Positions 1 to 64,000 of a DNA stretch of 64,000 nt are shown here, one piece after another. This DNA is from a virus. Taxonomy: Duplodnaviria > Caudoviricetes. Numbering within the stretch: position 1 is the stretch's first letter; each line of letters begins with the position of its first letter. The position numbers and the translations under genes were made by a program. The stretch lies in IMG/VR virus record IMGVR_UViG_3300032030_000026, positions 1 to 64,000 of that record; one strand, 5' to 3'. The notes under the pieces were generated by a model. It made no database searches. It was not told the origin of the DNA and saw only the letters and a list, made by a program, of their open reading frames with translations.

Positions 1-216
1 AATTTCAACAAAGAAATAAAAGATTACATTAAGAAGAATATTTAAAGTTATAGATATGGATGATTTATTAAGACTTTTAACAAAACGTGAAGCCAACTCC
101 AATTACCCCATTTACATATCCAATGTTTATAGGTTTCATGATAAGAAAATTTCAGAAGAAATAGCCAAATGCGGGAAATGGCAAATAAGAAAACTTGTCG
201 AAAACTTTAAAAGCAA

Positions 217-525
217 ATGAATTTAAGAAACGCATATGATATGGAAAAGAGTGAAGAAGAAAAACAACACGTGGTTTACATTCCCAAAATTGGGACGTTT
301 GTTGACAGCAACAACGGTGGACACTATATTACAAAATGTGACCAAGAACGTCTTATTGAAGATGCAACAAAAAGTTGGAAGCGTACTATTAATTGTCCAA
401 AACAACTAATAATGGTTGCATGTATGCCAAATGAAAAAATACATTACCCGCATTTGGAAAGCAAAATCGTTGACAACCCCTATTTTGGTTGGAAGGAAAG
501 CCAATTAAAAATAGTTGAAAGATAA
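217..525 (+). CDS. hypothetical protein
   Basis: 102-aa ORF in a tightly packed co-directional run. Confidence 0.55.
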   Translation: MNLRNAYDMEKSEEEKQHVVYIPKIGTFVDSNNGGHYITKCDQERLIEDATKSWKRTINCPKQLIMVACMPNEKIHYPHLESKIVDNPYFGWKESQLKIVER

Positions 526-529
526 AAAT

Positions 530-787
530 ATGAAAACCTTTTACGATTGTGTAGTGCATCCAATGGATGAAGAAGAATGCCCAACGGGTCAAAACGATTG
601 CAACGGTTATAAATACACGGATTGTTGTGGAACAATATATATTCAGTCTTTTCCGTTTAGCAAAAAACAAATTGAAAACATTGAAAAAGAGGCAAAAAAG
701 ACACTTGATGTCTTTGTTGAAGATATTACTGATGAAATAAACAAGAGAATCTTGGAAAGAATTATTAATAGTAAAAATATAAAATGA
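530..787 (+). CDS. hypothetical protein, paralog of 4122-4331
   Basis: YTDCCG..Y.QS.PFSKKQI..IEKEAKK shared with 4122-4331; ATG at 530 preferred over TTG 515. Confidence 0.65.
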   Translation: MKTFYDCVVHPMDEEECPTGQNDCNGYKYTDCCGTIYIQSFPFSKKQIENIEKEAKKTLDVFVEDITDEINKRILERIINSKNIK

Positions 788-1227
788 ACACTGAAGCAGT
801 ATTAGAAAAATGGAAGAAAAACGTCACATGTGGCATATTGCTGCACACGCCTAACGGGTACCTGCTCTGCCATCCGACTGGTCGGAAGCACAAACGCGGG
901 TGCTATGACATACCGAAAGGTATGAAGGAGGACGGCGAGACCGAATGGGAATGCGCCGTGAGGGAGCTCCGCGAGGAGACTGGCCTGACTGCCGACTGGG
1001 AGTCTATAGACGTCACCGATATGGGGCGGCATCATTACAACGAGAAAAAAGACATACATCTTTTCAGATGCGAGTTTCAAAAACTAGAGACAGACAAACT
1101 CATATGCTCGTCTTTCGTGGAGGAGCTCGGCATACCAGAGACGGATGGATGGGCTGTCACCGAGGACTTAGGAATGTGTTTCCCGTCTCTAGTGCGGGTT
1201 TTCAAGGAATGTGGCATAACAGAGTGA
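784..1227 (+). CDS. Nudix hydrolase
   Basis: Nudix box PKGMKEDGETEWECAVRELREETGL. Confidence 0.92.
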   Translation: MNTEAVLEKWKKNVTCGILLHTPNGYLLCHPTGRKHKRGCYDIPKGMKEDGETEWECAVRELREETGLTADWESIDVTDMGRHHYNEKKDIHLFRCEFQKLETDKLICSSFVEELGIPETDGWAVTEDLGMCFPSLVRVFKECGITE

Positions 1228-1274
1228 TAGAGAAATAGAACTGAATAATTTTTTAACTAATGTAGGGATTAAAT

Positions 1275-1523
1275 ATGATAAGAGAAGAACAAACAAAACA
1301 GGCTGCATATAGTAGATATGCCATGGGTTCATCGCCAGTATTTGTAAAAACACAATGTAATTGTTTCATTGAAGGTGCAAGATGGGCGGACAATACAATG
1401 ATTGAAAAGGCGTGCGAGTGGTTAGAGAAACATGTGGAGGATTTTATGCCCCCGACAAATTCATTGCACGATTACAATACAGGTGAGCTTATACACTTTT
1501 TCAAAAAAGCAATGGAGGAATAG
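1275..1523 (+). CDS. hypothetical protein, paralog of 3447-3698
   Basis: Near-identical C-terminal half KACEWLEKHVEDFMPPTNSLHDYNT.ELIHFFKKAM. Confidence 0.7.
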   Translation: MIREEQTKQAAYSRYAMGSSPVFVKTQCNCFIEGARWADNTMIEKACEWLEKHVEDFMPPTNSLHDYNTGELIHFFKKAMEE

Positions 1524-1526
1524 ATT

Positions 1527-1811
1527 ATGAAAGCAAGAGTGATTGAAACAGGAGAAATTGTAGATGTGAAAAGATTGTACCCTACAGTTTATTCAAGATT
1601 GGATAAAAACAACAAAATTTCCGAAGAGTATTATGACGATGAAATTGAATTGATTGATAAACCAAAGAAGGTATCCATTAATAAGGTTTGTGAATGGCTT
1701 ATAGAAAATATGCACGACTATTTTAATGGGGATAGCGAATTTGCCGTTACAAATGATTTTATCACATGTGATGAATTTATAGAAAACTTTATAAAAGCAA
1801 TGGAGGAATAG
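1527..1811 (+). CDS. hypothetical protein
   Basis: 94-aa ORF; K.CEWL...F.KAMEE tail shared with neighbours. Confidence 0.65.
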   Translation: MKARVIETGEIVDVKRLYPTVYSRLDKNNKISEEYYDDEIELIDKPKKVSINKVCEWLIENMHDYFNGDSEFAVTNDFITCDEFIENFIKAMEE

Positions 1812-1813
1812 TT

Positions 1814-2176
1814 ATGACACAAGAAGATAAACAACTTTTATTGTTAAAGGACCTCTGTGCAAGACAGCCGTATGGGGTTAAGGTTGAAATAGATGGATAT
1901 GGTACCCATATATTGAAGGGTATTGATGGTGACACTATTTCAACTGATAGAGGTATTAATTATCCATTAAGACTTGTCAAGCCCTATCTTCGGCGAATGC
2001 CAGACATACAAGACCCATTGTTGAACGAACTGGATGATTTAATTACAAATAAAAAATTCTATGAGATAACATCTATTTCACAAGATTGGTATAATGAACA
2101 TAACTTCGACTATCGTGGTCTGATAGATATGGGGCTCGCTATTGAAGCACCAGAAGGGATATATACTAAACTATAA
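1814..2176 (+). CDS. hypothetical protein, paralog of 3695-4117
   Basis: MT..EKQLL..LC...PYGV ... PYLR ... FDY.GLI...LA.EAP. Confidence 0.7.
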   Translation: MTQEDKQLLLLKDLCARQPYGVKVEIDGYGTHILKGIDGDTISTDRGINYPLRLVKPYLRRMPDIQDPLLNELDDLITNKKFYEITSISQDWYNEHNFDYRGLIDMGLAIEAPEGIYTKL

Positions 2177-2186
2177 AAACAAGGAT

Positions 2187-2432
2187 ATGGCAAACAGAAA
2201 ACACACATATTATGCCGAATACGTGTACGAATACGAAATACTTCTTCCCGAAGTCAACGAATGGTTTAGGGACGAAATGTGTGAAGCAAAAATCGTATGC
2301 AACCAATTGAAACGTGACATTCCAAAATATCTGAAAGAGAAAGTCTTTAATGACTTGAAGTCCGACAACATAAGGAACTTCAAGTTCAAAATAACGGATA
2401 TGTACTTGACAAGTGACGATGCTTGCCTATAA
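2187..2432 (+). CDS. hypothetical protein
   Basis: ORF; ATG 2187 follows the upstream stop. Confidence 0.55.
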   Translation: MANRKHTYYAEYVYEYEILLPEVNEWFRDEMCEAKIVCNQLKRDIPKYLKEKVFNDLKSDNIRNFKFKITDMYLTSDDACL

Positions 2433-2504
2433 ATTTAGAATTTGATAATTAAAATTTTTATTGTATAATTTCAACGAAGAATCAATTAATAATTTGTAAG
2501 TGAT

Positions 2505-2744
2505 ATGGGGAATAAAGCACATATAAAGATTGACAAGGTTGTGGAGTATTGCAGCGAATGTCCGTTTTGCAGTATTAAATGTACTGGTTATGGAAAGTCA
2601 GGATGCTATGAACATGATGTGATTTGTCATGCAATTGATACGAAGTTTATATATACGAATCTTCGGTTTGTCGATATATTCCAAAAATCAGACAGTGATT
2701 GCGCAAAGGATTTTGTGCCTGATGATTGTCCGATGAAAATTTAA
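2505..2744 (+). CDS. Cys-rich hypothetical protein
   Basis: CSECPFC ... PDDCP motifs. Confidence 0.6.
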   Translation: MGNKAHIKIDKVVEYCSECPFCSIKCTGYGKSGCYEHDVICHAIDTKFIYTNLRFVDIFQKSDSDCAKDFVPDDCPMKI

Positions 2745-2750
2745 TAATTT

Positions 2751-3179
2751 ATGAAAGATATGAGTACGATTAGAAAAGATTTTAAGCATGGTGATATTTA
2801 TGTCACAACCAGTGGTCGAGATGCATTATGCAATGGTATAGCAACTGGATTTGGTACAAATAGATACGATAAAGACATTACATTGGATGAAGCAATTGTC
2901 ATTTGTACAAGAAATATGCAGAAAGACTATCCTGGCATGAATATAACTGAAGACACGGTTAGAAAAGTCATGTCTTCATATTCAAGATGTTTCCTGAATA
3001 TGGATGGTGAGGTTATTTCATATGAAAACCATGAAAAGCCTGATATCTTTGATATAAGATATATCAATGGAGAAGATGGTGAGAAACTCATGGTCGAAAA
3101 GGACAAGTGGCTTAAGGAGCATAATGTCACATTTGATATGTATGATGAAGATGGGAACTACAGATGCTGGGAGGATTAA
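2751..3179 (+). CDS. hypothetical protein
   Basis: 142-aa ORF in operon. Confidence 0.6.
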   Translation: MKDMSTIRKDFKHGDIYVTTSGRDALCNGIATGFGTNRYDKDITLDEAIVICTRNMQKDYPGMNITEDTVRKVMSSYSRCFLNMDGEVISYENHEKPDIFDIRYINGEDGEKLMVEKDKWLKEHNVTFDMYDEDGNYRCWED

Positions 3180-3182
3180 CTT

Positions 3183-3419
3183 ATGAAAAAAGAAACTAAA
3201 GAGACCAATCGCAGATTATCATATCCGGAATTGCGAGAAAAGATTACTTATAATATCTTAAAGAAGTTCGCAAAGAAAAAGAATTGGAAAGAATATAGGT
3301 ATGATGATGGATTCTGGATGTTTGGACCAGATAATGAAGAAACCAGAGCGGGAGTTGAAGAAAAACACCAGAAATGGTTACATGATAAAAGGCATAGACA
3401 TATGATGAACGGCATTTGA
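3183..3419 (+). CDS. hypothetical protein
   Basis: 78-aa ORF in operon. Confidence 0.55.
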   Translation: MKKETKETNRRLSYPELREKITYNILKKFAKKKNWKEYRYDDGFWMFGPDNEETRAGVEEKHQKWLHDKRHRHMMNGI

Positions 3420-3446
3420 TGTTTAAAATGATAATTTGTGAGTGAT

Positions 3447-3698
3447 ATGAAAAGAGAAGAAGAGATAAAACAAGAGGCTTATCGAAGATATTGCAACGAC
3501 CAGTCAGTAACCTTTAATATTCAATGTCTTTGTTTCGAGTCCGGTGCACAATGGGCAGACAAAACTATGATTGACAAGGCATGCGAGTGGTTAGAGAAAC
3601 ATGTGGAGGATTTTATGCCCCCGACAAATTCATTGCACGATTACAATACATGTGAGCTTATACACTTTTTCAAAAAAGCAATGAAGGAACAGTTATGA
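3447..3698 (+). CDS. hypothetical protein, paralog of 1275-1523
   Basis: Shared C-terminal half; ATG 3447. Confidence 0.7.
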   Translation: MKREEEIKQEAYRRYCNDQSVTFNIQCLCFESGAQWADKTMIDKACEWLEKHVEDFMPPTNSLHDYNTCELIHFFKKAMKEQL

Positions 3699-4117
3699 CA
3701 GAACAAGAAAAACAACTACTTATAAAAGCACTCTGCAGATATTTTCCGTATGGAGTAATATGTAGTGTTGTACATAAGAAGGATGGTAGATCAGTAGAAG
3801 AAGATATGAAATTGTCCGGGATGTTTGAAGACGGTAATTTCTACTTCTTGGACGAAATGGGTTCCACTTATTCATATAAATATATTCCTTACCTCCGTCC
3901 TTTAACAAGTATGACGGAAGAGGAACATAATGAATGGTTTCAGTATTACCAAAATGCAGAAATGGAAGAACTGAATAAAAGTGGTGACTATTTTAAGGCG
4001 GCAACATCTGGTGATAATGCTAAATACGATTGGCTCAATGCTCATTACTTTGACTATATGGGTCTTATCAAGAAAGATCTTGCACTTGAAGCTCCTTTTG
4101 AAATGTATAACTGTTAA
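3695..4117 (+). CDS. hypothetical protein, paralog of 1814-2176
   Basis: Shared terminal motifs; ATGA overlap with upstream gene. Confidence 0.7.
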   Translation: MTEQEKQLLIKALCRYFPYGVICSVVHKKDGRSVEEDMKLSGMFEDGNFYFLDEMGSTYSYKYIPYLRPLTSMTEEEHNEWFQYYQNAEMEELNKSGDYFKAATSGDNAKYDWLNAHYFDYMGLIKKDLALEAPFEMYNC

Positions 4118-4121
4118 AATT

Positions 4122-4331
4122 ATGACTATGGGACAATGTTATACATATACTGATTGCTGTGGGGCTACATATTTTCAGTCTTATCCGTTTAGCAAAAAAC
4201 AAATCGCAAAGATTGAAAAAGAAGCGAAAAAGATCCTTGATGAACGTGTTGAAGATATTACTAATGAAATAAACAAGATGATCTTGGAAAAAATTATAAA
4301 TAGTGAAAATTATGGGGATCAAAGACGTTAA
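4122..4331 (+). CDS. hypothetical protein, paralog of 530-787
   Basis: Shared YTDCCG...EINK.ILE.IINS. Confidence 0.6.
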   Translation: MTMGQCYTYTDCCGATYFQSYPFSKKQIAKIEKEAKKILDERVEDITNEINKMILEKIINSENYGDQRR

Positions 4332-4536
4332 ACCAAAATATAGAATAGGTGACACTTTCAGGAGGATCGGAACTCGTGGGTATTCTTGGTGGAAGGTAGA
4401 AGAGATTATGCATAGTGCAACAGAGACGGTATATGTTCTCAAGTTGATGCCTTTTGGAAAAGATGTCATAGAGGCCGGAGAGTCTGAATTGTGCGAAAAC
4501 TGGTATAGTACAACAATTAGTAATTCATTCCGATAA
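4312..4536 (+). CDS. hypothetical protein
   Basis: Short ORF with PKYRIGD start motif. Confidence 0.5.
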   Translation: MGIKDVKPKYRIGDTFRRIGTRGYSWWKVEEIMHSATETVYVLKLMPFGKDVIEAGESELCENWYSTTISNSFR

Positions 4537-4552
4537 TAAAAATGTTTATACT

Positions 4553-4975
4553 ATGACTTTGGAAGAATTTTCAACAAAAAGAAAGGAACTTTGGCGAGAA
4601 CTATTGCAACTTGAGGATAGTTTTGTGAAAGAACATGCCCTTTATAAAGCAGGTGATGTATTAAAAGTATCATTTCCGCGTGGAGATAGACATATAACTT
4701 GTCATTGCGCTATTACAAATGTTGGCATTGGTGATAGAGATGGTATTTTTCTAAGACCAAACCATTTTGGCGGGCATATAGTATATTATGCGGTATATGC
4801 CTATCTTGAAGACGGAAAATGGAAAAAGGACTATGGAGCAGGTTCTGTTTGTCATTTGGACAATCTTAATGGATTTTCTGGGGAAAGTAAATTTCCCATA
4901 GTATGTGGATATGAGATGGACATTGAAGAATTAAAAAACATTTCTATGGAAGTAGTGGGAAAAATAACATTATAA
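4553..4975 (+). CDS. hypothetical protein
   Basis: 140-aa ORF in operon. Confidence 0.6.
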   Translation: MTLEEFSTKRKELWRELLQLEDSFVKEHALYKAGDVLKVSFPRGDRHITCHCAITNVGIGDRDGIFLRPNHFGGHIVYYAVYAYLEDGKWKKDYGAGSVCHLDNLNGFSGESKFPIVCGYEMDIEELKNISMEVVGKITL

Positions 4976-4986
4976 CATTATAAACA

Positions 4987-5463
4987 ATGAACTACATAAA
5001 GATTACATATAATATATTTGTTGTAAAGAACCAAAACGGCTTCAACAATGCTTTATATGACTTCATGAAAGTCGATGAAGGTTGTTTTTATTCCAAACAA
5101 GAACTGAGAAGCATGGTGACTGATTTTCCGAAAAGTTATCCGGCGGCAGTTATTTTCCACAAAGAATATGACATCGGTAGAATATCAGTCGAAGTACTAG
5201 ATAAAAACGAAGTATCCGAGCTACTTGAATCTTTTGAAAAATTTAATGTTAAAATAAAAGATAATGATATGGATATAAAACTAGAAACAAATCAAAAGAA
5301 TGAACACAACACAGCTAAGTGCGGATACTGCTGTACTGTTTTTGAATATGATGCTTCTGAGTTAGAAGAAGAGGAGGACCGCGACATGAGAGGATATCAT
5401 TATTACTATTATGCTAAATGTCCAAAGTGTAGAAATAGAATTTTAGTAAAAGAATTGATATAA
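4987..5463 (+). CDS. hypothetical protein with C-terminal zinc ribbon
   Basis: CGYC ... CPKC. Confidence 0.6.
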   Translation: MNYIKITYNIFVVKNQNGFNNALYDFMKVDEGCFYSKQELRSMVTDFPKSYPAAVIFHKEYDIGRISVEVLDKNEVSELLESFEKFNVKIKDNDMDIKLETNQKNEHNTAKCGYCCTVFEYDASELEEEEDRDMRGYHYYYYAKCPKCRNRILVKELI

Positions 5464-5508
5464 TGAAAAATATATAAAGATATTAGAGAAGAACTAAAAA
5501 ATATCACA

Positions 5509-5712
5509 ATGAAGTATGATGAATACATGGACAAAGAGTGTATCCCGTTTTGCGATGCATTGAATGAGTTGCCCAGTGTGACCACATTCGAATCATGCTG
5601 CGGTCATCTCCAAAGACGATATGTTGTGTATCTTTATACAGACAACCCATATTCGATGGCGGTTATTGCCCGGACATTTGACAGGAGATACCATTTTCAT
5701 AACGGAAATTAA
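5509..5712 (+). CDS. hypothetical protein, possibly truncated
   Basis: TTFESCCGH motif. Confidence 0.5.
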   Translation: MKYDEYMDKECIPFCDALNELPSVTTFESCCGHLQRRYVVYLYTDNPYSMAVIARTFDRRYHFHNGN

Positions 5713-5718
5713 AAATTT

Positions 5719-5973
5719 TTGAGTAATTTAAAAGAATTCAAATACATGAAAAAGACAGAGGATGTGCCGGAAGGATATGTTTACGTACCTTGGATTCCAC
5801 ACACAACAAAGGCATTTATCAACGGTATTCAGGTATGGGATCGCCGATGGTGGAAAAACATACTTTGCAAGATAAACTGGTTTTTACACTTCAAGCAGCG
5901 AAAAACACACAAAAAATATGCTAATATTAATATAAATGGAGTGTTTAATATAAGTAAAATATTAGAAGAATAA
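5719..5973 (+). CDS. hypothetical protein
   Basis: ORF at end of run; start may be ATG 5746. Confidence 0.45.
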   Translation: MSNLKEFKYMKKTEDVPEGYVYVPWIPHTTKAFINGIQVWDRRWWKNILCKINWFLHFKQRKTHKKYANININGVFNISKILEE

Positions 5974-6033
5974 TGTTAATTCTGGTTAAAATTTAAAAAT
6001 CTCCAGCTATATTATACGAAATAAACTGTATAT

Positions 6034-6351
6034 ATGAATCAAAAACTTTTTGAATTTATTTGGGATCAATCTAAGAAAAATCAAGATAAGGCTCTGATTG
6101 AATTTCTAGTAGGCTTAGATTCGGACATAAAAGAAATAAGAAACGATCTGATCGGCGACATCGATTGTGTTTATCGGGAAATAGGAATTGACAAAGAAGA
6201 ATTAATAAATGAGATAAAAGCATGTCATAATGATCTGCAGATTCAGCTGGATGAGATCCGGAGACAGATGGATGACCGACTACATTTTCTTGAAAGAAAT
6301 CTCCGAGAAGAATTTGGAAAAACGGAAACCCCGGTAAATACCGAAAAATAA
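6034..6351 (+). CDS. coiled-coil hypothetical protein
   Basis: 105-aa helical ORF followed by a terminator. Confidence 0.6.
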   Translation: MNQKLFEFIWDQSKKNQDKALIEFLVGLDSDIKEIRNDLIGDIDCVYREIGIDKEELINEIKACHNDLQIQLDEIRRQMDDRLHFLERNLREEFGKTETPVNTEK

Positions 6352-6354
6352 TTC

Positions 6355-6377
6355 AAGACCCGAAAGGGTCTTTTTTT
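6355..6377 (+). terminator. intrinsic terminator
   Basis: AAGACCC-GAAA-GGGTCTT followed by a T tract. Confidence 0.85.
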
Positions 6378-6380
6378 ATC

Positions 6381-6408
6381 CTTAAGCTTTCCGGATTCCG
6401 ATTATATA
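6381..6408 (+). promoter_or_regulatory. putative phage early/middle promoter CTTAAG-N12-CGATTATATA
   Basis: Motif recurs at 7094, 25513, 30859, 34766, 38168, 44712 and 45718, each upstream of a gene or RNA cluster. Confidence 0.7.
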
Positions 6409-6447
6409 AGATCATAAGAGATATATTAATAAAAAAAAATAAGAATT

Positions 6448-6717
6448 ATGAAAAATATGATTGTAATATTGGTTCTTGCTCTGATGACAAGCTGCGTTCG
6501 CAATGTAAATTCATCAACAAGCGGGCCTGTTGTAGAATATACTTCTGTTAAAGGCGATTCCCATGGATTTATCACACCAGGAGAATGTGGAAAAATTGGT
6601 ACGGTGAGAGAATTTAAGTACAATGGTCACCAATACATTCAATTTGATATCATCTCTACACACGGAGGCCGCAGCGGGATCGTACATGATCCGGATTGTC
6701 CTTGTCAAAACAAATAA
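6448..6717 (+). CDS. putative lipoprotein
   Basis: Signal peptide with lipobox LMTSC; C-terminal HDPDCPC. Confidence 0.65.
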   Translation: MKNMIVILVLALMTSCVRNVNSSTSGPVVEYTSVKGDSHGFITPGECGKIGTVREFKYNGHQYIQFDIISTHGGRSGIVHDPDCPCQNK

Positions 6718-6742
6718 TATTCACTTTATAAAATCAATAAAT

Positions 6743-7039
6743 ATGAAAAAATCAACATTATTAGCCATTCTCGTTTTCCTTTTTGCTGTGTTTGTCACGA
6801 CATGTATCTGCTCCTCCTGCACTGAGGGCCAGAAAAGAAATCTAAAAAACATTAAGTCTGATTGGGGCGGAGGAATCGAGCGCACCGCCGTTCTGATGGA
6901 CTACAACGGCGACACAATCAAGACTTGGCATGGGAAATTTGACATCCGAGATTCCGGATCCGACAATCAGATCTTCTTTGATCTTGATGGGAAACGAGTT
7001 TGGATCCAAGGAGGCATCTTTGTTTCGGAAGAAAAATAG
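6743..7039 (+). CDS. putative lipoprotein
   Basis: MKK-hydrophobic-CSSC; ATG 6743. Confidence 0.65.
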   Translation: MKKSTLLAILVFLFAVFVTTCICSSCTEGQKRNLKNIKSDWGGGIERTAVLMDYNGDTIKTWHGKFDIRDSGSDNQIFFDLDGKRVWIQGGIFVSEEK

Positions 7040-7066
7040 AGATAACGGATGACGAAAAAATAATTA

Positions 7067-7090
7067 AAGACCCCGAAAGGGTCTTTTTTT
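7067..7090 (+). terminator. intrinsic terminator
   Basis: AAAGACCC-CGAAA-GGGTCTTT followed by a T tract. Confidence 0.85.
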
Positions 7091-7093
7091 ATC

Positions 7094-7121
7094 CTTAAGT
7101 TTTCCGAATTCCGATTATATA
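7094..7121 (+). promoter_or_regulatory. putative phage promoter
   Basis: CTTAAG-N12-CGATTATATA. Confidence 0.7.
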
Positions 7122-7164
7122 AGATCATAAGAGATAATTTAGTAATCACCAAAAATTTAGAAAA

Positions 7165-8127
7165 ATGAAAAAGATCTTAGGAATTTTAGTAGTAATGCTG
7201 GTTATGATGAGTGGAATGGCTCAGAAGATTCTTCCGGTTTCCGTCATGTATCATGTAGATACTACTAAAGAAATAAGAGAACAGTCCGGATCTATTGTAT
7301 ATAATGTATCCGAAATAGATATTCCGGATACGGTAATGAAACCGGTTTATCATATTGCGGAATCCAAAATTATTAAATCTACGGTTTCAACAAGTGAACT
7401 TGGTGCGGAAATAATTCATGATCTTTCTTGTGGGTGTAAAATCGTTGTCGGAGGTTTAAATCCATCAAACTTTTTATATCGAGATGTATATGTTCAGCAC
7501 ATGTGTGATTCTGATAAACAATATGAGCCGAAGATTGAGTATAAAAAGGTCTTGCAGGTAAAAATAATTTCATGCCCGGATAACGTATTTTTATATGCGG
7601 CAAAAGAACCGAAATTTAGGGAATTTAATTCAGTTATATTTTTCAACGGAAATATTAATGCCGGAGATGTAATTACACTATCTCCCGAATATAAACTTCT
7701 GCGTAATCTTTTAGATCAATATAACGGATATTTCAACACTGTATTAAAATTCAAAAACATCAGATCAGGATATAATGATTCAATCATTATAAATAAAACG
7801 GGAGAGTATATAGAACACATAACATTTTTTCCTCAAGATTCCTGTCTGTATTATGATACCACATACACCACAAACATCATCTGTGAAACCGGAAAAACTG
7901 ATGCTATATATGACTTCTTATTCGGTTCCTATACATACAAATATAAACTGAAACTCAAGTCCACCGATTCTAAAAAAGCATACTGGGTGGAGGTACCGCA
8001 AAATGTCTATAATAAATATTATTCGGATGACTCCGGACTGCTTAAATCCAATATAGAGTACGATGATTTAATGAAAATCAACAATACTAAAAAGATTAAT
8101 ATTACTAAAAATTATCAACAAATCTAA
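7165..8127 (+). CDS. exported hypothetical protein
   Basis: Signal peptide ending MAQ; 320 aa. Confidence 0.65.
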   Translation: MKKILGILVVMLVMMSGMAQKILPVSVMYHVDTTKEIREQSGSIVYNVSEIDIPDTVMKPVYHIAESKIIKSTVSTSELGAEIIHDLSCGCKIVVGGLNPSNFLYRDVYVQHMCDSDKQYEPKIEYKKVLQVKIISCPDNVFLYAAKEPKFREFNSVIFFNGNINAGDVITLSPEYKLLRNLLDQYNGYFNTVLKFKNIRSGYNDSIIINKTGEYIEHITFFPQDSCLYYDTTYTTNIICETGKTDAIYDFLFGSYTYKYKLKLKSTDSKKAYWVEVPQNVYNKYYSDDSGLLKSNIEYDDLMKINNTKKINITKNYQQI

Positions 8128-8136
8128 CAAGAAACA

Positions 8137-9468
8137 ATGGAAAACTCAATAACTCTTGTAGGAAAATATACTAAAGCCGAGATTTTTGCCAAAACCGTAG
8201 AAGATGGCGTATATGGTCAAGTGTACGACATCATCAACAATCCCGCATTCTTGGGTAAGAAAGTGGTCCTGATGCCGGATGTGCATGTGGGAGCAAGCGG
8301 ACCCTGCGGGCTGGTAGCGGAAATCGGGGACTGGATTTGTCCGGAGCATATTGGTGTGGATATCGGATGTTCGGTGACTATGATGATGTTAGATGGATTT
8401 ATTCCTGAAGATAAATTAGTTTTATTAGAGCATCGAGTCAAACAATCAGTCCCTATGGGATTCAATCTTCATGAACATACTGTCATAGATGAAAAAGACT
8501 TCTTCAAGTTCTTAGGTACGGAATTCATGAAGGCTAGAACTTTATGGCCTGAAGTTTTCGATATTGATCATCTTCCTAATGTAGTTACGGAAAAATGGAT
8601 CGGCAAGCAACTTAAAAAACTTGGGATGGAACCCGGAGTTTTCTATAAATCATTAGGAACCATTGGTGGAGGAAATCACTTTATTGAATATGGAGAATCC
8701 AAATTGAATGGTGCTATCACTATGCACTTCGGGAGCCGGAATCTTGGAGTCAAAGTCTGTAAGTACTGGATGAAGAAAACAACCAATCCTATGACAAAGG
8801 CGGAAGCTCAAAAAGTTGTGGCGGAATTCAAAAAGGAGTGGAATAGAACTCATAAAAGTGATATGTGTGGATTCAACGAAGCTCTTAAGAAAGAAATGCA
8901 AGAGCGTAAGAAGAATTTTATCAAAGGCTACCTTACAGGTGAAGACTTGAAAGGATATCTGGCGGATATGGTATTTGCTCAAGCGTATGCTAAATACAAT
9001 CATAAGACAGTCAAAGACATCATTTCTAAGATTCTTTCAAAGATGCATCTTCCTAAGATTGACAAGATGATCATCTGTACGCACAACTATATAGATTTCC
9101 GGGATCGCTACATCAGAAAATCTTCTATATCCGCACACGAAGGAGAGGAAGTCATTGTACCATTGAACATGAGAGATGGAACTGTGTTCGGTGTTGGAAA
9201 GGGAAATAAGTACTGGATGAATTCTTGCTCACACGGTGCCGGTAGAAAGATGTCCAGAAGCGAGGCCAAGAAAAACATCACTTTAGAGGAGTTCCAAGAA
9301 TCTATGCAAGGCATTGTGACTACTTCAGTAGATCAAACCACCATTGATGAATCCCCGATGGCCTATAAGGATACGGATGAGATCATTGATGTCATACAAG
9401 ACACTATAGATATATTGGCGGTATTCATTCCTAAAATATCTTGGAAAGCTTCCGAGACTCCCGAATAA
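8137..9468 (+). CDS. rtcB: RtcB RNA ligase
   Basis: MPDVH, GVDIGC, LGTIGGGNHFIE, HNY, SCSHGAGR, DESPMAYK. Confidence 0.95.
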   Translation: MENSITLVGKYTKAEIFAKTVEDGVYGQVYDIINNPAFLGKKVVLMPDVHVGASGPCGLVAEIGDWICPEHIGVDIGCSVTMMMLDGFIPEDKLVLLEHRVKQSVPMGFNLHEHTVIDEKDFFKFLGTEFMKARTLWPEVFDIDHLPNVVTEKWIGKQLKKLGMEPGVFYKSLGTIGGGNHFIEYGESKLNGAITMHFGSRNLGVKVCKYWMKKTTNPMTKAEAQKVVAEFKKEWNRTHKSDMCGFNEALKKEMQERKKNFIKGYLTGEDLKGYLADMVFAQAYAKYNHKTVKDIISKILSKMHLPKIDKMIICTHNYIDFRDRYIRKSSISAHEGEEVIVPLNMRDGTVFGVGKGNKYWMNSCSHGAGRKMSRSEAKKNITLEEFQESMQGIVTTSVDQTTIDESPMAYKDTDEIIDVIQDTIDILAVFIPKISWKASETPE

Positions 9469-9476
9469 AAACAATA

Positions 9477-9500
9477 AAAGACCCGTAAGGGTCTTTTTTT
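9477..9500. terminator. bidirectional terminator between convergent genes
   Basis: AAAAGACCC-GTAA-GGGTCTTTT. Confidence 0.8.
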
Positions 9501-9541
9501 GTCTTAAAGTTGTCTTAAAGTTGTCTTAAAGTTGTCTTAAA
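9499..9541. repeat. 11-bp tandem repeat, about 4 copies
   Basis: (TTGTCTTAAAG)x3 + TTGTCTTAAA. Confidence 0.9.
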
Positions 9542-9950
9542 TAGCTAAAGTACCGGTATGTATCAAACTAAAATCATCCGGATACTCGAGAAATTCATGC
9601 GGATATTTTATATTGTGCCGAGATATAAATTTCGAAATAGTCTCATTATATCCGTTTGGAGTCCAATAAATATCGCAAATAATATAATTGGCTTTTAATT
9701 TTAATTTTAAAAAATCCCGGCCGGGACCGGTAAATATTAACGCTCCATTTCCATTATTCAATTCACATTGCTTGATAACATGTGTATTAGATAGCGAGCG
9801 TATGGCATCATCAAACAACTCAATATCCGACATTGCATGAGGTACAATTACGTATATATTGTTTTTATCTGCAAATATTTTTGAAAAATTATCTTGTTTG
9901 GCGGAGGATGTTCCTCTCCGGCCTATTATAGATTCGTCAATGTGTCTCAT
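9537..9950 (-). CDS. ESIIG-leader family protein
   Basis: N-terminus MRHIDESIIGRRG. Confidence 0.8.
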   Translation of the reverse strand: MRHIDESIIGRRGTSSAKQDNFSKIFADKNNIYVIVPHAMSDIELFDDAIRSLSNTHVIKQCELNNGNGALIFTGPGRDFLKLKLKANYIICDIYWTPNGYNETISKFISRHNIKYPHEFLEYPDDFSLIHTGTLAI

Positions 9951-10272
9951 TTTCTAGTCTTTTCTTTAATTTAGTGGGCGTATATGTTTTATAAAACACA
10001 TCGAAATTTTCATTTTCTATATTTTTCCAAAATTCATATCCATCCTCCGTGTTTTCCCACGTAAATGCACACATCAGTCCATCATTCCACAACCAGCTTA
10101 TATCAAAATCACCACGTCTAGCCAACAACGCCTCATGTATTATCAGAGTAATAATTTCCAACGGCCATCCTTTCATTTGTCCTTTAACATCTTTTTGGGT
10201 TAAACCATATGGATTAGGCCACAACACCTGCGCTCCTCTCCGCCCTATTATAGATTCGTTGATATGTTTCAT
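9937..10272 (-). CDS. ESIIG-leader family protein, WPNPY subfamily
   Basis: MKHINESIIGRRG; paralog of the next two genes. Confidence 0.85.
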   Translation of the reverse strand: MKHINESIIGRRGAQVLWPNPYGLTQKDVKGQMKGWPLEIITLIIHEALLARRGDFDISWLWNDGLMCAFTWENTEDGYEFWKNIENENFDVFYKTYTPTKLKKRLENETH

Positions 10273-10589
10273 TTTTCAATTATTTCTCTTAATTTTGCGG
10301 GAGTATATGTTTTATAAAACACATTAAATTTTCCATGTGCTATAGAATCCCAAAATTTATGTCCGTCCATTGATTTATTCCAATCAAATGCACAACTCAA
10401 TCCCTCTTTTTGCAGATCTTCTAAACCAAAATTATCTCTGACCAAATATGTTTCATATAATGCTAAAGTTATGATCTCCAATGGCCATCCCTTTATTTGT
10501 CCTTTAGCATCTTTTTGGGTCAAGTCATATGGATTTGGCCACGTGGTTGTTCCTTTCCTCCCTATTATAGATTCTTGTATATGTTTCAT
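10269..10589 (-). CDS. ESIIG-leader family protein, WPNPY subfamily
   Basis: MKHIQESIIGRKG. Confidence 0.85.
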   Translation of the reverse strand: MKHIQESIIGRKGTTTWPNPYDLTQKDAKGQIKGWPLEIITLALYETYLVRDNFGLEDLQKEGLSCAFDWNKSMDGHKFWDSIAHGKFNVFYKTYTPAKLREIIEK

Positions 10590-10909
10590 TCTTCTAGTCT
10601 TTTCTTTAATTTAGCGGGCGTATATGTTTTATAAAACACATCGAAATTTCCGCGATCTATTTTTTCCCAAAATGCATATCCATCCTTCGAGTTTTCCCAC
10701 GTAAATGCACACATCAGTCCATCATCCCATAGCCAGTTTATATCAAAATCACCACGTCTAGCTAACATCGCCTCATGTATTATCAGAGTAATAATTTCCA
10801 ACGGCCATCCTTTCATTTGTCCTTTAACATCTTTTTGAGTCAAACCATATGGATTTGGCCACGTGGTTGTTCCTTTCCGCCCTATTATAGATTCCTTGAT
10901 GTGTTTCAT
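10586..10909 (-). CDS. ESIIG-leader family protein, WPNPY subfamily
   Basis: MKHIKESIIGRKG. Confidence 0.85.
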   Translation of the reverse strand: MKHIKESIIGRKGTTTWPNPYGLTQKDVKGQMKGWPLEIITLIIHEAMLARRGDFDINWLWDDGLMCAFTWENSKDGYAFWEKIDRGNFDVFYKTYTPAKLKKRLEE

Positions 10910-11334
10910 TTCCGGTCAAATGTTTTTGTATAATCTTTCGAATATGGTGAGTTTCCGTTTGCAATTTTTTCTAATATAGTCGTATAGAACGTAATATAAG
11001 AGTCTTTTGGGTTTTTTGGTTTCCATTTCCAGACACCAATAATATCGAATTGTGTGACATCATATGCCCTGCCTGTCTTAAGGTATAAGTCATCATTATA
11101 GTCGCGGAGATATATGAAGTTTTGATCATATGGCGCGCCGCCTTTACGTATAGAAAACAATATTCCGTCCGAATCCCAGCGAGACAAACATCCGGTTATA
11201 TTCCAGGTATCTATGTCTTTAATTACCATTAAATAATCGCCGGCTCTAGTTTTTATAATATCTCTATTCGATAACATTGATTTTTTAAGCAAACTCCCTT
11301 TCCGCCCTATTATAGACTCGCTTATATGTTTCAT
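10906..11334 (-). CDS. ESIIG-leader family protein
   Basis: MKHISESIIGRKG. Confidence 0.85.
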   Translation of the reverse strand: MKHISESIIGRKGSLLKKSMLSNRDIIKTRAGDYLMVIKDIDTWNITGCLSRWDSDGILFSIRKGGAPYDQNFIYLRDYNDDLYLKTGRAYDVTQFDIIGVWKWKPKNPKDSYITFYTTILEKIANGNSPYSKDYTKTFDRK

Positions 11335-11786
11335 AATCTGCTTATGGTTTCTTCGGTTAATATCTTAAATAATATTCCGTTTTTCTTACAGAATTCCATA
11401 GCCGCCGCCCATTTGCTCCGGTTCCGGATGTATTCTTTCCAGGCATATCCATTAGGATCGAATGGTGTCTTGGGGGGAACGGTTTGATTCTTGGGTTTGA
11501 TCTCTATCAATACCTGAGATCCATCTTCCATGATCACAAAAAAATCCGGATAATAACGATGAGATTCTCCATCAAGTTTGTTTATATAGGGTATAGCCAT
11601 GCACTCTGATGCCCAGCTTTTGACTTTATGGGTATTTTCTAACCAATGTATGAATATCTTTTCATAAGAACTCCTATATATTATAGGCTCGCGGGACTGA
11701 GATTCTAGGAGCTTCTTGCAAGAATCCGGGTTTATATACCCTTGCTTGAATCTCTTTTTGGATGGCCGGACTTGCTTGATGTTCAT
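11331..11786 (-). CDS. head completion nuclease, T4 gp4-like (TnsA-type fold)
   Basis: YRSSYE, WASE..IPY, HRYYPDF, IEIKPK.QT, KW.AA..FC. Confidence 0.88.
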   Translation of the reverse strand: MNIKQVRPSKKRFKQGYINPDSCKKLLESQSREPIIYRSSYEKIFIHWLENTHKVKSWASECMAIPYINKLDGESHRYYPDFFVIMEDGSQVLIEIKPKNQTVPPKTPFDPNGYAWKEYIRNRSKWAAAMEFCKKNGILFKILTEETISRL

Positions 11787-12223
11787 AATCTGTCTTTAAA
11801 GTAATTATTATCTTGGAATATTTCCTTGATAGATTTCCCGTTATTGGTCACATGATGTATGATCTTTGTCACATCGAATGCGCCGCATGTATCCGGGATA
11901 CATTTAAGATTATTGACAAACATGGTTTCATGCTGCCAAAAATATAATTTTAATTCTAAATCATATAGAATGATAACACACTCATTTTTATCCAAACACC
12001 CTTTTAAAGTTTTTACGACATATCCGGTTTTTGTCTTATTCACAATTTTCAGACAATCTATAATTTCATCAATTCTGTCGCGAGCCGTACGATTATCCAG
12101 ATATATAGCCGTGCACGTGCCCGGATTGTGCTGGTTGTTTGTCAAAGCCAATACATCCCAGCATTTTGGATATTTGTTATATGTACCTTTCCGCCCTATT
12201 ATAGATTCATTGATGTGTTTCAT
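11783..12223 (-). CDS. ESIIG-leader family protein
   Basis: MKHINESIIGRKG; start reassigned to 12223 (or 12226). Confidence 0.8.
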   Translation of the reverse strand: MKHINESIIGRKGTYNKYPKCWDVLALTNNQHNPGTCTAIYLDNRTARDRIDEIIDCLKIVNKTKTGYVVKTLKGCLDKNECVIILYDLELKLYFWQHETMFVNNLKCIPDTCGAFDVTKIIHHVTNNGKSIKEIFQDNNYFKDRL

Positions 12224-12233
12224 CATATTTGGT

Positions 12234-12668
12234 TTATTTATAACTCCAAATTTCCTGACCGGTTGTTCCAACAGAAGCCATTTTTAGAATTTCGATATCA
12301 GTCTGTATGTTTTTTATATTTTTACGATCAAAAATATCGGGTATATGATTCTTGACATATTCCGGATTAGCCCGCCAGATGCTTGCCACATCTAAATCAT
12401 ATCCTCTGCCCGCCTCGTTGCTGAATTCTAAATTATTGTCGTATTCATAATCTGGAATATATCCCGATCCAAGTAAAACAAATTTAGTTGGGATAGCATT
12501 GTTGCCGAATTTATTACTAGCGTATTTCTGTCTGATTTTTTTATCAAAAACCACTATCCAGAACTCTCCATTCGCGGTTTGAACGATATCAAAATCCCTT
12601 AACAACGATTTCGGATTTGAAAATGATGACCCCTTTCTTCCTATTATAGATTCATTTATATGTTTCAT
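12234..12668 (-). CDS. ESIIG-leader family protein
   Basis: MKHINESIIGRKG. Confidence 0.85.
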   Translation of the reverse strand: MKHINESIIGRKGSSFSNPKSLLRDFDIVQTANGEFWIVVFDKKIRQKYASNKFGNNAIPTKFVLLGSGYIPDYEYDNNLEFSNEAGRGYDLDVASIWRANPEYVKNHIPDIFDRKNIKNIQTDIEILKMASVGTTGQEIWSYK

Positions 12669-12672
12669 AATA

Positions 12673-13098
12673 TTACTTTTTATATAGATAAAATGTTCTT
12701 CCGGCTATATTAACAAAAATTATATCCGCCTTCGCCGGCCTGCAAAACCATCGACCAGATTCTTCAAATTGAAATGCACCACATATATATTCTTGTTGTC
12801 CCTCTCTTCCATAAAGTTCATCAAGATCATTCCAAATTTGCATCCTGAAATTCCTATCACTAATATAACCTTCATAATTATCGGCATTCACGGGTCCGTA
12901 ATCTATCAAGCAAGAGGCTAATTCCCGAAAATCCGATTTTTGCTCAATTTTTTCTAACCACTTATCAAATTTATCAAAATTATTATATAATCCCTTAGCT
13001 TTGAGTTTCTTATCATCGAATATGAGTTCCGATATGAAATATTTCTTTGACGGATAATTTCCTTTTCTTCCTATTATAGATTCATTGATGTGTTTCAT
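12673..13098 (-). CDS. ESIIG-leader family protein
   Basis: MKHINESIIGRKG. Confidence 0.85.
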   Translation of the reverse strand: MKHINESIIGRKGNYPSKKYFISELIFDDKKLKAKGLYNNFDKFDKWLEKIEQKSDFRELASCLIDYGPVNADNYEGYISDRNFRMQIWNDLDELYGREGQQEYICGAFQFEESGRWFCRPAKADIIFVNIAGRTFYLYKK

Positions 13099-13132
13099 AT
13101 TATCTTTAATTGATTAAAAAAATACAACAAAA

Positions 13133-13189
13133 AACAAGCGATCTTCCGGTCGGATATATAAATGGTCATCCTATAGAAGATCGCTTGTT
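13133..13189. repeat. intergenic palindromic element (CGATC family)
   Basis: 14-bp perfect inverted repeat AACAAGCGATCTTC/GAAGATCGCTTGTT; relatives at 31252, 47494, 61498. Confidence 0.75.
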
Positions 13190-13207
13190 ATACGGAGGAT
13201 ATGAGCG

Positions 13208-14389
13208 TTATTTTACATATTTTATACAAGCGGCACAATCATATGCGGACTTGGATTTCTCATTCGGCATCTTGGTAATCTTGATCTTGCCGGATTGGAA
13301 TAGATCCCAAAGGCTATCCGGATTCAGTTTAGATTCTCCGATATTGATGTAATTCATGTTCGGATCCACTATCACAATCCGGTTAAAGCCTTCTACCTTA
13401 TAATATAGGAACATGTTTATAACACCATATATTATATTAGCATAATTATTGTCGCAGTTCCGGATCTGATCATGAGAGAGATGCTTATTGAGGAAATTTG
13501 TCACTTCCATTATGGTATTAGCATCGGACACACCCCAATAAGTACAGAATGCTTCCGCCAGAGCTTCTTGTAATCTGGTGCCCGGATTGTCTTCCAAATA
13601 AGAAGATATGCGCTGTAAAAACTCCTTGAAGGTACCTATCTTATTGAAGATCTCACCTTCCTCAAAATGATCGAATTTAGTATCAATCAGTCTTCTCAGG
13701 ACAAATTCGTCTTCCTTAGACCATTTATCCAGATACTTGTTAATGACATTCCGGAATTCTACGATAGATGCCGGAGACGGATAGTTATGAGACTTGCATC
13801 GGGGATCGGACTGGGCTTTGGTCTTGGAAGAAGCCTTCAGCTCTATGCCGATATTCTGTCCGAAGACATCTCCGTTTTTATGTGAAGATGGTACATTGGC
13901 ATTGATAGCATCATCGGAAAGGATCCGGAGCAAATACTCATAGTGCCCGACTTTCAGACCACCGGCCTGATTGTATTGGGCAATAGTCTTCAATGAACTG
14001 TCGCTGAACTGTATAGGATCTCCATTCTTGTCTTTCAGGTTAGCGAAGAGGTCCGGAATCCGGCCTTCGGTAATCCGGTTTGGAAATACGTCTTTCAGGG
14101 ACTTCCGATTGTGATTTTCCGGATCTATATAGCGGATGAACTCGATCAAGTCGTCGTTCTTCTCGAACCGATATAGAATATCTTCAATGATATCTTTGTT
14201 TTCTATTCCGTGATTCTTGAACCACTCTGATATGATATCTTCCATCCCTTCCGGATCGGATGATTTGATGATAGAATATATCCGGCGGAGCTTCTCCGAC
14301 TTGACCTTAGGTGTGCTGTTTAAGATATATTGCCGCAGATCGTTGTCCGATAGGGATATAGCTTCAACTAGGTAATTATACAATGACAT
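13208..14389 (-). CDS. hypothetical protein, possible PD-(D/E)XK nuclease fold
   Basis: VGHYEYLL ... GDV-x6-IELK. Confidence 0.5.
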   Translation of the reverse strand: MSLYNYLVEAISLSDNDLRQYILNSTPKVKSEKLRRIYSIIKSSDPEGMEDIISEWFKNHGIENKDIIEDILYRFEKNDDLIEFIRYIDPENHNRKSLKDVFPNRITEGRIPDLFANLKDKNGDPIQFSDSSLKTIAQYNQAGGLKVGHYEYLLRILSDDAINANVPSSHKNGDVFGQNIGIELKASSKTKAQSDPRCKSHNYPSPASIVEFRNVINKYLDKWSKEDEFVLRRLIDTKFDHFEEGEIFNKIGTFKEFLQRISSYLEDNPGTRLQEALAEAFCTYWGVSDANTIMEVTNFLNKHLSHDQIRNCDNNYANIIYGVINMFLYYKVEGFNRIVIVDPNMNYINIGESKLNPDSLWDLFQSGKIKITKMPNEKSKSAYDCAACIKYVK

Positions 14390-14418
14390 TTTTTTTTATT
14401 TTATTTTACATTTTCTTA

Positions 14419-16272
14419 TTAGAAACCAAATTTATTCCTATATATACCATGCAGCTGGTTTAAGGCGGCGAAGGTGCCGGTGAGCTTCATGACCCGGCCT
14501 TTATAGGTGAATACCACGCCTTCGACGGCACTCAGATTCTTATCCCCAATCCGTTTGATCTGAACCAGAGTCTTATTGATAGCATCCGGATCGTTACTAT
14601 CTAATATAGCGGTCCAGGCGTTCAACATATCTTTTCTTAGTACATCCGTTACATAGCGCTCGCAGTTAGCATTGATAAATCCATCGCATATCTTCATAAA
14701 GTCTATGCCTATGCCCATGAATAACTCATCAAGAGGTTCCATAACTTTTTGGACATATTCCTTTCCGGGTCCCTTAAGTTCTTCATAATGATCAGGATAT
14801 ACTTTCTTTAATTCCGTGACTCGAACCGTTTTGTCATCATTGAACCATCTATTGAAGATCACACCTACCATCTCGGTCATCCATTGTGGCTTGACTTCCT
14901 CAAATTTTTTCTTCTTCCAGTCTTCCAGTGTTGTATTAAGATCTAAATCTAAGTCTTTATATAGTTTTTTAATACCATCAATATATTTTTTCTTATAACT
15001 TTCGGTATCCTCCATAGTCTTGATAATGATATCGGGGCGCGGAGCTACTCGACCGGCATATACTCCGGTATTTACGATATCATATATATCTTCCACGTGC
15101 CCTTCTACTTTCCGGTATTCTTCCCACCCATTCTCACCTTTTTTGTAAATCACATAACCATGAAAAGCTACCATATCACTAGCATATATCATTACATTGG
15201 TCTTGCCGGAGGTGATACATTCGCAATTGATGACTTTCCTGGTATCCGGTCTTGGATTGAAATATCGGGTTCCTAGCTGTGAGAATATGCCGCGAATAAT
15301 CTCTCCGGCTTTCACAAATACATCCCGGACTCTCGGATTCATAGCCCATTTGTTAGCCATATCCTCGATAGTCATGCCGCCTTGTTCGGAGTTTAGGTCC
15401 GACTTATTGCGGATGAATACTACTTCGCCGTCTTCATTCATGGTGGCATATATGTTAGTGCCATCCAGCTTTTCCTTGACATGTTCTATCTTGCCGGAGA
15501 ATAAGGTTCCGACAAGGTTGCAAAGATCTTTGCCGGTAAGCTCAGTGTAATCATAAGGGTGTGCCATATGTCCGGCGGCGCCGCCTTCCAAGATCATATT
15601 CAAGTAACCTCTCAGGCTTCTAGATTCTTTTATACCACCCTCCAAGTCTCTCAAGAACCTTCCAAAAGCATCACAGAACTCTCCGAACATGCCGCCTGTC
15701 CCTTTAGGCATCATCTTTTCGAACGCGGATTGATTTTTCTCTAATATAGATTTCCGAACCAATGAGCCGCTCACACTAGAGCTCCTGCCGGAACCGATAT
15801 TGGGTTCTAACTTGCCTTCCAATTCCGGAAAGCTCTTGATGAGTGTCTTATATTTTTCAACTCGGTCGTCTCCGCACATCAGATATTGAGGTTCATATTC
15901 GTCATCCTTGACTTTGTTATTGAAATCTTCTACAGCCTCATAGGCATTTTTGACATAGACAATATCTATTATATCTTTTTTATAGTTTCTCTTGACTATA
16001 TCTAATTCTTTTTCAATAAGATCATTAGAAAACGGCCGTTTCAGGATTTCTTTTTCTCTTTCGGTGAGATCTCCTTTGCCGGTCCTGGCAAATTCCGATA
16101 CTCTTTCTAATTCCTGCTTGGATATTTTCTTGCCTTTGATCTTAGAAGGATCCCTGTCCGAAGAATTGATTCTATATATAATACAAGGTAGCTCGCCTTC
16201 CAATATCATATTGAGATGACCTTGAGTAAACGGTTGGAACCGACCTATGGTTATATTTACTTTCTTTGACAT
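14419..16272 (-). CDS. cytidyltransferase-like domain fused to a ligase-like nucleotidyltransferase domain
   Basis: GRFQPFTQGH and CGDDR; then GGAAGHMAHPYD, EKLDG, EGVVF, MKL. Confidence 0.75.
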   Translation of the reverse strand: MSKKVNITIGRFQPFTQGHLNMILEGELPCIIYRINSSDRDPSKIKGKKISKQELERVSEFARTGKGDLTEREKEILKRPFSNDLIEKELDIVKRNYKKDIIDIVYVKNAYEAVEDFNNKVKDDEYEPQYLMCGDDRVEKYKTLIKSFPELEGKLEPNIGSGRSSSVSGSLVRKSILEKNQSAFEKMMPKGTGGMFGEFCDAFGRFLRDLEGGIKESRSLRGYLNMILEGGAAGHMAHPYDYTELTGKDLCNLVGTLFSGKIEHVKEKLDGTNIYATMNEDGEVVFIRNKSDLNSEQGGMTIEDMANKWAMNPRVRDVFVKAGEIIRGIFSQLGTRYFNPRPDTRKVINCECITSGKTNVMIYASDMVAFHGYVIYKKGENGWEEYRKVEGHVEDIYDIVNTGVYAGRVAPRPDIIIKTMEDTESYKKKYIDGIKKLYKDLDLDLNTTLEDWKKKKFEEVKPQWMTEMVGVIFNRWFNDDKTVRVTELKKVYPDHYEELKGPGKEYVQKVMEPLDELFMGIGIDFMKICDGFINANCERYVTDVLRKDMLNAWTAILDSNDPDAINKTLVQIKRIGDKNLSAVEGVVFTYKGRVMKLTGTFAALNQLHGIYRNKFGF

Positions 16273-16287
16273 ATATTGTAAGTTTCT

Positions 16288-16641
16288 TTATATTATTCCG
16301 TTTTTGACAATTTTTTCTAATTCGTTTTGTGTATATGTGGGAAATTTTAAAGATATATTAGGTAGTTGTGAAGTTTTGAATATCTTAATCACATCAATGT
16401 CCCGGTCAAATAAACATTTTAGATTTTTATCAAAGTTCCTAATATCGCAAAGATATACGTCTTCACAAAAACCGGTACATATATTTGCATTTCCAAAAAA
16501 GTCCGTAGTCATAAACATCCTATACTCTCCGTTTCTCCACTGCACTATATCACCTTCATCCAGATTCTCTTTCCGGGGAAGAGCTTTCGTGATCCCACCA
16601 TTTCCTTTTTTTCCAATTATAGATTCGCTTATATGTTTCAT
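16288..16641 (-). CDS. ESIIG-leader family protein
   Basis: MKHISESIIGKKG; ATG 16641. Confidence 0.8.
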   Translation of the reverse strand: MKHISESIIGKKGNGGITKALPRKENLDEGDIVQWRNGEYRMFMTTDFFGNANICTGFCEDVYLCDIRNFDKNLKCLFDRDIDVIKIFKTSQLPNISLKFPTYTQNELEKIVKNGII

Positions 16642-16703
16642 TAACAAATTTTCAATTGATTAAATAATATATTGTATAACTGAAAACATATGCCCGGTAA
16701 CTG

Positions 16704-16714
16704 TATTTTTTATA
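16704..16714 (+). promoter_or_regulatory. putative late promoter TATTTTTTATA
   Basis: Exact copies at 33347, 46194 and 51167 (minus strand), all just upstream of starts. Confidence 0.45.
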
Positions 16715-16729
16715 CATAAAACGTTTATA

Positions 16730-19708
16730 ATGAGAGATACTTTTATAGATATTCAGGCAAGTCGTCCATATAATGGAGATCCTCCATATATATTCCGATT
16801 CGAAGAAGGCCAATCGGTAGGGTTAAATTATATTAAGAAGATTTGTATGGTCTCGGATAATCCGGAAGCCACCATCCGGACCGAATCCGACCAGACTATA
16901 TTCCGGATCCTGAAAATGACCCAGGATATTCCTAACACCGTAGAGACTATTAAGATGAATCTTAAGGTATATGCGGACTTAGAAAACCTTATCGCCGAAA
17001 ATAATGAGTGGACTTGTAGTGGTTTTCCTTACCATCTAGCATATAATCCGACACAAGGCGATCCTCCGGGCACTCCAACCAGGACCGTATATATTTATAT
17101 GTTTTATATTCTTGGAAGATCCGAAGATCCCGGCGAATATGTTGGAGATTTTTGGATTAATGATAGTGAATATAGAATATCAGCGGACTTTTATGTAGAA
17201 AATGAAATATTAAAAGAAAATCTGAGGAACTTTGAAAGCAAGCTTCCGGAGAGCATCCAGAAAGCTATATACAAAAATAATGTTCACGAGGAATTAAACG
17301 ATAATATTCTTATCAATCGCAAGAATAAAGAACTCTTGATGAATTATATGAGCATTATGGGAAATAAAGGCTCTTATGATTCTATCTTGAATTCTATAAA
17401 TTGGTTTGAATGGGGTGATCTTTTGAGGCTGGAAGAATTTTGGAAGAGATATATTAATGATGATCTAGACTATGATTATTTTGCTACCGAACTCAACCAT
17501 CAGCTTACTCCGGAAGATGTCCGTCAACTTACAAATCATGTCAAATCTACATTTCTAGGTATATATTGCGCATTGAATAAGCTGCAGATTGTAGATGGCA
17601 AAATAGCTTATCAGGATAGTTTCGGACGTACTAATATCCAATCCATGACCAGTTGGCAGGATAGAGACGCGTCGCACATGTATGCTCCTGAAGATATGTA
17701 TCACCTATATGTAGAAGGAGATCATACCGTAGAACCCGCCATAATTGTTCCAATAAATTCCTTACCGGATGAAGAATGGGATGATCTGAGACCGGTGGAT
17801 CTTTCCGGAGCGGACGCCGCTGAAATCGGTACCGAAGAAGTTATACCCGGAAGTCAATTTGCACAATATCATCCCGGCACTATGGCTCCCGGAAGCAATG
17901 CTCCGGGAAATTGGGCAAGGATTGAGAATCCTGATGGAACTATAGACTGGATAGAAATAACAAGTGGAAATACCGGATCAATACCGACCGGAGCTACTTT
18001 CTGGAATATAGATTTCAACTATATTTATAATGAGCAAATGCCTAATGTGCTGAGACAATTTGCTATGTGGTCCGGCCAGGATCTTTCTTTAAAGATGACA
18101 GTATTGGGTAATTTCTTTTCGTCATTTTTCATGCCTATACACCTCGATCTGATTCATTCCTGCATAGAATATTGGGCTTATGCATATGCGTTGAAGATGA
18201 TATATACTCAGTCAATGGATCAAAAAGGTTATATAATAGGACCGGAAAGCTTCGATATGGTATGGGAAAGTGATCTTAAAATATCTCCCCATCTGGAAAC
18301 TCGGGTATATAAGAATACATTATTCCGGAATTATAATACGGAAAAAATATTCGGGTTTTCCACGGATGTTTTAGATCATGTGTCTGATAATGATGATGGT
18401 GAAGATGTAAAAAAATATAATGAAGATGTTTTAAAGTATTTTTATGCCGGAGAATGCTGCCCCGTAAGATTCATAGGTAAAATATATACAAAAACGGATG
18501 ATCATAATATATCTATTTATAGACAAAAGCTGATATGGATCAGAAACGGAGGATCTGCCGAATTTATAAAGGATAACATATCATCTTATCATGAATATCA
18601 TTTCTTTAAAGATCCGGATACGGAAGAATATTATGAAATCAATGATTCCAATAGGGGTTTACTATTAGAATACATTCAAGATCCTTCTACCGGATTGCCT
18701 AATGATGGATACACATATTCAAAGAATTATGGAGGTATAGTTTCAAACGTAAGTGTACAGCCGGATATTGAATATGTAAGAGATAGCATTTCTCAATATG
18801 CATCCGGACATTACTATATAGATGACTCCGGGAACATCCTGCCCATAACGGATGCCAATAAAAATACACTTGAAAAATCTAGGGCAACTACATATTCGAA
18901 AATGTGTGTATTTAATTTAGATTTTAAAGTAGGATTTAAGGAATCTGGAAAGTATGAGCTCCGTATGGAGTTTTTAGCTACCAATAGCCGAGTATTCACT
19001 AAGGTCTTTAATATTGATATATCCGATTATATGCATAACCGGGTAGATGTTATGAAATTGGTGCCCGCCAAATATATTGACTGGTCTTTAGCAAATTCTC
19101 CAATAGATCTTTATCAATATGCCAATATTGATGCACTATCGGATAATTTTAAAGACTCGGATATCATGTTACAAAGTCATTTTTTCTCCGCTAATAATTA
19201 TGGCGATCCCGATAAAGCCGGACTTAATCATACACTTATAGGCATTATAGAAGAAAATTATGAATTTGATGGTGATTCCGATTTTGACCCGGAACTAAGC
19301 GCTACTATATGGCATAGGGGATCAGACGAAACCGGATCGGATGGAGTATCCGGTCCTAGAAGCGATTCGCCATTCGAGGGAACCATAATAACTTGGGTAA
19401 GAGATGGACAGCCCGCTACTTGGCGGAGTGATGATGGTGTCGCAAAATGGCCTACGGAATGGGGTGATTATACGGTTGAAAAATCTTTAGAATACGTGGA
19501 TGTTCCGATACCGGATACTTATCGCAATGGGAGATTGAATAATCTTATATCCGACTTAGAAGAAAAATTTCCGGATTATTGGTGGAGTTGGGATAGAATT
19601 CAAATATCAAAAAGAGATAATACCGTAGTTAAAGCATACCCATTTGACCCATATCCAAAAGGAAATGTTGAGCAGAGAAACTATCCGGATGATTATCCGG
19701 CACAATAA
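16730..19708 (+). CDS. large virion structural protein, baseplate-wedge-like
   Basis: 992 aa; NKGSYDSILNSINWFEWG resembles wedge KG-S/T motifs; FFMPIH. Confidence 0.55.
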   Translation: MRDTFIDIQASRPYNGDPPYIFRFEEGQSVGLNYIKKICMVSDNPEATIRTESDQTIFRILKMTQDIPNTVETIKMNLKVYADLENLIAENNEWTCSGFPYHLAYNPTQGDPPGTPTRTVYIYMFYILGRSEDPGEYVGDFWINDSEYRISADFYVENEILKENLRNFESKLPESIQKAIYKNNVHEELNDNILINRKNKELLMNYMSIMGNKGSYDSILNSINWFEWGDLLRLEEFWKRYINDDLDYDYFATELNHQLTPEDVRQLTNHVKSTFLGIYCALNKLQIVDGKIAYQDSFGRTNIQSMTSWQDRDASHMYAPEDMYHLYVEGDHTVEPAIIVPINSLPDEEWDDLRPVDLSGADAAEIGTEEVIPGSQFAQYHPGTMAPGSNAPGNWARIENPDGTIDWIEITSGNTGSIPTGATFWNIDFNYIYNEQMPNVLRQFAMWSGQDLSLKMTVLGNFFSSFFMPIHLDLIHSCIEYWAYAYALKMIYTQSMDQKGYIIGPESFDMVWESDLKISPHLETRVYKNTLFRNYNTEKIFGFSTDVLDHVSDNDDGEDVKKYNEDVLKYFYAGECCPVRFIGKIYTKTDDHNISIYRQKLIWIRNGGSAEFIKDNISSYHEYHFFKDPDTEEYYEINDSNRGLLLEYIQDPSTGLPNDGYTYSKNYGGIVSNVSVQPDIEYVRDSISQYASGHYYIDDSGNILPITDANKNTLEKSRATTYSKMCVFNLDFKVGFKESGKYELRMEFLATNSRVFTKVFNIDISDYMHNRVDVMKLVPAKYIDWSLANSPIDLYQYANIDALSDNFKDSDIMLQSHFFSANNYGDPDKAGLNHTLIGIIEENYEFDGDSDFDPELSATIWHRGSDETGSDGVSGPRSDSPFEGTIITWVRDGQPATWRSDDGVAKWPTEWGDYTVEKSLEYVDVPIPDTYRNGRLNNLISDLEEKFPDYWWSWDRIQISKRDNTVVKAYPFDPYPKGNVEQRNYPDDYPAQ

Positions 19709-19719
19709 ATAAAAAAAAT

Positions 19720-22700
19720 ATGGCACAAAATATACAAATATTAGATTGGAATGGTAACCTATTTGGTGATATATATAAAGTTAGTTATACCGGGGAGAGA
19801 TTATCATTCGTACCACAGATTGTAGTAGATGGAAGAAATCAGATTAATGGCGATTTCTGGGTGAGATATTTTACGGTAAATGAAGATCATTCTGCTATAA
19901 CGGGATGTGTGATGACCGGACCGGGCAGTCTGCCGGATGGCGATCCTCATAAAGCCGGAGATAAGGGTTTGACACCGGATGTTATAAATATACTTGGATT
20001 AACTAATGTATACGATGAAGATAGCATTTCCTGGACAGCGGGTTCCGCCGCGAAATTTATAACATATGAAGTATTTCCAGATAATAATGGTCAGCCCGAT
20101 TACAGCAACCCTATTGTCAAAAAAGATAATATTACATGGGATGTATATCCTAACATAGATGAAGGATCCGGCATACATGTGGATCTATCTTCCGGTAGTA
20201 ATCCTAGTCCATATACATTTCAATTAAATCAGGCGAAACCTACTGTAACTTTTTCCGGTGATGTAGAGGAGGTTGATTTTGATCCTAGCAATCCCGAAGA
20301 AACATATCATGCTTCGGGGTTTGAGCTTTCTTATGAAAACGACTACGGTGGCATATTCCGCGATGCTATTGAACGGAGAATTATAGCGGTAACTACTGCG
20401 GATCCGTCAAAGTTAGAGGTTTCCGGAAAGAGAATCGGCACGTTTACGTCGAATATTAGGATTGCCGACTTGTGTGTAGTGCAAGGAGATAATCCTGAAG
20501 AAAATCCGGAATTGTGGAGAAACTTTAGCCCACAATTTAAAATCAAGAGACAAATAAAATTGATTATAAAAGGAGAAGAATCTTCAACTTCCGGTATAGG
20601 CATCCCGGTTTCCGCCATTAAAGTATATGACGGTAGGCCATTGCGTCCGATAGTAGAAAATAAGTCTTCAAATGTTAATATAGAATATAGTGAGGATGGT
20701 ATTAACTTTAGTTCGGACCCGATATCCGTAACTGATGTTGGTACTAAATATGTCACCGTTAAAATAACAGGTATGTCCGAAGAGGCTACTTATGGATATT
20801 ATAGTATCACTATAACTCCCCGTCCGATTTATATAACATCGGATTCTGCTTCTTGGAATTATGATGGGCAAGAGAAAACTTGCGATTGGGTAACCGTTCA
20901 GGGTCATTATGATGAAGATGCTGGGCCCGTGCGGATACAGACTAGGTTCAGTCCCCCGGAAGGATCTAGGAAGATTACCGGAATTCCTCTCATAAAGAGT
21001 GGTGATACTATGGAGATAGAATTCAAAGGCGGACAGACCGGGATAGGGTCGTCTAGCAATGCCTTTGACTTTGAGGTAATATCATCTAAGCCTAACAACT
21101 ATGATGTAAGGGTAGAATTTGGTTTATTAAAAGTCAATCTAAGCTCACAAGATATATATGTATTTATCCGGGGCAATACTAAAGGCACATATGATGAATC
21201 CGATCCATATACCTGGTATGAACCCGAAAAAGACCGGAGTTGCGTATATGATGGCGGCATCTGGACGGTTTCTGGTTGGCAGGTGGTAGCCGTATCTAGC
21301 TCATCCGATTTTGTACCGGACCCCGATCATCATGGTGATTTGTGGGGTACTTATGGTGCTCGCGATATAGAATTCGTAGGCAAAGATACCGCTATGGAAG
21401 TATCCGGTGTGTATATCAACAATATCACGGATATGGATGATGAGAATTATTGGAATCCGGTAATTTATGAATCATCATTATCACAAGATCATTTTAGAAA
21501 TATTAATACCGGGTTCTCTTCACGATATATACATTTTATAGTCACTCCTAATCGGATTAAAATTGTTAAGAACCCGATAACTATCAAGATCACCGGACAT
21601 CATGATACATTTGACTTCAACATGATTATGCCATTAGGTGGAACTCAATGGGTTCCGGAAACAAGAAGTGTTGAGGGGTGTGATTATCTTGCTAGTAATC
21701 CGAATTATGACACAACTACTATAATATATAGGAAACCGAATCCGCGAGGCGGCAAATATTTAACTACCCCTACAATATCCGCCTGTGTATGGAATGAAGA
21801 AGTCCCTATGGATGAATCAATTATACCCGGAGCTTGGTATATGCATTTGGAAAACGATGTGCATAATGGAGAATCCGATAAAGATGCCCCATTCGAACCG
21901 GAGGAACCGGACTCGAATATCGGTAGTTTTATCAATACTAATAAAAATTATGAAGTTACTTTCAAGGTTGAAGAGGATGGTTGGATTTTGATAAACCCCA
22001 TTGATGTCAATGTATATATCCGAGGCACTCAAAAAACGATATCATATAACTCAGCCGGACACAATATTACCGGAACGTCGGAGACACCGGAGATTTGGTG
22101 GATGTCCGATTGTAAGTTTTATAATAATGTCGCCGCAGCGGAAGCTGTTGATAACGAAGCTGTTTTAAAAAATGGAGTACATTGGGTGACTCAATATAAA
22201 GAGCAATCTACGAGCCGGAGTCTCTTGGATACCGGAGAATCGGACATTAAATCGGACGCTAATAGTTCCGCCGGAACAATTAAAGCGGTCAAATCAACCG
22301 ATAAAGAATCTAGGACGACATATTATAGAGCTATTCATGGGGGATATTTCGAATGGTCTAACAATGGAGATACCGGCACACATACCGATATTAATGAACT
22401 TGTTGATGCTACTCCGGATGACGCATCCTATTGGAAATCCGTCCCATATCATATGGATCCGTCTATTGATAAAAATTCTCAAAATGAAGAAAACTTCTAT
22501 GCTGACCAAAATATCCAATTTGAGAACGAAGAGGAACCATTAGGATATCCTAATCATGTTTATAAAAACATCATACCTAATTTTATTCTGGTAGAAAATG
22601 GATCATTAACTATTACATCATATACGGATAATGTAAATGTATCTATAAGCGGCAAGACTCTATCCGTAGATTATGATGGAAATGAACATTCCGTATCCGG

Positions 22701-24576
22701 ATATGATTCGGAATCAAGCATATCTATATATAATCCGAGTAGTGATGATTATATTTCCGGTCCGGAGAACCCGGAAGCACGTGGCGTTAATCCGGGAGTA
22801 TATGTAATGGGATTGAATTCTAATAATTTCAAGAACATTAATAGAAACTTTTCTAATGTAATCATTGCCGTAATTGATGGGTGGCTCCAAATTGGAAGCA
22901 CAGGAATAGATCAAAATATCACAGGCAAAGAATCCGGATATAAGGTATTTGACAATACCGCTATGGAAATAGAAGATCCGGAGGGTATAACAAATCCAAA
23001 ACGATATGAAAAAAATCCGGATTATGATTCTCGTGATCCGGAATCTTCGGAATGGATAGAAAAATCCGGTAGTCTTGAAGTATATGATAATGGAGATTTT
23101 CAATTTCGAATAGAATCAACAAAGTCCGGAAATATTGTAGATATTGTCACGTCCGGGCGAATAGACCCCCTATATTTAGACATATCTTCATCGAGCGAAA
23201 CCTGGATTTATGACGGAGAGACTCATTCTAACCATACCCTATCGGTAAAGCCCGGCGTTGAGGATATTCCTAATATGGATAAAGTAATGATATTTGCTAA
23301 TGCCATATTGAATATTATAGACACCGAATCTATGCCGGAAGTTAAAAAATCCGGCAGTGTGCAAAATTCATTTACGTTTGGAAATATAAGCGCGCTATTT
23401 AATAATTCGGTACAAGACAAGCGATATGTTATTGATGACAAGCTGTATGAAAATGGAAATATTATAGGTAATTGGGATCCATTAACAAAACACACATCAT
23501 ATCCTAATGTAATTATTAAAACATCACCCGGAACACTAACTGTATCATCGGGAATAGACACGGTCACCATTCGGGGATTAGAAAAAACCGTTGTCTATGA
23601 TGGAAGACCGCATACATTAATAGGATATACCGTAAATCCTCCAATAAACATTCCGTTAGCACCCGATGTAATTCCGGATGATTTCTATGAAAATACAACA
23701 AATAAGATAAATGCCGGCGAATATGTGGTGGCTTTAACGGAAAATGATTTTGACTGGCCATCAGGAGTAGCTAATAAGATTGTAGCCGGAGATGTGAAGA
23801 TGACCATAACCAAAAGAGATCTCCTGATCACTACGGGGTCCGATACTATGCATTTTGATGATGAAGAACCGGAATATATTGCCAAAAATGAAACATATAC
23901 TACACAAGGTCTTGCTAGTACGGATCGTATAGTTCCGGATGCCTGGGTAAGCATAACATCAGGCGAGACCGATAATGTCATGACATATGAGATCTTACAC
24001 GAAAATGGTGATAGTGTCTTGAACAATTATAATATTGCGGCTAACTGGGGTCTCCTCAGAATCAGACATGCATCGGAAGCCGATTTGTACTACAGAATAA
24101 TGGGTATTTGTAAAAATACCACATCCCCGGACACCGATAAAATCCATATTATGGGATTAAAACACATTGATGGTCTTTTACGTATGGTTGATGAAGACAG
24201 ATTCTATCCCGCACTCCATAAACTTATGCCTATATCCGAAGATGGAGAAGTAGATCCGGATGATGTAATATGCATAATACCAACATTCAAACATAATAAG
24301 AAAATAGAAAATGTAACTTGGATGTTCGAAAATAAGAGCACAGGAGAAAAGATTTTTTCCAAAGTACACGACCGACCAATATTCCCGGACGGAAATTATC
24401 GGGGGGCACGCCCGGCATATCAGAATTATGGAGGATTATCGGATACTCCCGTATTGAATGTGGTACCAAAAGAACTCAAACCGGGATATTATGATATCAC
24501 ACTTAATTATAGAGTAGATAATACGGATTATTCTCAAAAATTCTCCAGTGTATTTGTAATTAAGAAGAAATCATGA
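19720..24576 (+). CDS. large beta-rich virion or adhesin-like protein with MBG/Ig-like repeats
   Basis: 1618 aa; repeated ITS.S..W.YDG ... NY.V....G.L.I units. Confidence 0.6.
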   Translation: MAQNIQILDWNGNLFGDIYKVSYTGERLSFVPQIVVDGRNQINGDFWVRYFTVNEDHSAITGCVMTGPGSLPDGDPHKAGDKGLTPDVINILGLTNVYDEDSISWTAGSAAKFITYEVFPDNNGQPDYSNPIVKKDNITWDVYPNIDEGSGIHVDLSSGSNPSPYTFQLNQAKPTVTFSGDVEEVDFDPSNPEETYHASGFELSYENDYGGIFRDAIERRIIAVTTADPSKLEVSGKRIGTFTSNIRIADLCVVQGDNPEENPELWRNFSPQFKIKRQIKLIIKGEESSTSGIGIPVSAIKVYDGRPLRPIVENKSSNVNIEYSEDGINFSSDPISVTDVGTKYVTVKITGMSEEATYGYYSITITPRPIYITSDSASWNYDGQEKTCDWVTVQGHYDEDAGPVRIQTRFSPPEGSRKITGIPLIKSGDTMEIEFKGGQTGIGSSSNAFDFEVISSKPNNYDVRVEFGLLKVNLSSQDIYVFIRGNTKGTYDESDPYTWYEPEKDRSCVYDGGIWTVSGWQVVAVSSSSDFVPDPDHHGDLWGTYGARDIEFVGKDTAMEVSGVYINNITDMDDENYWNPVIYESSLSQDHFRNINTGFSSRYIHFIVTPNRIKIVKNPITIKITGHHDTFDFNMIMPLGGTQWVPETRSVEGCDYLASNPNYDTTTIIYRKPNPRGGKYLTTPTISACVWNEEVPMDESIIPGAWYMHLENDVHNGESDKDAPFEPEEPDSNIGSFINTNKNYEVTFKVEEDGWILINPIDVNVYIRGTQKTISYNSAGHNITGTSETPEIWWMSDCKFYNNVAAAEAVDNEAVLKNGVHWVTQYKEQSTSRSLLDTGESDIKSDANSSAGTIKAVKSTDKESRTTYYRAIHGGYFEWSNNGDTGTHTDINELVDATPDDASYWKSVPYHMDPSIDKNSQNEENFYADQNIQFENEEEPLGYPNHVYKNIIPNFILVENGSLTITSYTDNVNVSISGKTLSVDYDGNEHSVSGYDSESSISIYNPSSDDYISGPENPEARGVNPGVYVMGLNSNNFKNINRNFSNVIIAVIDGWLQIGSTGIDQNITGKESGYKVFDNTAMEIEDPEGITNPKRYEKNPDYDSRDPESSEWIEKSGSLEVYDNGDFQFRIESTKSGNIVDIVTSGRIDPLYLDISSSSETWIYDGETHSNHTLSVKPGVEDIPNMDKVMIFANAILNIIDTESMPEVKKSGSVQNSFTFGNISALFNNSVQDKRYVIDDKLYENGNIIGNWDPLTKHTSYPNVIIKTSPGTLTVSSGIDTVTIRGLEKTVVYDGRPHTLIGYTVNPPINIPLAPDVIPDDFYENTTNKINAGEYVVALTENDFDWPSGVANKIVAGDVKMTITKRDLLITTGSDTMHFDDEEPEYIAKNETYTTQGLASTDRIVPDAWVSITSGETDNVMTYEILHENGDSVLNNYNIAANWGLLRIRHASEADLYYRIMGICKNTTSPDTDKIHIMGLKHIDGLLRMVDEDRFYPALHKLMPISEDGEVDPDDVICIIPTFKHNKKIENVTWMFENKSTGEKIFSKVHDRPIFPDGNYRGARPAYQNYGGLSDTPVLNVVPKELKPGYYDITLNYRVDNTDYSQKFSSVFVIKKKS

Positions 24577-24869
24577 TTTATGTAATGAATATATTAACTC
24601 CCACTCGTCAAGGGGATGCATATGACCTGGTAGCCATTAATAAATTTCCTATAATCTATAAAACATCTAGGAAACCGGATGATTTTTTATATGATAAATG
24701 CATGATAGAACAAATGGAAAAAGTAATTCTCAATAAAACTACAAGAGATCATGCAATTCTATATATAAGAAGCATAAATGAAGATATGTCTTTTAATGAT
24801 TATGAATATTCAGTTAAGAATATTTTAGAAATTTTTAATAAAAACGAAAAATATGGCAAAAAAGAGTGA
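24573..24869 (+). CDS. hypothetical protein
   Basis: ATGA overlap with upstream gene. Confidence 0.55.
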   Translation: MIYVMNILTPTRQGDAYDLVAINKFPIIYKTSRKPDDFLYDKCMIEQMEKVILNKTTRDHAILYIRSINEDMSFNDYEYSVKNILEIFNKNEKYGKKE

Positions 24870-25467
24870 ATATACTCCAAAAGATCTTATGGATGATATT
24901 TTTGGAGGAGATGATCTTCCCATGGATAATATGGAAGATGTATATACTATAGATACCGATCTTATTAATAAGGAGAGCAATATTATGGCTACTTCTTTAA
25001 TATCTTCGGTGTTGCGGCTATACAACAATAAAGAATTTGTGGACGAGCACCCGGATTTTAAAAAGAGAATAGATACGGAAATAGAGTCTTTGAAGAGAAT
25101 GTATAAGATGATCAAGACGGATGAGATTGTCCATGATCATCTGGTGCAGGCAATATCCAAGAATCCGGGCAATGCTTCTTTATATATGTCTATGACCAAA
25201 TTGCAAGAAAAAATTTCCTCACTGGACGGTGATATCAAACGCATTCTGGATGGACTGAATAAGATATGTGCCAATTATCAGATGGAGCTCAATTTTGAAC
25301 AGACTCGGAAGGCGTCAGATGATGAATCCGCTTATGACGAGACGGGAGTGATTACTCGGGGAGGCAAAGCATTTGTGGATATGATGAAGGGAGATTCTTT
25401 AGTAAGAGAACCCGAGTTGTTTGATAATGAAGAATATCAAGAAGAAGAAATTGAAGATGATGAATAG
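24853..25467 (+). CDS. hypothetical protein
   Basis: 204-aa helical ORF with acidic tail, followed by a terminator. Confidence 0.7.
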   Translation: MAKKSEYTPKDLMDDIFGGDDLPMDNMEDVYTIDTDLINKESNIMATSLISSVLRLYNNKEFVDEHPDFKKRIDTEIESLKRMYKMIKTDEIVHDHLVQAISKNPGNASLYMSMTKLQEKISSLDGDIKRILDGLNKICANYQMELNFEQTRKASDDESAYDETGVITRGGKAFVDMMKGDSLVREPELFDNEEYQEEEIEDDE

Positions 25468-25512
25468 GTGAACAATAATTGTAAGGAACCGTAATAAGTT
25501 CCTTTTTTTATA

Positions 25513-25540
25513 CTTAATAATTCGACAAATTGTTTATATA
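25513..25540 (+). promoter_or_regulatory. putative phage promoter
   Basis: CTTAAT-N12-TGTTTATATA. Confidence 0.55.
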
Positions 25541-25545
25541 ATAGC

Positions 25546-25656
25546 ATGGAAGAATACGATAACTTTTTTGAAGAAGATTTTGAGTACCTTGATGAAGGCC
25601 ACATTCCGCAAAAGCCGGAATCAGAATGGTTTGAAGATGATAGTTTTGAAATATAA
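25546..25656 (+). CDS. 36-aa highly acidic peptide (absent from ORF track)
   Basis: MEEYDNFFEEDFEYLDEGHIPQKPESEWFEDDSFEI directly after the promoter motif. Confidence 0.55.
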   Translation: MEEYDNFFEEDFEYLDEGHIPQKPESEWFEDDSFEI

Positions 25657-25682
25657 AAAACCTTTTTAAATCCAAACCACCT

Positions 25683-25859
25683 ATGGAAGAAATTAAAAAT
25701 ATTTTAGGCGACTCATTTGATGAATTTATGGGGATATTTAAATCCATCATCTACAGCGACAGACATCCATTTGACCAGTATTCCGAATTGGAAAATCTTT
25801 TATTTGATTATGGATTAGAATTAGATTATTTAGAAACATTGCTTTCTAATGCATTTTAA
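25683..25859 (+). CDS. 58-aa acidic hypothetical protein (absent from ORF track)
   Basis: MEEIKNILGDSFDEF...LFDYGLELDYLETLLSNAF. Confidence 0.6.
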   Translation: MEEIKNILGDSFDEFMGIFKSIIYSDRHPFDQYSELENLLFDYGLELDYLETLLSNAF

Positions 25860-25902
25860 TTTTTCCAAAATTTAGTTTATATTAATTCAAAATTATACTA
25901 TT

Positions 25903-26532
25903 ATGTTAATTAGAAAACAATACAGCATCGAGATGGGACATCTGGTCCGGAATTGTTCTTCGGAGAGATGCGCTTTCTCTCAACATGGGCACTCTGCTAT
26001 TATAGAAGTAATTCTGAGCGCAAGTGCATTGGATAACGCCGGAATGGTTTATGATTTCGGCCTGATGAAAGGCACCATCAAGCAATTTATTGATTCTTTT
26101 GACCATTGTTACGTTTTTTGGAACAAGGAATCGGAAGAATTCAAAAGATATATCAAGAAATTCAACCGCCGGTGGATAGAAGTAGACTTCAACCCCACCG
26201 CCGAGAACTTAGCATTGTTCTTCCACGGCTGGATAGAGTATATTCTTTCTAAGACCAAGATGAACAATAATGAGAGCCCCGATCTACATGTAGCTTCCGT
26301 CATTTATCATGAGACCGCCACCGGATATGCCCAGACGGAGTATGGTGATGTAGATCTGATTTATAAAAACCAAGTCGGAGAACATATTGATCCTAGATTG
26401 AAAATGTCTGATATTTCGGAACACGTCGCCAAAGATTGGTCTGATGATCTTAAATTAATCATGCATCATCGTAACATGGATTATGGTAAAGTTGTAGATA
26501 ATCCGATCCCGTTCCATCAAATTGAAAATTAA
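25903..26532 (+). CDS. queD: 6-carboxytetrahydropterin synthase QueD
   Basis: H.VRNC.SERC..S.HGHS, GMVYDFG, FDH, NPTAEN, HET. Confidence 0.9.
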   Translation: MLIRKQYSIEMGHLVRNCSSERCAFSQHGHSAIIEVILSASALDNAGMVYDFGLMKGTIKQFIDSFDHCYVFWNKESEEFKRYIKKFNRRWIEVDFNPTAENLALFFHGWIEYILSKTKMNNNESPDLHVASVIYHETATGYAQTEYGDVDLIYKNQVGEHIDPRLKMSDISEHVAKDWSDDLKLIMHHRNMDYGKVVDNPIPFHQIEN

Positions 26533-26561
26533 AAAAATATTAAATTAAAAATTTATAAAAT

Positions 26562-27488
26562 ATGAACAATTTAGATAATTCTTTATTTGAAAGTGTATGT
26601 GCTCTTCTGGGTATCGATAAAAAAGCGGTCGAAGAGTACTTAAAAGATCCCATGTCTAATATGACTTGCGATGTAGAACAAAAAGCTCCGGCGGAGACTC
26701 CCGTAATTGATCACGATGATCTGCCAAATCGTATGAACCCCGGTGGTAAGTCCGATAATCAGCTTAAAGCGGAAGGCTGGAAACTATCCGAAGATTTTGA
26801 AAAACGTGAGGACGGAGCTTATGTCTGCAAGAGAATCTGGACAAAATCCGAAAACCCCGGCGACCGCAAGTGTAAATGTGATTGTCAAGAAGGGCAACCG
26901 GATATTTCTGACGCCCGCTTGAAATCCGATTTGCTTACGGTGGACGGCTGGATGGACGTAATGAACTGGGCTTTGCTCCATAATTGGAGCACTATGAAAA
27001 TCGCCATGAATGAGAAGTTTCCGAACAATAAAGACGAAGTGGAGTCCGTCTTGAAATTTGTTAACATGGCACTGGAGGACACCGTCGAGTATCAGATCCC
27101 GGTCACATCTATCTGGAATAAATTTTCTTCTAAAAATGCTTATTCATGTGCGGAAGTCCTAGATCATATCATTCGTGACGTTATTGAGTCGATTAAAGTG
27201 AATGAAACAAATATAGTCACCGACATGAATAAGCTTTGCCCGGAAGCCCGCAATACACTTATCTGCAGACTGACTAAGTATAAATCGCTGTTAGATAGCG
27301 AAATGAATAAGATTATTGATTACACCGACAATATCGAGCCGCAATATCATCATATGAACATCATGACTCCATATATCGAATCCTCCCCGTATGCAATGAT
27401 TCTTCTTTGGGTATCCCTCATCACGGAATATCTTGCGGAACTGATTGAGATTACCAATAAGATTCTTTCAGCTAACAAGGTCCTTTAA
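26562..27488 (+). CDS. hypothetical protein
   Basis: 308-aa ORF between queD and queC. Confidence 0.7.
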   Translation: MNNLDNSLFESVCALLGIDKKAVEEYLKDPMSNMTCDVEQKAPAETPVIDHDDLPNRMNPGGKSDNQLKAEGWKLSEDFEKREDGAYVCKRIWTKSENPGDRKCKCDCQEGQPDISDARLKSDLLTVDGWMDVMNWALLHNWSTMKIAMNEKFPNNKDEVESVLKFVNMALEDTVEYQIPVTSIWNKFSSKNAYSCAEVLDHIIRDVIESIKVNETNIVTDMNKLCPEARNTLICRLTKYKSLLDSEMNKIIDYTDNIEPQYHHMNIMTPYIESSPYAMILLWVSLITEYLAELIEITNKILSANKVL

Positions 27489-27552
27489 GGACCTTTTTTT
27501 TATAAATATTCTTAAGAGAACTTATATATTAACTTATAAAATTCCATAAAAT

Positions 27553-28299
27553 ATGAAAAAAGACATTCAATTTGACAAACAAGCGGTAATCAGTTTCTCC
27601 GGAGGCATGGACAGCACTTGTCTGATGATGCATCTTCTCTCTAAAGGATACAAGGTCAATGCCTATAGCTTCGATTATGGACAGGCACATGCCGTAGAGC
27701 TCCGTCTTGCCAAGAAGAACATCAAGTATCTGCAAAGCCTGGGACTGCCGGTAGAATATCAGATCATCAACCTCCGGGACGTATTCTCCGGCGATACTAG
27801 CACGCTGGTAAGACACGAGAAATCGCCGGAAGGAGATTATAGAGAAGAATCCATGAAAAGTACCGTTGTAGCTAATCGCAATGTAATTTTCAGTTCCGTA
27901 ATTTTCGCTAAAGCATTAAGTTTAGCTAAGACCATCGGACAAAATGTATTGATTTCACTAGGCGTACATGCCGGTGATCATGCCATTTATCCGGATTGTA
28001 AGGAAGAATCCGTTAATATGGCTCGCGAACTGTACCGTATTTCCAATTGGGATTCCGAGCTAGTGGAATACGATGCTCCGTTCGTGAATATCAACAAATC
28101 GGGGGTGCTTAGCAAGGGACTGGAGGCAATGAAGAATTTAGGTATGACCAAATCTCAGATCAATAAAGTGCTCAAAAACACCATGTCTTGCTATAATGCA
28201 ACTCCGGATGGGAAGGCATGTGGCAAGTGCGGGACGTGCACGGAACGAATAGAGGCATTTCGAGATAACGGAATAAAAGATCCAATCCAATATGTTTAA
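27553..28299 (+). CDS. queC: 7-cyano-7-deazaguanine synthase QueC
   Basis: SGGMDS, FDYGQ.H, NRN, YPDC, SCY...CGKCGTC.ER. Confidence 0.95.
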   Translation: MKKDIQFDKQAVISFSGGMDSTCLMMHLLSKGYKVNAYSFDYGQAHAVELRLAKKNIKYLQSLGLPVEYQIINLRDVFSGDTSTLVRHEKSPEGDYREESMKSTVVANRNVIFSSVIFAKALSLAKTIGQNVLISLGVHAGDHAIYPDCKEESVNMARELYRISNWDSELVEYDAPFVNINKSGVLSKGLEAMKNLGMTKSQINKVLKNTMSCYNATPDGKACGKCGTCTERIEAFRDNGIKDPIQYV

Positions 28300-28351
28300 T
28301 ATCAAGACCTCTTCGGAGGTCTTTTTTTATTTTTTAAAAAAATATCATATA

Positions 28352-28753
28352 ATGAAAACATTAACGGAATCTATAATAGGGAAGAGAGGAAATTCGGCTA
28401 AATACACGAAAATACCCGGAACCCTGGAATGGTATTTCCGTAACCGGGATTACCATATAGATCGACACGAAATCGGTGATAATTGGTATGTGATGTATAA
28501 CGACAAAGCCGTATTGTTCTGGCATCCGGATGCAATGTGGTATCCTTATTTCTTCAAAAATGACAATCATTTATGGAAATATGCCTGGTCTCTAGTCGGG
28601 TCCGGATCTATTTCATATGTAGGGCCGGAAGAGGCTTATAACGACATAATGATGAGATTTGATGAATTCCTCCAGGATGGGCCTACCGTTCCATATTTGA
28701 CGGAGATAAAAATACCGGATAAAGTCAAGAATATTTTAAAGACAATGAAATAA
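28352..28753 (+). CDS. ESIIG-leader family protein, W.P.A..YPF subfamily
   Basis: MKTLTESIIGKRG; start reassigned to 28352. Confidence 0.8.
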   Translation: MKTLTESIIGKRGNSAKYTKIPGTLEWYFRNRDYHIDRHEIGDNWYVMYNDKAVLFWHPDAMWYPYFFKNDNHLWKYAWSLVGSGSISYVGPEEAYNDIMMRFDEFLQDGPTVPYLTEIKIPDKVKNILKTMK

Positions 28754-28761
28754 AACATATC

Positions 28762-29220
28762 ATGAAACATATCAGTGAATCTATAATAGGTAGGAAAGGA
28801 TCCGCAAATAGAACTATTATACACATACCAGGTACTATAGAATTTTTATATGAGGTGGACAGTCTTTCTAATCCGATGAATGGTTGGAAAGCCGCGGATA
28901 AATGTGATGATTGGTATTTACTGGTGGATCAAGAAAAATTGATAGTGATGTTATGGTCTCCGAACGCCAATTATTTTCCGTTTCTTTATACGGATGATGA
29001 TTGGAAATGGAACTTTAACAGAAGTTGGAATTTAGCCGTAAAAATCTTACCGGAATTGAAAGGTGTTAATAGTCCAAGCATGATGCATGATCTTATAAGC
29101 GATGCCGACCACTGGGATAAATATACGGCTAAAAAAGCTATTACGAATGTTTCGATAGAAATGCCAAAAGCAATTGAAAAGCTTATTCGCGATAAAGCGG
29201 GCTTGCATTTTTGGAAATAA
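28762..29220 (+). CDS. ESIIG-leader family protein, W.P.A..YPF subfamily
   Basis: MKHISESIIGRKG. Confidence 0.85.
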   Translation: MKHISESIIGRKGSANRTIIHIPGTIEFLYEVDSLSNPMNGWKAADKCDDWYLLVDQEKLIVMLWSPNANYFPFLYTDDDWKWNFNRSWNLAVKILPELKGVNSPSMMHDLISDADHWDKYTAKKAITNVSIEMPKAIEKLIRDKAGLHFWK

Positions 29221-29239
29221 TGGAAATAATGATAAGTAT

Positions 29240-29680
29240 ATGAAGACATTGCAAGAATCTATAATAGGGAGGAAAGGCATTCCGAGATCATTGACGAATG
29301 GATATACTATAAGTATACCGCGTATCAAAACTCTTAAATATGAAAAGACGGATGGTAGCTGGTCATATGATGATAAATGTATCGGATGGTATTTAATGAT
29401 GGATCACGAGAAGTCGACTATAATGTTATGGTCTCAAAAAGCCACTTATTATCCATTTATTTATGCAAGGGATATTATTTTTGATGGTTTCATGGGTAAT
29501 TGGAATTTAATGCCGGGTAAACCTAATATATCTATTGATGAAATATATGATATTTTAGATTCCGACGCCGAAACCTGGAATGATCTTGATCTTGTATGTG
29601 ATAGTATAACTAATATTGAAATAAATTTACCATCGGGAATTGAGTCACTAATCAAAGATTTTTATAAAAACACCAAATAA
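29240..29680 (+). CDS. ESIIG-leader family protein, W.P.A..YPF subfamily
   Basis: MKTLQESIIGRKG; start reassigned to 29240. Confidence 0.8.
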   Translation: MKTLQESIIGRKGIPRSLTNGYTISIPRIKTLKYEKTDGSWSYDDKCIGWYLMMDHEKSTIMLWSQKATYYPFIYARDIIFDGFMGNWNLMPGKPNISIDEIYDILDSDAETWNDLDLVCDSITNIEINLPSGIESLIKDFYKNTK

Positions 29681-30006
29681 TGAGAGCACTCAGCGAATCT
29701 ATAATAGGAAAGAAAAACACCCAATCCAGGTCGGCTTGGTATAACAGAGAATCTAAATTATCCCGAGATGAAATAATCGGAGATATTATGTGTTGTATAA
29801 GCAACATTCAAAGCAACGGTAATTATCTGCGTGGATTAAAGGATCCGGAGGCTAATTATGCCGAATACGTTGCGGATATTCTAAATATTGCAGCCAGGTG
29901 CAAAGACAAAAAAATATCGGATATGGCTAAAAAGTACTTACATAATTCTCCCGATGAAGAGCTTTTTGATGGGGTAATTGCCATATCACAATTGCTAGGA
30001 ATTTAA
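29680..30006 (+). CDS. ESIIG-leader family protein
   Basis: MRALSESIIGKKN. Confidence 0.8.
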   Translation: MRALSESIIGKKNTQSRSAWYNRESKLSRDEIIGDIMCCISNIQSNGNYLRGLKDPEANYAEYVADILNIAARCKDKKISDMAKKYLHNSPDEELFDGVIAISQLLGI

Positions 30007-30019
30007 GCTATAAAAAATC

Positions 30020-30403
30020 ATGAAACATATTAACGAATCTATAATAGGGCGAAAAGGAACTCCTCTGCAGGATTGGCATACCGGGGATCTTGTATATATG
30101 AACATTAATGGCCCCAATATACCCGGAAATTATAATTATGTCTGGCTTTATTTAGATAAATATGAAGCTAAAAGACGGATGGATGAGTTCGAATCAAACG
30201 CTCATTTACAAAAAAAAATTCAAGAAGGAAAATCCGTATTTATACAGCCTGGTGCAATCAGGAGCAATTATAAATATGTTGGGCAGGCTTCGGAAAAATT
30301 TTTATCCAATTTTGCACAGGAACTGATTAGGATGGGTCGGTTGAAATTGGATCCTAAAAAAACTATACAAGAAAATTTAGAAGAAAACAATTACGGGCTA
30401 TGA
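30020..30403 (+). CDS. ESIIG-leader family protein
   Basis: MKHINESIIGRKG. Confidence 0.85.
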   Translation: MKHINESIIGRKGTPLQDWHTGDLVYMNINGPNIPGNYNYVWLYLDKYEAKRRMDEFESNAHLQKKIQEGKSVFIQPGAIRSNYKYVGQASEKFLSNFAQELIRMGRLKLDPKKTIQENLEENNYGL

Positions 30404-30822
30404 AACACATTCAAGAATCTATAATAGGCAGGAAAGGATCGAAAAGCAAATTTCTCCACATTCCCGGCAAGATAATGCTTAGATACGAAAAAGATGACCG
30501 TAGTTGGGACGGCAATGATTATTGTGGTGGGTGGTATGTATTCACCAATCCCGAAGAACAAATACTATTATTGTGGTCTCCGGAAGCGACATATTACCCA
30601 TATTTTCACTATGATACTACATCTAGTTGGAATCAAATAAAAACCGAAACTTGGGATTTATTAGAGGGAGTACCCGATATAAAAACACCGGAAGATGCGT
30701 ATGTTATTATAACAGATATAGATAAATGGAATGAGGCTGTTGTATATGCCACAATTTTTAGTGTTTATATAGATATACCGGATAATGTCATACGAGATAT
30801 TCGCAGATATACCGGATTATAA
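30400..30822 (+). CDS. ESIIG-leader family protein, W.P.A..YPF subfamily
   Basis: MKHIQESIIGRKG. Confidence 0.85.
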   Translation: MKHIQESIIGRKGSKSKFLHIPGKIMLRYEKDDRSWDGNDYCGGWYVFTNPEEQILLLWSPEATYYPYFHYDTTSSWNQIKTETWDLLEGVPDIKTPEDAYVIITDIDKWNEAVVYATIFSVYIDIPDNVIRDIRRYTGL

Positions 30823-30858
30823 AAGCATATCAAAGAGCTCCGCCGGAGCTTTTTTTAT

Positions 30859-30887
30859 CTTAATGTCCGGTGGAATCGGATTATATA
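30859..30887 (+). promoter_or_regulatory. putative phage promoter after a terminator
   Basis: CTTAAT-N12-CGGATTATATA. Confidence 0.55.
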
Positions 30888-30907
30888 TAACTGTAAAATC
30901 ATATTAT

Positions 30908-31246
30908 ATGGAATTAGCTATATCCGATAACCACAGACATGAATATCCCATAGAGAAGTTCTGGTATACCAAACATAATGGACACTCTATAGAATATATT
31001 ATAGATCACGATATCTCTTTTTTCGAATGGGCGGTAAAGGTATTCCAAGACGTCACACCATGTCAGGCGGAATACTATTATAAAAAATCGGGAAAGAAGA
31101 TTCCGGCATCCTGTATAAAGGCGGTTGTTCCATACACATGGGAAACCGGAGATCCGGAAAGACTATATATAGAATTATGTGAGTCCGGTGATCTGGAAAA
31201 GGTATTGTTCAAATACCGAAAAGGAAATCAATTAGACTTGTTTTAA
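30908..31246 (+). CDS. hypothetical protein
   Basis: ATG 30908 downstream of promoter; QLDLF C-terminus resembles a clamp-binding motif. Confidence 0.6.
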   Translation: MELAISDNHRHEYPIEKFWYTKHNGHSIEYIIDHDISFFEWAVKVFQDVTPCQAEYYYKKSGKKIPASCIKAVVPYTWETGDPERLYIELCESGDLEKVLFKYRKGNQLDLF

Positions 31247-31360
31247 CGCGATATTTTGAGCGATCTATATCTTAGGTATATAATTATACGATTTTGATAC
31301 GAACGCTTAAAATAACCGCATTTGTGTGCGATTTAAATATAAAATTCATAATAATATAAT

Positions 31361-31588
31361 ATGGCAAAACAACAACCAATAGAAGTCGATGCAATCGTCA
31401 CAGAGGCCTTAGGCAATGGAATTTTCCGATGCGAGTTAGAAAACGGACATGAAGTGATTGCTCATCTCTCCGGCAAGATGCGAACCAAATATATCCGGAC
31501 TATTCCGGGCGATAAAGTCCGGCTAGAAATGACTCCTTATGATCTGACCAAAGGAAGAATTTCTTATAGATATAAGGCAGATTCTTAG
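31361..31588 (+). CDS. infA: translation initiation factor IF-1
   Basis: [38 protein letters not shown]. Confidence 0.97.
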
Positions 31589-31614
31589 AATATCTTAAAA
31601 GAAACTTAAAAGAT

Positions 31615-32091
31615 ATGTTAAAATACACAGATACACAGGTAGTATTCAGAGAATTTCCCGGAGAGATAACGCTTGCTATCAACATCTCGGGATGCCCTAA
31701 CCGGTGTCCGGGGTGTCATAGTCCGGAACTGCAGCAGGATATCGGCAAGCCGCTGAACTGGGATACTTTGAAGGATCTTATCGAGAAGAATCCCGGCGTC
31801 ACATGTATAGGATTCATGGGTGGTGACAATGATCCGATGATGGTTAAATATTTAGCTTATCAGATCAGGTCTCGTTTTGATATGAGAGTGGGGTGGTATA
31901 CCGGAGTCGGAAATGCCCAGACTATGAGAGAGATGGATTATGTGAAGATCGGAACTTATCAAGAGCAATTCGGGCCCCTGGATTCACCTACCACCAACCA
32001 GGTATATCTAGAAAGACAACCTAATGGAGATTGGAGAGACAGGACCGACAAGTTCTGGGTTCATAAAAATTCGGAGAACAATCCGGACTAA
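31615..32091 (+). CDS. nrdG: anaerobic ribonucleotide reductase activating protein (radical SAM)
   Basis: VFREFPGEITLAINISGCPNRCPGCHS, FMGGD, PTTNQ. Confidence 0.88.
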   Translation: MLKYTDTQVVFREFPGEITLAINISGCPNRCPGCHSPELQQDIGKPLNWDTLKDLIEKNPGVTCIGFMGGDNDPMMVKYLAYQIRSRFDMRVGWYTGVGNAQTMREMDYVKIGTYQEQFGPLDSPTTNQVYLERQPNGDWRDRTDKFWVHKNSENNPD

Positions 32092-32149
32092 AATTCTTAA
32101 ATATTAATCATAAGAAACTTATATATTTCCATACTAAATATCAAAAATC

Positions 32150-33298
32150 ATGCCAATCAAGAAAAGTGAAATCAAGACGGAGCTGGATCAGCTCAAATAT
32201 GACTACATGAGAGCCTATCAACGGATGTGGGAGGCTCGGAAACGCGGGAAGGATCTTAAAGAATATGAAAAATGCCTGGCTGGAATCAAGGAGAAGATGG
32301 ATAAGATCACCGGACTGGCTCCCGGACACCGCACCGTCCATGAACTAGATCGTAGTGAATATAAACAAGAGTTTGTGCCGGATAAAGATTATCTGGATTC
32401 TATGCCGGATCTTCAAAATTCCCAATTCATCGGAACCCCCATCGATTTTGTAGGTATTGAAGGAATGAGGATTCCTTTGAAGATCAAGCAGAAAAAAGGA
32501 GGAACCCAAGAGGTAGTCTGTGATGTCACCGGCACGGTCTCTTTAGATGCGGCCAAACGCGGTATCAATATGAGCCGCATCCTCCGTTCTCTACAGAAGA
32601 CCACTAAAGGGGCCACTACTTTCGACATCAACGATCTGGAAAAAGTACTGAAAGCCTATCAGAAAGACTTAGATACTTTTGATGCTCACATCTTAGTGAA
32701 CTTCCCATACCGCCTTTGGCAGCCTAGTCTGCGCAGCGTGGATGAAGACGGCGAGCCTAACGGAGGCTGGCAATATTATAATGTCACTTTTGACTGTAAC
32801 TTGGATGTCGACGGAGAGTTCAAGAAGATTATCTGGTTTGATTATGTGTATTCTTCCGCCTGCCCCTGTTCTACGGAACTTTCCATGCATGCTCAGGAGA
32901 CCCGCGGAGTATATGCCATCCCACATTCACAAAGAAGCGTAGCTCGTATAGGTATCGAGATGGGTAACACACTAGTCTGGATTGAAGACATCCTGGCTAT
33001 GTGCAAGAAAGCTATCCCTACCGAAACCCAAGTTTTTGTCAAGAGAGAGGACGAGCAGGCCTTTGCGGAGATGAATGGTGCTAATACTATTTTTGTAGAG
33101 GATGCCGTCAGGAAGCTGAGTGTCGTCTTGGAAGACAATGCGGCGGTGATGGATTATAAGATTATTTGTTCTCATTTTGAATCATTACATAAATCCAATG
33201 CTATCTCGGTTATTACTCGTGGTCGGAGAAGAGATGGGGGAATATCTATTTTCAATCATCATGCTCCACTTGGAGAATGGAGATCTTTAAAGGTGTAA
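32150..33298 (+). CDS. folE2: GTP cyclohydrolase IB (FolE2) with N-terminal extension
   Basis: RGINMSR, SACPCS, PHSQRS, VKREDE, FVEDAVR, ESLH. Confidence 0.93.
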   Translation: MPIKKSEIKTELDQLKYDYMRAYQRMWEARKRGKDLKEYEKCLAGIKEKMDKITGLAPGHRTVHELDRSEYKQEFVPDKDYLDSMPDLQNSQFIGTPIDFVGIEGMRIPLKIKQKKGGTQEVVCDVTGTVSLDAAKRGINMSRILRSLQKTTKGATTFDINDLEKVLKAYQKDLDTFDAHILVNFPYRLWQPSLRSVDEDGEPNGGWQYYNVTFDCNLDVDGEFKKIIWFDYVYSSACPCSTELSMHAQETRGVYAIPHSQRSVARIGIEMGNTLVWIEDILAMCKKAIPTETQVFVKREDEQAFAEMNGANTIFVEDAVRKLSVVLEDNAAVMDYKIICSHFESLHKSNAISVITRGRRRDGGISIFNHHAPLGEWRSLKV

Positions 33299-33371
33299 AA
33301 ATATAGGTCATTTATTTAGATCGTTATAAAAGCCCTTCGGGGCTTTTATTTTTTATATAAAAACACGTAGA

Positions 33372-34472
33372 ATGAATACATGGGCATATAATTATTTCTA
33401 TAAAACCACATTAATTCCAACCGGACAATTTTATTATGGAATACACAGTACGAATAATATAAATGATGGATACCTGGGGTCCGGTGTTCGTTTGAGAAAA
33501 TTATTTGATCAATATAAGAAAAGTGATTTTTCTAAAGAGATTATAAAATATTTTAATAGTAGGAAGGAACTGTCGGATTATGAAAGAGAATATATAACAT
33601 TTGATATTCTAAATGATCCTTTATGTCTTAATGTATCGTTAGGTGGAGATTTACATGATAATATTGGTGTTACTAAAGGACTAGTAACTGTTAAAGATAA
33701 AGATGGGAATATATTTGATACTTCAATAAATGATCCGCGATATTTATCCGGAGAATTAATTCCACCAACTAGAGGAACAGTCTCAGTCCGTGATAAATCC
33801 GGTAAAGTCATCAAAGTGCCTGTAAACGATCCGCGGTATTTATCCGGAGAACTAGTAATAATAACTAAAGGAAATAAGGGTATGACCGGACGAACTATGG
33901 TTAAAAAAGATGGAATTCAAAAAAGCATATTATTATCCGAACTTGAAGATTATATAAAAAATGGGTGGGTTCGTGGTAATCTTGATAAAGGCCGAACAAG
34001 TCCCACTAAAGGAAGAATATGGATCTATAAAGATGACAGGCAATTGTGTGTATTATCATCGGAACTTGAAAAATATATAAATGAAGGGTGGACAAAAGGA
34101 AGAATTTGCAAATCCATAAAAGATAGAGTTTCGATAACAAAAGATAATAAAAATAAATATGTTGAAATATATGAACTCGGAAAATATTTACAAGAGGGTT
34201 GGCGATTGGGGGCAACATCTAGAAATAAAGGAAAAGTAACTGTTACTGAGGATGGAATTAATTGGTTTGATGTTGAGAATGATGATGAAAGATTTAAATC
34301 TGGTAAATTAAAGTGTCTTTTTCAAATAAAAAATGTTACTAAAGGCTTGAAGTACATTCATAAGGATGGAAAAATAAAAAGAGTTCGTCCGGAATATGTT
34401 GATAAATTTTTACAAGATGGGTGGATTTTAGGTATGGGGTCTAAATCAAAAAAAGAAAAACAAAATAATTAA
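33372..34472 (+). CDS. free-standing GIY-YIG (Seg-like) homing endonuclease
   Basis: YFYKTT...FYYGIHST...DGYLGSG; C-terminal Y...GW..G repeats. Confidence 0.8.
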   Translation: MNTWAYNYFYKTTLIPTGQFYYGIHSTNNINDGYLGSGVRLRKLFDQYKKSDFSKEIIKYFNSRKELSDYEREYITFDILNDPLCLNVSLGGDLHDNIGVTKGLVTVKDKDGNIFDTSINDPRYLSGELIPPTRGTVSVRDKSGKVIKVPVNDPRYLSGELVIITKGNKGMTGRTMVKKDGIQKSILLSELEDYIKNGWVRGNLDKGRTSPTKGRIWIYKDDRQLCVLSSELEKYINEGWTKGRICKSIKDRVSITKDNKNKYVEIYELGKYLQEGWRLGATSRNKGKVTVTEDGINWFDVENDDERFKSGKLKCLFQIKNVTKGLKYIHKDGKIKRVRPEYVDKFLQDGWILGMGSKSKKEKQNN

Positions 34473-34525
34473 AGTTAATTTTTTAACGAATCTTGGTATT
34501 ATATAAATTGAAAACATCAAAATAA

Positions 34526-34669
34526 ATGCAACCGAAACTCGGACATATAATGGAATCAGTGAAATGGCAACAGAAAAGCTCTTTAAGAGCCCGCCTGAGT
34601 GTGCCATGTCAAAATTTGGAAGACAATTATGTTTTCTTTATTGGCAAATCCGCTGAAAATTCCCGATGA
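34526..34669 (+). CDS. 47-aa putative leader peptide upstream of the tRNA island
   Basis: MQPKLGHIMESVKWQQKSSLRARLSVPCQ...; lies between a promoter-like TATTATATA and a terminator. Confidence 0.35.
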   Translation: MQPKLGHIMESVKWQQKSSLRARLSVPCQNLEDNYVFFIGKSAENSR

Positions 34670-34708
34670 AGGTCCGGGGAGGGAAAACAAGATATACAAA
34701 ATATAACG

Positions 34709-34744
34709 ATAAGGCCTTCATTTAGAGGGCCTTATTTTTTTTTT
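34709..34744 (+). terminator. intrinsic terminator or attenuator
   Basis: ATAAGGCCTTC ... GAGGGCCTTAT followed by T10. Confidence 0.8.
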
Positions 34745-34765
34745 GACAAAAAAGTGAGAAAATAC

Positions 34766-34835
34766 CTTAAGATCGTATAAGGTGCGATTATATAAAAAAG
34801 CAAGATTGAGAAATCAGAGTTCATTGACATATTGG
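34766..34835 (+). promoter_or_regulatory. phage promoter plus rrn-type boxA
   Basis: CTTAAG-N13-CGATTATATA, then GTTCATTGACATATTGG. Confidence 0.6.
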
Positions 34836-34860
34836 AGAAGATCATAGATATAGTAAGATC

Positions 34861-34954
34861 AATAAAAGCCCCCGGAAGGACCTGCGAGTTCTTTTGCGAG
34901 CATAATAAAAGCCCCCGGAAGGACCTGCGAGTTCTTTTGCGAGCATAATAAAAG
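34861..34954. repeat. 43-bp exact tandem duplication
   Basis: AATAAAAGCCCCCGGAAGGACCTGCGAGTTCTTTTGCGAGCAT x2 + AATAAAAG. Confidence 0.95.
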
Positions 34955-34995
34955 ATCATAGAAGAATCGGAGTGAAAAGGTGAATACTCCGAGAT

Positions 34996-35070
34996 AGGGA
35001 GATCCTCTAATCGGTTTTAGGAGACCGGTCTGATACACCGGCAATCCGAGTTCGAGTCTCGGCCTCCCTA
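34996..35070 (+). tRNA. tRNA-Ile(GAT)
   Basis: Cloverleaf; CCGGT-CTGATAC-ACCGG. Confidence 0.9.
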
Positions 35071-35193
35071 CTATATGACCGGACATTTGGGGTACTATAT
35101 GAAAGTGTCATTATGGCCGGGGAAATCCTCGGCGAGAGGGTGGAAAGGATGAAAAGAGTGTCGAAGTTGCAAATTCGATGACTGCTGAGTAGT

Positions 35194-35280
35194 AACCGTG
35201 AGAAGAGTCTGATCAACCTCCAAAGAGTCGGCCGCCTGTTGGCATGAGTAGTATACCGGGTTCGATTCCCGGCGCGGTTC
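35194..35280 (+). ncRNA. tRNA-like RNA (acceptor stem and T arm, no canonical anticodon arm)
   Basis: AACCGTG/CGCGGTT stem; CCGGG-TTCGATT-CCCGG. Confidence 0.5.
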
Positions 35281-35366
35281 CCTATAGGTTGACATCGAAG
35301 TACAAGGTGCAAGCAATGAGGTGTAATGGGGAGAGCCTCACGTTAAACAAAAACCCTCCCGGCTAT

Positions 35367-35441
35367 GGGCCCGTAGTTCAGCCTGGTAGAACGCCTGCCC
35401 TGCAAGCAGGATGTCATGGGTTCAAATCCCATCGTGGTCCA
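35367..35441 (+). tRNA. tRNA-Ala(TGC), C33, bulged acceptor stem
   Basis: G3-U70; CCTGC-CCTGCAA-GCAGG. Confidence 0.8.
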
Positions 35442-35479
35442 CTGAGGTCCCTCGAGGACTTAACTAAAACTGTTTTAGT

Positions 35480-35595
35480 TGCTTGGTAGCTTAAATAGAA
35501 GCAATTATACCTGATCGGCTGACGAGCCGATAGAGTGGAACTTGTAGAGCTCCGTTAGTGAACGGAAGGTGCGAGTGCGAGTCTCGTCCAAGCCC
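35480..35595 (+). ncRNA. tRNA-like RNA with insertion after the D arm
   Basis: GCTTGG/CCAAGC; variant T loop TGCGAGT; TCCGTT-AGTG-AACGGA. Confidence 0.45.
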
Positions 35596-35599
35596 TAAT

Positions 35600-35673
35600 G
35601 GGTGTATAGTTGAACTGGTTTACAATGCCGGCCTGTCACGCCGGTGGTCCGGGTTCGAGTCCCGGTACACCCG
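35600..35673 (+). tRNA. tRNA-Asp(GTC)
   Basis: CCGGC-CTGTCAC-GCCGG. Confidence 0.92.
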
Positions 35674-35679
35674 CACATC

Positions 35680-35752
35680 GCCGATATAGCTCAGCAGGGA
35701 GAGCATCCGATTCGTATTCGGTGGGTCGAGGGTTCAATTCCTTCTATCGGCT
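35680..35752 (+). tRNA. tRNA-Thr(CGT)
   Basis: CCGA-TTCGTAT-TCGG. Confidence 0.85.
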
Positions 35753-35856
35753 CTATAAGGTGTAAATCAATCTCTTTACCCGCACCTGAAGACGCATATC
35801 TTCTCTGGTATAAAGAAGGGGGCAGAGGTCACGGCATCGGAAAGCGGTGCCAATTT

Positions 35857-35930
35857 GGAAAGGTAGCTCAGTTGGTTAGAGTGCCGGAACGTTAAATCCG
35901 GGGACGTGGGTTCGAATCCCGCTCGATCCG
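35857..35930 (+). ncRNA. tRNA-like RNA with 8-nt anticodon loop and weak acceptor stem
   Basis: Canonical D and T arms; CCGGA-ACGTTAAA-TCCGG. Confidence 0.55.
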
Positions 35931-35944
35931 CTAAAAATAAACAC

Positions 35945-36018
35945 TGCGGAATAGGGAAGAGGTCCATCCCGCAAGGCTCATAACCTTGAAATCGCAGGTT
36001 CGAATCCTGCTTCCGCTA
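35945..36018 (+). tRNA. tRNA-Met(CAT), probable initiator
   Basis: CAAGG-CTCATAA-CCTTG; 1:72 mismatch. Confidence 0.85.
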
Positions 36019-36026
36019 CTAATTAT

Positions 36027-36099
36027 TGGGGATTAGCTCAGTCGGTAGAGCGGTGCACTGTTAATGCAATGGTCGTGAGTTCGAGTCTCACATCCCCAG
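36027..36099 (+). tRNA. tRNA-Asn(GTT)
   Basis: TGCA-CTGTTAA-TGCA. Confidence 0.9.
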
Positions 36100-36179
36100 C
36101 AGCGGCGTGGTCTGAACCGTGACCCGTTCAAAAAGAAAAAATAAAAATTGCGGTGGCGCTCTGGAGAGACAGGGAATTT

Positions 36180-36256
36180 TGGGCTATAGCTCAACGGTAG
36201 AGCACCCGTTTAGACATTAGTGAACGGAAGACGGTGGTTCAATTCCACGAGTCCAA
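36180..36256 (+). ncRNA. tRNA-like RNA with 12-nt anticodon loop
   Basis: Canonical D arm; CCGTT-TAGACATTAGTG-AACGG. Confidence 0.6.
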
Positions 36257-36314
36257 CAGGTCTTGGAGATTGTAGGTTTCCCGCCAAGCGATCTAAAGTG
36301 AGGAACCTTCTAAT

Positions 36315-36399
36315 GGGAGTGCTGCTCAGATGGTGGATGGGCAACGGTCTGTAAAACCGTCACAGAGAAACACAGGAGGTTCGAATCCTCCCACTCCCA
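36315..36399 (+). tRNA. tRNA-Tyr(GTA)
   Basis: ACGGT-CTGTAAA-ACCGT; long variable arm. Confidence 0.9.
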
Positions 36400-36408
36400 C
36401 AATATTTT

Positions 36409-36481
36409 GGAGGAGTAGCTCAGCAGGTAGAGCGAAGGACTGAAGATCCTTGCGTCGGGGGTTCGATTCCCTCCTCCTCCA
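36409..36481 (+). tRNA. tRNA-Phe(GAA)
   Basis: AAGGA-CTGAAGA-TCCTT. Confidence 0.92.
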
Positions 36482-36561
36482 CAGCCGGTAAGTTTTGACA
36501 CAGCTTACTTTTCAAAAAACCGTGGCGTTCGTGAGCCTTTGTGGTGAAAAGCTCTCAATAT

Positions 36562-36633
36562 AGGTCTGTAGTGTAATTGGTAGCACACGTGACTCCAAAT
36601 CTCGGAGTATGGGTTCAAGTCCTGTCGGGCCTG
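36562..36633 (+). tRNA. tRNA-Trp(CCA)
   Basis: CGTGA-CTCCAAA-TCTCG. Confidence 0.88.
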
Positions 36634-36642
36634 CAAAATTAT

Positions 36643-36748
36643 TACGATATGGTGTAATGGTAGCACACTCCTGTAGTGGGACCGGTGACGGCCGGATAAG
36701 AGTCATTCAGATGGCTAAGTAGTATTGGTTCGAATCCTTTTATCGTAT
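36643..36748 (+). ncRNA. 106-nt tRNA-like RNA with expanded anticodon/variable region
   Basis: TACGATA/TATCGTA acceptor; D arm GTGT-AATGGTA-GCAC; T loop TTCGAAT. Confidence 0.6.
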
Positions 36749-36754
36749 CAAAAT

Positions 36755-36827
36755 GGCGCGTTCGTCTAGTTGGTTAGGACGCCAGGTTTTCAACCTGGAA
36801 ACCTTGGATCATACCCGGGAGGCGCTA
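36755..36827 (+). tRNA. tRNA-Glu(TTC), atypical T loop ATCATAC
   Basis: CCAGG-TTTTCAA-CCTGG. Confidence 0.75.
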
Positions 36828-36833
36828 CTAAAT

Positions 36834-36906
36834 GGCCCTGTCTGCTAACAGGTCAGGCAACCGGATTCTCAATCCGGAAATCAGAGTTCGAGTCTCTGTG
36901 GGGCTA
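36834..36906 (+). tRNA. tRNA-Glu(CTC)
   Basis: CCGGA-TTCTCAA-TCCGG. Confidence 0.88.
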
Positions 36907-36917
36907 CTAGATATCTT

Positions 36918-36993
36918 GCCCCGGTAGTTCAATGGATTAGAACAAATGACTACGGATCATCAGATGGGGGTTCGAATCCTCTCTGGGGTACCA
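36918..36993 (+). tRNA. tRNA-Arg(ACG), CCA encoded
   Basis: ATGA-CTACGGA-TCAT. Confidence 0.9.
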
Positions 36994-37012
36994 TTATGAC
37001 TATTATGACTAT

Positions 37013-37084
37013 TGGGATGTAGTGTAATGGCTACCACAGCTGACTCTGGATCAGCTAATCTGAGTTCGAATCTCGGCATCCCAA
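37013..37084 (+). tRNA. tRNA-Gln(CTG)
   Basis: GCTGA-CTCTGGA-TCAGC. Confidence 0.9.
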
Positions 37085-37242
37085 CACGAAAGCCTTGTGA
37101 AATGCGCGCGAGTAGCAAGGATCGTACCAGTCTTGGATAGGCGATGCGAAAGCATCGGATAACAATGATCCGACACCGGATCGTAAGTGCCGGTGGGAGT
37201 TTTCCGGTATAGTTCTCCGGTAATATAAACTATACCATCCAT

Positions 37243-37316
37243 GCCCCGGTAGCCCAACTGGCAGAGGCACATGTTTCAGGTACATGACAGTGACGGTTCG
37301 AATCCGTCTTGGGGCA
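37243..37316 (+). tRNA. tRNA-Leu(CAG), short variable arm
   Basis: CATGT-TTCAGGT-ACATG; variable loop ACAGT. Confidence 0.88.
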
Positions 37317-37327
37317 CTAAAAATAAT

Positions 37328-37401
37328 GCGGTAGTAGCTCAATTGGTAGAGCGTCTGCTTGCCATGCAGAAGGCTTGCGGGTCCGAGTCCCGTCTACCGC
37401 T
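37328..37401 (+). tRNA. tRNA-Gly(GCC), T loop TCCGAGT
   Basis: TCTGC-TTGCCAT-GCAGA. Confidence 0.88.
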
Positions 37402-37405
37402 CTAT

Positions 37406-37479
37406 GCGATAGTAGCTCAGTTTGGCAGAGCGTCTGCCTTCCAAGCAGAAGGTCGTGGGTCCAAGTCCCATCTATCGCT
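37406..37479 (+). tRNA. tRNA-Gly(TCC), T loop TCCAAGT
   Basis: TCTGC-CTTCCAA-GCAGA. Confidence 0.88.
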
Positions 37480-37498
37480 CATATTATCAAGTAGTTAT

Positions 37499-37576
37499 AG
37501 GGTAGTAGTTCAGTTGGTAGAACGCCTGGTTTGGGTCCAGGAGGTTTTTTCGCAGGTTCGAGCCCTGTCTACCCTA
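37499..37576 (+). tRNA. tRNA-Pro(TGG), enlarged variable loop
   Basis: CCTGG-TTTGGGT-CCAGG. Confidence 0.85.
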
Positions 37577-37602
37577 CTGATTATCAATTACTTACAAGAA
37601 AT

Positions 37603-37685
37603 GGAGAGTAAATTCTACGGGGTAGGAGCCAACCTGCTAAGTTGTGCGAGTGTAACAGCTTGTGGATCGAGACCACTGCTCTCCG
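37603..37685 (+). tRNA. tRNA-Ser(GCT), 8/4 fold
   Basis: 8-bp acceptor GGAGAGTA/TGCTCTCC; 4-bp T stem; loop CTGCTAA. Confidence 0.8.
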
Positions 37686-37914
37686 CTTATCGAAATATAC
37701 AGTAAACGGGATAAACACGGGCAGCAGTGTGTTCCTTCGCCAACCATGGGAGGTGGGTAAATAACACCCTGTATATGACCAGCTGTGATAAATTAAAAAG
37801 GGGTTATATTAAAGCTTCCAAACCAGAACCCCTGAGCCCTTAACTGTGTGAGACGTCACCGGGGCGACAGTCCATTGGGTAATTCCATAGGAGCGCTGTT
37901 AGGGAAGCAATTAT

Positions 37915-37986
37915 TGAGCTGTGGTATAATTGGTAACACGTTGGGTTTTGATCCCAAAGTTCTGGATTCGAGTTCCGGCAGCTCAA
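37915..37986 (+). tRNA. tRNA-Gln(TTG)
   Basis: TTGGG-TTTTGAT-CCCAA. Confidence 0.88.
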
Positions 37987-37990
37987 CGAA

Positions 37991-38068
37991 GATGCATTAG
38001 TTCAGGTTCGAGTCCTGACTTTGGCAAGTGTTTGCTGAGGTGCGAGCAATAGGTAGACAGAATGCATC
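37991..38068 (+). ncRNA. circularly permuted tRNA-like (YrlA-type) RNA
   Basis: Order: GATGCATT, T arm, acceptor 3' strand, 7-nt linker, acceptor 5' strand, D region, AATGCATC. Confidence 0.65.
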
Positions 38069-38071
38069 CAT

Positions 38072-38144
38072 GACGGAGTGTCCGAATTGGTTTAGGTGAC
38101 TGGCCGCAACCCAGTCTATGCAGGTTCGAGTCCTGTCTCCGTCT
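38072..38144 (+). tRNA. tRNA-Cys(GCA), C33
   Basis: ACTGG-CCGCAAC-CCAGT; U73. Confidence 0.85.
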
Positions 38145-38167
38145 CTTGAAAAAAATGATTTTCTTTC

Positions 38168-38228
38168 CTTAAGATTCTCTGAAATCGTTTATATAATATC
38201 ACAAGAGAGAAGTTCTTTGACATATTGG
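38168..38228 (+). promoter_or_regulatory. internal phage promoter plus rrn-type boxA
   Basis: CTTAAG-N12-CGTTTATATA, then GTTCTTTGACATATTGG. Confidence 0.65.
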
Positions 38229-38249
38229 AAAGATCATAGATAAGAAAGT

Positions 38250-38359
38250 TACGGGTTGAAATGCCGGTTCGAGCCCGGCCCTGTCCGCCATTAAGAAAGG
38301 CCTTCGGAAAATCATTCGGAGGGTGCGGGTGGGTTGACAAAGGGATAGTCTGGCCCGTA
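38250..38359 (+). ncRNA. circularly permuted tRNA-like (YrlA-type) RNA with internal CCA
   Basis: TACGGGTT/GGCCCGTA terminal stem; T arm GCCGG-TTCGAGC-CCGGC; CCTGTCC-G-CCA; linker; GCGGGTGGG; D arm. Confidence 0.7.
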
Positions 38360-38363
38360 TTTT

Positions 38364-38437
38364 GCCCTGATAGCCCAACTGGCAGAGGCCTGCGGCTTAG
38401 AACCGCAACAGTGCGAGTTCGAATCTCGCTCGGGGCA
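38364..38437 (+). tRNA. tRNA-Leu(TAG), short variable arm
   Basis: TGCGG-CTTAGAA-CCGCA; ACAGT. Confidence 0.88.
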
Positions 38438-38545
38438 CAAAGATCAGCAGACTGAATCAAGAAAAGCATAGAACAACAAAACAAAGAACAGAACGGCTGC
38501 CTCTTTACAAGTTTTCTTGAGCTGAAGGCCGTTTTAGCTGCTGAT

Positions 38546-39116
38546 CCGGATGAGGTGAAATGATATATCCTCGCAAAGCACGGACAGGATCTCGTGAAGG
38601 TCTCAATCTTATTGGAACTAGTAGATTCCGGCTTTGAAAAGGCCACAATAGTGGTAACACCGTATGGTATTATAATACACTAGTTCTGTGTAATCTGCTC
38701 GAAACACTTATATAGAAGGAGAGAGCTGGAATCTTGGGTGCCAAACATAGACGAAAGACCGAGTGATGCAAGATGGAGCCGAAGCGATAAATTATATAAA
38801 GAGGCTATCCGGTAAAGAACAATACTTGTCCCTGACAATAATATAGTCAAACAAAGATTTGATGTGCCTCAAAAAATGTCTCCGTGTTATTTGCACAGGT
38901 ACTTCTAAAAACCTCGGTTTTTGGATGATTAAATTTCACATTTTGAGAGAGTGTTATAAAAAAGGGAAAGCCGTGACGGATGGATATTCGATAGGTGTTT
39001 ATAAACACTGAAAGGAAGTATTGTCGCTTCGCCATCCACGGATGTAGCATCATGTCAGAACAAGTAAGTCTGGTGAGGTCCCTTATCCTTGCATGGCTGA
39101 AAGTTCATGTTCTTTA
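38546..39116 (+). ncRNA. large ornate ncRNA, probable ROOL RNA
   Basis: About 570 nt between tRNAs, no credible ORF; long-range helices CCGGAT/ATCCGG, ACAATACTT/AAGTATTGT, TAAAGAAC/GTTCTTTA; AGAACAAGTAAG..TGGTG segment matches ROOL as I recall it. Confidence 0.65.
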
Positions 39117-39122
39117 TTTGAT

Positions 39123-39196
39123 ATCCCGGTAGCCCAACCGGCAGAGGCACAGCGTTGAGGGCGCTGACAGTGGCAGTTCGAATCTGCCTCGGGATA
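39123..39196 (+). tRNA. tRNA-Leu(GAG), short variable arm
   Basis: CAGCG-TTGAGGG-CGCTG; ACAGT. Confidence 0.88.
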
Positions 39197-39276
39197 CTAA
39201 AAAAACCCATAGATATTACTTCTTTAGACTAACGTGTTAAAAAGCGGAACTGGTAAGAAAGTGAGAATGGGTATAA

Positions 39277-39490
39277 AAAGTCAAGAACATTCCACCAAGT
39301 AGCGTTCGGGGTAAGTGTCAGGCAAATGTCGACTTCTTCCTGGTGCGGTGTCTCGGAGCCAAAGAGCTGCCGTCAGCCCGATGAACGGTGTTGGTTATCG
39401 TGAGGTGCCATAAGGTGCAACGCAACAGTGCGGTTTGCGAAGAGCATATAACCAACGCACAGTCCGTAGCTCGTAAATTTTCTTGGCTTT
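39277..39490 (+). ncRNA. unassigned structured RNA, about 210 nt
   Basis: Closing helix AAAGTCAAGAA/TTCTTGGCTTT; internal GTGTTGGTTAT/ATAACCAACGC. Confidence 0.45.
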
Positions 39491-39494
39491 CTAT

Positions 39495-39570
39495 GGGGAA
39501 GTAGCTTAGCGGTCCAGAGCGACAATGGGTGTGACGCCCGGAGACATTGGTTCAAATCCAGTCTTCCCTG
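39495..39570 (+). ncRNA. tRNA-like RNA with distorted anticodon arm
   Basis: GGGGAAG/CTTCCCT; D and T arms intact; GGGTG-TGA-CGCCC. Confidence 0.6.
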
Positions 39571-39668
39571 CGAGAACAGCTGCTGCAACAGCTTAGTAAC
39601 TGGCGATGTCTGATATTTCAATGTGCCTTTGCAGGGGTTAGACAGAGAAGGGATCAGGTATCGAAAAA

Positions 39669-39738
39669 TTCTTATTCGTACAATCGGTTAGGACACCGGC
39701 GATGGTCGGAAATGCTGGTTCGAGTCCAGCATAAGAGT
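39669..39738 (+). ncRNA. tRNA-like RNA with a 4-nt loop replacing the anticodon loop
   Basis: TTCTTAT/ATAAGAG; CCGGC-GATG-GTCGG; perfect T arm. Confidence 0.65.
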
Positions 39739-39743
39739 CAAAT

Positions 39744-39827
39744 AGAGAGTTAACTGCGGCGGCCTGCAGGCCGGTTTCGAAAACCGTGCGAGTCCTATGG
39801 CTTGGGGATCGACACCTCAGCTCTCTG
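39744..39827 (+). tRNA. tRNA-Ser(CGA), 8/4 fold
   Basis: AGAGAGTT/AGCTCTCT; loop TTCGAAA; T loop ATCGACA. Confidence 0.82.
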
Positions 39828-39835
39828 CAAACAAT

Positions 39836-39922
39836 GGAGAGCTAAGCCGGCGGGGCTGGCCGCTGTTTGGAAGACAGTCGGAGTCTGGAAGATGGCTTGG
39901 GGATCGAGACCTCAGTTCTCCG
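39836..39922 (+). tRNA. tRNA-Ser(GGA), 8/4 fold
   Basis: GGAGAGCT/AGTTCTCC; loop TTGGAAG. Confidence 0.82.
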
Positions 39923-39987
39923 CAAACTGTGGAACTATGGAAATGTCATTCATCCACGGGTCGTCCCCAAAACAAGAATGGCATATT

Positions 39988-40071
39988 GGAGAGTTAACTG
40001 CAGCGGCCTGCAGACCGGTCTTGAAAACCGTGGGAGTATAACAGCTTGGGGATCGACACCTCAGCTCTCCG
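39988..40071 (+). tRNA. tRNA-Ser(TGA), 8/4 fold
   Basis: GGAGAGTT/AGCTCTCC; loop CTTGAAA. Confidence 0.82.
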
Positions 40072-40324
40072 CAAAGGCTTCAGAAATGAAGTTAGGTGTC
40101 CTTGGGGAGACTTATAACCTTCCGACTGTGGGAAGCCCCCACTACAGCGTACCGAGGAACGTGGACATCCTCCATTGATGTAATTGCGCAATAAGTCAGT
40201 GGAGACTTCCAAGCAAATAATCCGCACGAAAGTGCGTCAATATATTGGGCATAATGGAAAGTAGTGTGCCGTACCGCAATTCGGGGCGCGAAACCGAGTT
40301 CATCTCGGTTGTCCACCAATTTTT

Positions 40325-40398
40325 GGGCTAGTGGCGCAATTGGTTAGCGCAGATGTCTTATACACATAAGGTTGGGGGTTCAAGTCCCTCCTAGCCCA
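40325..40398 (+). tRNA. tRNA-Ile(TAT)
   Basis: ATGT-CTTATAC-ACAT; Ile-type body, A73. Confidence 0.85.
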
Positions 40399-40515
40399 CT
40401 ATGAGAAGTGTATATAAACCTCAGGCGTGCGCCTATGGCTCGCAAAATCATAGGTAGTTATCGTTTATACGTAAAACAGCGGAAGGAGCGGCCCAACCGT
40501 AAGAGGCTGCGATAT

Positions 40516-40589
40516 GGTGTTAGTAGCTCAGTTGGTAGAGTGCTGGATTGTGGTTCCAGTGGTCGCAGGTTCGATCCCTGTCTAACACA
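40516..40589 (+). tRNA. tRNA-His(GTG)
   Basis: CTGGA-TTGTGGT-TCCAG; encoded G-1 opposite A73. Confidence 0.88.
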
Positions 40590-40754
40590 CTAAAGGATTG
40601 GTTGATCCGAGGTTCAAGAAGGCTTGCTTGAGATGGCTACACAGCAGGAAATGCTTGAGATGGAAACTGTGAAGGGACAGCCATAAGTCGTGAAGTACAG
40701 TTAGATGTGGAGGTCTGCTGAAAGAAGGTGACCGTGTAGGACAATCCAATCTAT

Positions 40755-40828
40755 AGCTCGATAGCCCAACCGGCAGAGGCGACAGATTCAAAACCTGTAC
40801 AGTGTGAGTTCGAATCTCACTCGGGCTA
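40755..40828 (+). tRNA. tRNA-Leu(CAA), short variable arm
   Basis: ACAG(A)-TTCAAAA-(C)CTGT; ACAGT. Confidence 0.85.
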
Positions 40829-40838
40829 CAATATATTT

Positions 40839-40967
40839 TGGGATGTAGTCGAATTGGTAGAGATGCCCGGGATGGTCCGGGAGGTTTGCAAATAATTTCG
40901 CGATGAATAGCAAACGGCACTCATTGGCCTGAGTGTCATAATGAAGGTTCGAATCCTTCCATCCCAG
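40839..40967 (+). ncRNA. 129-nt tRNA-like RNA with two-hairpin variable region
   Basis: TGGGATG/CATCCCA; CCCGG-GATGGT-CCGGG; perfect T arm. Confidence 0.65.
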
Positions 40968-41089
40968 CTAGTATCCGGCAACCTATATGAGCCGGGAATT
41001 CGAGAATATCTCGTTAATAGGTCAAGGCCATGCCCCTTGCTAGTGGGGGTTGGAGCTCATACGAAAATGTGAGAATCACTAGCGATTTT

Positions 41090-41163
41090 GCCGATGTAGC
41101 GGAGCTGGCTTCATGCGCCGCTCTCATAAGGCGGAGACGGTGGTTCGAGTCCACCCATCGGCA
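41090..41163 (+). tRNA. tRNA-Met(CAT), elongator type
   Basis: CCGCT-CTCATAA-GGCGG; paired 1:72. Confidence 0.85.
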
Positions 41164-41181
41164 CGAAAGCGAAAAAAGCTC

Positions 41182-41253
41182 CGGCGTGTAGCTCAGTAGG
41201 CAGAGCGGGCCAAGGTACTGGCCGGGTCCTCGGTTCGAGTCCGAGTGCGTCAA
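41182..41253 (+). ncRNA. tRNA-like RNA with 6-nt anticodon loop
   Basis: GGCCA-AGGTAC-TGGCC; C1:A72 mismatch; canonical D and T arms. Confidence 0.6.
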
Positions 41254-41312
41254 AGAGTTTGCAATTACTTCGCATACGGTACCTAGCTGAGGTTTTGCAC
41301 GTTTTCTCGCGA

Positions 41313-41386
41313 GCGGAGTTAGCTCAGTTGGAAGCAGCATCCGGCTTACATCCGGAGGGTCGGGGGTTCGAGTCCCTCATTCCGCA
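41313..41386 (+). tRNA. tRNA-Val(TAC)
   Basis: TCCGG-CTTACAT-CCGGA. Confidence 0.85.
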
Positions 41387-41534
41387 CTAAAAAATAAACC
41401 TTGTGATCCCAGAGGGGTTGGTCACTTCCAGCTGGTAGGTTATTTTTCTCTTTCATACGACTGTCAAGGGGTATTATCCATCGTGCAATGACAGTCCAAC
41501 ATAAAGAGTTTTCTTAAAGGTGAAGTGACACTTT

Positions 41535-41608
41535 GGCGCTGTGGGCAAACTGGTTAAGCCGCCACTCTTTCAAGGTGGAAACTACGGGTTCGAGCCCCGT
41601 CGGCGCTA
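41535..41608 (+). tRNA. tRNA-Glu(TTC), second copy
   Basis: CCACT-CTTTCAA-GGTGG. Confidence 0.85.
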
Positions 41609-41759
41609 CTGCGGAAGCAAATCAGTAATGGAGTTATGGGGGTCTGAGTGAAAGCTCAGAATGGAGTGGCTACTCCACGTTAAATATTAAAAGTAGCCTG
41701 GTGGACTTGCCATCGGGCGGGAACACAGAAAGCCGGCGCTGCAAAGACCGGCACACTAA

Positions 41760-41831
41760 GCCGGTGTAACTCAATGGTAGAGTATCGCACTTGTAATGCG
41801 GCGGTTGTGGGTTCGACTCCCTCCATAGGCA
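41760..41831 (+). tRNA. tRNA-Thr(TGT)
   Basis: TCGCA-CTTGTAA-TGCGG. Confidence 0.82.
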
Positions 41832-41850
41832 CTCATAAAACGTTATAATT

Positions 41851-42231
41851 ATGGAAAAGAAGATAAATGATCGTAGATATACAATTCTCGGAATTCACCG
41901 AAACGGTACATTATATGGATGGGCAGAGAATTCATTTTCCTTCTCCGCATCCGAGACGCACACTCGTGTATGGGGCGCGGAATATAAAGAATTCGGCGGT
42001 CGAAAATATTGGAAGCCGAACAGAAACCAGTCCAACTGGAACTATCTCAAAAAAGTTGCTGATGATCTGACTGCAAAGAAGTTTATGAACTGCGTCTGGA
42101 GAGTGTACCGAGTCGGCAGCAAGCACTGCCCAGCTGACATAGACTTCAGAACTTGCGATCTGATGAAACATGGTAAAATAAAATACGACAAATATCTGGC
42201 GAGAAACCACAGATTCTCGCCGAAACAATAA
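41851..42231 (+). CDS. basic hypothetical protein within the tRNA island
   Basis: 126-aa ORF filling the gap between RNA genes. Confidence 0.65.
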   Translation: MEKKINDRRYTILGIHRNGTLYGWAENSFSFSASETHTRVWGAEYKEFGGRKYWKPNRNQSNWNYLKKVADDLTAKKFMNCVWRVYRVGSKHCPADIDFRTCDLMKHGKIKYDKYLARNHRFSPKQ

Positions 42232-42494
42232 CGGGCGACCCGGATAATGGGGATTGAACAGGCGGATTAGCTACCGCTTACGCAATGGCGCTTCTGAGAC
42301 GGATCTCAGAGACAAGCCGTAAAGTGCGGAACCGAAAGTCCAATGAGCTGTAGACAATCGGCGCAAGCACCAGAACTCAGGCGATGACAGTTGCAATAGA
42401 GCTCAATAAAGAGCTGCCAAGTCTGAGTCATTCTCTGACTGGACAGGCCAGTCCAAGAAGAAGCGTTCAGGAGGTTCGACTCCTCCTCGCCCGA
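42232..42494 (+). ncRNA. 263-nt RNA framed by a tRNA acceptor stem and T arm
   Basis: CGGGCGA/TCGCCCG-A; GGAGG-TTCGACT-CCTCC; TGAAC/GTTCA helix encloses several hairpins. Confidence 0.65.
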
Positions 42495-42501
42495 CTAAGT
42501 T

Positions 42502-42586
42502 GGCTGAGTGGCGAAATTGGTAGTACGCTTCAGACTTAAAATCTGATGTCCGTAAGGACGTGCGGGTTCAAGTCCCGCCTCAGCTA
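42502..42586 (+). tRNA. tRNA-Leu(TAA), long variable arm
   Basis: TCAGA-CTTAAAA-TCTGA. Confidence 0.9.
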
Positions 42587-42659
42587 CAAACAGTGGACAT
42601 TTGGAGGGAAATTGTTAAAACGTTGTGATTCGCTCATGGAAATGTCCTAACAACGTTAC

Positions 42660-42732
42660 GCGTCAGTAGCTCAGTAGGTAGAGCACATCCCTTTTAAGGA
42701 TGGGGTCCCGGGTTCGAGTCCCGGCTGACGCA
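42660..42732 (+). tRNA. tRNA-Lys(TTT)
   Basis: CATCC-CTTTTAA-GGATG. Confidence 0.92.
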
Positions 42733-42739
42733 CTTATAA

Positions 42740-42822
42740 GGAGAGCTAAATCGGCGGGGCCGATCGCTGTTTGGAAGACAGTTGGAAGGTAACACTTTGG
42801 GGATCGAGACCTCAGTTCTCCG
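42740..42822 (+). tRNA. tRNA-Ser(GGA), 8/4 fold, second copy
   Basis: GGAGAGCT/AGTTCTCC; loop TTGGAAG. Confidence 0.82.
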
Positions 42823-42827
42823 CACAA

Positions 42828-42900
42828 GCCCTTGTAGCGCAATTGGTAGAGCATCTGTTTTGTAGTCAGAGGGTTGGGGGTTCAAGTCCTCTCAGGGGCT
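42828..42900 (+). tRNA. tRNA-Thr(TGT), second copy
   Basis: TCTG(T)-TTTGTAG-(T)CAGA. Confidence 0.82.
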
Positions 42901-42917
42901 CTTATTATAATTATATT

Positions 42918-42993
42918 GGGAGTTTAGCTCAGCTGGTTCAGTAGCGTCTGCCTTACAAGCAGAAGGTCGTTGGTTCGAATCCAACAACTCCCA
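42918..42993 (+). tRNA. tRNA-Val(TAC), second copy
   Basis: TCTGC-CTTACAA-GCAGA. Confidence 0.9.
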
Positions 42994-42998
42994 CAAAG

Positions 42999-43264
42999 CT
43001 GGCGTCGTTGACGCTCCGGTGAAAGGATGTTTGGACGAGGGGTTCGATTCCCTCTACCTCCACTATTTCTTAGCTGACCAACCAAGATGTTGGAACAGTT
43101 ACGGTGGCGGAAACTTAATATGAGATCCGTCACTTGCTTATGGGGGTAATTGGTTTTGACAGCATTTGAGTAAGAAGAGAAGAGATGCCGGTGAGTGAGA
43201 ATAAATCACAAAACAACTGTTCGTCTCGCTGCTTAAGCCTAGGGCTCACAACAAGCGAGGGTCC
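42999..43264 (+). ncRNA. ssrA: circularly permuted (two-piece) tmRNA
   Basis: T arm and TACCTCC-A (43055-43062) precede GGGGGTA-ATTGGTTTTGACAGC (from 43142); G3-U70; tag frame ending VRLAA-stop (43207-43236). Confidence 0.85.
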
Positions 43265-43293
43265 GGGGAGAACCAAATCTCCCCATTTCTTTT
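43265..43293 (+). terminator. intrinsic terminator after tmRNA
   Basis: GGGGAGA-ACCAAA-TCTCCCC followed by a T-rich tail. Confidence 0.7.
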
Positions 43294-43341
43294 GTAAATA
43301 TGGAAGATTGATTTCTTATTTTTAGGTAAATAAAACATATT

Positions 43342-43736
43342 ATGGCATTTATAACTAAGAATGAGGAAGAATTCAGACAAGGTCAAGAATTTTACAAAGA
43401 TATTATTCCGCTGTTCGTAAACGTATCGTAAACGTAAAGACCAACCATGAGACTATATACGGAATATCATGTCCACAGATTAATGATGTGCAAGAAATGA
43501 TCATAAATGCACTAAAAGAGGTTACCGTGCCGTTTGAAGGTTCTATAAGTGTCGAGCTAGGCTTGCTTTCCGATAGTTCTAAGTTCGTCACAGCAACAAA
43601 GATCAATTATGATCAATGGATCCAGATTAGAAATTACAATATAGAAATTGAATTAGAGGTTGCACATGTTCTAAGCAATGAATTCTTTGCGGGATTGTGC
43701 AATAAATATCTAAAATTAATAAACAAGCTGTCGTAG
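43342..43736 (+). pseudogene. frameshifted hypothetical gene (or 1-nt sequencing error)
   Basis: ATG 43342 frame stops near 43431; another frame runs open from about 43407 to 43736. Confidence 0.45.
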
Positions 43737-43800
43737 CTCAGTTGGTAGTAGAGCGTCCTTGGTAAGGAAGAGGTCGCCAGTTCAAGTCCGGCCGACTGCT
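43727..43800 (+). tRNA. tRNA-Thr(GGT)
   Basis: TCC-TTGGTAA-GGA; several stem mismatches. Confidence 0.75.
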
Positions 43801-43807
43801 CTTGATT

Positions 43808-43881
43808 GTCTCGGTGATGCAATTGGTAGACATGCTTCTCTTAAACAGAAGATCTTGAGAGTTCGAATCTCTCTCGGGACA
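43808..43881 (+). tRNA. tRNA-Leu(TAA), short variable arm
   Basis: CTTCT-CTTAAAC-AGAAG; 5-nt variable loop. Confidence 0.85.
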
Positions 43882-43898
43882 CGAAATAAATATAAGTT

Positions 43899-44168
43899 AT
43901 GAAATCAATATTAGAATCTATTAATGAATCCGAAAAGAAATATGATAATTTCCTGAATCTTCCTCCTATAACTGAACTCGGAGACGGTGAGTATGATTGC
44001 GCTGTTTGGGGACATAGTGTTGTTTGTGATGGTAAGAAATATTATTCGGAAATTGGTATAAAGAACATTTATCCTATCAAGATGAAGATAATCATCAAAG
44101 ACGGCAATGTTCGATTTGGGGATTCCGATAATCTTCAAAGAGCGGAATTGAAAAAACTTTTCGATTAA
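43899..44168 (+). CDS. hypothetical protein
   Basis: MKSILESINES start resembles the Glu-ending leaders. Confidence 0.65.
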   Translation: MKSILESINESEKKYDNFLNLPPITELGDGEYDCAVWGHSVVCDGKKYYSEIGIKNIYPIKMKIIIKDGNVRFGDSDNLQRAELKKLFD

Positions 44169-44176
44169 TCATAATT

Positions 44177-44249
44177 GTTCTTATAGCTCAATGGATCAGA
44201 GCACGGGCCTCCGGAGCCCGGGATCCGGGTTCGAATCCCGGTAGGAGCT
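44177..44249 (+). tRNA. tRNA-Arg(CCG)
   Basis: CGGGC-CTCCGGA-GCCCG. Confidence 0.88.
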
Positions 44250-44276
44250 CTATATGACATCTATGATCTTTTCATC

Positions 44277-44350
44277 GCCTCGATAGCTCAATGGATCAGA
44301 GCAACGCCCTTCTAAGGCGAAGGTTGAAGGTTCGACCCCTTCTCGAGGTA
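44277..44350 (+). tRNA. tRNA-Arg(TCT)
   Basis: CGCC-CTTCTAA-GGCG. Confidence 0.9.
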
Positions 44351-44369
44351 CTAAAAATTAAGAATTATT

Positions 44370-44639
44370 ATGACTAATCAAGAATTATCTAGAATTATCA
44401 AAATATTCGCACTCACTACTCATTACGAGATGGATGAAATTCATCCTATTCCTAAAAATGAACTTAAAATCGGTCAAAGATACCTGGGAAGCTGCCGGAA
44501 TTCGGATATTGCTATCTGGAACGGAGAACAATTTGAATATCACAGATATAAATTTGGCGATTTCTTCCTCGAAAAAATCAACCACTTTGAAGATGATGAC
44601 GGATATGATTTATTCGTGCCTTTTATGAAAATGCCTTAA
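44370..44639 (+). CDS. hypothetical protein
   Basis: Y.G.CRN...A.W.G..F.Y.R.KFG...E.INHFEDDDGYDLFVP. Confidence 0.7.
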   Translation: MTNQELSRIIKIFALTTHYEMDEIHPIPKNELKIGQRYLGSCRNSDIAIWNGEQFEYHRYKFGDFFLEKINHFEDDDGYDLFVPFMKMP

Positions 44640-44711
44640 ACTTTAATAAATTTTTAAGTTTTTTCTATAACACATCTATAAAGAATTCTATATAAATACT
44701 TTATAAAATAC

Positions 44712-44739
44712 CTTAATAATTCTCTAAATCGATTATATA
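44712..44739 (+). promoter_or_regulatory. putative phage promoter
   Basis: CTTAAT-N12-CGATTATATA. Confidence 0.65.
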
Positions 44740-44793
44740 GTATCATAATGAAATCACGAAGGATTTCAATACTTCGTTAAGAGATATGATATT

Positions 44794-45708
44794 ATGATAC
44801 CATTTAATACAGTACGAAACTACTTGGAAATAACCCAGACCGACAAAGTCCGGACTTATAAATCCGGATTTTTTAACGTTTTGAAGCAATATTCCGAAGA
44901 AAATGGCGGAAAAACATCCCGGAATGGCCATAGAATTTACATTCCTTATACCAAAGGAATTGGAAATATTGATATATTCATCAATGACGGCGAATCCGGG
45001 TCACAATGGGATAAGTTCAGAAGCTTCTTATTAGGTACATATTATAGCAACGGATTAATATCTGAGCTCAATACAAACCAAGGCCGTAACACGGAAAATG
45101 TCAATTATATTACCGGAACCTATACGGTATCCTTCAAAGATATGAACGGGAATATGAAAACCGATATCCGGAAGATCGGCAAGCTCCTGGCAAAGAATAA
45201 TGTTGAATATGATGGAAAGCCGGCTTTAGATTGGTATAATGCCGACCCTATCCGATTGAAGAAGAAAATCGAGGCTTCGGATGATCTCATGATGGTAATA
45301 TCGGATCATGCCTATGACATTGCCGGAATGTCTACCGGAAGAGACTGGACCAGCTGTATGAACATCAAAAATGGGACAAATAAAGATTATGTCGAGAATG
45401 ATATAAGATATGGAACAATCATCGCCTACCTGTGTGAAGCATCGGATACCAATATCCGGAACCCATATGCCCGGATCTTAATCAAACCATATAAGCTCCA
45501 AAGAGAGGGTTATTGCGGGACCGACCCGGCTCCGATCATATACTATCCGGAGTCTACGGTGTATTCGGCATATGCCGGATTGAATGGGCTGGGTTGTGGT
45601 CTAGAAGAAATTTGCCGCAAAATCCAGAGCGGGAAAGGCAAACTCAGACCTATGAAGGATTTATATAATGACACATGGCATGGCAATAGAGGGGTCGTGG
45701 AATTTTAA
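44794..45708 (+). CDS. hypothetical protein
   Basis: 304 aa; YDIAGMSTGRDWTSCM, PYARILIKPY. Confidence 0.75.
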   Translation: MIPFNTVRNYLEITQTDKVRTYKSGFFNVLKQYSEENGGKTSRNGHRIYIPYTKGIGNIDIFINDGESGSQWDKFRSFLLGTYYSNGLISELNTNQGRNTENVNYITGTYTVSFKDMNGNMKTDIRKIGKLLAKNNVEYDGKPALDWYNADPIRLKKKIEASDDLMMVISDHAYDIAGMSTGRDWTSCMNIKNGTNKDYVENDIRYGTIIAYLCEASDTNIRNPYARILIKPYKLQREGYCGTDPAPIIYYPESTVYSAYAGLNGLGCGLEEICRKIQSGKGKLRPMKDLYNDTWHGNRGVVEF

Positions 45709-45717
45709 TTCGGACTT

Positions 45718-45745
45718 CTTAAGATTCTCTAAAATCGATTATATA
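45718..45745 (+). promoter_or_regulatory. putative phage promoter
   Basis: CTTAAG-N12-CGATTATATA. Confidence 0.7.
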
Positions 45746-45786
45746 ATATCATAAAAGAAAAATAGTAATATTAAAATCATAAAGAA

Positions 45787-46134
45787 ATGAAAGAAACCAA
45801 ATTTTACACAAACCTTGAAAAGAAAACCGTTGTCTGCGTTATCACCATTCATGATGATTACTTTGGAGAGATTCACAGATTCGAAGGTAAAGCCAAGTGT
45901 TCCCCCGACGACAATTTCGATGAAGCTATTGGCCGCGAGATTGCCCAGAACCGGGCCTTCATCAAGATGAAAACCCATTTTAAAAATCTTAAGAAATCAA
46001 TTCGCTTGTCCGTAGCTAATCGGATCAAAGAGCTTATGAAGTATGGTGCAAAGGTCACAGCCGGCATTCTCCGGAACGAGAGCGAGATTAATACGGCTAA
46101 AGCTCGTATTCGCGAGCTCGGAACCTCAAAATAG
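45787..46134 (+). CDS. small phage protein with G.AKC.P.D.FD...G..IA motif
   Basis: GKAKCSPDDNFDEAIGREIAQNRA. Confidence 0.7.
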   Translation: MKETKFYTNLEKKTVVCVITIHDDYFGEIHRFEGKAKCSPDDNFDEAIGREIAQNRAFIKMKTHFKNLKKSIRLSVANRIKELMKYGAKVTAGILRNESEINTAKARIRELGTSK

Positions 46135-46205
46135 ACACCGGTTTTTGTAATATTTATCTCTTATATCCTCGAAAGGCTTCTCCGGAAGCCTTTTATTTTT
46201 TATAC

Positions 46206-46448
46206 ATGAATATACAAGACAACGGAACATATACCAATAATTATTATATCTGGGAGCGCAAGCTGCATCAGCCATATGATTATGAACATAATGGGCTGAT
46301 TAATAGAATAATGTCCCATAAGATATACGAGACAACCAATCCATTTTTGAAATACATAACAGAGATCTATGAAAGATCTTTGGTGTATTGTATGAAGTAT
46401 GCCGATCTCTTGGCAAACTTTATAAACTATAATAAGTGGAATCGTTAA
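46206..46448 (+). CDS. hypothetical protein
   Basis: 80-aa ORF after TATTTTTTATA. Confidence 0.55.
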   Translation: MNIQDNGTYTNNYYIWERKLHQPYDYEHNGLINRIMSHKIYETTNPFLKYITEIYERSLVYCMKYADLLANFINYNKWNR

Positions 46449-47458
46449 TGGAAAGAAGATTGGAGTATATCACTATAGATTATAATAAAGACACGGAGGA
46501 TTTTATAGAATTCTATAAGAGTTATGACACTCTGGAGCATGATGGGTGGTACTTTAATTTAAATACGTTCTTTATAAACGGAATAGTATTAAATTTTGAA
46601 GTATATTATCGTCCCAAATACAAGAGACTTGTATATTGCAATTATCAAAAACTAAGGCTCATAGGGTCCGCGATACATTATAAATCCATGATGTGGGCGC
46701 TTGCCGGGTTTGATTATATATGGGATTATCAAAACAATGATCTTGAAGACTGGAAACCCGAATTACAATCTAAAATCATTCGGTATACTGAGGCTCCGAA
46801 GAACATGCATGATAAGTTCGATAATTATGAAATGAGTTTTATAACATGTCTCCCGGGAAGCCCTTTGAGAAAAAATCCAAATTTCAATATTCATCCGCAA
46901 TCCCATATTCTAACAAATGTCAAATTCTGGATTAATGATCATGATCCGGATTTAGATAAAGTCACCGTATACCCATTTTCCGGCTTTGGCCCGGGCACTT
47001 GGATCATGAATGATTGTAATCATATGATGAATAGAGTATCTCAAACCGCTCGAGAATATGAGCACTTGAATAATCCCAAAGTATCAGACCGGATAAAGGG
47101 CAAAGGAAGCATATACATAGGAGCGGATGTATGGATAGGCAAAGATTGTCATATTGTATCCGGTGCAAGCATCGGTCATGGTGCGACCATAGGTATGGGA
47201 TCTATAGTGACCGGAAAGATTCCTCCATATGCTATAGCATGCGGATGTCCGGCTAAGATCATTAAATATAGATTTCCGCGGTGGATAAGAAATGCTCTTC
47301 TAGATATTGCCTGGTGGGACTGGCCGCTTTGGAAGATATATGATAACCTGGATAAAATCGAATCCGACAATATCATCGGATTTATAGAAACATTCGGAAG
47401 CCTTCCAAAATGGAAATTAAAAATGCATAAATTTTTCTACAGGGTAATCGGGAAATAA
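46448..47458 (+). CDS. hexapeptide-repeat O-acetyltransferase (CatB/Vat-like C-terminal domain)
   Basis: IGADVWIG, IGHGATIG, IPPYAI..G.PAKIIKYRF, IAWWDW. Confidence 0.8.
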   Translation: MERRLEYITIDYNKDTEDFIEFYKSYDTLEHDGWYFNLNTFFINGIVLNFEVYYRPKYKRLVYCNYQKLRLIGSAIHYKSMMWALAGFDYIWDYQNNDLEDWKPELQSKIIRYTEAPKNMHDKFDNYEMSFITCLPGSPLRKNPNFNIHPQSHILTNVKFWINDHDPDLDKVTVYPFSGFGPGTWIMNDCNHMMNRVSQTAREYEHLNNPKVSDRIKGKGSIYIGADVWIGKDCHIVSGASIGHGATIGMGSIVTGKIPPYAIACGCPAKIIKYRFPRWIRNALLDIAWWDWPLWKIYDNLDKIESDNIIGFIETFGSLPKWKLKMHKFFYRVIGK

Positions 47459-47493
47459 ACTTTATGTTTTTTGCGCGTTTTTATGCGATATAA

Positions 47494-47546
47494 CAAGCGA
47501 TCTCTCTTGATACAATATAACTATTCATTCAAGAAAAGATCGCTTG
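47494..47546. repeat. intergenic palindromic element (CGATC family)
   Basis: CAAGCGATCTCTCTTGA / TCAAGAAAAGATCGCTTG. Confidence 0.7.
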
Positions 47547-47561
47547 AATTTGATATGGTTT

Positions 47562-49286
47562 TTATGGCCTATGCCCGGTAGTAGTATTTGTATTATTGTT
47601 TCCGGATAAATTAGATCCTATAGAAGAACCGGATAATGGTTTGGTCCATCCTCGCATAGCCGCTCTAGCATCTCGAATCGTATTATGGACTGCATTAGAG
47701 CCTCGATTGATAGCATTATCCACGGGCTTTAGTGTTTTGTTGGCTAATTTTCTGCCCATTCTATGTGCAAATGAATTCGGATCCGGTATGATAGATCCCC
47801 AATATAAATTTCCCATAGTAATCTTAGCAAGCTCACTGTTGATTTTAGAATTAACATATCCCCGTGCGGTATCCGTCGCTCCTTTTAAAAAGTCTCTAGC
47901 TAGGCCCCCAACAATTCCGAGATTATATTTATCATCGATGTTTTGGCTATCTTTTGTGGGTATATTTGGGCTTCGGCTTATATTTCCCGAGATCGAAGCC
48001 ATGTTATATCGGGAGGCTATATTAGTGTTTCCGGGTAGTGGCGTAAGTGCCGAGTCCGCTAGTATAAGTTTACCTTCTACATCTCTTAATGCGACTTCGT
48101 CTTTCCGCATGTTTTCATCCATCATGGCCTGATACTCATTCAGCGCATCATTTGGATCCGGTGTGGTATATAATTCGGTTAATGTTGTTTCACCGGTCTC
48201 CGGGTCCGTCCCTTCGAATAAAAATGGAATTTCTTCACCACGCTGATCTTTATATGACTTATATTTCTCAATAGCGCCTTCAAGTTCTTTTGACCCATAA
48301 ACGGTATCCGCCTCACCCCACACATTTTCTTTACTTTGCCGGTCTTCTTTATCCATGTCCATGAATATATAATCTCCAATTATCCGATTTAAAGTATCAT
48401 TAAATCTTTGTTCTATCACATTTTTAAAAGTGATTTTAATCTCATGAGACATACCGAACGGCTCATCAGATTTGACTTCGGTATATGCACTGGCGGCGGA
48501 ATTGGCATCTATTTCACATCCCTGCAGCTCTATAAGTTTGGCCGAAGAAAATATATTCCCGGATCCATCCGACCATTCCCGGTAGCTAGGAATCTCAAAT
48601 GTAACCTCCGGATCACCCATATCCGTCAGGGACACTGGCGGACGCCCGTTCAATCCATGTCTTTCTTTCTCCCTATCCACATCGCCATATCCATAATGAA
48701 CATATGCTAATGGTGTGTTGATGATATATATAGACATATCGAATCTTCGGAGATTGGCGGGTAATATTTCCTTGTGCTGAATTTTAGAAAACGCCACTGC
48801 TTTATATAAATCTAAAAGAGTAGATATGCGGTTATCATAAGAATCTTCAAGTGTTTTAATGGTTATGGATCTGGGTTCTTCGTCTATCTTGAACTCTCCG
48901 GTATATTCCGATCTTTGCAGAGCGTCTTGCAGTCCGTCTATACTCTGAAAATACCAAGGAGAATATGTGTTTATATTTGAAAGCAATGTTACAAAATCAT
49001 CTAACATCTGCTTTCTCTGCATCTCACCATTCACATATAAATAACTAGTAGCCGTATTGGTGTTTTCCGTATAAGTTAACCTAGTAGAATCGAAATCTAT
49101 AAATTCTCGCCCGGTATTCAATAATCCATATCCGGTATTGAAATGGAAAAATATTCTAAAATATAGACTTGCCGGAGTTTCTAAACGATTAAACTCGTCC
49201 GCAAAAGTATCCGAATGTCCACCTGAGCGCCGGAATGCTTCTCGAAGCTGATATATGCTATTATATGATTTTATATTTTCTTGCAT
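47562..49286 (-). CDS. probable tail or baseplate structural protein
   Basis: 574 aa; operon with hub-like and gp53-like genes; PWYFQSI.GL, ILPANLRRFDM. Confidence 0.55.
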   Translation of the reverse strand: MQENIKSYNSIYQLREAFRRSGGHSDTFADEFNRLETPASLYFRIFFHFNTGYGLLNTGREFIDFDSTRLTYTENTNTATSYLYVNGEMQRKQMLDDFVTLLSNINTYSPWYFQSIDGLQDALQRSEYTGEFKIDEEPRSITIKTLEDSYDNRISTLLDLYKAVAFSKIQHKEILPANLRRFDMSIYIINTPLAYVHYGYGDVDREKERHGLNGRPPVSLTDMGDPEVTFEIPSYREWSDGSGNIFSSAKLIELQGCEIDANSAASAYTEVKSDEPFGMSHEIKITFKNVIEQRFNDTLNRIIGDYIFMDMDKEDRQSKENVWGEADTVYGSKELEGAIEKYKSYKDQRGEEIPFLFEGTDPETGETTLTELYTTPDPNDALNEYQAMMDENMRKDEVALRDVEGKLILADSALTPLPGNTNIASRYNMASISGNISRSPNIPTKDSQNIDDKYNLGIVGGLARDFLKGATDTARGYVNSKINSELAKITMGNLYWGSIIPDPNSFAHRMGRKLANKTLKPVDNAINRGSNAVHNTIRDARAAMRGWTKPLSGSSIGSNLSGNNNTNTTTGHRP

Positions 49287-49288
49287 AA

Positions 49289-50692
49289 CTAATTCTTTTC
49301 TATTTCTTCTTTAATAGGAGTATTATATTTTTCTATTTCCGACCCATCCCGAGATAATAAAAACTCCTGAGACCATTGGAATTGGGTGTGATAATAAAAA
49401 GACATCTCACTTATATAATATTGCCCGGATATCATTTTATTGATAACCCATCCGCCAACGTTATCCATGATTATAGATTCGGGCAAATCTATATTGGAAG
49501 ACACTTCACTATTAGCGGCATCCGTAATGGGTCCGGTAACATAATTATTCTCGTCATACCACCATAGATTAGCTTTACCTCCCTGTACAAGTCCTAGAGT
49601 CGGTATGTTTATAGATACCCGTATTGTTTGTGCATCTATTTTAGATAACATCATATCCTTAGCAGCGTTTCTAGCAAGATAATCATAGTCGCCAAAAAAT
49701 TCTCCTCCATAAACATACGATTTTTGAAGATTATCTTTTACATCACCATTTTCAATAAGCGTGGTGGTTTGTTGAAGGTTATCCATAGAATATGTGTCGA
49801 ATATCTGATCCGTAGACCCCGTCTGTAAAAATTCCGGTATATAATTGTTTATATATAATTGAGAGTTTCTTAAAATTGGGTTGTTATTAAACGCGGCTAT
49901 CATTTTGACCGGCTTCTGGGTATTATCATCTCCGCCTATGCTAGGTGAATTGTCTACCGTCCAGATCTGCAATTTTTCCTCCGGGACTTTTTCATGATAT
50001 TCGGTATATTTGTCTACTAACACCAGATTATTCCAGTAATCTATCCACCAATCAAATATGGATTCTTTAGTTTTATTGTGCGCATAAGATACGGTGCTGC
50101 TAATATGATCGACAATATTCTTCATGGGATTATATATGTATCTCTTATCATCGGTGTCCGTTATGTTAGATGCAAATCCCAGGCCAAATTCCCTGGCGGT
50201 CATTTCCATGAATTCATATGTTGTGATTTCCCCATATGCCCTCATTTCGTGATCCCATAAATTGGGTATATGATAAGAGGCGGACATGGATATGATACTT
50301 CCGTTTATATTCACGGATTCAATATAAAATAGCAAATTTATTTTTTTGTATGCACCCTCAAACGGAGGCAATATTTGTAGTTGCAGCGAGTTATCCCAAG
50401 ATGGAGTATCTAGATTTTTAATCAATCCGAGTTGATCGTCAATGGTGATGTCTAATCTCGGAACTTGATTTATATATAAATGCATATCTACTATTTCCGT
50501 GAAAAAAATCGTTTGATTACACATTCTCACCAGAGGCACCATAACACCATCTACTTTGGTCTGTTTCAAGACAGTAGTATCTCCATCGGAGCCGAATTCT
50601 ATTCCACGAGGGTCGGCTTCGTAGTCCTCCGAGTAAATGGGCATCTTGATGTCAGGTAATATTAGTGTGGGGTCAAAGCGTACTTCTATCAT
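49289..50692 (-). CDS. probable baseplate hub protein
   Basis: 467 aa; SGQYYISEM.FYY near C-terminus; follows gp53-like gene. Confidence 0.55.
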   Translation of the reverse strand: MIEVRFDPTLILPDIKMPIYSEDYEADPRGIEFGSDGDTTVLKQTKVDGVMVPLVRMCNQTIFFTEIVDMHLYINQVPRLDITIDDQLGLIKNLDTPSWDNSLQLQILPPFEGAYKKINLLFYIESVNINGSIISMSASYHIPNLWDHEMRAYGEITTYEFMEMTAREFGLGFASNITDTDDKRYIYNPMKNIVDHISSTVSYAHNKTKESIFDWWIDYWNNLVLVDKYTEYHEKVPEEKLQIWTVDNSPSIGGDDNTQKPVKMIAAFNNNPILRNSQLYINNYIPEFLQTGSTDQIFDTYSMDNLQQTTTLIENGDVKDNLQKSYVYGGEFFGDYDYLARNAAKDMMLSKIDAQTIRVSINIPTLGLVQGGKANLWWYDENNYVTGPITDAANSEVSSNIDLPESIIMDNVGGWVINKMISGQYYISEMSFYYHTQFQWSQEFLLSRDGSEIEKYNTPIKEEIEKN

Positions 50693-50694
50693 GA

Positions 50695-51150
50695 TTAGTA
50701 TATTATAACGCGATTTGTTTTATCTATCTTGAATCTTGAGTCTCCGATAATGGCCTCATTTGGTGCTCTCTTTTCCTTAGGCTTTTTATATGATGGCTTA
50801 TTGTTCCATACATCATCTTCACTATCTTCTATATTTTCTTCTTTATCCGCCTGAATTAAAAATTTATCCATATCCTGTATTTCCGGAACATATAATATCA
50901 TACCTTCGTTTAATTCAAACGGATTTTGTATGCCATTAATGCGGCATATAACATCACCATATATGGTTGTGCCATATATAGATTTTGAGACCAAATCCGG
51001 TCTTGCTATGTGTTCGGGAGATACTTCTACAGCCCGGTATGAGAAATTATCCGGCAATACGAAAGATTCTCCAAAAAAATCCATCATATTTTCCTGGAAT
51101 CTTTTTGAGAATCGGATTTGCTTATTTGTCAGTATAGAATTGATTAACAT
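50695..51150 (-). CDS. baseplate wedge protein, T4 gp53-like (LysM-like)
   Basis: RPDLVSKSIYG...ICRINGIQNPFELNEGMILYVP. Confidence 0.85.
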   Translation of the reverse strand: MLINSILTNKQIRFSKRFQENMMDFFGESFVLPDNFSYRAVEVSPEHIARPDLVSKSIYGTTIYGDVICRINGIQNPFELNEGMILYVPEIQDMDKFLIQADKEENIEDSEDDVWNNKPSYKKPKEKRAPNEAIIGDSRFKIDKTNRVIIY

Positions 51151-51297
51151 ATCTCTTGATTTATGTTATAAAAAATAAACCCGGATATGTGTGAGAATAA
51201 GATTATTCCTCCCGAATAAGATCTCTTAAACGAATGTCAATTTCTAAAGTGCCTACCGGAAAATCAACAATTTCTTGAGGAGATGCTCCTTCTGTAA

Positions 51298-51630
51298 TCA
51301 TATATTCATTTCATTTATTGTCTCTATAAATTGATCCAATGAATCAACCATTATTGTTATACTTCTCAAGCCATCACCCTGATATACTCTTACATCCCAC
51401 TCGGTAAGCTCTTTGAGTTCGGATCCATCCGAATTTGATATCCATCCATCCCCAGTGTATTCAATCTCTTTTTTTATAGTCACCTGAGGAGTATCTACTC
51501 TTCTACCATTTACTATCATAGCATTTGGAGTAAACTTATCAATTTTTACGTGATATCCCGCCCAGCAATCATCTATTATCTCTCTAGACCAGCCGGACGT
51601 TTCAAGCCATTTGTATATATCTTCTATCAT
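51298..51630 (-). CDS. hypothetical protein
   Basis: 110-aa ORF. Confidence 0.6.
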   Translation of the reverse strand: MIEDIYKWLETSGWSREIIDDCWAGYHVKIDKFTPNAMIVNGRRVDTPQVTIKKEIEYTGDGWISNSDGSELKELTEWDVRVYQGDGLRSITIMVDSLDQFIETINEMNI

Positions 51631-51727
51631 AAATGTAGTTTGAACGTATTTAAATATACAAATAAAGTGATAAATTTACATGTTAAAAAATTAAAAACCT
51701 GTTTTATAAAAAAAAAGAGGTTCGGCT

Positions 51728-51937
51728 TTATAAGAACTCGAACCTCAGATCATTAGTATTGCTACCCACCTTTGATATCTTTCCGTTGTCTAGAGTGACA
51801 TAAAATATAGTTTCACCATTATGCCATTCTATATCGGAGACGAACCCGGAGACATCTATTGGTATGATACAGTCCGCCACAAATCGGATTTTTTTATTTA
51901 AAAATTCTTTTTTAATAAAATCTTTCCAGCTTACCAT
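51728..51937 (-). CDS. hypothetical protein
   Basis: 69-aa ORF overlapping the upstream stop. Confidence 0.55.
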   Translation of the reverse strand: MVSWKDFIKKEFLNKKIRFVADCIIPIDVSGFVSDIEWHNGETIFYVTLDNGKISKVGSNTNDLRFEFL

Positions 51938-52878
51938 CTCATCTTTTCATACAAATAAGTACTCCAATCCAAAAACGCCGAAGATATAAAGTTCCGATTA
52001 CCGGACACATTATCTTCTATTATATATCCCAGTGCCTGAGAAAGTCTTTTTAGGATGTTAGTCATAGTGACCTGCTCATTAACATCAATATTCACACAAG
52101 TGCAATCCGCAAAATTATTATATAGCGAGACTGATGCTAAAGGCAAGCCAACTTTAATAATATTATCAATATATTTTTTCATCTCCTCACAGATTTCTAC
52201 CTGACCCAGCCAATAAGTAATATCCGAAAATATCTCGATCATATACTTATACATATTATGGCGATATATCAGGAGAGGGTCGCATACGGAAAGGATATCG
52301 GCGGTATAATTAACGGAACCATTAGCACACCCGCATCCCGATTGTTTGGATATGCTGTTTATATCCACATAGCTGTTAAATTTCATAAGAGATTTTATTA
52401 CCTGATCATACATCTCTTGTATGTAATATTGGAGCATATATCGGAGTTTATCGGGATCTTTAGACCAATCATCTATCCAGGTGTCGTTTGCGCACAACAC
52501 TTCAGCCAGCCAGGTGCGGAATCTTTTCAGTTCTTCTAAGGTGATATCATCATCCGTGACAAATTCGTTGAGATATAAGTATTTTTGGAGATTTTCAAAA
52601 TCTTCCACATACGAAGCATAATCTTCAAATAACACATAATCAACGTTTCTAGTCAGCTGGAATGTTTCTTCGCCAATTTCAAAAATCAGCTTGCCGGTTG
52701 GCATTTCGCCGAGTTGTATGCGTTCTAATTCTATGATGTGCTGAACCGTATCCGTAAGGCCATGCACTCCTAGTGGAATCACATAAATATAGTTTACGGC
52801 CAATGCATACTTGCCTTTTAGATTGTCATTGAAAAACTCGGATTCTGTTATGTTGTCTTTAAATTTTACTATATTCAT
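51931..52878 (-). CDS. hypothetical protein
   Basis: 315-aa ORF. Confidence 0.7.
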   Translation of the reverse strand: MNIVKFKDNITESEFFNDNLKGKYALAVNYIYVIPLGVHGLTDTVQHIIELERIQLGEMPTGKLIFEIGEETFQLTRNVDYVLFEDYASYVEDFENLQKYLYLNEFVTDDDITLEELKRFRTWLAEVLCANDTWIDDWSKDPDKLRYMLQYYIQEMYDQVIKSLMKFNSYVDINSISKQSGCGCANGSVNYTADILSVCDPLLIYRHNMYKYMIEIFSDITYWLGQVEICEEMKKYIDNIIKVGLPLASVSLYNNFADCTCVNIDVNEQVTMTNILKRLSQALGYIIEDNVSGNRNFISSAFLDWSTYLYEKMRW

Positions 52879-52880
52879 AT

Positions 52881-53078
52881 CTACAGTTGATTTAATAAAT
52901 AATGCTTGAGACTCATGGATTCCTTTAAGACCATAAACTCTTTGATTTCCTGATCGGTCATATCTCCATCCGCTATATTCAATACTTCTTTAGATACTTT
53001 AGATCTTTCCAATTCTCCTTTTCGGACGGCCCAAGCCATACGGAAAAGTCTTTGTTGTGATTTTGATTTACTTGGCAT
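52881..53078 (-). CDS. DUF3008-like small protein
   Basis: MPSKSKSQQRLF.MA.AVRKGE. Confidence 0.7.
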   Translation of the reverse strand: MPSKSKSQQRLFRMAWAVRKGELERSKVSKEVLNIADGDMTDQEIKEFMVLKESMSLKHYLLNQL

Positions 53079-53097
53079 AATTCGCTATAATTTTTTT

Positions 53098-56000
53098 TTA
53101 CACACCATGCACGGTTAAAGCAAATCCGCCGTTTGCCTTTCCGACACAATTACCTAATTTAGTTATTACGGTTTTTAATGCATTCATTTCGGCTTCTAAT
53201 TTTTCTAATTTTTCCTTATTAGGATCTTTCTTAGGAACCTGTGGTTTTGATTTAGAAGATCCATCCGTAGGTTTTGCAAGACCTTCTCTGGATCCTCCTC
53301 CGCTACCTAAGCTGGAGAAGTCTTTATTATTCACATCATCTAAAGCGGCGGTAAGTTTTTCCAATGCTTCCAACAATTTTTCATTAATTACATCAGCGAG
53401 TTTATCAAAATTACCTTGGATGCTATCGGAGAATAAATACAATTCATGCATAAGCTCCTTCAGAGAGGTGACCTTGGAGATATCTAATGTATTCACGGAT
53501 TTGATGAGTTTGACGGAGTCGTCGGTGACCTGCTTCCAAGCGGAGGTGCATTGATTTAAGTTAGATCCGTTTACATTTTGGAATATAGACTTAGCTATCA
53601 GTTCTATGGCATGGCCGGCCGGGGTATCTATCTTGTCTTTTAGGCTCGTGAATTTTATATTTTCATATTTACCGCAGGTCTCCAGATATTTATCATAAGG
53701 GAGGTTCATAAGCAAGCCTAGTGACATGACCTGATCCTTGCTAACATGTCCGGCATCGGAAATGTCCTTCAAGAACCGGCTTGCCATCCAGGTTATAGTC
53801 AGTGTATCTTCGGTTCCGTTATTGATCGTGTGAACGGTTATGTTCTTAGCTTTGATCTGGGTCTTGATCATTTGGTCGGTAGCCTTGCCCATAAGAATAG
53901 TAGACATGAGATAGTTTTTAGTATTATCCAATAATCTATTGACTACATCGGTCTTGAGTTTCTCGTCCATAACGGTAACGGTCTTTTCTATCACATTTCC
54001 AAGAGCATCCATCTGATCATTAAAATTATCCGGTATTTTCCATTTAGATAACTTAACGGCTCTTTTAGCTATCTTATTCAAGATACGGAGTATGTTGCTG
54101 ATAGTATTGACTTTTCGTTTCGTCTGGCGCAATTTTCTACGTTTGACTTTATTCAAAGCAAACACTATACCACCTTCTCCATCCCGACCGACGATTGCGA
54201 ATATCGGAGCGGTGAGCTTATCCGGATTTATCGGGGGCATAGCGGTTACCTGCATAGCTGCTGTGCAGATATCTTTTATCTTCAAAACAGTTTTAGATAT
54301 AGAAGCTATCTTCAATGCGGACTTACCCATTTCTACCAGACCTAGCTGATTCAGATAATAGAGTACACTGCCCTCCTCGTATCCTTTCTTGATACCTAGG
54401 AATCCCTTAGCTTCCTTGCCACCATCCGGAGATAGCTGCAATGCACGGAGAGGTATAAGCATTTTCTCCGATAACTTTCGGGCTACCTCGGTGGGATCTC
54501 CTGTAATACCGGCTGTATCCATAGCCATAGAAGCTTCCGCCAAGGCTTTCATAGCCTGGGCTGCTGTCTGAGCTATTTTAGAAATAGACCACATAGCAGC
54601 CTCCCCCAATAAGAACGCTGCTGCCTGAGGACCTAGAAGCAAGAACCCGGCAATCGCTGCCATGCCCCCAAGTTCGGCTATAACCAAAGCCATGATCTGA
54701 GAGGTTCCCAACAAGTCACCAGCATCGGTCATGGCAGCCACCTCTCCGAGAGATCTAAACGCCGGCATAGCCGCATTTAATATCAGAGTTATACCACCCA
54801 AAGCAGCCTCCCCAATAAGTAAATCTTGTTTAGGTATCTTAGACAGAATAAAAACCATTCCTCCTAATTCCGCCATAACTAAAGTCATAATTTGAGAGGT
54901 TCCCAGCAAATCACCGGCCTCCGTTTCTTTTGACACTTTCCCAATTATACCCATCACAAGTGCGGCCATCCCGGTTAGTATTATAATTAAAGCCATGGGA
55001 ATCACCCCCTTTATAATCTCTTTTTCAAATTTTGCCAAACCCCATATCATCAAAGCCATAGCTCCTAATGTAGTTATCATAACCAACATAGTAAGAGCCA
55101 CCTGTTTGAGATCTATAGTTTCGGCCAATAATGCCATCAGTGCTAAAGTGGCCACCATACCTAGAATAGCAAGGTCTATCAACAATAGTGCGGTAGCTCC
55201 TTTTTTCAAAAATGCCCCGGCTAAACTTAACAGAGCCATCAGACCTAACATAGTGGCTATAAATGTAAATGTTATCCCTATCAAAACCATACCCAACACT
55301 ATCATAGCTCCCGCGGTGATCATAGCCAGGATAATCAGAACAATTCCGCCTATAGCTCCAATCATGCTAGTGATGACCCTATGTGATTTCCGGGACTGTG
55401 CCAATCTGGTAGATATTAAAGACATAACTAATATATATCCGCCTATAATTGCCATGATTATGGGCATGGTAGCCGCGGCCTTCATGGCTTTTTTGGGTTC
55501 CGGCATGTTGTTGATAACCTCACAGAAATCTTTCAATGTCTTAGACATATCTTTGAAGAACGTCTGTGCTTTAGAAGAATTTGCTTCTAAATTTATTTTC
55601 TCTATAAATTTCAAAAGAATCCAATACTCTAGTATAATTATCACAGTTATAGGTAAGATAATCATTAAATTTAACATCCCTATAACAGACGGTGCATTAT
55701 CCGAAGCTCTTTTTAATGACACCATAGCTACGCCCATGCCATTAAAGACTATTAAGGCATTGTTGACGTCTTGATCCGCTAATTTAGCTTTATTAATCAA
55801 CCATACCATTCCGGCAAATTCAAAAACGGCCACGGTGGCGGATATTAACACAAAATTCAGATTAATGGTATCCGCAAATTTTGGAGTATTATCAACTGCT
55901 TGTTTTAAAGATACCATAATCATACCCATGTCGTCAAAGACTTTTAGAACATTGTTAATGTCTTGATTAGCAATTCCGGCTTTATTGATCAACCATACCA

Positions 56001-57873
56001 TTCCGGCAAATTCGAACACCGCTATAGTAGCGGATACTAACACGAGATTTAAGTTAACGGCATCTTTGAATTTCGGTGTATTTGTTATGGCATCATTTAG
56101 GGTTTCAGTAAATACGGATATCATTCGCATGCTATTAATAGCAACAGACAGATTATCTTGGAATTCGTTGTTACCAATAAGCTTTGTAATTTTTATGATC
56201 TTCCGAATAGAAGATTTGCTTAATGATACCACTTCAAGAAATTCCGTCATTTTTTCCACGCTTGCCATTCCTAAAATCATATTGTTCATCTCGGTAACTA
56301 AAATAGATATTGTTCTAGTTACTTCGATAGCGGCATTAATCTTATCGGGATTGTCTTTATCTGTAATAAATCTAGAGGTTCTCAAAATAGTATTGAAGTT
56401 GAATCTCATTATCTTTAATGCAATTAAAGACTTTAGAGCCTGTTTAGTATCTAAATTTAGTAAGGTTCGGAATATATTCACAATTGCATCCGCAATGTTC
56501 ATAATACATTCAAAACCCTCATGAAATATCGGTTCATTGTCTTTGAAAGCTTGAATTATGGATAAAATAGAAACCCGCTCACCCCCGTTTTTAGCATTTC
56601 TCCATTGCCCCCATTTAGCACCGGAAAACAATATAGCATATATATGTCCCAACCCTTTCTGGGCTGATTTGAACCGCTTCCGTCCAAATAAACCGGTATA
56701 CATATTTATACTCTTCAATACTATATTGATAGCTTTAAAGAACACTACTAAGGATATGGAAATCGCCGCGGCTTTCAAAGCATCTATCATAGATAGAGAT
56801 TCCGTAACTCCCGCAATTATATCCATTGCCCCTTTTTTCTTAATAGTGGACTTATTGAATAAATTCCGTATATTCCGGCGTACCCATCCATATTCTTCTC
56901 CAAATAAGAGCATCCAAGTTCGAGAAATATTTTCCTGAATCTTGGTTTTTTCTAACCACCCCATATTTTCATTGATAAAATGCAACGTTTCATTCAAGCT
57001 TTCAAATGTCTTAGAGATCATAAGCATATTTATTCGGGCTTTAACGGCGGTAGCCACATTCATATTCCCAATATTCTCAATAAGACTCATTATAGAATGA
57101 GACCGGCGGAATATTCTATCATATATGCGCCCGAATAGTAATACATATATCTTAGATATGGTTCTTCGATACCGGAAAATTTGCTTGAAAGTGATCTTAT
57201 TTTTCAGCACTTCGAAGATTGTCGGAATTAAATTAATAGTATCGGCTATAAATTTTATGCTTACCTTTGCTTTAGCAAACGGAGCCAATTTTCGATCTCC
57301 GATAAATTCTATTAGCCGAATGAGTTTCCGGAACAACATCTTATATTTTATAACAGTAAACCTATATTTTATAACATCCCCCAAAGATATCTTTTTCAAT
57401 GGAGAAGCCACAATCTCTAAGGACTCCATGATGGGTTCCATAGATTTTAAAGAGATTCTGGCTTTAATTATAGAAATTGGGTTATAATTCCCAAGTTTTT
57501 CTACAAACTTAAATAAAGACTTCATACTCTTTCTCAAGAGAATCATCCGAAACTTGTTGCCGATTAAATCTTTTAATGGAATCTTTCCAACAGTCCCCAT
57601 TAAGATCTGATACTCATATATAGTATCCGTCATATTCTTCAAATCTTTAGCATTTATAGATACGGCGGAATATGCACCGGAGATTCTTTCCAATCCATAT
57701 AAAACCGCCTCCAGTGCATCCGTAGAACGCTCTATACATTTCTTCAAAGTATTGAAGAATTTCTTATCCATCTTGTTCTTAACGATAATTCTGTTTATAT
57801 CATTGACAAGATTGAGTTGCTCTTTATATATTTCGAAAAGGTCTTCGCTATTAGGTATCTTGGTCTCGGCCAT
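53098..57873 (-). CDS. tail tape measure protein
   Basis: 1591 aa, helical, hydrophobic Ala/Ile/Met-rich middle with internal repeats; next to baseplate genes. Confidence 0.7.
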   Translation of the reverse strand: MAETKIPNSEDLFEIYKEQLNLVNDINRIIVKNKMDKKFFNTLKKCIERSTDALEAVLYGLERISGAYSAVSINAKDLKNMTDTIYEYQILMGTVGKIPLKDLIGNKFRMILLRKSMKSLFKFVEKLGNYNPISIIKARISLKSMEPIMESLEIVASPLKKISLGDVIKYRFTVIKYKMLFRKLIRLIEFIGDRKLAPFAKAKVSIKFIADTINLIPTIFEVLKNKITFKQIFRYRRTISKIYVLLFGRIYDRIFRRSHSIMSLIENIGNMNVATAVKARINMLMISKTFESLNETLHFINENMGWLEKTKIQENISRTWMLLFGEEYGWVRRNIRNLFNKSTIKKKGAMDIIAGVTESLSMIDALKAAAISISLVVFFKAINIVLKSINMYTGLFGRKRFKSAQKGLGHIYAILFSGAKWGQWRNAKNGGERVSILSIIQAFKDNEPIFHEGFECIMNIADAIVNIFRTLLNLDTKQALKSLIALKIMRFNFNTILRTSRFITDKDNPDKINAAIEVTRTISILVTEMNNMILGMASVEKMTEFLEVVSLSKSSIRKIIKITKLIGNNEFQDNLSVAINSMRMISVFTETLNDAITNTPKFKDAVNLNLVLVSATIAVFEFAGMVWLINKAGIANQDINNVLKVFDDMGMIMVSLKQAVDNTPKFADTINLNFVLISATVAVFEFAGMVWLINKAKLADQDVNNALIVFNGMGVAMVSLKRASDNAPSVIGMLNLMIILPITVIIILEYWILLKFIEKINLEANSSKAQTFFKDMSKTLKDFCEVINNMPEPKKAMKAAATMPIIMAIIGGYILVMSLISTRLAQSRKSHRVITSMIGAIGGIVLIILAMITAGAMIVLGMVLIGITFTFIATMLGLMALLSLAGAFLKKGATALLLIDLAILGMVATLALMALLAETIDLKQVALTMLVMITTLGAMALMIWGLAKFEKEIIKGVIPMALIIILTGMAALVMGIIGKVSKETEAGDLLGTSQIMTLVMAELGGMVFILSKIPKQDLLIGEAALGGITLILNAAMPAFRSLGEVAAMTDAGDLLGTSQIMALVIAELGGMAAIAGFLLLGPQAAAFLLGEAAMWSISKIAQTAAQAMKALAEASMAMDTAGITGDPTEVARKLSEKMLIPLRALQLSPDGGKEAKGFLGIKKGYEEGSVLYYLNQLGLVEMGKSALKIASISKTVLKIKDICTAAMQVTAMPPINPDKLTAPIFAIVGRDGEGGIVFALNKVKRRKLRQTKRKVNTISNILRILNKIAKRAVKLSKWKIPDNFNDQMDALGNVIEKTVTVMDEKLKTDVVNRLLDNTKNYLMSTILMGKATDQMIKTQIKAKNITVHTINNGTEDTLTITWMASRFLKDISDAGHVSKDQVMSLGLLMNLPYDKYLETCGKYENIKFTSLKDKIDTPAGHAIELIAKSIFQNVNGSNLNQCTSAWKQVTDDSVKLIKSVNTLDISKVTSLKELMHELYLFSDSIQGNFDKLADVINEKLLEALEKLTAALDDVNNKDFSSLGSGGGSREGLAKPTDGSSKSKPQVPKKDPNKEKLEKLEAEMNALKTVITKLGNCVGKANGGFALTVHGV

Positions 57874-57966
57874 ACTGTTATAATTTCATTTTGTAATAAA
57901 TGCCGGAATATATCATTATGTGGCATTTAGAATTATTATATAAATAATCAAATATCGGTTGAAACA

Positions 57967-58683
57967 ATGAAGAAGCTGACACAATTTCTTAAAAACATAG
58001 ACGAAGCATTTCAAGATGAGCTAACTGAAATTACCGGATGGCTGGGTTCTTTGGAGAATCTTTCCGATGTCTTGGATAAACTCGAAAATTCTAAAATTCT
58101 AGGCGGACGGGGTAACGACAGATTTGGAAGGGGTGATGGTGAGAATATTGATGATCATACAAAGCGATATGTAGGGATGATCCTTAAAAAACTCATGATG
58201 GATCCCGAGATTATATCATGGTATGATTCTCCATATAACAACGAAATGGAACTTTATAGTTTGTTAGCTAAAAAACTTTCTCCTCGAGAAATGACTTATT
58301 TGGAGGAGATTACCCAGGTTTTAGCTTCCGTGGAAGATTCGGATAAAGATGCGGAGATAGTCAATAACGCTGTCGTTCGTCTCATAGATGATCCGGATTT
58401 AGAGAGATGGTTTAAGAAATATTCAAAACCTATTAAGAAAACAGATAGGTTTGGTAATGTCGAAACTACGGCAGCAACTCCTAATGAATTTGAACTCAGA
58501 AAGATCATCAACAGCAAGCTTTCAGGCACAGAAAGAAAATTTTCCGAGCCTATTGCACGGAAATTTATGCGAATATATAATGGCGAATATGATACCGATG
58601 ATTATTTCTCCAGAGAAGGCGGCAGCTCGGGAATGGGTAGGTCCATGGCCGGGAGACGGAACGATAGGCGTTTTAGAATTTAA
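57967..58683 (+). CDS. hypothetical protein, possible head-internal protein
   Basis: MKKLTQFLKNIDEA start; two internal repeats. Confidence 0.65.
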   Translation: MKKLTQFLKNIDEAFQDELTEITGWLGSLENLSDVLDKLENSKILGGRGNDRFGRGDGENIDDHTKRYVGMILKKLMMDPEIISWYDSPYNNEMELYSLLAKKLSPREMTYLEEITQVLASVEDSDKDAEIVNNAVVRLIDDPDLERWFKKYSKPIKKTDRFGNVETTAATPNEFELRKIINSKLSGTERKFSEPIARKFMRIYNGEYDTDDYFSREGGSSGMGRSMAGRRNDRRFRI

Positions 58684-58712
58684 GATAAGAATTAAATAAT
58701 CAATTAAGATAT

Positions 58713-61223
58713 ATGAAAAGGTTTCACGAATATACTGAGATGATCACGGAATCTCTAATGATGTTATTAGTGTATTCCGCTATAGTGGCTACCATGGTCC
58801 AGGATGCCAAACAAGAACGTCTCAAGTTCAAGATAGAACAAAAGCGAATGGAAAAAGAGCTTAAAGAAATGGAAGATCGTGAGGATGATGAAGAAATCCA
58901 ACGCAAATTGGAAAAAGAACGTCGTAAAAGAGAACTTGCTCAAGAAAGACACGAACGTCGGGAAGAGAAGTGGAAGCGGAATATAGCCAAGTTACAGATG
59001 CTCCAAGACAGAATGGCGGAATCTCGTGAGAAAAAATTAGAAACTCAACGTTTTGCATTGGCAGCTCATAATATGATGAATGACAAGGAAACCGTCGAAG
59101 ATCGGGGCCTTATCGAGAAACATGCTAAGAATAAAGAAAAATGCACCCCCGATCAGATTCGCCGGGCCACAGAAAAAGCTAATAAAATTTCTGATGAAGA
59201 AGCCGATAAATATGTAGCTAAGTATATGCCGAAGAAAGATCTTCCCAAGACGGAACCGGAATCTCAAAAAGAAACTCGGAAGACGTCGGCCACCAGAGAC
59301 TTCAAGATACCTAAAAAACCAGATTCTGTCGGAACCGGAAAAGAAGTAGATAAAAAACCGGAACCCAAAGAAGAAGAAGTAATCAATCCGGAAACCGGCA
59401 AGAAAGAAAAACATAAAGTATATACGGGCAAACGAGGGGGCAGATATTGGATGTCTAAAAACAACAATAAAGTATATGTCAAAGAAGACAAAGAAGAACA
59501 AGAGGTAGCTTCTCGTTGGGATATTACTAATTCACGCTTAGCATACCTGCAATGGGCCATAGATAATACTAAAGATAAAGAAAAATCTAATAAGCTCCAG
59601 GAAATGTATAATGCCTTGTATAATATAACATATGATACAGGCGGCGATATCCGGAGTTTAGATGATACTATATCTTATATTACCCAGACTATGCAGAATA
59701 ATAAAGGTTTGATCCCGGGGCTTCCTTCTAATGATCAGATAGAAGAAATTGACAAGAAAGCTGCCAGCTTTGAAGAATTGTATCCCGAGGAATATGAAAG
59801 CTATATTAAAAGATTGGAAAGCTCTAATCTGGATAAATCCAAGAAAGACAAGGAAGATCAAGCGGATAGTGTGCTGAGTCCGGCGGACACTAAAGATGAT
59901 AAAGATGCTCGTGACAAGTTGGCTACCCTTACTTCTATATTCGGATTTACTAATATTATAGGCCTGGAATCCAATCGGAAACCATCCGCGGAAGATATGA
60001 AGAAAAAATCGGAGCTGAAAAAGGATCAGAAAGATAATGCATTGCTCCAGGACACCGAGGATGACGAAACCGCTCTTAAGAAACCGGAGACTTCTGGTGA
60101 AGAAAGTTCCGATGAGTCCAGTGAAGAGTCCGGTGAAGAAAGTTCCGATGAGTCCGGTGAAGAGTCCGGTGAAGAGTCCGGTGAAGAACTGTCGGATATT
60201 GAAGAAGATATGATTATGTATGTAGTCATGATGGCCGAAGAATATCTAGATCAGTTCGAAGAGGATGAATATAACGAAGCGGATGTGGATAAATGGCTGG
60301 ATGAACAGAACCTGGAATCTGATCTTGGACTGGAAACCGACGAAGAGAAAAAAGGCTTCCGGGATGCTATGAAGCAGGAAATCAAGAATGAATTGGAATC
60401 CGAGTCCGATGAGGATAGTAAAGAGTCCAGCGAGCAAACAACCGAATCGCTTTTAGAGTTTTCTCAAAACTTCATATTTGAATTGTTCGGTCGGAATGAC
60501 GCTTTCAAGGCGGCTAAGAAAAATGCCGAAATGTTCAATAAGTATGGAGATGGTGCTTATAAGCCGGAAATCGCAGCAAAAGAACTCCAAAAGGCACGTA
60601 AGAAAAATGCAAGTGCGGTTAAGTTCAACAAAGCGGTAAATCTGCTTACCGGACCGCTGGGTGCCGCTATCATCAACAAAAAGCAAGATAATATGAAGAG
60701 GCGCATGGCCGGAATGAAGTCTATGATTGATAGCACACCGGATCCTGACGAAAAAGAAAAGCTTCAGAAGAATTATGATATGATGATGAAAGCTTGTGTT
60801 ACCAAGAAAGGAAGATTCCGCGCCCGCCCGAAACTCAAAAACCTTTCTCCGGAAGAAATAGCCGAGTTCAAATCCAAATATAAGGAAATCAAACAATCCA
60901 AAACAATCCGCCAAGCCGGCAAGGATTATATGATCAAACATGAAGATTTTGCCGATCAGGTACTACAAGATAAAGTATCTAAGAAAAAAGAAGAAAAAGA
61001 AATCAAGAAAGGTAATGTTGAAAAGACTTCTATGGATGACGGATCTACTCTGGTAGCCCGGAAATCGGAGAGGGATGGCCATATGATTTATACTAGAGAA
61101 AAAGGTGGCAAGACCGTGGAATATATAGATAAGGACGAATATCACAAACGCCTGGCTAACAAGAAAGAATCGATAGAACACCACTTTGGTTCTTTCAAAG
61201 TCTTGCTAGAATCTAGAATGTAA
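58713..61223 (+). CDS. large charged protein, possible prohead core or internal protein
   Basis: MKRFHEYTEMITES start; coiled coil, YTGKRGGRY, acidic ESGE repeats. Confidence 0.7.
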   Translation: MKRFHEYTEMITESLMMLLVYSAIVATMVQDAKQERLKFKIEQKRMEKELKEMEDREDDEEIQRKLEKERRKRELAQERHERREEKWKRNIAKLQMLQDRMAESREKKLETQRFALAAHNMMNDKETVEDRGLIEKHAKNKEKCTPDQIRRATEKANKISDEEADKYVAKYMPKKDLPKTEPESQKETRKTSATRDFKIPKKPDSVGTGKEVDKKPEPKEEEVINPETGKKEKHKVYTGKRGGRYWMSKNNNKVYVKEDKEEQEVASRWDITNSRLAYLQWAIDNTKDKEKSNKLQEMYNALYNITYDTGGDIRSLDDTISYITQTMQNNKGLIPGLPSNDQIEEIDKKAASFEELYPEEYESYIKRLESSNLDKSKKDKEDQADSVLSPADTKDDKDARDKLATLTSIFGFTNIIGLESNRKPSAEDMKKKSELKKDQKDNALLQDTEDDETALKKPETSGEESSDESSEESGEESSDESGEESGEESGEELSDIEEDMIMYVVMMAEEYLDQFEEDEYNEADVDKWLDEQNLESDLGLETDEEKKGFRDAMKQEIKNELESESDEDSKESSEQTTESLLEFSQNFIFELFGRNDAFKAAKKNAEMFNKYGDGAYKPEIAAKELQKARKKNASAVKFNKAVNLLTGPLGAAIINKKQDNMKRRMAGMKSMIDSTPDPDEKEKLQKNYDMMMKACVTKKGRFRARPKLKNLSPEEIAEFKSKYKEIKQSKTIRQAGKDYMIKHEDFADQVLQDKVSKKKEEKEIKKGNVEKTSMDDGSTLVARKSERDGHMIYTREKGGKTVEYIDKDEYHKRLANKKESIEHHFGSFKVLLESRM
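60094..60187 (+). repeat. 12-bp coding repeat (SGEE/SSDE)
   Basis: Repeated GAGTCCGGTGAA-like units. Confidence 0.85.
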
Positions 61224-61461
61224 ATAAAAATATCATTAAAGCCAGCAAATCATCATCCGAATCCAAAGAACATGTTGTAAAAGATAAAGATGGAAGCGAA
61301 ATTCACGCCCACCGGAAAAAACGGGTATCGACATGACTTATGTCAGAATGAAAGATGGTAAGGAAATTGGATATGCTACCAAAGATGAATTTCGGACTAC
61401 AAAAAGTTCCAACGAATCTTATGTAGGATTGTCTGATTATATTCGAGAATCTGTTGAGTAA
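61224..61461 (+). pseudogene. frameshifted remnant of an alternative C-terminus of 58713-61223
   Basis: KDKDGSEIHAHRKK / GIDMTYVRMKDGKEIGYATKDEF aligns with MDDGSTLVARKS..GHMIYTREKGGKTVEYIDKDEY. Confidence 0.6.
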
Positions 61462-61497
61462 AATTCCGTTATAATTATTTCATATCCTCTGTATAAT

Positions 61498-61547
61498 AAA
61501 CGATCGTGCCTTAAGTGATTAATTGGTCATCTAAGATACGATCGTTT
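61498..61547. repeat. intergenic palindromic element (CGATC family)
   Basis: AAACGATCGT / ACGATCGTTT. Confidence 0.7.
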
Positions 61548-61571
61548 GATTTTGATATGATTTTGTAAGTT

Positions 61572-63722
61572 TTAGAGTATTTCTAAATCCGGAACTATAC
61601 AGGGATATATATACTGCCACAAATCATACATAGACATATTATTATTGTTGCGAGCATTTAATATGGCATCATTATATGCATATCCATATTTTCCCGTAAA
61701 TTCAATCCAAATTTTTCTCATATTTTCATATACTTCGCGGGATGTAATGTATGTATTGTTTTTTATTCTCAAGCATTTATTTTCACACCCAATCTCGTTT
61801 AAAAATTCATCCACCAGCGGCTTATGGCCTCCACATGTGTCATCGCGTTCTATGGCACCGGACATAGTAATCATCTTGTTTGGAGTCTCAATGATTTTTT
61901 CATACAATCCCCTATGGAATTCCGGGGTTGCAAAAAATGAATTAAGAGAATTATTAAGAATATCTAATTTTTCATAATCATTACATTCTTTATTATACAG
62001 ACTCACATCGTACCCCATATTAAACACAATCTGTGGTTGTCCATATGTTTCGCATTCACAAACATCCGGCATCCATGCAGAACAATAAGATGGATAATAA
62101 AATACATTACATAAAAAATTCATATTCCCGTATCTCGATTCACAAACATTAAGGTCCGGATCTCCGCAGATAGTCAGATCAACATCCGCTGACGGAAGTA
62201 TATAACCCGAAATCATGTCTTTCTTTCTTTCGGCATACCAAGATATATCAAATGGCTCCCAATGGCATATCAAACTAAGCTTCGGGCGGAAAGTCCAGTT
62301 TGGTTTCATGCCTTTACTTAATAAAAATTTTTGTTCTTCTACGGATAGTGGCCCTTGTATGTCCGTAAAATAATTTATGTTCTGGTTCCAATTCCACCAC
62401 GTATATCCATCCACACTAGACATATCTAACCCGGCATGACCCCTTTTATATTTATTGTAGTAATAATCCTTGATATTCTTAATAATATAGTGATTTATCC
62501 ATACGGTATCTAATTCACTATCTCTCCATCGGAATGTAATATGGCTCACATTGTTGCCTAAACAGTCCCTAACGTTTAATTTCTTTCCGACAGCGGACCA
62601 TATAGTATGTTCATTCATATCCAAAGCCAGTCCGGATCTGGAAATAGTTTTATACCAGCCATTCATATTTTCCGGGCGGCAATCTTTCCGGACGTTATTT
62701 GATATTGGTTCCGTGCAGTATTCGTATATCGGAACATCTATAGGAGTTACATCCGGATTGGCATGAAAACATCTCCACTGTAATATATAAGCATCGGTAT
62801 CGGGAAATCTGCTTAAAAATTCTTTAATATTTATGTAATTTTCACTTTTTATGTTTATAAATTCATCAATATCTATGAATGCTACCCATTTATATATATT
62901 GTCATTGCAAAATGTCTTATATTGTGCAATTTGCTGAGCCTTTTCTCCTCTTGCATTGCGTATTTCAACACGAGCAAATTTCTTTTCTAGCCAATCATAA
63001 GTTTCCGGAGAATCCGCATCGTTGTTGTCATAAATGTAGATTCTATCAAATCCTAAGTTCAGATGCCATCTGCACCAGTCTTCCAAATAGTTATTTTCTT
63101 GCTTAGCAATGGCGCATATTACAACTTCTTGCGATCTGTTTTCATAATCCTCTATAGACATAGTTAACCCCAGATCTTTAGCCATATTATGCCAAGTATC
63201 TACGTTTACATCCCATTCCGGAATAGTTCTTTTTAAAAATTTATTGTGATCCGTTTTCCTGATAATAGTAGTACCGTGGTCAAAATCATACAAAACATGT
63301 ATTAGTAAATCATCATGTTCCCCAACTAATTTTAATAAAGCTTTATAGCAATCTCCATTCCACACTCCACCCGGTACCGGATCATGAGAAGCTACATAGT
63401 CGGATGCCGGCCACATATCATGACATAATATAGTCCCCCCAGCATTTAATGACTTTAGAGAATTTATAATATCTCTATAAACTTGTTCGTGTTGGTGAAG
63501 TCCATCTATGAATATTAGATCAAACTTCTGCCGATTTTTTAAAAAGAAATCGTCTGATGTGGTGATCATATTAGCCTTTGATTGTTCATTAGGGTCGACA
63601 CCTATTTTAAATTCAGCAATAACATTATCAAAAACATCTCCACGATCAACACCTATCTCTAGATACGATTTGTAATTATGTTTTTCTATTAAAAAATTTA
63701 TAAGATCTAATCTATTGTTCAT
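61572..63722 (-). CDS. SAM methyltransferase fused to a GT-A (GT2/GT92-like) glycosyltransferase
   Basis: YLEIGV, FDLIFIDGLH; ICAIAKQEN.YL.DW..WH..LGFD.IYIYDN, FIDIDEF. Confidence 0.85.
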   Translation of the reverse strand: MNNRLDLINFLIEKHNYKSYLEIGVDRGDVFDNVIAEFKIGVDPNEQSKANMITTSDDFFLKNRQKFDLIFIDGLHQHEQVYRDIINSLKSLNAGGTILCHDMWPASDYVASHDPVPGGVWNGDCYKALLKLVGEHDDLLIHVLYDFDHGTTIIRKTDHNKFLKRTIPEWDVNVDTWHNMAKDLGLTMSIEDYENRSQEVVICAIAKQENNYLEDWCRWHLNLGFDRIYIYDNNDADSPETYDWLEKKFARVEIRNARGEKAQQIAQYKTFCNDNIYKWVAFIDIDEFINIKSENYINIKEFLSRFPDTDAYILQWRCFHANPDVTPIDVPIYEYCTEPISNNVRKDCRPENMNGWYKTISRSGLALDMNEHTIWSAVGKKLNVRDCLGNNVSHITFRWRDSELDTVWINHYIIKNIKDYYYNKYKRGHAGLDMSSVDGYTWWNWNQNINYFTDIQGPLSVEEQKFLLSKGMKPNWTFRPKLSLICHWEPFDISWYAERKKDMISGYILPSADVDLTICGDPDLNVCESRYGNMNFLCNVFYYPSYCSAWMPDVCECETYGQPQIVFNMGYDVSLYNKECNDYEKLDILNNSLNSFFATPEFHRGLYEKIIETPNKMITMSGAIERDDTCGGHKPLVDEFLNEIGCENKCLRIKNNTYITSREVYENMRKIWIEFTGKYGYAYNDAILNARNNNNMSMYDLWQYIYPCIVPDLEIL

Positions 63723-63738
63723 ATTTTATTTTTAATTT

Positions 63739-64000
63739 CTAAATCTCGGGAATCCAAGCATAGGTCCATTTATCCTGGAAAAAATACATCCAATTATCAA
63801 TTTCCGCCCGGTTATCCGTCATATTTATAAACGGAGCAAACCCGTCCTTTTGAGAGATTTCCGAATTATGATAGCAATAATCAAACCATTTGCAAAATAA
63901 AAATCGATTATGCAATAGAATAAATCTAGGATCATGATATGCCATTTTGTATACGGCATATGTAAGAGTTGTTTGGTTGATGCGGTCAACCTGTCCGTTT
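63739..64000 (-). CDS. 3' part of a gene entering from the window edge
   Basis: Open frame ending at 63739; true start probably beyond 64000. Confidence 0.45.
   Translation of the reverse strand, partial: NGQVDRINQTTLTYAVYKMAYHDPRFILLHNRFLFCKWFDYCYHNSEISQKDGFAPFINMTDNRAEIDNWMYFFQDKWTYAWIPEI

What the first reader, a model, noticed from the sequence alone, without database searches (positions are those of the whole stretch)
9537..30822. Fifteen otherwise diverse small proteins share one 13-aa N-terminal tag (MKHIxESIIGRKG): candidate capsid-targeted cargo system
Seen: nine minus-strand genes (9537-13098, 16288-16641) and six plus-strand genes (28352-30822) begin M-[KR]-[HTA]-[IL]-x-E-S-I-I-G-[RK]-[KR]-[GN]. 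They then diverge into at least three domain families plus singletons of about 105-152 aa, mostly packed with overlapping or near-abutting stop/start codons. Established: T4 internal proteins carry a short N-terminal capsid-targeting sequence removed by the gp21 protease after Glu in an (I/L)-x-E site, and IPI* is an injected restriction inhibitor. Inference: MKHIxE is a packaging and cleavage tag, and the array is an expandable set of injected effectors, possibly counter-defence. The cluster surrounds the gp4 head-completion gene and appears to lie downstream of late-type TATTTTTT(T)A motifs.
Basis: partly seen in the sequence, partly recalled or inferred. Interest (0 to 1): 0.9.

Follow-up and report, generated by a model that had tools for sequence, protein, structure and literature searches.

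The report
Capsid-targeting-like tag on many phage proteins
An uncultured giant phage from the sheep gut puts the same 13-residue peptide at the start of about a fifth of its genes, most likely as an address label that loads these small, fast-evolving proteins into the virus head, as phage T4 does with three proteins; loading itself has not been shown.

Summary
All 15 ORFs begin M-[KR]-x-[IL]-x-E-S-I-I-G-[RK]-[KR]-[GN] at the stated coordinates (0.04 expected by chance). The 115-kb contig has 21 such genes. Three sister contigs from the same sheep-gut sample bring the total to 106 copies, about 18% of genes.

The peptide is under protein-level selection. It is disordered in an AlphaFold model. 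It sits on at least four unrelated body types, one of which is usually untagged elsewhere.

The lineage has T4-type head genes: portal, gp4, S77 protease and gp23-like capsid protein. The variant MKTLQESIIG shares 6 of 10 residues with the T4 capsid-targeting sequence MKTYQEFIAE and carries an (I/L)-x-E motif. The closest cultured relative, phage PAU, has 19 genes with an analogous tag, including its annotated scaffold and internal capsid proteins.

The capsid-loading reading is therefore the best supported. Packaging, cleavage, injection and counter-defence remain untested.

Three things are new here: a second conserved half (SIIGRKG), near-fixed codons (GAA TCT ATA ATA) that remain unexplained, and signs of recombination at the tag.

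Follow-up agents of this scan reported similar tag systems on other phage DNA. I rate this a new variant of a known kind.

The parts
9537..9950 (-). tagged gene (MRHIDESIIGRRG), 137 aa, orphan body
9937..10272 (-). tagged gene, 111 aa, WPNPY-family body
10269..10589 (-). tagged gene, 106 aa, WPNPY-family body
10586..10909 (-). tagged gene, 107 aa, WPNPY-family body. It is mosaic: the linker just after the tag matches 10269-10589 and the rest matches 9937-10272.
10906..11334 (-). tagged gene, 142 aa, GD[IV][IV]..NG.Y superfamily
11331..11786 (-). untagged gp4-type head closure / head completion gene. Its start and stop overlap the neighbouring tagged genes by 4 nt.
   Evidence: phrog_218, E 1.3e-40; 38% identity to PAU gp134
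11783..12223 (-). tagged gene, 146 aa, orphan body
12234..12668 (-). tagged gene, 144 aa, GD[IV][IV] superfamily. In the AlphaFold model the body is folded (pLDDT 80) and most of the tag scores pLDDT below 50.
12673..13098 (-). tagged gene, 141 aa, first gene of the minus-strand cluster
13108..13124 (-). T-rich promoter-like motif (TATTTTTTTAATCAATT on the minus strand) upstream of the cluster. A near-identical motif stands upstream of the portal gene.
16288..16641 (-). tagged gene (MKHISESIIGKKG), 117 aa, GD[IV][IV] superfamily
16653..16668 (-). T-rich motif ATTATTTAATCAATTG upstream of the tagged gene at 16288-16641
28305..28351 (+). terminator-like hairpin after queC, followed by the T-rich motif TTTATTTTTTAAAAAAA upstream of the plus-strand cluster
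28352..28753 (+). tagged gene (MKTLTESIIGKRG), 133 aa, IPGT..WY family
28762..29220 (+). tagged gene, 152 aa, IPGT..WY family
29240..29680 (+). tagged gene, 146 aa, IPGT..WY family
29680..30006 (+). tagged gene (MRALSESIIGKKN), 108 aa, orphan body
30020..30403 (+). tagged gene, 127 aa, orphan body
30400..30822 (+). tagged gene, 140 aa, IPGT..WY family

Best explanation
The 13-residue N-terminus is this lineage's version of the T4 capsid-targeting sequence. It is a disordered, modular address peptide that docks small proteins onto the scaffolding core of the assembling prohead, so that they are enclosed with the DNA. It carries a T4-type (I/L)-x-E site at residues 4-6. The lineage's gp21-type protease probably cuts there, leaving S-I-I-G-R-K-G as the new N-terminus. 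About 58 genes per ~245-kb genome would use it, if G000 and G002 are halves of one phage, which was not shown. New cargo appears to arise or be exchanged by recombination at the tag. Shown: the tag's existence, its fixed N-terminal position, protein-level selection on it, its modularity and disorder, and the T4-type head genes in sister contigs. Also shown: the analogous tag set in phage PAU and the sharing of a promoter-like motif with head genes. Inferred: docking, cleavage after Glu6, packaging, ejection, and any effector role.
For: (1) There are 106 copies in four contigs. The amino acids at positions 2, 4, 10, 11, 12 and 13 are kept through many synonymous or conservative codons, which points to selection on the peptide.
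(2) The tag is N-terminal in 104 of 106 copies and is never internal in G000.
(3) 102 distinct tagged proteins fall into 48 BLAST clusters. An iterated HMM merges 47 of them into one superfamily. The WPNPY, IPGT..WY and GNAT bodies are separate types.
(4) A profile of the WPNPY body finds 482 representatives. Of the best 150, 128 have no recognisable tag, so the tag is an add-on.
(5) AlphaFold (pLDDT 80, pTM 0.77) folds residues ~19-144. Tag residues 1-3 and 8-13 score below 50.
(6) Portal phrog_213 and gp4 phrog_218 are on this contig. Peptidase_S77/phrog_207 and Gp23 are above cut-off on sister contigs. Tagged genes lie directly upstream of the protease, and an 8-gene tagged array lies directly upstream of the capsid gene.
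(7) The T4 CTS is MKTYQEFIAE (PMC8442874). MKTLQESIIG matches 6 of 10 residues. T4 processing uses an I-x-E site (PMC9026906).
(8) PAU (portal 36%, protease 44%, capsid protein 34% identical) has 19 forward-strand genes starting MK[TS][LI]xx[LI][YF]E, with 0 in the controls. They include the annotated scaffold gp152 and 'internal capsid proteins' gp142 and gp154. Three tagged genes precede its gp4 homologue, as here.
(9) The protease-scaffold fusion has the highest [LI]xE density of all proteins of 120 aa or more (4.9 per 100 aa overall; 6.4 in its scaffold-like C-terminal part; 1.3 on average).
(10) Heads of tagged clusters carry the T-rich motif seen at portal, terminase and protease genes in 6 of 10 cases, against 25 of 122 other genes. 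None of the 10 carries the other promoter class, against 28 of 122.
(11) No replication or nucleotide-metabolism enzyme, and not the capsid protein, carries the tag.
Against: There is no proteomic, structural or expression evidence. The RNA-library contigs cover the region evenly and say nothing. The protease and capsid genes are on sister contigs, not on this 57%-complete contig. The bodies are not basic (median pI 6.0, only 13% above 8.5), unlike the T4 internal proteins. The T4 cut site lies at residues 8-10; here residue 10 is an invariant Gly, and the strongest conservation lies after the proposed cut. Related lineages have only the second half (M-[ASPG]-L-I-x-K-K-N) with no Glu, so that half must work without T4-type cleavage. 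Four tagged genes follow a sigma-factor gene in one run, which may not be late. A tag on 18% of genes would mean an unprecedented number of head cargo species. [LI]xE enrichment is expected in any Glu-rich coiled coil.
Confidence: 0.55

Rival explanations
1. The tag is a docking or recognition peptide for some other common partner, not the prohead. The partner could be a phage or host hub protein, or a modifying enzyme that serves many substrates through one shared leader. The free N-terminal segment [SA]-hydrophobic-hydrophobic-x-basic-basic would be the functional unit.
For: The most conserved part (SIIGRKG) lies after the putative cut. Other lineages carry only this half, directly after Met and always with a small second residue. 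Tagged genes are spread over the whole genome and not only in the head module. An earlier scan finding (e1-127136) tied a different phage tag to a radical-SAM enzyme rather than to the capsid.
Against: No enzyme or other gene is consistently next to the tagged clusters. Their neighbours are RtcB, QueC, QueE, NrdA, the capsid gene, the protease and gp4. This reading does not account for the resemblance to the T4 CTS, the PAU scaffold and internal-protein tags, or the shared T-rich upstream motif.
Confidence: 0.2
2. The conserved stretch is mainly a nucleic-acid element: a translation-initiation cassette, an RNA-binding or cleavage site, or a recombination junction for shuffling gene cassettes. 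On this reading the peptide is largely a by-product.
For: Codons 6-9 are almost fixed as GAA TCT ATA ATA: 105, 98, 102 and 100 of 106 copies, against genome codon shares of 72%, 28%, 43% and 43%. Ile4 in the same tag uses all three codons at background rates. Third positions of G10, R11 and G13 are purine-biased. The 11-mer TCTATAATAGG occurs only in tags. One paralogue is a mosaic with a breakpoint just after the tag. Neighbouring genes with unrelated bodies share the tag subtype more often than chance (58% against 30%, permutation p 0.004). Prefix duplications occur.
Against: Positions 2, 4 and 10-13 keep the amino acid through many different codons, so the peptide itself is selected. The element is locked in frame and to residue 1. 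It is not a class-A promoter by PWM. No antisense partner was found. No conserved RNA structure or accessibility difference was found. Abundant proteins such as the capsid protein lack it. This rival can be true in addition to the main explanation.
Confidence: 0.1
3. The shared N-terminus is only the slowly evolving end of one large, rapidly diverging paralogue family, inherited by descent and with no addressing function.
For: An iterated profile joins 47 of the 102 tagged proteins into one superfamily. The genes lie in tandem arrays typical of duplication.
Against: The same tag heads the WPNPY domain, a GNAT acetyltransferase and other unrelated bodies. The WPNPY domain is widespread and mostly untagged elsewhere. 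The tag is disordered and outside the fold, yet far more conserved than the fold.
Confidence: 0.08

Closest known systems
Phage T4 capsid-targeting sequence (MKTYQEFIAE) of internal proteins IPI/IPII/IPIII, with the variable internal-protein genes of T-even phages (Mullaney and Black 1996; Repoila et al. 1994, as cited in PMC3012670, PMC9026906 and PMC8442874)
   Same: A short N-terminal peptide shared by otherwise unrelated small proteins. The phage has T4-type portal, gp4, gp21-type protease and gp23-type capsid genes. The tag shares M-K-T-x-Q-E-x-I with the T4 CTS and holds an (I/L)-x-E motif. The bodies are highly variable.
   Different: There are about 58 tagged genes per genome (if G000 and G002 are halves of one phage) rather than 3-5. 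The tag is 13 residues with an invariant second half (SIIGRKG) beyond the putative cut. The I-x-E motif lies at residues 4-6, not 8-10. The bodies are mostly acidic or neutral, not basic. The codons of the core are nearly fixed. Packaging and cleavage are untested.
N-terminal MK[TS][LI]xx[LI][YF]E set of Sphingomonas (Sphingobacterium) phage PAU, GenBank JQ362498
   Same: It is the closest cultured relative by portal, protease, capsid protein and gp4. It has 19 tagged small genes clustered around gp4, the portal, the protease and the capsid gene. Three tagged genes precede the gp4 homologue. The host is in Bacteroidota (PMC3738902).
   Different: The tag is different and shorter and ends in a canonical L-x-E. 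It is carried by the scaffold itself. No body-level homology to the tagged proteins here was found. I found no open-access description of the PAU tag set.
Propeptide-bearing ejection and inner-body proteins of phiKZ-like giant phages (SPN3US, 201phi2-1; PMC5694885)
   Same: Many head-internal proteins are processed by a gp21-related protease after Glu. Paralogues share conserved N-termini.
   Different: Their propeptides are mostly 80-130 residues long and are not one short universal tag. The cut motif is A/S/G-x-E. That phage group is unrelated to this one.

Membership tests
T4-type capsid-targeting sequence (CTS) / internal-protein system | The peptide sits at the extreme N-terminus of the precursor | tested here: met
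   104 of 106 copies start at residue 1. The other two have a duplicated or extended prefix. No copy in G000 is internal.
T4-type capsid-targeting sequence (CTS) / internal-protein system | A short peptide shared by otherwise unrelated proteins | tested here: met
   There are 48 BLAST clusters and at least four unrelated body types. The WPNPY domain is mostly untagged elsewhere.
T4-type capsid-targeting sequence (CTS) / internal-protein system | The phage encodes a gp21-type (Peptidase_S77) prohead protease and a gp23-type capsid protein | tested here: met
   Both are absent from the incomplete own contig. Both are present above cut-off on sister contigs G002 and G003, which carry the same tag. 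That these contigs belong to the same phage type is an inference.
T4-type capsid-targeting sequence (CTS) / internal-protein system | An (L/I)-x-E processing site at the end of the tag (T4 residues 8-10) | tested here: inconclusive
   An [IL]-x-E motif is present at residues 4-6, followed by Ser. Residue 10 is Gly. The scaffold-like protein has about 4-5 times the average [LI]xE density. Cleavage was not observed.
T4-type capsid-targeting sequence (CTS) / internal-protein system | Sequence similarity to MKTYQEFIAE | tested here: inconclusive
   6 of 10 residues match for MKTLQESIIG and 4 of 10 for MKHINESIIG. The stretch is too short for statistics.
T4-type capsid-targeting sequence (CTS) / internal-protein system | Proteins are present in the virion with the tag removed, and are ejected with the DNA | not testable with these tools
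   There is no isolate and no proteome. The RNA and DNA contigs are uninformative.
T4-type capsid-targeting sequence (CTS) / internal-protein system | Expression together with head genes | tested here: inconclusive
   Cluster heads share the T-rich motif with portal, terminase and protease genes (6 of 10 against 25 of 122). None has the other promoter class. A gp4 gene overlaps its tagged neighbours by 4 nt inside one tagged cluster. No transcript data are available.
T4 internal proteins in the narrow sense (basic, DNA-associated) | Highly basic mature proteins | tested here: not met
   The median body pI is 6.0, and 13% of bodies are above 8.5.
Shared leader recognised by one modifying enzyme (RiPP-like or radical-SAM-linked tags) | A dedicated enzyme gene consistently next to the tagged genes | tested here: not met
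   The neighbours differ from cluster to cluster. The radical-SAM genes present are an NrdG-type activase and, by its N-terminal sequence alone, a QueE-like protein that no family search confirmed.

The most novel reading that the evidence does not exclude
The tag is a two-part pro-signal. The prefix MKx[IL]xE is removed by the T4-type head protease inside the prohead, exposing a free S-I-I-G-R-K-G N-terminus. Sister lineages obtain the same kind of neo-N-terminus simply by methionine removal from M-[ASPG]-L-I-x-K-K-N. On this reading the exposed basic peptide, not the prefix, is the working part, for instance for holding on to DNA or for exit through the tail. The nucleotide-fixed core serves as a recombination joint, so that any small gene can be plugged into a roughly 60-member injected-protein repertoire.
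Probability: 0.2. Interest if true: 0.85.

Novelty: new variant of a known kind. Interest (0 to 1): 0.65.

Why it matters
If the tag loads proteins into the head, this phage group delivers dozens of different small proteins into the host with its DNA. That is far more than any studied phage. These orphan proteins would then be prime candidates for first-minute host takeover or anti-defence functions in rumen and gut Bacteroidota. It would extend the T4 capsid-targeting principle to a whole clade of giant Bacteroidota phages, PAU included. It would give a simple sequence rule for predicting virion cargo in metagenomes. It would also offer a compact natural tag for packaging foreign proteins. 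The fixed codons and mosaic genes further suggest a built-in way of swapping cargo genes.

Tried and rejected
- Promoter hypothesis for the fixed nucleotides. A PWM built from 38 upstream TTATATA sites (class A) scores the tag core at only about the 99th percentile of genome positions. Rejected.
- Antisense partner. The reverse complement of the core has no good match elsewhere in the window beyond the tags themselves.
- RNA structure. Base-pairing probabilities around the start codon are the same in 52 tagged and 237 untagged genes, and the core has no conserved pairing partner.
- Expression. Contigs from two metatranscriptome runs and one DNA run cover the 20 kb evenly. Joints occur at the repeated tag, as expected from assembly. 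Nothing can be said about timing.
- Function of the bodies:
  - Pfam and PHROGs give almost nothing for 58 tagged proteins, apart from one GNAT and a short match to phrog_16354.
  - The ESM Atlas gave no usable hit.
  - The first AlphaFold model was poor (pLDDT 54).
  - The good model of the GD[IV][IV] family has no Foldseek match. VIA-align gives only weak, repeated NlpC/P60-like rows (best Z 5.3, below the tool's noise level), and the family has no conserved Cys or His.
- Megablast of a large structural gene against GenBank phages found nothing.
- LR756500, the closest portal match, shows no tag family near its portal.
- The resemblance of IIGRKG to the KH-domain GXXG loop is recalled from memory only. 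Pfam reports no KH match, and related lineages have N-K-K-N instead, so I dropped it.
- Repoila et al. 1994 could not be read.


Full report
**What is there**

A degenerate back-translation of ESIIG[RK] hits 15 times in the window, against 0.04 expected. Every hit lies five codons after an ATG.

The window is the first 64 kb of a 115-kb IMG/VR virus contig (G000), estimated 57% complete. The whole contig has 21 tagged genes, and no copy lies inside a protein.

In IMG/VR the tag is found only on three more contigs from the same sample: G001 (110 kb), G002 (130.5 kb) and G003 (55 kb). In JGI metagenomes, multi-copy contigs come from only a handful of related samples. Public runs that hold the stretch are sheep-gut metagenomes.

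G001 is a close relative of G000, with a 97% identical portal. G002 and G003 carry different genes and share no DNA with G000 apart from the tags. They probably represent the other half of the same kind of genome.

G002 has 37 tagged ORFs. A genome of about 245 kb would therefore hold about 58 tagged genes, roughly 18% of its genes.

**Peptide or nucleotides**

Across 106 copies, positions 2, 4, 10, 11, 12 and 13 keep the amino acid, or a conservative K/R or I/L swap, through many different codons. This shows selection on the peptide.

On top of that, codons 6-9 are almost fixed as GAA TCT ATA ATA:

| Codon | Copies of 106 | Genome share of that codon |
|---|---|---|
| GAA (Glu6) | 105 | 72% |
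| TCT (Ser7) | 98 | 28% |
| ATA (Ile8) | 102 | 43% |
| ATA (Ile9) | 100 | 43% |

Ile4 in the same tag uses ATA, ATT and ATC at background rates. Third positions of Gly10, Arg11 and Gly13 are purine-biased. The 11-mer TCTATAATAGG occurs nowhere outside tags.

I could not explain this second layer. It is not the class-A promoter. It has no antisense partner in the window. It forms no conserved RNA structure.

Recombination at the tag is the best lead:
- Gene 10586-10909 is a mosaic whose linker matches one neighbour and whose body matches another.
- Adjacent genes with unrelated bodies share the tag subtype (HI, TL or SI at residues 3-4) in 58% of pairs, against 30% for random pairs (p 0.004).
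- Prefix duplications occur.

**The tag is modular**

The 102 distinct tagged proteins have a median length of 134 aa and fall into 48 BLAST clusters. An iterated profile merges 47 of them into one divergent GD[IV][IV]..NG.Y superfamily. The WPNPY family, the IPGT..WY family, a GNAT acetyltransferase and several singletons are separate.

A profile of the WPNPY family finds 482 representative proteins in public data. The best 150 split as follows:

| N-terminus | Number of 150 |
|---|---|
| Related full tag, MKxLxE-[AS]-hydrophobic-hydrophobic-x-[KR]-K | 11 |
| The same but lacking the Glu | 2 |
| Second half only, directly after Met (M-[ASPG]-L-I-x-K-K-N) | 9 |
| No recognisable tag | 128 |

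In one 184-kb contig, four tandem paralogues show both forms side by side. Three start MKTLKE-ALF[NS]KKNL and one starts M-ALFNKKNL.

Closer homologues, down to 46% identity, all keep the tag, so it is far better conserved than the body.

AlphaFold, run on a 46-sequence alignment, folds residues ~19-144 of 12234-12668 with mean pLDDT 80 and pTM 0.77. Tag residues 1-3 and 8-13 score below 50. The tag is a floppy extension, not part of the domain.

**What kind of phage**

This contig carries:
- a T4-type portal (phrog_213), a large terminase and a sigma factor;
- a gp4-type head closure gene inside the minus-strand tagged cluster;
- 36 tRNA genes.

The portal is closest to uncultured huge phages, to Sphingomonas phage PAU and to the Prevotella Lak phages.

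Sister contigs G002 and G003 encode two further T4-type head genes:
- a Peptidase_S77 / phrog_207 head maturation protease, 471 aa, fused to a coiled-coil region with five EKWIVEEYSPE[IV] repeats;
- a gp23-type capsid protein of 629 aa.

In G002 a tagged gene and a tag-like gene (MKTITESILD...) lie directly upstream of the protease. An array of eight tagged genes lies directly upstream of the capsid gene.

**Comparison with T4**

The T4 capsid-targeting sequence is MKTYQEFIAE. It is cut off once the protein is in the head (PMC8442874). Residues 4 and 7 matter for targeting, and residues 8 and 10 for processing (PMC9026906). T-even internal proteins are diverse and share only this peptide (PMC3012670).

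The common variant MKTLQESIIG matches 6 of 10 residues. Positions 4-6 form an (I/L)-x-E motif followed by Ser.

Two further observations fit retained (L/I)-x-E specificity, though neither proves it:
- The protease-scaffold fusion has the highest [LI]xE density of all proteins of 120 aa or more in G000 and G002. It has 4.9 per 100 aa overall and 6.4 in its C-terminal part, against a mean of 1.3.
- The capsid protein has I-K-E-G at residue 38 in its unaligned N-terminal region.

Glu-rich coiled coils are expected to be rich in this motif anyway.

**The PAU parallel**

This is the strongest new evidence. PAU infects a Sphingobacterium (PMC3738902). Its identities to this lineage are: gp4 38%, portal 36%, protease 44% and capsid protein 34%.

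PAU has 19 forward-strand genes that begin MK[TS][LI]xx[LI][YF]E, with none on the reverse strand or in the control pattern. They include gp152, annotated scaffolding, and gp142 and gp154, annotated internal capsid protein. Several continue with K-L-N-E-[AS], a motif also present near the N-terminus of the PAU capsid protein. Three tagged genes precede the PAU gp4 homologue, as in this window.

I found no open-access paper that describes this PAU tag set.

**Expression**

Two promoter-like motif classes are enriched upstream of genes:
- Class A, cGATTATATAAT, starts mostly about 26-36 nt before the ATG, mainly at enzyme genes and small ORFs.
- Class B is a T-rich TTATTTTTTA type. It stands before the portal, terminase, protease, the 992-aa protein and other large genes.

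| Gene set | Class B | Class A |
|---|---|---|
| Heads of tagged clusters | 6 of 10 | 0 of 10 |
| Other genes | 25 of 122 | 28 of 122 |

The motif before 12673-13098 (TATTTTTTTAATCAATT) is nearly the same as that before the portal gene. This fits co-regulation with head genes. The timing of either class is not known, and the RNA contigs gave nothing.

**Weighing**

The capsid-loading reading explains the fixed N-terminal position, the modularity and the disorder. It also explains the T4-like head genes, the T4 and PAU resemblances, the neighbourhood and the shared upstream motif.

Against it:
- There is no virion evidence.
- The bodies are not basic (median pI 6.0).
- The number of cargo species would be unprecedented.
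- The strongest conservation lies after the proposed cut, and whole lineages carry only that half.

The last point suggests that the second half does the real work and the prefix is an optional pro-piece. In the prefix-less forms the second residue is always A, S, P or G. By the established methionine-aminopeptidase rule, Met removal would then expose the same kind of N-terminus that a cut after Glu6 would expose here. That is inference only.

I put the capsid-targeting reading at 0.55. I put another common partner at 0.2, a mainly nucleic-acid element at 0.1 (it may coexist with the main reading) and plain descent at 0.08.

**Novelty**

The principle is known from T4. Four things differ here: the scale, the two-part tag, the fixed codons with signs of recombination, and the occurrence in a clade of Bacteroidota giant phages.

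Follow-up agents of this scan reported comparable tag systems on other phage DNA (e1-5340821, e1-5756321, e1-5684659, e1-5344537). I did not test those. First-stage notes on this same genome reported the six extra tagged genes and the DNA-level conservation (e1-5945471, e1-5945441). I confirmed both.

Noticed in passing
G000 genome 102397-103785, minus strand (= L003:6397-7785); outside the window: A 462-aa sigma-70-type factor (phrog_351) begins MKSFTEQILE. That is close to the T4 CTS MKTYQEFIAE, including I-x-E at residues 8-10. It heads a run that contains four tagged genes. It could be a packaged sigma factor.
   Followed up: partly
G000 genome 98028-98420 (L003:2028-2420), G002 35512-35973, window 43899-44168: A looser class of N-termini (MK[ST][IL]xESI...) lacks the GRKG part. 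One sits on the ORF right after the portal and another on the ORF right before the protease. 8 of ~250 untagged ORFs match M[KR]x[ILFMVY]xE, against 11 of 1761 internal Met positions.
   Followed up: partly
whole G000 and G002; e.g. window 45739-45765 and 7100-7130: Two distinct promoter-like motif classes were seen: cGATTATATAAT, starting mostly about 26-36 nt upstream of the ATG and often after a terminator hairpin, and a T-rich TTATTTTTTA type. They appear to split the genome into two regulons.
   Followed up: partly
L035:17102-18517 (G002 36102-37517): The head protease is fused to a long coiled-coil, scaffold-like region with five tandem EKWIVEEYSPE[IV] repeats. It has the highest [LI]xE density in the proteome.
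   Followed up: partly
window 34996-43882: ARAGORN tRNA genes, including tRNA-Ile(UAU), which reads the ATA codons fixed in the tag. Two calls have aberrant anticodon loops. No tRNA-Ser was called.
   Followed up: no
window 9937-10909 and proteins P0015-P0164: The WPNPY/KYG[IL]T.KDL.G..GFP.E[IV] body is a widespread domain not in Pfam, with 482 representatives. It also occurs as up to nine repeats in proteins of 2184 and 4007 aa.
   Followed up: partly
JQ362498.1 (phage PAU), e.g. 100248-113735: 19 PAU genes share the N-terminus MK[TS][LI]xx[LI][YF]E, including the annotated scaffold and two 'internal capsid proteins'. The open-access papers searched do not appear to describe this.
   Followed up: yes
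G000 genome about 112500-115073 and G002 1-1400: Collagen-like Gly-x-x repeat coding sequence lies at the end of one contig and the start of the other. The assembly may have broken there.
   Followed up: no
window 33372-34472: An HNH homing endonuclease gene (phrog_12434, phrog_314) lies just before the tRNA array.
   Followed up: no
G002 63519-63977 and L105:11012-11350: Tags with a duplicated prefix (MKHIS-KSITE-SIIGKKG; MKTLKEAL-LKEAL-FNKKNL) occur in two different lineages.
   Followed up: no
L035:15612-16049 (G002 34612-35049): A 145-aa protein matching phrog_858 (labelled in PHROGs as a starvation-inducible transcriptional regulator) lies just upstream of the tagged gene and the protease. 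It has the second-highest [LI]xE density.
   Followed up: no

Follow-up and report, generated by a model that had tools for sequence, protein, structure and literature searches.

A 9.4-kb tRNA gene island with a two-piece tmRNA in an uncultivated T4-like phage of the sheep gut

The tRNA cluster of phage T4 comprises eight tRNAs, the species 1 and 2 stable RNAs, which are cut from tRNA precursors, and the homing endonuclease gene segB, and T4 Pnkp and Rnl1 repair tRNA-Lys cut by PrrC. Mycobacteriophages of the Bxz1 group are tRNA-rich. Huge phages, including the Lak megaphages of Prevotella, encode up to 67 tRNAs together with tmRNAs, IF1, Que genes and cleaved-tRNA ligation (PMC7162821), and jumbo phages have a similar translation inventory (PMC7824862). 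Bxz1 and its relatives are among the phages with listed tmRNA genes (PMC4131195). Two-piece tmRNAs, as in the OM43 phage Melnitz and other marine phages, account for 53 of 133 unique phage tmRNAs, and 50 of these 53 come from marine or aquatic samples (PMC9004378).

We analysed a 64,000-nucleotide stretch (the window) of an uncultivated large T4-like phage from the sheep gut that bears a 9.4-kb block of tRNA genes. The contig (115 kb, ~57% complete; full genome estimated at ~200 kb) contains T4-type portal, terminase and baseplate genes, and the phage host is probably a Bacteroidota bacterium. Like the huge phages, this phage combines many tRNAs, a tmRNA, IF-1, Que genes and RNA ligation in one genome; it differs from them in its T4-type structural genes, its estimated complete size of ~200 kb and its two-piece tmRNA, and aminoacyl-tRNA synthetases, ribosomal proteins, SmpB and a CCA enzyme were not seen in the 115 kb. 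With T4 it shares the virion module, a tRNA cluster that also includes stable RNAs with tRNA-like ends and no assigned role, a homing endonuclease at the edge and an RNA-sealing enzyme encoded elsewhere in the genome. Unlike T4, it has a tmRNA and about five times as many tRNAs, no host nuclease is known as the counterpart of PrrC, and RtcB, which ligates 3'-phosphate and 5'-OH ends directly, stands in place of a kinase-phosphatase and an ATP-dependent ligase. The Bxz1 group resembles it in having tmRNA genes, and RtcB homologues occur in 157 Mycobacterium phage records (records counted for RtcB alone); the tmRNAs of that group are one-piece, however, and its hosts are Actinomycetota. Melnitz likewise is a T4-like myovirus with a circularly permuted ssrA, but carries four tRNAs and a glutamine riboswitch, whereas the present phage comes from a ruminant gut and no riboswitch was found in it. 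T5 also has a large tRNA array with Lys, Tyr and other target tRNAs; there the defeat of PARIS, retron and PrrC-type nucleases is experimental (PMC11464382, PMC11555353, PMC10264068), whereas here such a role would be a prediction and most anticodon loops are ordinary.

The island and its tRNA set

The island and the elements that delimit it are as follows.

34996..44351, + strand: RNA-gene island of tRNAs, tmRNA and non-decoding tRNA-like RNAs
33372..34472, + strand: HNH/homing endonuclease gene at the upstream island edge (PHROG 12434, 4.6e-24; PHROG 314, 1.2e-18)
34708..34736, + strand: intrinsic terminator at the upstream edge, a 12-bp stem plus downstream T run
34780..34850, + strand: promoter-like site TTAAGA-N17-TATATA with leader, copy 1 (sequence motif)
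38169..38242, + strand: internal promoter-like site TTAAGA-N17-TATAAT with leader, copy 2 (sequence motif)
43265..43284, + strand: intrinsic terminator immediately 3' of the tmRNA

The upstream terminator parts the homing-endonuclease gene from the island. The leader motif GTTCWTTGACATATTGGARA, which we take to resemble rrn boxA, occurs only twice, in the copy-1 leader and at 38212 (0.04 occurrences expected), and the promoter and leader motif is confined to the island within the window. Given the terminator ahead of it, the two copies of promoter plus leader and the terminator behind the tmRNA, we conclude that the island is an autonomous unit. Its GC content is 47.6%, against 37.1% in the rest of the window. 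Two sheep-gut metatranscriptome runs contain 88% and 58% of the island's words. Depth of the RNA-run contigs was 57-1748 on the island, far above the 6-22 on the upstream protein genes, a hint of expression that points away from the silent island the initial annotation had considered, although contig depth is a poor proxy for expression and says nothing of processing or charging. The DNA run showed no comparable rise, save in one bin inflated by contigs of other organisms.

ARAGORN at default settings detected 38 tRNA genes between 34996 and 44351, every one on the + strand, and no further tRNA outside the island in the 115-kb contig; Rfam likewise placed 38 island tRNAs above the gathering score. 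Lower-threshold ARAGORN and a custom scan for T-arms with acceptor stems added the following.

37603-37686, + strand: tRNA-Ser(GCT)
39744-39829, + strand: tRNA-Ser(CGA)
39836-39923, + strand: tRNA-Ser(GGA), first copy
39988-40072, + strand: tRNA-Ser(TGA)
42740-42823, + strand: tRNA-Ser(GGA), second copy
39495-39571, + strand: Pro(GGG)-like gene

Counting genes with 7-nt anticodon loops gives 42 tRNAs with 36 distinct anticodons spanning all 20 amino acids, in essential agreement with the 41 tRNAs for all 20 amino acids that had been claimed for the island. Ordinary anticodon loops, with U33 and a purine at position 37, are present in 39 of the 42. C33 occurs in tRNA-Cys and in tRNA-Ala(TGC), whose acceptor stem is also bulged, and the serine tRNAs, with A54 in the T-loop, score under default thresholds; some of these genes may be non-functional, so that coverage of 20 amino acids holds for anticodons, with function only predicted.

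Under strict wobble the 36 anticodons read 57 of 61 sense codons, or 94.7% of phage codon usage, and all 61 are covered if U34 of the Ala and Val tRNAs reads four ways. The five Leu tRNAs (CAG, TAG, GAG, CAA and TAA), each of 75 nt, share one common frame, the five Ser tRNAs share another, and a pair of Gly tRNAs is 83% identical. These common frames and the similar Gly pair lead us to conclude that the set grew inside phages, filling codon boxes. A sister phage carries fewer tRNAs (24 with ARAGORN at default settings), which suggests that a large share of the island can be done without or is in flux.

Might the island only top up tRNAs for A- and U-ending codons that a GC-richer host supplies poorly? 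The phage GC of 37% fits such compensation, as do the duplicated tRNAs, which match the commonest phage codons (GAA 73%, GUA 36%, UUA 30%, UCU and UCC jointly 52%) and include extra U34 copies for GAA, GUA and UUA, and the dedicated Ile(UAU) and Arg(UCU) tRNAs for the heavily used AUA (44% of phage Ile codons) and AGA (41% of Arg codons). However, the set is near-complete and unselective, serving rarely used codons too (Leu CAG and GAG, Arg CCG, Thr CGT, Glu CTC and Gln CTG tRNAs), and compensation leaves the tmRNA and the non-decoding RNAs unexplained. We therefore consider it a very unlikely account of the island.

The two-piece tmRNA and non-decoding RNAs

The non-canonical RNAs said to be interleaved with the tRNAs were located, as was the tmRNA, which proved to be circularly permuted. 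About nine tRNA-like RNAs in the island cannot decode, and several keep their structure through compensatory changes in the sister phage.

43002..43264, + strand: permuted (two-piece) tmRNA gene (Rfam RF04321 tmRNA_permuted, match at 43002-43236)
38250..38359, + strand: permuted tRNA-like domain without a tag frame (sister-phage pair comparison)
38439..39122, + strand: conserved ORF-free RNA of ~680 nt, between tRNA-Leu(TAG) and tRNA-Leu(GAG)
40839..40967, + strand: 129-nt tRNA frame with substituted anticodon and variable region (Rfam tRNA, 38.1 bits with insertion)
35194..35281, + strand: 88-nt tRNA-like RNA with acceptor stem and perfect T-arm (87% identity in the sister phage)
42232..42495, + strand: 264-nt RNA in which a 7-bp acceptor-like stem beside a T-arm closes a multi-hairpin interior

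The tmRNA scores 57.5 bits (cut-off 47) and has the family-defining features: T-arm and 3' acceptor strand, a spacer of ~77 nt, then 5' acceptor strand and tag frame. It shows G3:U70, its tag ends ...HKTTVRLAA-stop (TAA at 43234-43236), and it is 91-94% identical in the sister phage. The tag-less domain at 38250..38359 runs T-arm, 3' acceptor strand, G, CCA, linker hairpin and 5' acceptor strand GGGTGGG, which yields G3:U70; compared with the sister phage, its 34 predicted pairs include one compensatory and four one-sided changes and none broken. Its match to beta_tmRNA is weak and not significant (9.3 bits). In the first 434 nt of the ~680-nt RNA, three of 103 predicted pairs are compensatory and none is broken against the sister phage; it has the top contig depth in the RNA libraries, and searches returned no Rfam family at E<=10 and no match to ROOL. 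The 129-nt RNA retains acceptor, D-arm and T-arm, with ~70 nt of hairpins replacing anticodon and variable region (7 of 32 pairs compensatory, none broken, in the same comparison). No anticodon arm is recognisable in the 88-nt RNA. For the 264-nt RNA, unconstrained folding recovered both stems (z = -3.55; 0 of 200 shuffles as good), and its sister-phage identity of 97.7% exceeds that of many neighbouring stretches. A lone T-arm is also present, and four tRNA genes have anticodon loops of 6 or 8 nt; these four are without syntenic counterparts in the sister phage and thus look like decaying copies. The conserved non-decoding RNAs and the tag-less domain are left unexplained by decoding supply alone.

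One possibility is that the tmRNA and the tag-less domain, rather than rescuing translation, commandeer trans-translation in the host or work against it; they may, for instance, tie up SmpB or alanyl-tRNA synthetase, or put new tags on host proteins. In this reading the ends of the other tRNA-framed RNAs would be only RNase P/Z handles releasing embedded small RNAs. T4 offers a precedent in its species 1 and 2, stable RNAs that are excised from tRNA precursors. Mycobacteriophage DS6A has a tmRNA that consists of the tRNA-like domain only, and producing it in E. coli inhibits tmRNA (PMC4131195), and an 80-nt domain-only tmRNA is found on one unrelated phage contig. The phage contig lacks an SmpB gene, and a Bacteroidota host would almost certainly have a one-piece tmRNA (24,380 standard versus 48 permuted in the phylum). 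Against a block, the full tmRNA has a normal LAA tag and tRNA-like domain, as a working rescuer would, and the permuted domain has G73 rather than A73, its encoded CCA being CCG in the sister phage. We judge this reading unlikely.

Unlinked helper genes and the case for one system

Genes for RtcB and IF-1 had been reported at 8137 and 31361, and Pfam matches bear out both.

8137..9468, + strand: rtcB, RNA 3'-phosphate/5'-OH ligase (PF01139, 1.1e-56)
7165..8127, + strand: orphan ORF of 320 aa, ending 10 nt ahead of rtcB
31361..31588, + strand: infA, translation initiation factor IF-1 (PF01176, 4.9e-26)
25903..33298, + strand: preQ0 (7-deazaguanine) gene cluster around infA (Pfam survey)
25903-26532, + strand: QueD-like gene of this cluster
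27553-28299, + strand: QueC gene of this cluster
31615-32091, + strand: radical-SAM QueE-like gene of this cluster
32150-33298, + strand: FolE2 gene of this cluster

The metal-binding and GMP-histidine motifs of RtcB align to Thermus TTHA1785, with the catalytic motifs intact, and the protein is 94% identical in the sister phage. Its gene lies 27 kb upstream of the island in a separate gene block, beside the orphan ORF, which has no match in Pfam, PHROGs or PDB and a single homologue (93% identity) among 5.8 billion proteins. IF-1, whose best 80 cellular matches are all Bacteroidota (67-75% identity) and whose Lak phage homologues are 57-58% identical, is encoded amid the preQ0 genes, with two terminators between infA and the island. 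TGT/DpdA had no Pfam match in the contig. The further 'ligase-like domain' of the initial annotation could not be located, RtcB being the sole ligase family in a Pfam survey of ~125 ORFs. SmpB, Ro60/TROVE, a CCA enzyme and archease were not found in the 115-kb contig; at ~57% completeness, missing partner genes may lie outside it. The analogy that had been drawn with Ro60 and Y RNAs did not hold: the phage resembles the Salmonella rsr-yrlBA-rtcBA operon (Ro60, Y RNAs, RtcB) in having RtcB and RNAs with tRNA-like modules, but has no TROVE gene, and its RtcB gene is not adjacent to the RNAs. Candidate YrlA matches fell on tandem tRNAs at only 28-31 bits (cut-off 69).

The initial annotation had combined replacement tRNAs, decoy mimics, RtcB repair and rescue by tmRNA and IF-1 into one counter-defence against anticodon nucleases and other ribotoxins. 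It is established that phages oppose tRNA-cleaving defences with tRNAs and RNA ligases of their own (PMC10264068, PMC11555353, PMC11464382, PMC7824862): phage tRNAs neutralise PARIS, retron and PrrC-type nucleases elsewhere (PMC11464382, PMC11555353, PMC10264068), and jumbo-phage surveys tie tRNAs to RtcB/Rnl ligases (PMC7824862). RtcB joins exactly the ends that tRNA nucleases leave, in Streptomyces phage Moab the tRNA region includes a gene for an RNA ligase, and the classic targets (Lys, Tyr, His, Asn, Asp, Arg, fMet-like) are all in our set, which also has the few deviant loops described above (C33 in Ala and Cys, 6 or 8 nt in four genes). The parts, apart from the ligase-like domain, exist, but their integration is not supported. 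Physical and regulatory links are missing, with RtcB 27 kb away, infA behind two terminators and the leader confined to the island. Among the 572 phage records with RtcB homologues, one belongs to a Bacteroides phage in which the 6 kb before the gene and the 2.5 kb after it, up to where the record stops, are free of tRNAs, and a more distant relative has RtcB-like pieces and no tRNA in 114 kb. The prevalence of ordinary loops, the decayed appearance of the 6- and 8-nt-loop genes and the failure to find Ro60, SmpB and a CCA enzyme in the contig also weigh against it, IF-1 is an initiation factor rather than a rescue factor, and no host defence system is known for this phage. A single wired counter-defence therefore seems improbable to us.

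We favour the reading that the island is a decoding-autonomy module, with helper genes loosely associated rather than wired into one system (probability about 0.6). At least three co-oriented transcription units would be read from the phage promoter-like sites. Processing of the polycistronic precursors would fall to the host's RNase P, 3' trimming enzymes and CCA-adding enzyme, and would yield ~42 tRNAs, the two-piece tmRNA and several stable tRNA-framed RNAs. With host SmpB, the tmRNA would release ribosomes stalled on broken messages, and the unlinked RtcB (RNA end-sealing) and IF-1 (initiation) would serve the same broad purpose. The translation-support toolkit is already known from big phages, and this island is a rich example of it. 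Once charged, its tRNAs would decode almost all codons used by the AT-rich phage, and so near-complete a set would benefit the phage by freeing late translation from the tRNAs of the host, whether these are depleted or mismatched through host shut-off, codon bias or tRNA-cleaving defences.

The tRNA set and its decoding capacity

ARAGORN at default settings detected 38 tRNA genes, all on the plus strand between 34996 and 44351, and none elsewhere in the 115-kb contig. Rfam RF00005 likewise gave 38 matches above the gathering threshold (36.6–75 bits, cut-off 29), to which E-value mode added a tRNA at 39123, a class II tRNA-like match at 39987 and, at 40839–40967, a tRNA carrying a large insertion. 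No serine tRNA passed the default ARAGORN threshold; lowering the threshold recovered three, and a scan for T-arm hairpins plus matching acceptor strands two more. These five serine genes have one common frame, with anticodons GCT, CGA, GGA, TGA and GGA, and four of them are at least 93% identical to those of the sister phage contig G001 (74–84% for Ser(CGA)). With the Pro(GGG)-like gene included, genes with 7-nt anticodon loops total 42 (40 from ARAGORN and the two hand-found serine genes), comprising 36 anticodons and all 20 amino acids. The initial annotation had described tRNAs for all 20 amino acids together with many non-canonical RNAs, and ARAGORN, Rfam and the hand scan bear this out. 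The GC content of the island is 47.6%, compared with 37.1% in the rest of the window.

Both U33 and a purine at position 37 are present in 39 of the 42 genes (37 of the 40 ARAGORN genes and both hand-found serine genes). The third exception besides the two C33 genes listed here is the Pro(GGG)-like gene, which has a pyrimidine at 37.

35367–35441, plus strand: tRNA-Ala(TGC), C in place of the near-universal U33
38072–38145, plus strand: tRNA-Cys(GCA), C in place of the near-universal U33
37243–37317, 38364–38438, 39123–39197, 40755–40829 and 43808–43882, plus strand: five short leucine tRNAs of 75 nt

Alanine is covered by one gene only, which combines C33 with a bulge in the acceptor stem; in the G001 orthologue this stem is clean, with G3:U70, A73 and U33. 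Downstream of almost all tRNA genes a single C precedes T or A, which supplies just the first residue of CCA, and maturation would therefore depend on host enzymes. Arg(ACG) (36918–36993) and a permuted tRNA-like domain (CCG in the G001 domain) are the only ones with a complete CCA in the DNA.

With wobble applied strictly, the set can read 57 of the 61 sense codons, equivalent to 94.7% of phage codon usage, and the figure rises to all 61 if U34 of the alanine and valine tRNAs reads four ways. Duplicated tRNAs match the commonest codons of the phage, and Ile(UAU) and Arg(UCU) serve AUA and AGA, both heavily used. Codon boxes are filled by same-frame paralogues with differing anticodons (five short leucine, five serine and two glycine tRNAs), which points to selection for complete decoding rather than piecemeal capture of host genes. 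The short leucine tRNAs have a class II-type 3-bp D-stem, an 11-nt D-loop and A73, with a variable loop of only 5 nt; one normal 86-nt Leu(TAA) is also present in the island.

The source is a single viral contig of 115,073 bp (about 57% complete by CheckV; GC about 37%), of which the window is the first 64 kb. Pfam identified a T4-type portal, the large terminase and baseplate domains in its second half, and most of the remaining proteins matched no Pfam family. We found no close cultured relative, since the sole megablast matches of the 30–46 kb region against 50,697 phage records were stretches of 59–68 nt in a Streptomyces-phage tRNA-Leu. Streptomyces phage Moab has an annotated 75-nt tRNA-Leu(CAA) of the same short-variable-loop type (86–92% identity over 59–68 nt, between phages whose hosts are unrelated). 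The sister contig G001 (IMG/VR, 110 kb) shares 94% amino-acid identity in RtcB and 95% in FolE2, and its island is syntenic with that of the window at 75–100% nucleotide identity, with many insertions and deletions. With FolE2 and the ORF on the downstream side of the island as queries, more distant viral contigs were retrieved (L003–L019); these had no tRNA island nearby and contributed no additional sequences for covariation. Directly before tRNA-Phe, G001 encodes a well-formed 70-nt tRNA with the amber-suppressor anticodon CUA (1841–1910 of its stretch L021); the window counterpart of this position is tRNA-Tyr(GTA). There was no sign of stop-codon recoding in the window (72 TAA, 16 TGA and 11 TAG stops).

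A two-piece tmRNA and RNAs in a tRNA frame

The Rfam merged permuted-tmRNA model RF04321 matched 43002–43236 over its full length (positions 1–213 of 213) with 57.5 bits against a cut-off of 47. The model alignment opens with the T-arm and 3′ acceptor strand; about 77 nt of spacer separate these from the 5′ acceptor strand and the D-loop analogue that follow. Pairing of GGGGGTA with TACCTCC yields G3:U70, and the discriminator is A, consistent with alanine identity. For the tag, the model alignment selects a frame in which HKTTVRLAA and a TAA stop follow AUAAAU; we infer the position of the resume codon from the same alignment. A terminator lies directly 3′ of the gene. A six-frame search of the 115-kb contig (about 57% complete) gave no match to SmpB (PF01668), which was detected in control genomes, and the phage tmRNA presumably uses host SmpB.

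Two-piece molecules account for 53 of 133 unique phage tmRNAs, and 50 of these 53 come from marine or aquatic samples (Buchholz et al., PMC9004378). Bacteroidota tmRNAs comprise 24,380 standard and 48 permuted examples (PMC11915505 supplement). Best cellular matches of the phage IF-1 identify Bacteroidota as the donor phylum of infA, and a Bacteroidota bacterium is the probable host. If so, the phage tmRNA is not a simple copy of the host gene, because tmRNAs of that phylum are almost all standard; a two-piece tmRNA is found here where the likely host phylum uses a one-piece form. Exact-pattern scans of viral contigs with the tmRNA and X2 motifs recovered only the sister phage and one unrelated mini-tmRNA contig. 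The latter, a 59-kb contig (G007, stretch L108), encodes at 1298–1377 an 80-nt one-piece tmRNA consisting of the tRNA-like domain only (RF00023, 65 bits); a comparable element with inhibitory activity has been reported in mycobacteriophage DS6A.

The island also contains RNAs that depart from the decoding tRNAs:

35194–35281, plus strand: fourth tRNA-like RNA, 88 nt
38250–38359, plus strand: tag-less permuted tRNA-like domain (T-arm, CCTGTCC, G, CCA, linker hairpin, GGGTGGG, closing helix)
38439–39122, plus strand: conserved ORF-free RNA of about 680 nt, between tRNA-Leu(TAG) and tRNA-Leu(GAG)
40839–40967, plus strand: 129-nt tRNA frame with replaced anticodon region; acceptor stem, D-arm and T-arm kept, about 70 nt of hairpins inserted
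42232–42495, plus strand: 264-nt RNA; in the unconstrained fold a closing 7-bp acceptor-like stem is stacked on a T-arm (z = −3.55)

Comparison with G001 indicated that structure is conserved in several of these RNAs. In the 129-nt RNA, 7 of 32 predicted pairs are changed on both sides and none is broken. The permuted domain keeps its structure in G001 (34 pairs: one compensatory and four one-sided changes, none broken); its GGGTGGG strand gives G3:U70, with G as the discriminator. It looks like a tag-less, two-piece mini-tmRNA, but no tmRNA model scored it significantly (beta_tmRNA 9.3 bits, E 2.9). The 264-nt RNA is 97.7% identical in G001, above many of the tRNAs. Over the first 434 nt of the ~680-nt RNA, 103 predicted pairs include three compensatory changes and no broken pair. 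A 25-codon ORF with a Shine–Dalgarno-like motif within it was rejected because the sister-phage changes are non-synonymous and fit the helices instead. The same samples also contain a variant of this RNA in which 166 nt (38791 to 38958) are missing. ROOL (RF03087) gave no match in the contig at E ≤ 10, nor in any control genome, and was also absent from an Rfam all-family scan of 38439–39122; scans of the conserved non-tRNA blocks and X2 against all families, GOLLD among them, returned nothing meaningful at E ≤ 10. Neither the tRNA-framed RNAs with compensatory changes nor the long RNA belongs to an Rfam family. A further ORF-free block of 228 nt (37687–37914) matches the sister phage at 97–98% identity, a level that many of the tRNAs do not reach; it gave no thermodynamic fold signal (z 0.04) and has no convincing ORF, the identity of 98% being too high to judge a 22-codon ORF inside it.

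The candidate tRNA mimics thus include RNAs that have tRNA ends and lack a decoding arm. In addition, anticodon loops of 6 or 8 nt occur in four genes; none of these has a syntenic equivalent in G001, and decay of gene copies is the likelier explanation for them.

Of the island's sampled words, 88% and 58% were present in two metatranscriptome runs of a single sheep-gut sample. Contig depth in these runs was 57–1748 and 5–396 over the island, against 6–22 and 0–5 over the upstream protein genes; the highest depth of the whole 20-kb stretch fell on 38439–39122 in both RNA libraries. A DNA run from the same habitat lacked this increase over the island; contigs of other organisms account for its single high bin. 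Bovine and other gut runs with small shares (X4–X24) were left out of the habitat evidence, and parts of the stretch that lacked cover in some runs carry no weight here. Within the limits of contig depth, a crude measure that carries no RNA ends, these data argue for abundant island RNAs, most of all at 38.0–39.3 kb. The higher RNA-run depth over the island than over upstream genes speaks against the concern that it might not be expressed.

One reading of the permuted domain and the 129-nt, 264-nt and ~680-nt RNAs is that they are new phage RNA effectors for counter-defence or host take-over, and not debris or by-products. We consider this unlikely. If real, they would target host factors that recognise tRNAs, for instance SmpB, alanyl-tRNA synthetase, anticodon nucleases or immune proteins that sense tRNAs, and the phage would thereby act on its host through RNA.

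Probable helper genes and the proposed integrated system

The initial annotation listed a tmRNA, rtcB (8137) and infA (31361), and RF04321, PF01139 and PF01176, respectively, confirmed them. RtcB (8137–9468) matched PF01139 over profile positions 10–420 of 426 (193 bits, 1.1e-56), and its PDVH, DIGC, GGGNHF, HFGSR and SHGAGR motifs align to the corresponding residues of TTHA1785, the solved Thermus homologue; we take these conserved motifs to be catalytic, for metal binding and the GMP-histidine. IF-1 (31361–31588) matched PF01176 over positions 1–64 of 64 (90.6 bits, cut-off 30.2), and all of its 80 best matches are from Bacteroidota (67–75% identity). The infA gene is surrounded by preQ0 genes (QueD-like, QueC, QueE-like and FolE2; 25903–33298), with one further reading frame among them:

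26562–27488: unassigned 308-aa ORF between QueD and QueC

The TGT/DpdA family had no match in the contig; there are two candidate destinations for 7-deazaguanine, DNA or the phage GUN-anticodon tRNAs. For the 320-aa orphan ORF abutting rtcB, neither Pfam and PHROGs nor PDB sequences and the ESM Atlas gave a match; 5.8 billion proteins included one near-identical homologue.

We searched the contig for partners of these genes. Six-frame searches that matched in control genomes found no archease (PF01951), TROVE protein (PF05731), CCA-adding enzyme or TGT; the Ro60/TROVE, SmpB and CCA-enzyme components sought on the suggestion of the initial annotation are thus all without a match in the contig. 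A Pfam survey of contig ORFs contained no RtcA family. ATP-dependent RNA ligases and polynucleotide kinase-phosphatase (T4-type Pnkp, Rnl1/Rnl2) were absent from a scan confined to about 125 ORFs rather than six frames (Pfam E ≤ 1e-4 to 1e-2), and the survey of these ORFs revealed no further translation or RNA-repair family. The best YrlA Y RNA scores, 30.8 and 28.2 bits against a cut-off of 69, fell on tandem tRNA pairs. From the suggested RtcB, Y RNA and Ro60 module, RtcB stands, but TROVE and a YrlA match above the gathering score do not.

The layout of the region also bears on whether these parts form one anti-ribotoxin system, as had been proposed. A strong terminator lies upstream of the island. 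A promoter-like site with a 20-nt leader motif is confined to two places in the window, the island start and 38.2 kb; we take the motif to resemble rrn boxA. Together with the terminator after the tmRNA, these elements indicate that the island has at least three transcription units of its own. Between the island leader and the first tRNA, a 42-nt unit is tandemly duplicated (34862–34950). The rtcB gene lies 27 kb upstream of the island, and infA is separated from it by two terminators.

Phage records with an RtcB homologue number 572 and span many lineages, and Bacteroides phage BI-TP1 has no tRNA annotated near RtcB. IF-1 homologues occur in 36 phage records, Lak megaphages included. The more distant relative G002 has RtcB-like pieces and neither tRNA nor IF-1 in the 114 kb of its incomplete contig; its RtcB match (21891–23539) is split into two pieces about 1.3 kb apart, which suggests interruption by an intein or inserted element. 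We conclude from these distributions that the parts travel separately and, given the island's own terminators and promoters and the distance to rtcB, that the evidence speaks against the proposal of one integrated system. The island would instead be a decoding-autonomy module with a rescue RNA, and RtcB and IF-1 would be helpers independent of it. Protection against tRNA-cleaving defences is plausible as one selective force among several (PMC10264068, PMC11555353, PMC11464382).

Place among phage translation toolkits

Huge phages carry the same inventory as the window phage, with up to 67 tRNAs, tmRNA, IF1, Que genes and ligation of cleaved tRNAs (PMC7162821), and jumbo-phage surveys have linked tRNAs with RtcB or Rnl ligases and TROVE proteins (PMC7824862). 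Since both such toolkits and the counter-immunity idea are already in the literature, reading the region as a translation-rescue system leaves current understanding unchanged. Less ordinary are the tag-less permuted domain and the presence of a two-piece tmRNA in a phage from the gut whose host probably belongs to the Bacteroidota, as well as the structure-conserving tRNA-framed RNAs, the abundant long RNA and the leucine tRNAs with short variable loops. The region provides a well-documented ruminant-gut case of a T4-like phage, probably of Bacteroidota, whose nearly complete decoding set visibly arose within phages through tRNA duplication and anticodon shifts. The more useful leads for phage biology are the by-products, namely the tRNA-framed RNAs with compensatory changes and the long RNA that dominates the RNA libraries.

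What the first reader, a model, noticed from the sequence alone, without database searches (positions are those of the whole stretch)
35194..41253. About ten tRNA-shaped RNAs with intact elbows but non-decoding anticodon arms
Seen: 35194, 35480, 35857 (8-nt loop), 36180 (12-nt loop), 36643, 39495, 39669 (4-nt loop), 40839, 41182 (6-nt loop) and a weaker case at 40246-40318. Acceptor stems and T arms are mostly well paired, and most keep the encoded C74 seen in the true tRNAs, while damage concentrates in the anticodon arm. Two share CCGTT...AGTGAACGGAAG. Inference: not random decay but selected mimics, such as decoys for nucleases or uncharged-tRNA sensors, or RNase P/Z processing punctuation.
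Basis: partly seen in the sequence, partly recalled or inferred. Interest (0 to 1): 0.78.

Follow-up and report, generated by a model that had tools for sequence, protein, structure and literature searches.

The report
Non-decoding tRNA look-alikes in phage array
A sheep-rumen phage carries, among about 40 working tRNA genes, some ten tRNA-shaped genes that cannot read codons yet are kept in shape in related phages, the same unexplained kind of RNA long known from phages T4 and T5.

Summary
The window is part of a 115-kb uncultivated phage contig. It holds a 9.4-kb one-strand array of 36 canonical tRNAs, four Sec-like serine tRNAs and a permuted tmRNA. The ten listed elements are at the stated coordinates with the stated loop sizes. 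Seven (C, D, E, F, G, I, J) pass Rfam's tRNA threshold but lack a 7-nt anticodon loop. A, B and H keep only an acceptor helix and a T arm. Eight of ten have counterparts in up to four related rumen-phage contigs. In E, F, G, I and J, 4-7 base pairs changed on both sides and still pair, as in the canonical tRNAs. The odd loop sizes (4, 4, 6, 6 nt) and extra hairpins are retained, so these five, and probably B and H, are selected structures and not decay. C (8-nt loop, two acceptor mismatches) and D have no counterpart and may be dying genes, and the window's E and H copies carry fresh damage. Intron readings are inconsistent between orthologs. Function is unknown. The closest known are T5 RNA1-3 and T4 RNAC/RNAD, so this is a rich new example of a known kind. 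This scan has noted the same kind on other phage DNA.

The parts
35194..35280 (+). A: acceptor helix (7/7) and canonical T arm around a 55-nt non-cloverleaf core. The conserved domain begins upstream, at about 35137.
   Evidence: acceptor and T arm; no Rfam tRNA hit. Homologs in G1, G6 (L182), L181 and L183 share the core and T arm, but the 3' acceptor strand pairs only in the window and G6.
35480..35595 (+). B: 6-bp acceptor helix, D-like hairpin without GG, a hairpin with a GACG loop, a 5-bp hairpin with a 4-nt loop, and a T-like arm with G at position 55.
   Evidence: No Rfam tRNA hit. Counterparts in G2 (91%) and G6 (87%), with 2 pairs changed on both sides in the GACG-loop hairpin and G55 kept in all three; the CCGTT/AACGG hairpin is replaced by another sequence in G6.
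35857..35930 (+). C: cloverleaf with an 8-nt anticodon loop and two mismatches in the acceptor stem; probably a decaying or lineage-specific copy.
   Evidence: ARAGORN '???'; Rfam 45.4 bits with non-pairs marked in the acceptor stem. No counterpart with the same loop; the nearest sequence is a tRNA-Lys(UUU) in L183, 81%.
36179..36256 (+). D: cloverleaf with a 12-nt anticodon loop. It shares its anticodon stem and variable region with B.
   Evidence: Rfam 36.6 bits; shared 12-mer; no counterpart in any relative.
36643..36748 (+). E: acceptor stem, D arm, three hairpins (loops of 6, 4-8 and 6 nt) and T arm.
   Evidence: Rfam 36.8 bits. Counterparts in G1 and G3: 5 pairs changed on both sides, 95% of cells paired, slid controls 0-1. 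The window copy has a weakened T stem.
39495..39570 (+). F: cloverleaf whose anticodon arm is a short hairpin with a 3-5-nt loop. It directly follows a conserved 215-nt non-coding element.
   Evidence: Rfam 42.5 bits. Counterparts in G1 (95-96%) and G3: 5 pairs changed on both sides in acceptor, T and middle helices; the middle region is non-canonical in both lineages.
39669..39738 (+). G: cloverleaf with a 5-bp anticodon stem closed by a 4-nt loop.
   Evidence: Rfam 33.9 bits. Counterpart in G6 (78%) with the same 4-nt loop size and 4 pairs changed on both sides; slid controls 0.
40246..40316 (+). H: acceptor helix, internal hairpin and T arm, with no D arm. The window copy has a 5-nt T loop.
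   Evidence: No Rfam hit. Four copies in three phages (window, G6, G2 twice), 89-92% identical. The relatives have a canonical 7-nt T loop, and the T stem has 2 pairs changed on both sides.
40839..40967 (+). I: acceptor stem, D arm, a 6-bp hairpin with a 4-nt loop, two further hairpins in the variable region, and T arm.
   Evidence: Rfam 38.1 bits. Counterparts in G1 and G6: 7 pairs changed on both sides; 100% of cells paired in the window-G1 comparison (slid controls 0), with 2 unpaired cells in the third hairpin of the three-way alignment. The third hairpin is replaced by a different hairpin at the same place.
41182..41253 (+). J: cloverleaf with a 6-nt anticodon loop and a C1/A72 mismatch.
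   Evidence: ARAGORN '???'; Rfam 37.1 bits. A counterpart at the same position (Met - J - Val) in G3 also has a 6-nt loop; 6 pairs changed on both sides.
42378..42494 (+).
   Evidence: no Rfam tRNA hit; 99% identical in G1, where the surrounding block is about 89-90% identical.

Best explanation
Most of these elements are genes for non-decoding, tRNA-shaped small RNAs derived from tRNAs. They belong to the same kind as the 'tRNA-like stable RNAs' RNA1-3 of phage T5 and RNAC/RNAD of T4. They are transcribed with the phage tRNAs on one strand. They keep the acceptor helix, T arm, usually the D/T elbow and the N73-C74 end, which are the parts that RNase P, the 3'-end machinery and the CCA enzyme recognise. 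They carry a capped stem or extra hairpins where the anticodon loop should be. Shown: the shapes, their conservation and the compensatory changes. Inferred: that they are cut out and completed like tRNAs and persist as stable L-shaped RNAs. My preferred mechanism (about 0.35) is that they occupy a protein that recognises the tRNA body or acceptor end and not the anticodon. Such a protein could be a host tRNA-end-modifying toxin, a quality-control nuclease or a processing enzyme. A minority (C, D, and the damaged window copies of E and H) are decaying members of a fast-turning-over array.
For: Seven of ten pass the Rfam tRNA threshold but none has a 7-nt anticodon loop. Eight of ten have counterparts in related contigs G1, G2, G3, G6, L181 or L183. 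Pairs changed on both sides with pairing kept: E 5, I 7, J 6, G 4, F 5; slid-partner controls give 0-2. Canonical tRNAs of the same anticodon compared between the same genomes give 4.2-5.6 such pairs at 70-77% identity. The aberrant features are shared by diverged counterparts: a 4-nt loop in G, a 6-nt loop in J, a 4-nt loop and two extra hairpins in I, and three hairpins in E. None is a recent copy of a canonical tRNA. C74 is shared with true tRNAs, and gaps of 5-17 nt to neighbouring tRNAs are typical. Metatranscriptome contigs identical to the window span every element unspliced, with very uneven depth along the array. The T5 record annotates RNA1-3 as tRNA-like stable RNAs in its tRNA cluster, and they fold into the same layout.
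Against: There are only 2-5 sequences per family, so covariation is counted and not statistically tested, and the structures were derived from the same sequences. Any two tRNA-derived sequences share a cloverleaf, so some 'compensatory' differences could predate loss of decoding. Presence is patchy: each element is found in only 2-5 of about 8 related arrays. C and D have no counterpart. The window copies of E and H are damaged compared with relatives. E and I are less similar to G1 (72-74%) than the spacers are (89%), which shows mosaic exchange and not simple vertical descent. No mature ends, CCA addition, stability or binding partner has been observed; the RNA evidence consists of contigs from one study that cannot show ends.
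Confidence: 0.6

Rival explanations
1. They are processing punctuation only. The acceptor/T-arm modules give RNase P and the 3'-end enzymes cut sites that separate neighbouring tRNAs and the other conserved non-coding RNAs of the array, and the excised look-alikes have no function of their own.
For: The most constant parts are those that RNase P and RNase Z need. Several elements abut other conserved non-tRNA segments: F follows the 215-nt element 39277-39489, and A ends a conserved 5' domain. A, H and K keep only a helix and a T arm.
Against: Compensatory changes and retained hairpins occur in the middle parts too: E's third hairpin, I's first hairpin and B's hairpin with the GACG loop. Full anticodon stems are kept in G, I and J although punctuation does not need them. 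Most elements sit 5-17 nt from a canonical tRNA that already supplies cut sites.
Confidence: 0.15
2. They are neutral relics: dead tRNA genes left by duplication, recombination at T arms and homing-endonuclease traffic in a fast-changing array.
For: C has two acceptor mismatches and an 8-nt loop and no counterpart. D has no counterpart. Orphan T arms exist. A's 3' acceptor strand differs between relatives, with a homology break inside the T arm. The window's E and H are damaged compared with relatives. Array content differs greatly between relatives.
Against: E, F, G, I and J have 4-7 double-sided pair changes with 94-100% pairing, as many as working tRNAs have. The same aberrant loop sizes persist at 62-78% identity. 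K and F are more conserved than the spacers around them.
Confidence: 0.12
3. They are working tRNAs in disguise. The oversized ones (E, I, D) carry introns or expansions, like the 'enigmatic introns' of Lak megaphage tRNAs, that are removed or tolerated. Those with 8-nt and 6-nt loops (C, J) decode by frameshifting.
For: Lak megaphages have oversized tRNAs read as intron-bearing (PMC6784885). ARAGORN with introns allowed assigns anticodons to D, E and I. The G1 and G3 copies of E can be read as tRNA-Lys(CUU) with a 28-29-nt intron. Relatives hold other structurally odd but apparently decoding tRNAs, such as a 96-nt Tyr-like one in G1.
Against: The intron readings give different anticodons for counterparts: E reads Arg in the window against Lys in G1 and G3, and I reads Thr, Arg or a CUA suppressor (labelled Pyl). 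The local hairpins that such readings would break are supported by double-sided changes. RNA contigs span E and I unspliced. G, I, F and B have 3-5-nt loops that cannot present an anticodon. Every amino acid is already served by a canonical or Sec-like tRNA in the array.
Confidence: 0.08

Closest known systems
Phage T5 RNA1, RNA2 ('tRNA-like stable RNA with unknown functions') and RNA3 ('putative tRNA-like RNA'), NC_005859
   Same: They lie inside the phage tRNA gene cluster on the tRNA strand, between tRNAs and homing-endonuclease genes. RNA1 and RNA2 fold as acceptor helix, D-like arm, a multi-hairpin middle and a canonical T arm, like E and I. RNA3 is tRNA-sized with a 6-nt loop, like G and J.
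   Different: No sequence similarity beyond the T arm. The T5 RNAs are annotated in the record as stable RNAs, whereas the window's are seen only in metatranscriptome contigs. The window has about ten against three in T5.
Phage T4 RNAC and RNAD (species 1 and 2 RNAs)
   Same: Small phage-encoded RNAs whose function is still unknown (PMC9697503). From my own knowledge, they lie in the T4 tRNA gene cluster.
Oversized tRNAs with 'enigmatic introns' in Lak megaphages (PMC6784885)
   Same: Gut phages with large tRNA sets, oversized tRNA-like genes whose inserts are conserved, and highly expressed intergenic regions.
   Different: The Lak inserts were read as introns in identifiable tRNAs (Phe, Gly, Thr, Tyr). 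Here no consistent anticodon can be recovered for E and I, and many elements are of normal length with capped stems.
YrlA / bacterial Y RNAs (RF02553; PMC4201824)
   Same: Non-coding RNAs with a tRNA-like module that bind a protein and do not decode.
   Different: The best Rfam YrlA scores are 19-31 bits against a threshold of 69, and these matches span two adjacent tRNAs. No Ro/TROVE gene is present in the five contigs. In YrlA the tRNA-like module is internal to a Ro-binding stem (from my own knowledge).
Engineered tRNA scaffolds for recombinant RNA (from my own knowledge)
   Same: The anticodon arm is replaced by other hairpins, while the acceptor, T and D parts secure processing and stability.
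   Different: Those are artificial. Whether the natural elements carry 'cargo' is not known.

Membership tests
Canonical decoding tRNA (Rfam RF00005) | Covariance-model score at or above the gathering score (29 bits) | tested here: met
   Met by C, D, E, F, G, I and J (33.9-45.4 bits). Not met by A, B, H and K.
Canonical decoding tRNA (Rfam RF00005) | 5-bp anticodon stem closed by a 7-nt loop that presents three anticodon bases | tested here: not met
   Loops of 8 (C), 12 (D), 4 (G), 6 (J), 4 (I) and 3-5 (F) nt; E has 48 nt in place of 13.
Phage tRNA-like stable RNAs (T5 RNA1-3 / T4 RNAC, RNAD kind) | Encoded within the phage tRNA cluster on the tRNA strand, with an acceptor helix and T arm but no usable anticodon loop | tested here: met
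   for the window; for T5.
Phage tRNA-like stable RNAs (T5 RNA1-3 / T4 RNAC, RNAD kind) | Accumulates as a discrete stable RNA in infected cells | not testable with these tools
   Only assembled metatranscriptome contigs from one sheep-gut study are available. They cover the elements as parts of 0.5-1.5-kb pieces and cannot show ends.
Phage tRNA-like stable RNAs (T5 RNA1-3 / T4 RNAC, RNAD kind) | Sequence homology to the T5 RNAs | tested here: not met
   blastn against the T5 tRNA region gives only 13-19-nt T-arm matches. The likeness is of kind and layout, not of family descent.
Intron-bearing tRNA (Lak-type reading) | Removing the insert restores a canonical anticodon arm with the same anticodon in counterparts | tested here: not met
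   ARAGORN with introns allowed reads E as Arg in the window and Lys in G1 and G3. It reads I as Thr, Arg or a CUA suppressor (labelled Pyl). Local hairpins are supported by double-sided changes.
Intron-bearing tRNA (Lak-type reading) | A spliced form is present in RNA | tested here: inconclusive
   Contigs span E and I unspliced, and no joint removes the inserts. Contigs drop rare forms and mature tRNA-sized RNAs.
YrlA / Y RNA | Rfam RF02553 score at or above 69 bits, and a Ro (TROVE) gene in the genome | tested here: not met
   Best score 30.8 bits, across two adjacent tRNAs. No TROVE match in G000-G004, which are 21-57% complete.
tRNA pseudogene (neutral decay) | No conservation of the defect in relatives; substitutions break pairs as often as they keep them | tested here: not met
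   Not met for E, F, G, I and J (94-100% of cells paired, 4-7 double-sided changes). It cannot be excluded for C and D, which have no counterparts.

The most novel reading that the evidence does not exclude
The array encodes a diversified panel of tRNA-body decoys. Each is a capped, anticodon-less L-shape with a normal acceptor end. Together they soak up host immune effectors or stress toxins that act on the tRNA acceptor end or body (for example enzymes that modify the 3' CCA end, or tRNA quality-control nucleases). This would protect the phage's and host's real tRNAs, and the extra hairpins of E, I and B would tune specificity.
Probability: 0.15. Interest if true: 0.85.

Novelty: new member of a known kind. 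Interest (0 to 1): 0.5.

Why it matters
Small tRNA-like RNAs of unknown function have been known in the tRNA clusters of T4 and T5 for decades. This rumen-phage lineage offers about ten of them in one array, with several related arrays to compare. It shows that the acceptor, T and often the anticodon stems are maintained by compensatory change while the anticodon loop is lost. That argues for a function that needs the tRNA body but not decoding. It also gives concrete targets (E, G, I, J) for processing, binding and competition assays. For annotation, such elements should not be counted as tRNAs, pseudogenes or intron-bearing tRNAs by default.

Tried and rejected
1. The 17-mer shared by B and D gave only chance hits, in coding DNA of unrelated viral contigs, when searched in IMG/VR.
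2. The upstream flank gene 33372-34472 is a mobile, multi-copy family. Its relatives do not carry the array, and G1 lacks the gene.
3. megablast and blastn against 50,697 phage records found only generic tRNA similarity.
4. Relatives of the FolE2-like protein in IMG/VR, other than G1, have no tRNA arrays.
5. A 26-nt pattern from E found only G1 and G3 in IMG/VR.
6. The metagenome scan with a 20-mer from the 215-nt element gave three useful loci and three that look like chance hits.
7. There is no TROVE/Ro gene and no CCA-adding-enzyme head domain in the five contigs, which are fragments.
8. Weak Rfam hits to YrlA, DUF2693 RNA, mascRNA and plastid UTR families are far below threshold and are explained by T arms or adjacent tRNAs.
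9. ARAGORN intron mode gave inconsistent anticodons.
10. Read laying returned contigs only, so starts, ends, CCA tails and levels could not be read, and uncovered parts are not evidence.
11. For B, the consensus fold offers a helix that competes with the T-like arm, and no variable column decides between them.
12. A possible second permuted tmRNA-like pairing between the orphan T arm at 38263-38290 and a complementary 7-mer about 300 nt downstream was considered. I dropped it because it lacks the G3-U70 pair and A73 of tmRNA (own reading).
13. Complex prediction, structure prediction and the protein atlas were not used, because no protein partner is in hand.

Full report
WHAT THE WINDOW IS. 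The window is the first 64 kb of a 115-kb IMG/VR virus record, estimated 57% complete. From 34996 to 44351, all on the + strand, lies an RNA gene array. ARAGORN genes, two of them with impossible anticodons. Rfam adds further tRNA-model hits and a permuted tmRNA at 43002-43236. ARAGORN calls no serine tRNA. Four class-II genes at 37604-37688, 39745-39829, 39836-39925 and 39988-40071 carry the serine anticodons GCU, CGA, GGA and UGA (read). The last aligns to the tRNA-Sec model with a long acceptor stem, a 6-bp D stem and a 4-nt D loop (43 bits). Serine tRNAs of this Sec-like (8/4) build are already reported from phages and rumen bacteria (PMC5389517). The genes upstream encode QueD, QueC, a radical-SAM protein and FolE2.

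THE OBSERVATION. I label the ten elements A (35194), B (35480), C (35857), D (36180), E (36643), F (39495), G (39669), H (40246), I (40839) and J (41182).
- Scanned in isolation against Rfam, seven pass the tRNA gathering score of 29: C 45.4, F 42.5, I 38.1, J 37.1, E 36.8, D 36.6 and G 33.9 bits. A, B and H give no hit.
- I has a 58-nt insert in the variable region, and its 'anticodon' hairpin is a 6-bp stem with a 4-nt loop. E has 48 nt where the model expects 13.
- An unbiased scan for T arms followed by an acceptor-stem search recovered A, D, F, G, I and J. It also found an eleventh element, K (42378-42494), and two orphan T arms.
- C74 is encoded in 35 of 36 canonical genes and C75 in none. 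Nine or ten of the eleven look-alikes also have C74 (p about 3e-5).
- The 12-mer shared by B and D occurs twice in the window against 0.18 expected.
- Three qualifications apply. A and H have no D arm. B has no GG in its D-like loop and a G at T-loop position 55. C has two acceptor mismatches, and the window copies of E and H have a weakened T stem and a shortened T loop.
- Because the elements were recognised by acceptor and T arm, the concentration of damage in the anticodon arm is partly a matter of how they were picked.

FINDING RELATIVES. Nothing close exists in the phage records. The T arm of the Sec-like serine tRNAs, used as a pattern, brought in IMG/VR contigs with related arrays:
- G1 is syntenic with the window, 75-92% identical in nucleotides.
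- G2 and G3 are more distant, and G4 is the most distant.
- A 20-mer from a conserved non-coding element found a further short contig, L181.
- Homologs of the FolE2-like protein led to L182 (called G6 here, a syntenic array of 33 tRNAs) and L183.

CONSERVATION, ELEMENT BY ELEMENT.
- E (window, G1, G3): five pairs changed on both sides with pairing kept. These lie in the acceptor stem, the T stem and the third internal hairpin. 95% of cells are paired, and slid-partner controls give 0-1.
- I (window, G1, G6): seven such pairs. Three are in the acceptor stem and two in the T stem, and one is the closing pair of the 4-nt-loop hairpin. The seventh falls in the poorly aligned third-hairpin region. 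In the window-G1 comparison 100% of cells are paired; the three-way alignment has two unpaired cells in that hairpin. The third hairpin is a different sequence at the same place in G1 and G6.
- J (window, G3): same position between tRNA-Met and tRNA-Val, both copies with a 6-nt loop, and six pairs changed on both sides.
- G (window, G6): the same 4-nt loop size and an identical anticodon stem, with four pairs changed on both sides in the acceptor and T stems.
- F (window, G1, G3): five such pairs. The middle region is non-canonical in both lineages but differs between them.
- B (window, G2, G6): two such pairs in the hairpin with the GACG loop, and the unusual G55 kept in all three. The hairpin that B shares with D is replaced in G6. 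The fold of B's 3' half is ambiguous.
- H: four copies in three phages. The relatives have a normal 7-nt T loop, so the window copy carries a fresh 2-nt deletion.
- A: five homologs share a core that starts about 57 nt upstream and ends in the T arm. The 3' acceptor strand pairs only in the window and G6. Homology breaks inside the T arm, as expected if arrays recombine there.
- K is 99% identical in G1.
- C and D have no counterpart. C is nearest to a tRNA-Lys(UUU) of L183.
- None of the elements is a recent copy of a canonical tRNA in any of the arrays.

CONTROL AND CAVEATS. Canonical tRNAs with the same anticodon, compared between the window and G1, G3 or G6, are 70-77% identical and show 4.2-5.6 double-sided pair changes per pair. 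The look-alikes therefore behave like working tRNAs in their stems. Several caveats remain.
- Each family has only 2-5 sequences.
- The structures were derived from the same sequences.
- Any two tRNA-derived sequences share a cloverleaf.
- Between the window and G1, E and I (72-74% identical) are less alike than the aligned spacers (89%), so units are exchanged between lineages and do not simply descend vertically.
- The shared, derived oddities argue that the loss of decoding came before the compensatory changes. These are the loop sizes in G and J, the number and placement of hairpins in E and I, and G55 in B.

RNA. Two metatranscriptomic runs of one sheep-gut sample (one study) hold 88% and 59% of the array's sampled words. 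Contigs identical to the window span 34925-36455, 36575-37894, 39381-40017, 40043-40641, 40612-41148 and 41119-42461. Every element therefore occurs unspliced within longer RNA-library contigs. Depth varies from about 20 to about 3000 along the array, which is hard to explain by DNA carry-over alone. Contigs cannot show mature ends, CCA tails or abundance of tRNA-sized species, and this sample may be the source of the window itself.

ALTERNATIVES. With introns allowed, ARAGORN assigns anticodons to D, E and I, but these differ between counterparts. E reads Arg in the window and Lys in G1 and G3. I reads Thr, Arg or a CUA suppressor (labelled Pyl). The local hairpins that such readings would break are supported by double-sided changes. 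Decoding by frameshifting through the 8-nt or 6-nt loops of C and J cannot be excluded but has no support. Pure decay fits C and D and the fresh lesions in the window's E and H. It does not fit the conserved families.

COMPARISON WITH WHAT IS KNOWN.
- The T5 record NC_005859 annotates RNA1 and RNA2 as 'tRNA-like stable RNA with unknown functions' and RNA3 as 'putative tRNA-like RNA'. They lie within its tRNA cluster, beside other stable RNAs and HNH homing endonucleases.
- Folded, RNA1 and RNA2 show an acceptor helix, a D-like arm, a multi-hairpin middle and a canonical T arm, which is the layout of E and I. RNA3 is a 73-nt hairpin-capped form like G and J.
- There is no sequence similarity beyond the T arm.
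- T4 RNAC and RNAD are still described as RNAs of unknown function (PMC9697503).
- Lak megaphages have oversized tRNAs read as carrying 'enigmatic introns', and highly expressed intergenic regions (PMC6784885).
- YrlA is excluded by score and by the absence of a Ro gene.
- Earlier notes of this scan list the same kind of element in many other phage genomes. I used them only as a lead to the T5 annotation, which I then checked myself.

MECHANISM. Three things are shown: tRNA-shaped genes that cannot present an anticodon, maintenance of their helices by compensatory change, and co-orientation and tight packing with tRNAs with a shared C74. Inferred is that they are excised by RNase P and the tRNA 3'-end machinery, completed to CCA and accumulate as stable L-shaped RNAs. 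Speculative (about 0.35) is that they act by occupying a protein that reads the tRNA body or acceptor end. Three points bear on this:
- Anticodon nucleases are unlikely targets, because the loop they recognise is missing.
- Pure punctuation does not explain constraint on the middle hairpins.
- Retention of full anticodon stems capped by short loops in G, I and J suggests that the whole L-shape matters, not only the top half.

VERDICT. The inference that these are not decay is right for most elements and wrong or undecided for C and D. The proposed functions remain untested. This is a new and unusually rich member of a known but unexplained kind.

Noticed in passing
37604-37688, 39745-39829, 39836-39925, 39988-40071 (+): Four serine tRNAs (anticodons GCU, CGA, GGA, UGA) with a Sec-like build: a long acceptor stem, a 6-bp D stem with a 4-nt loop, and A at T-loop position 54. 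ARAGORN and Rfam's tRNA model miss them, and they are the only Ser tRNAs in the array. One scores 43 bits on the tRNA-Sec model (threshold 47). They match the (8/4) tRNA-Ser reported from phages and rumen bacteria (PMC5389517).
   Followed up: partly
43002-43236 (+): A permuted (two-piece type) tmRNA gene inside the phage tRNA array (Rfam RF04321, 57.5 bits). It is conserved in G1 (94.5%) and G3 (86%).
   Followed up: no
39277-39489 (+): A roughly 215-nt non-coding element, 83-92% identical in G2, G3 and L181 and partly present in G1, with no Rfam match. Different tRNA-type genes follow it in different phages: F in the window, and a serine tRNA in G2 and L181.
   Followed up: partly
37753-39337 (+), peak 38704-39020: In the sheep-gut metatranscriptome contigs this tRNA-poor stretch has 10-50 times the depth of the rest of the array (up to about 3000 against 50-100). 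An abundant non-tRNA RNA may be made here. This recalls the highly expressed intergenic regions reported for Lak phages.
   Followed up: no
38002-38018 and 38263-38290 (+): Two orphan T arms without a 5' acceptor partner. The second is followed by a 7-nt strand and GCCA, and is 91% identical in G1 and G6.
   Followed up: partly
33372-34472 (+): The gene just upstream of the array belongs to a large, multi-copy family; some members carry a GIY-YIG domain. It is absent at this site in the close relative G1, so it behaves like a mobile homing-endonuclease-type insertion. L181 has a GIY-YIG-like ORF (by my reading of its translation) inside its array.
   Followed up: partly
25903-33298 (+): Genes for QueD, QueC, a radical-SAM (QueE-like) protein and FolE2, a set for 7-deazaguanine synthesis, lie directly upstream of the array. 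In relatives QueC carries an intein, and an IF1-like gene is nearby.
   Followed up: no
L142:3841-3910, L143:6898-6969 and 4579-4649, L144:4908-4980, L182:8466-8532 and 9963-10034: The relatives G1, G2, G3 and G6 carry suppressor-type tRNAs (anticodon CUA; G2 also UUA). None was detected in the window's array, so stop-codon use may differ within this lineage.
   Followed up: no
35367-35440 (+): The tRNA-Ala(UGC) called by ARAGORN and Rfam (52.9 bits) has two non-pairs in its acceptor stem as I read it, so not every 'true' tRNA here is flawless.
   Followed up: no
L182:7849-8040; L142:3584-3679; L143:2509-2631 and 2939-3053; L144:5731-5854 and 5860-5980; L145:2150-2253: The relatives hold further oversized tRNA-framed genes (96-190 nt). 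Four of them share a hairpin followed by a CAGCAA-type motif. One in G1 and L181 looks like a D-armless tRNA-Tyr(GUA) with a very long variable arm.
   Followed up: partly
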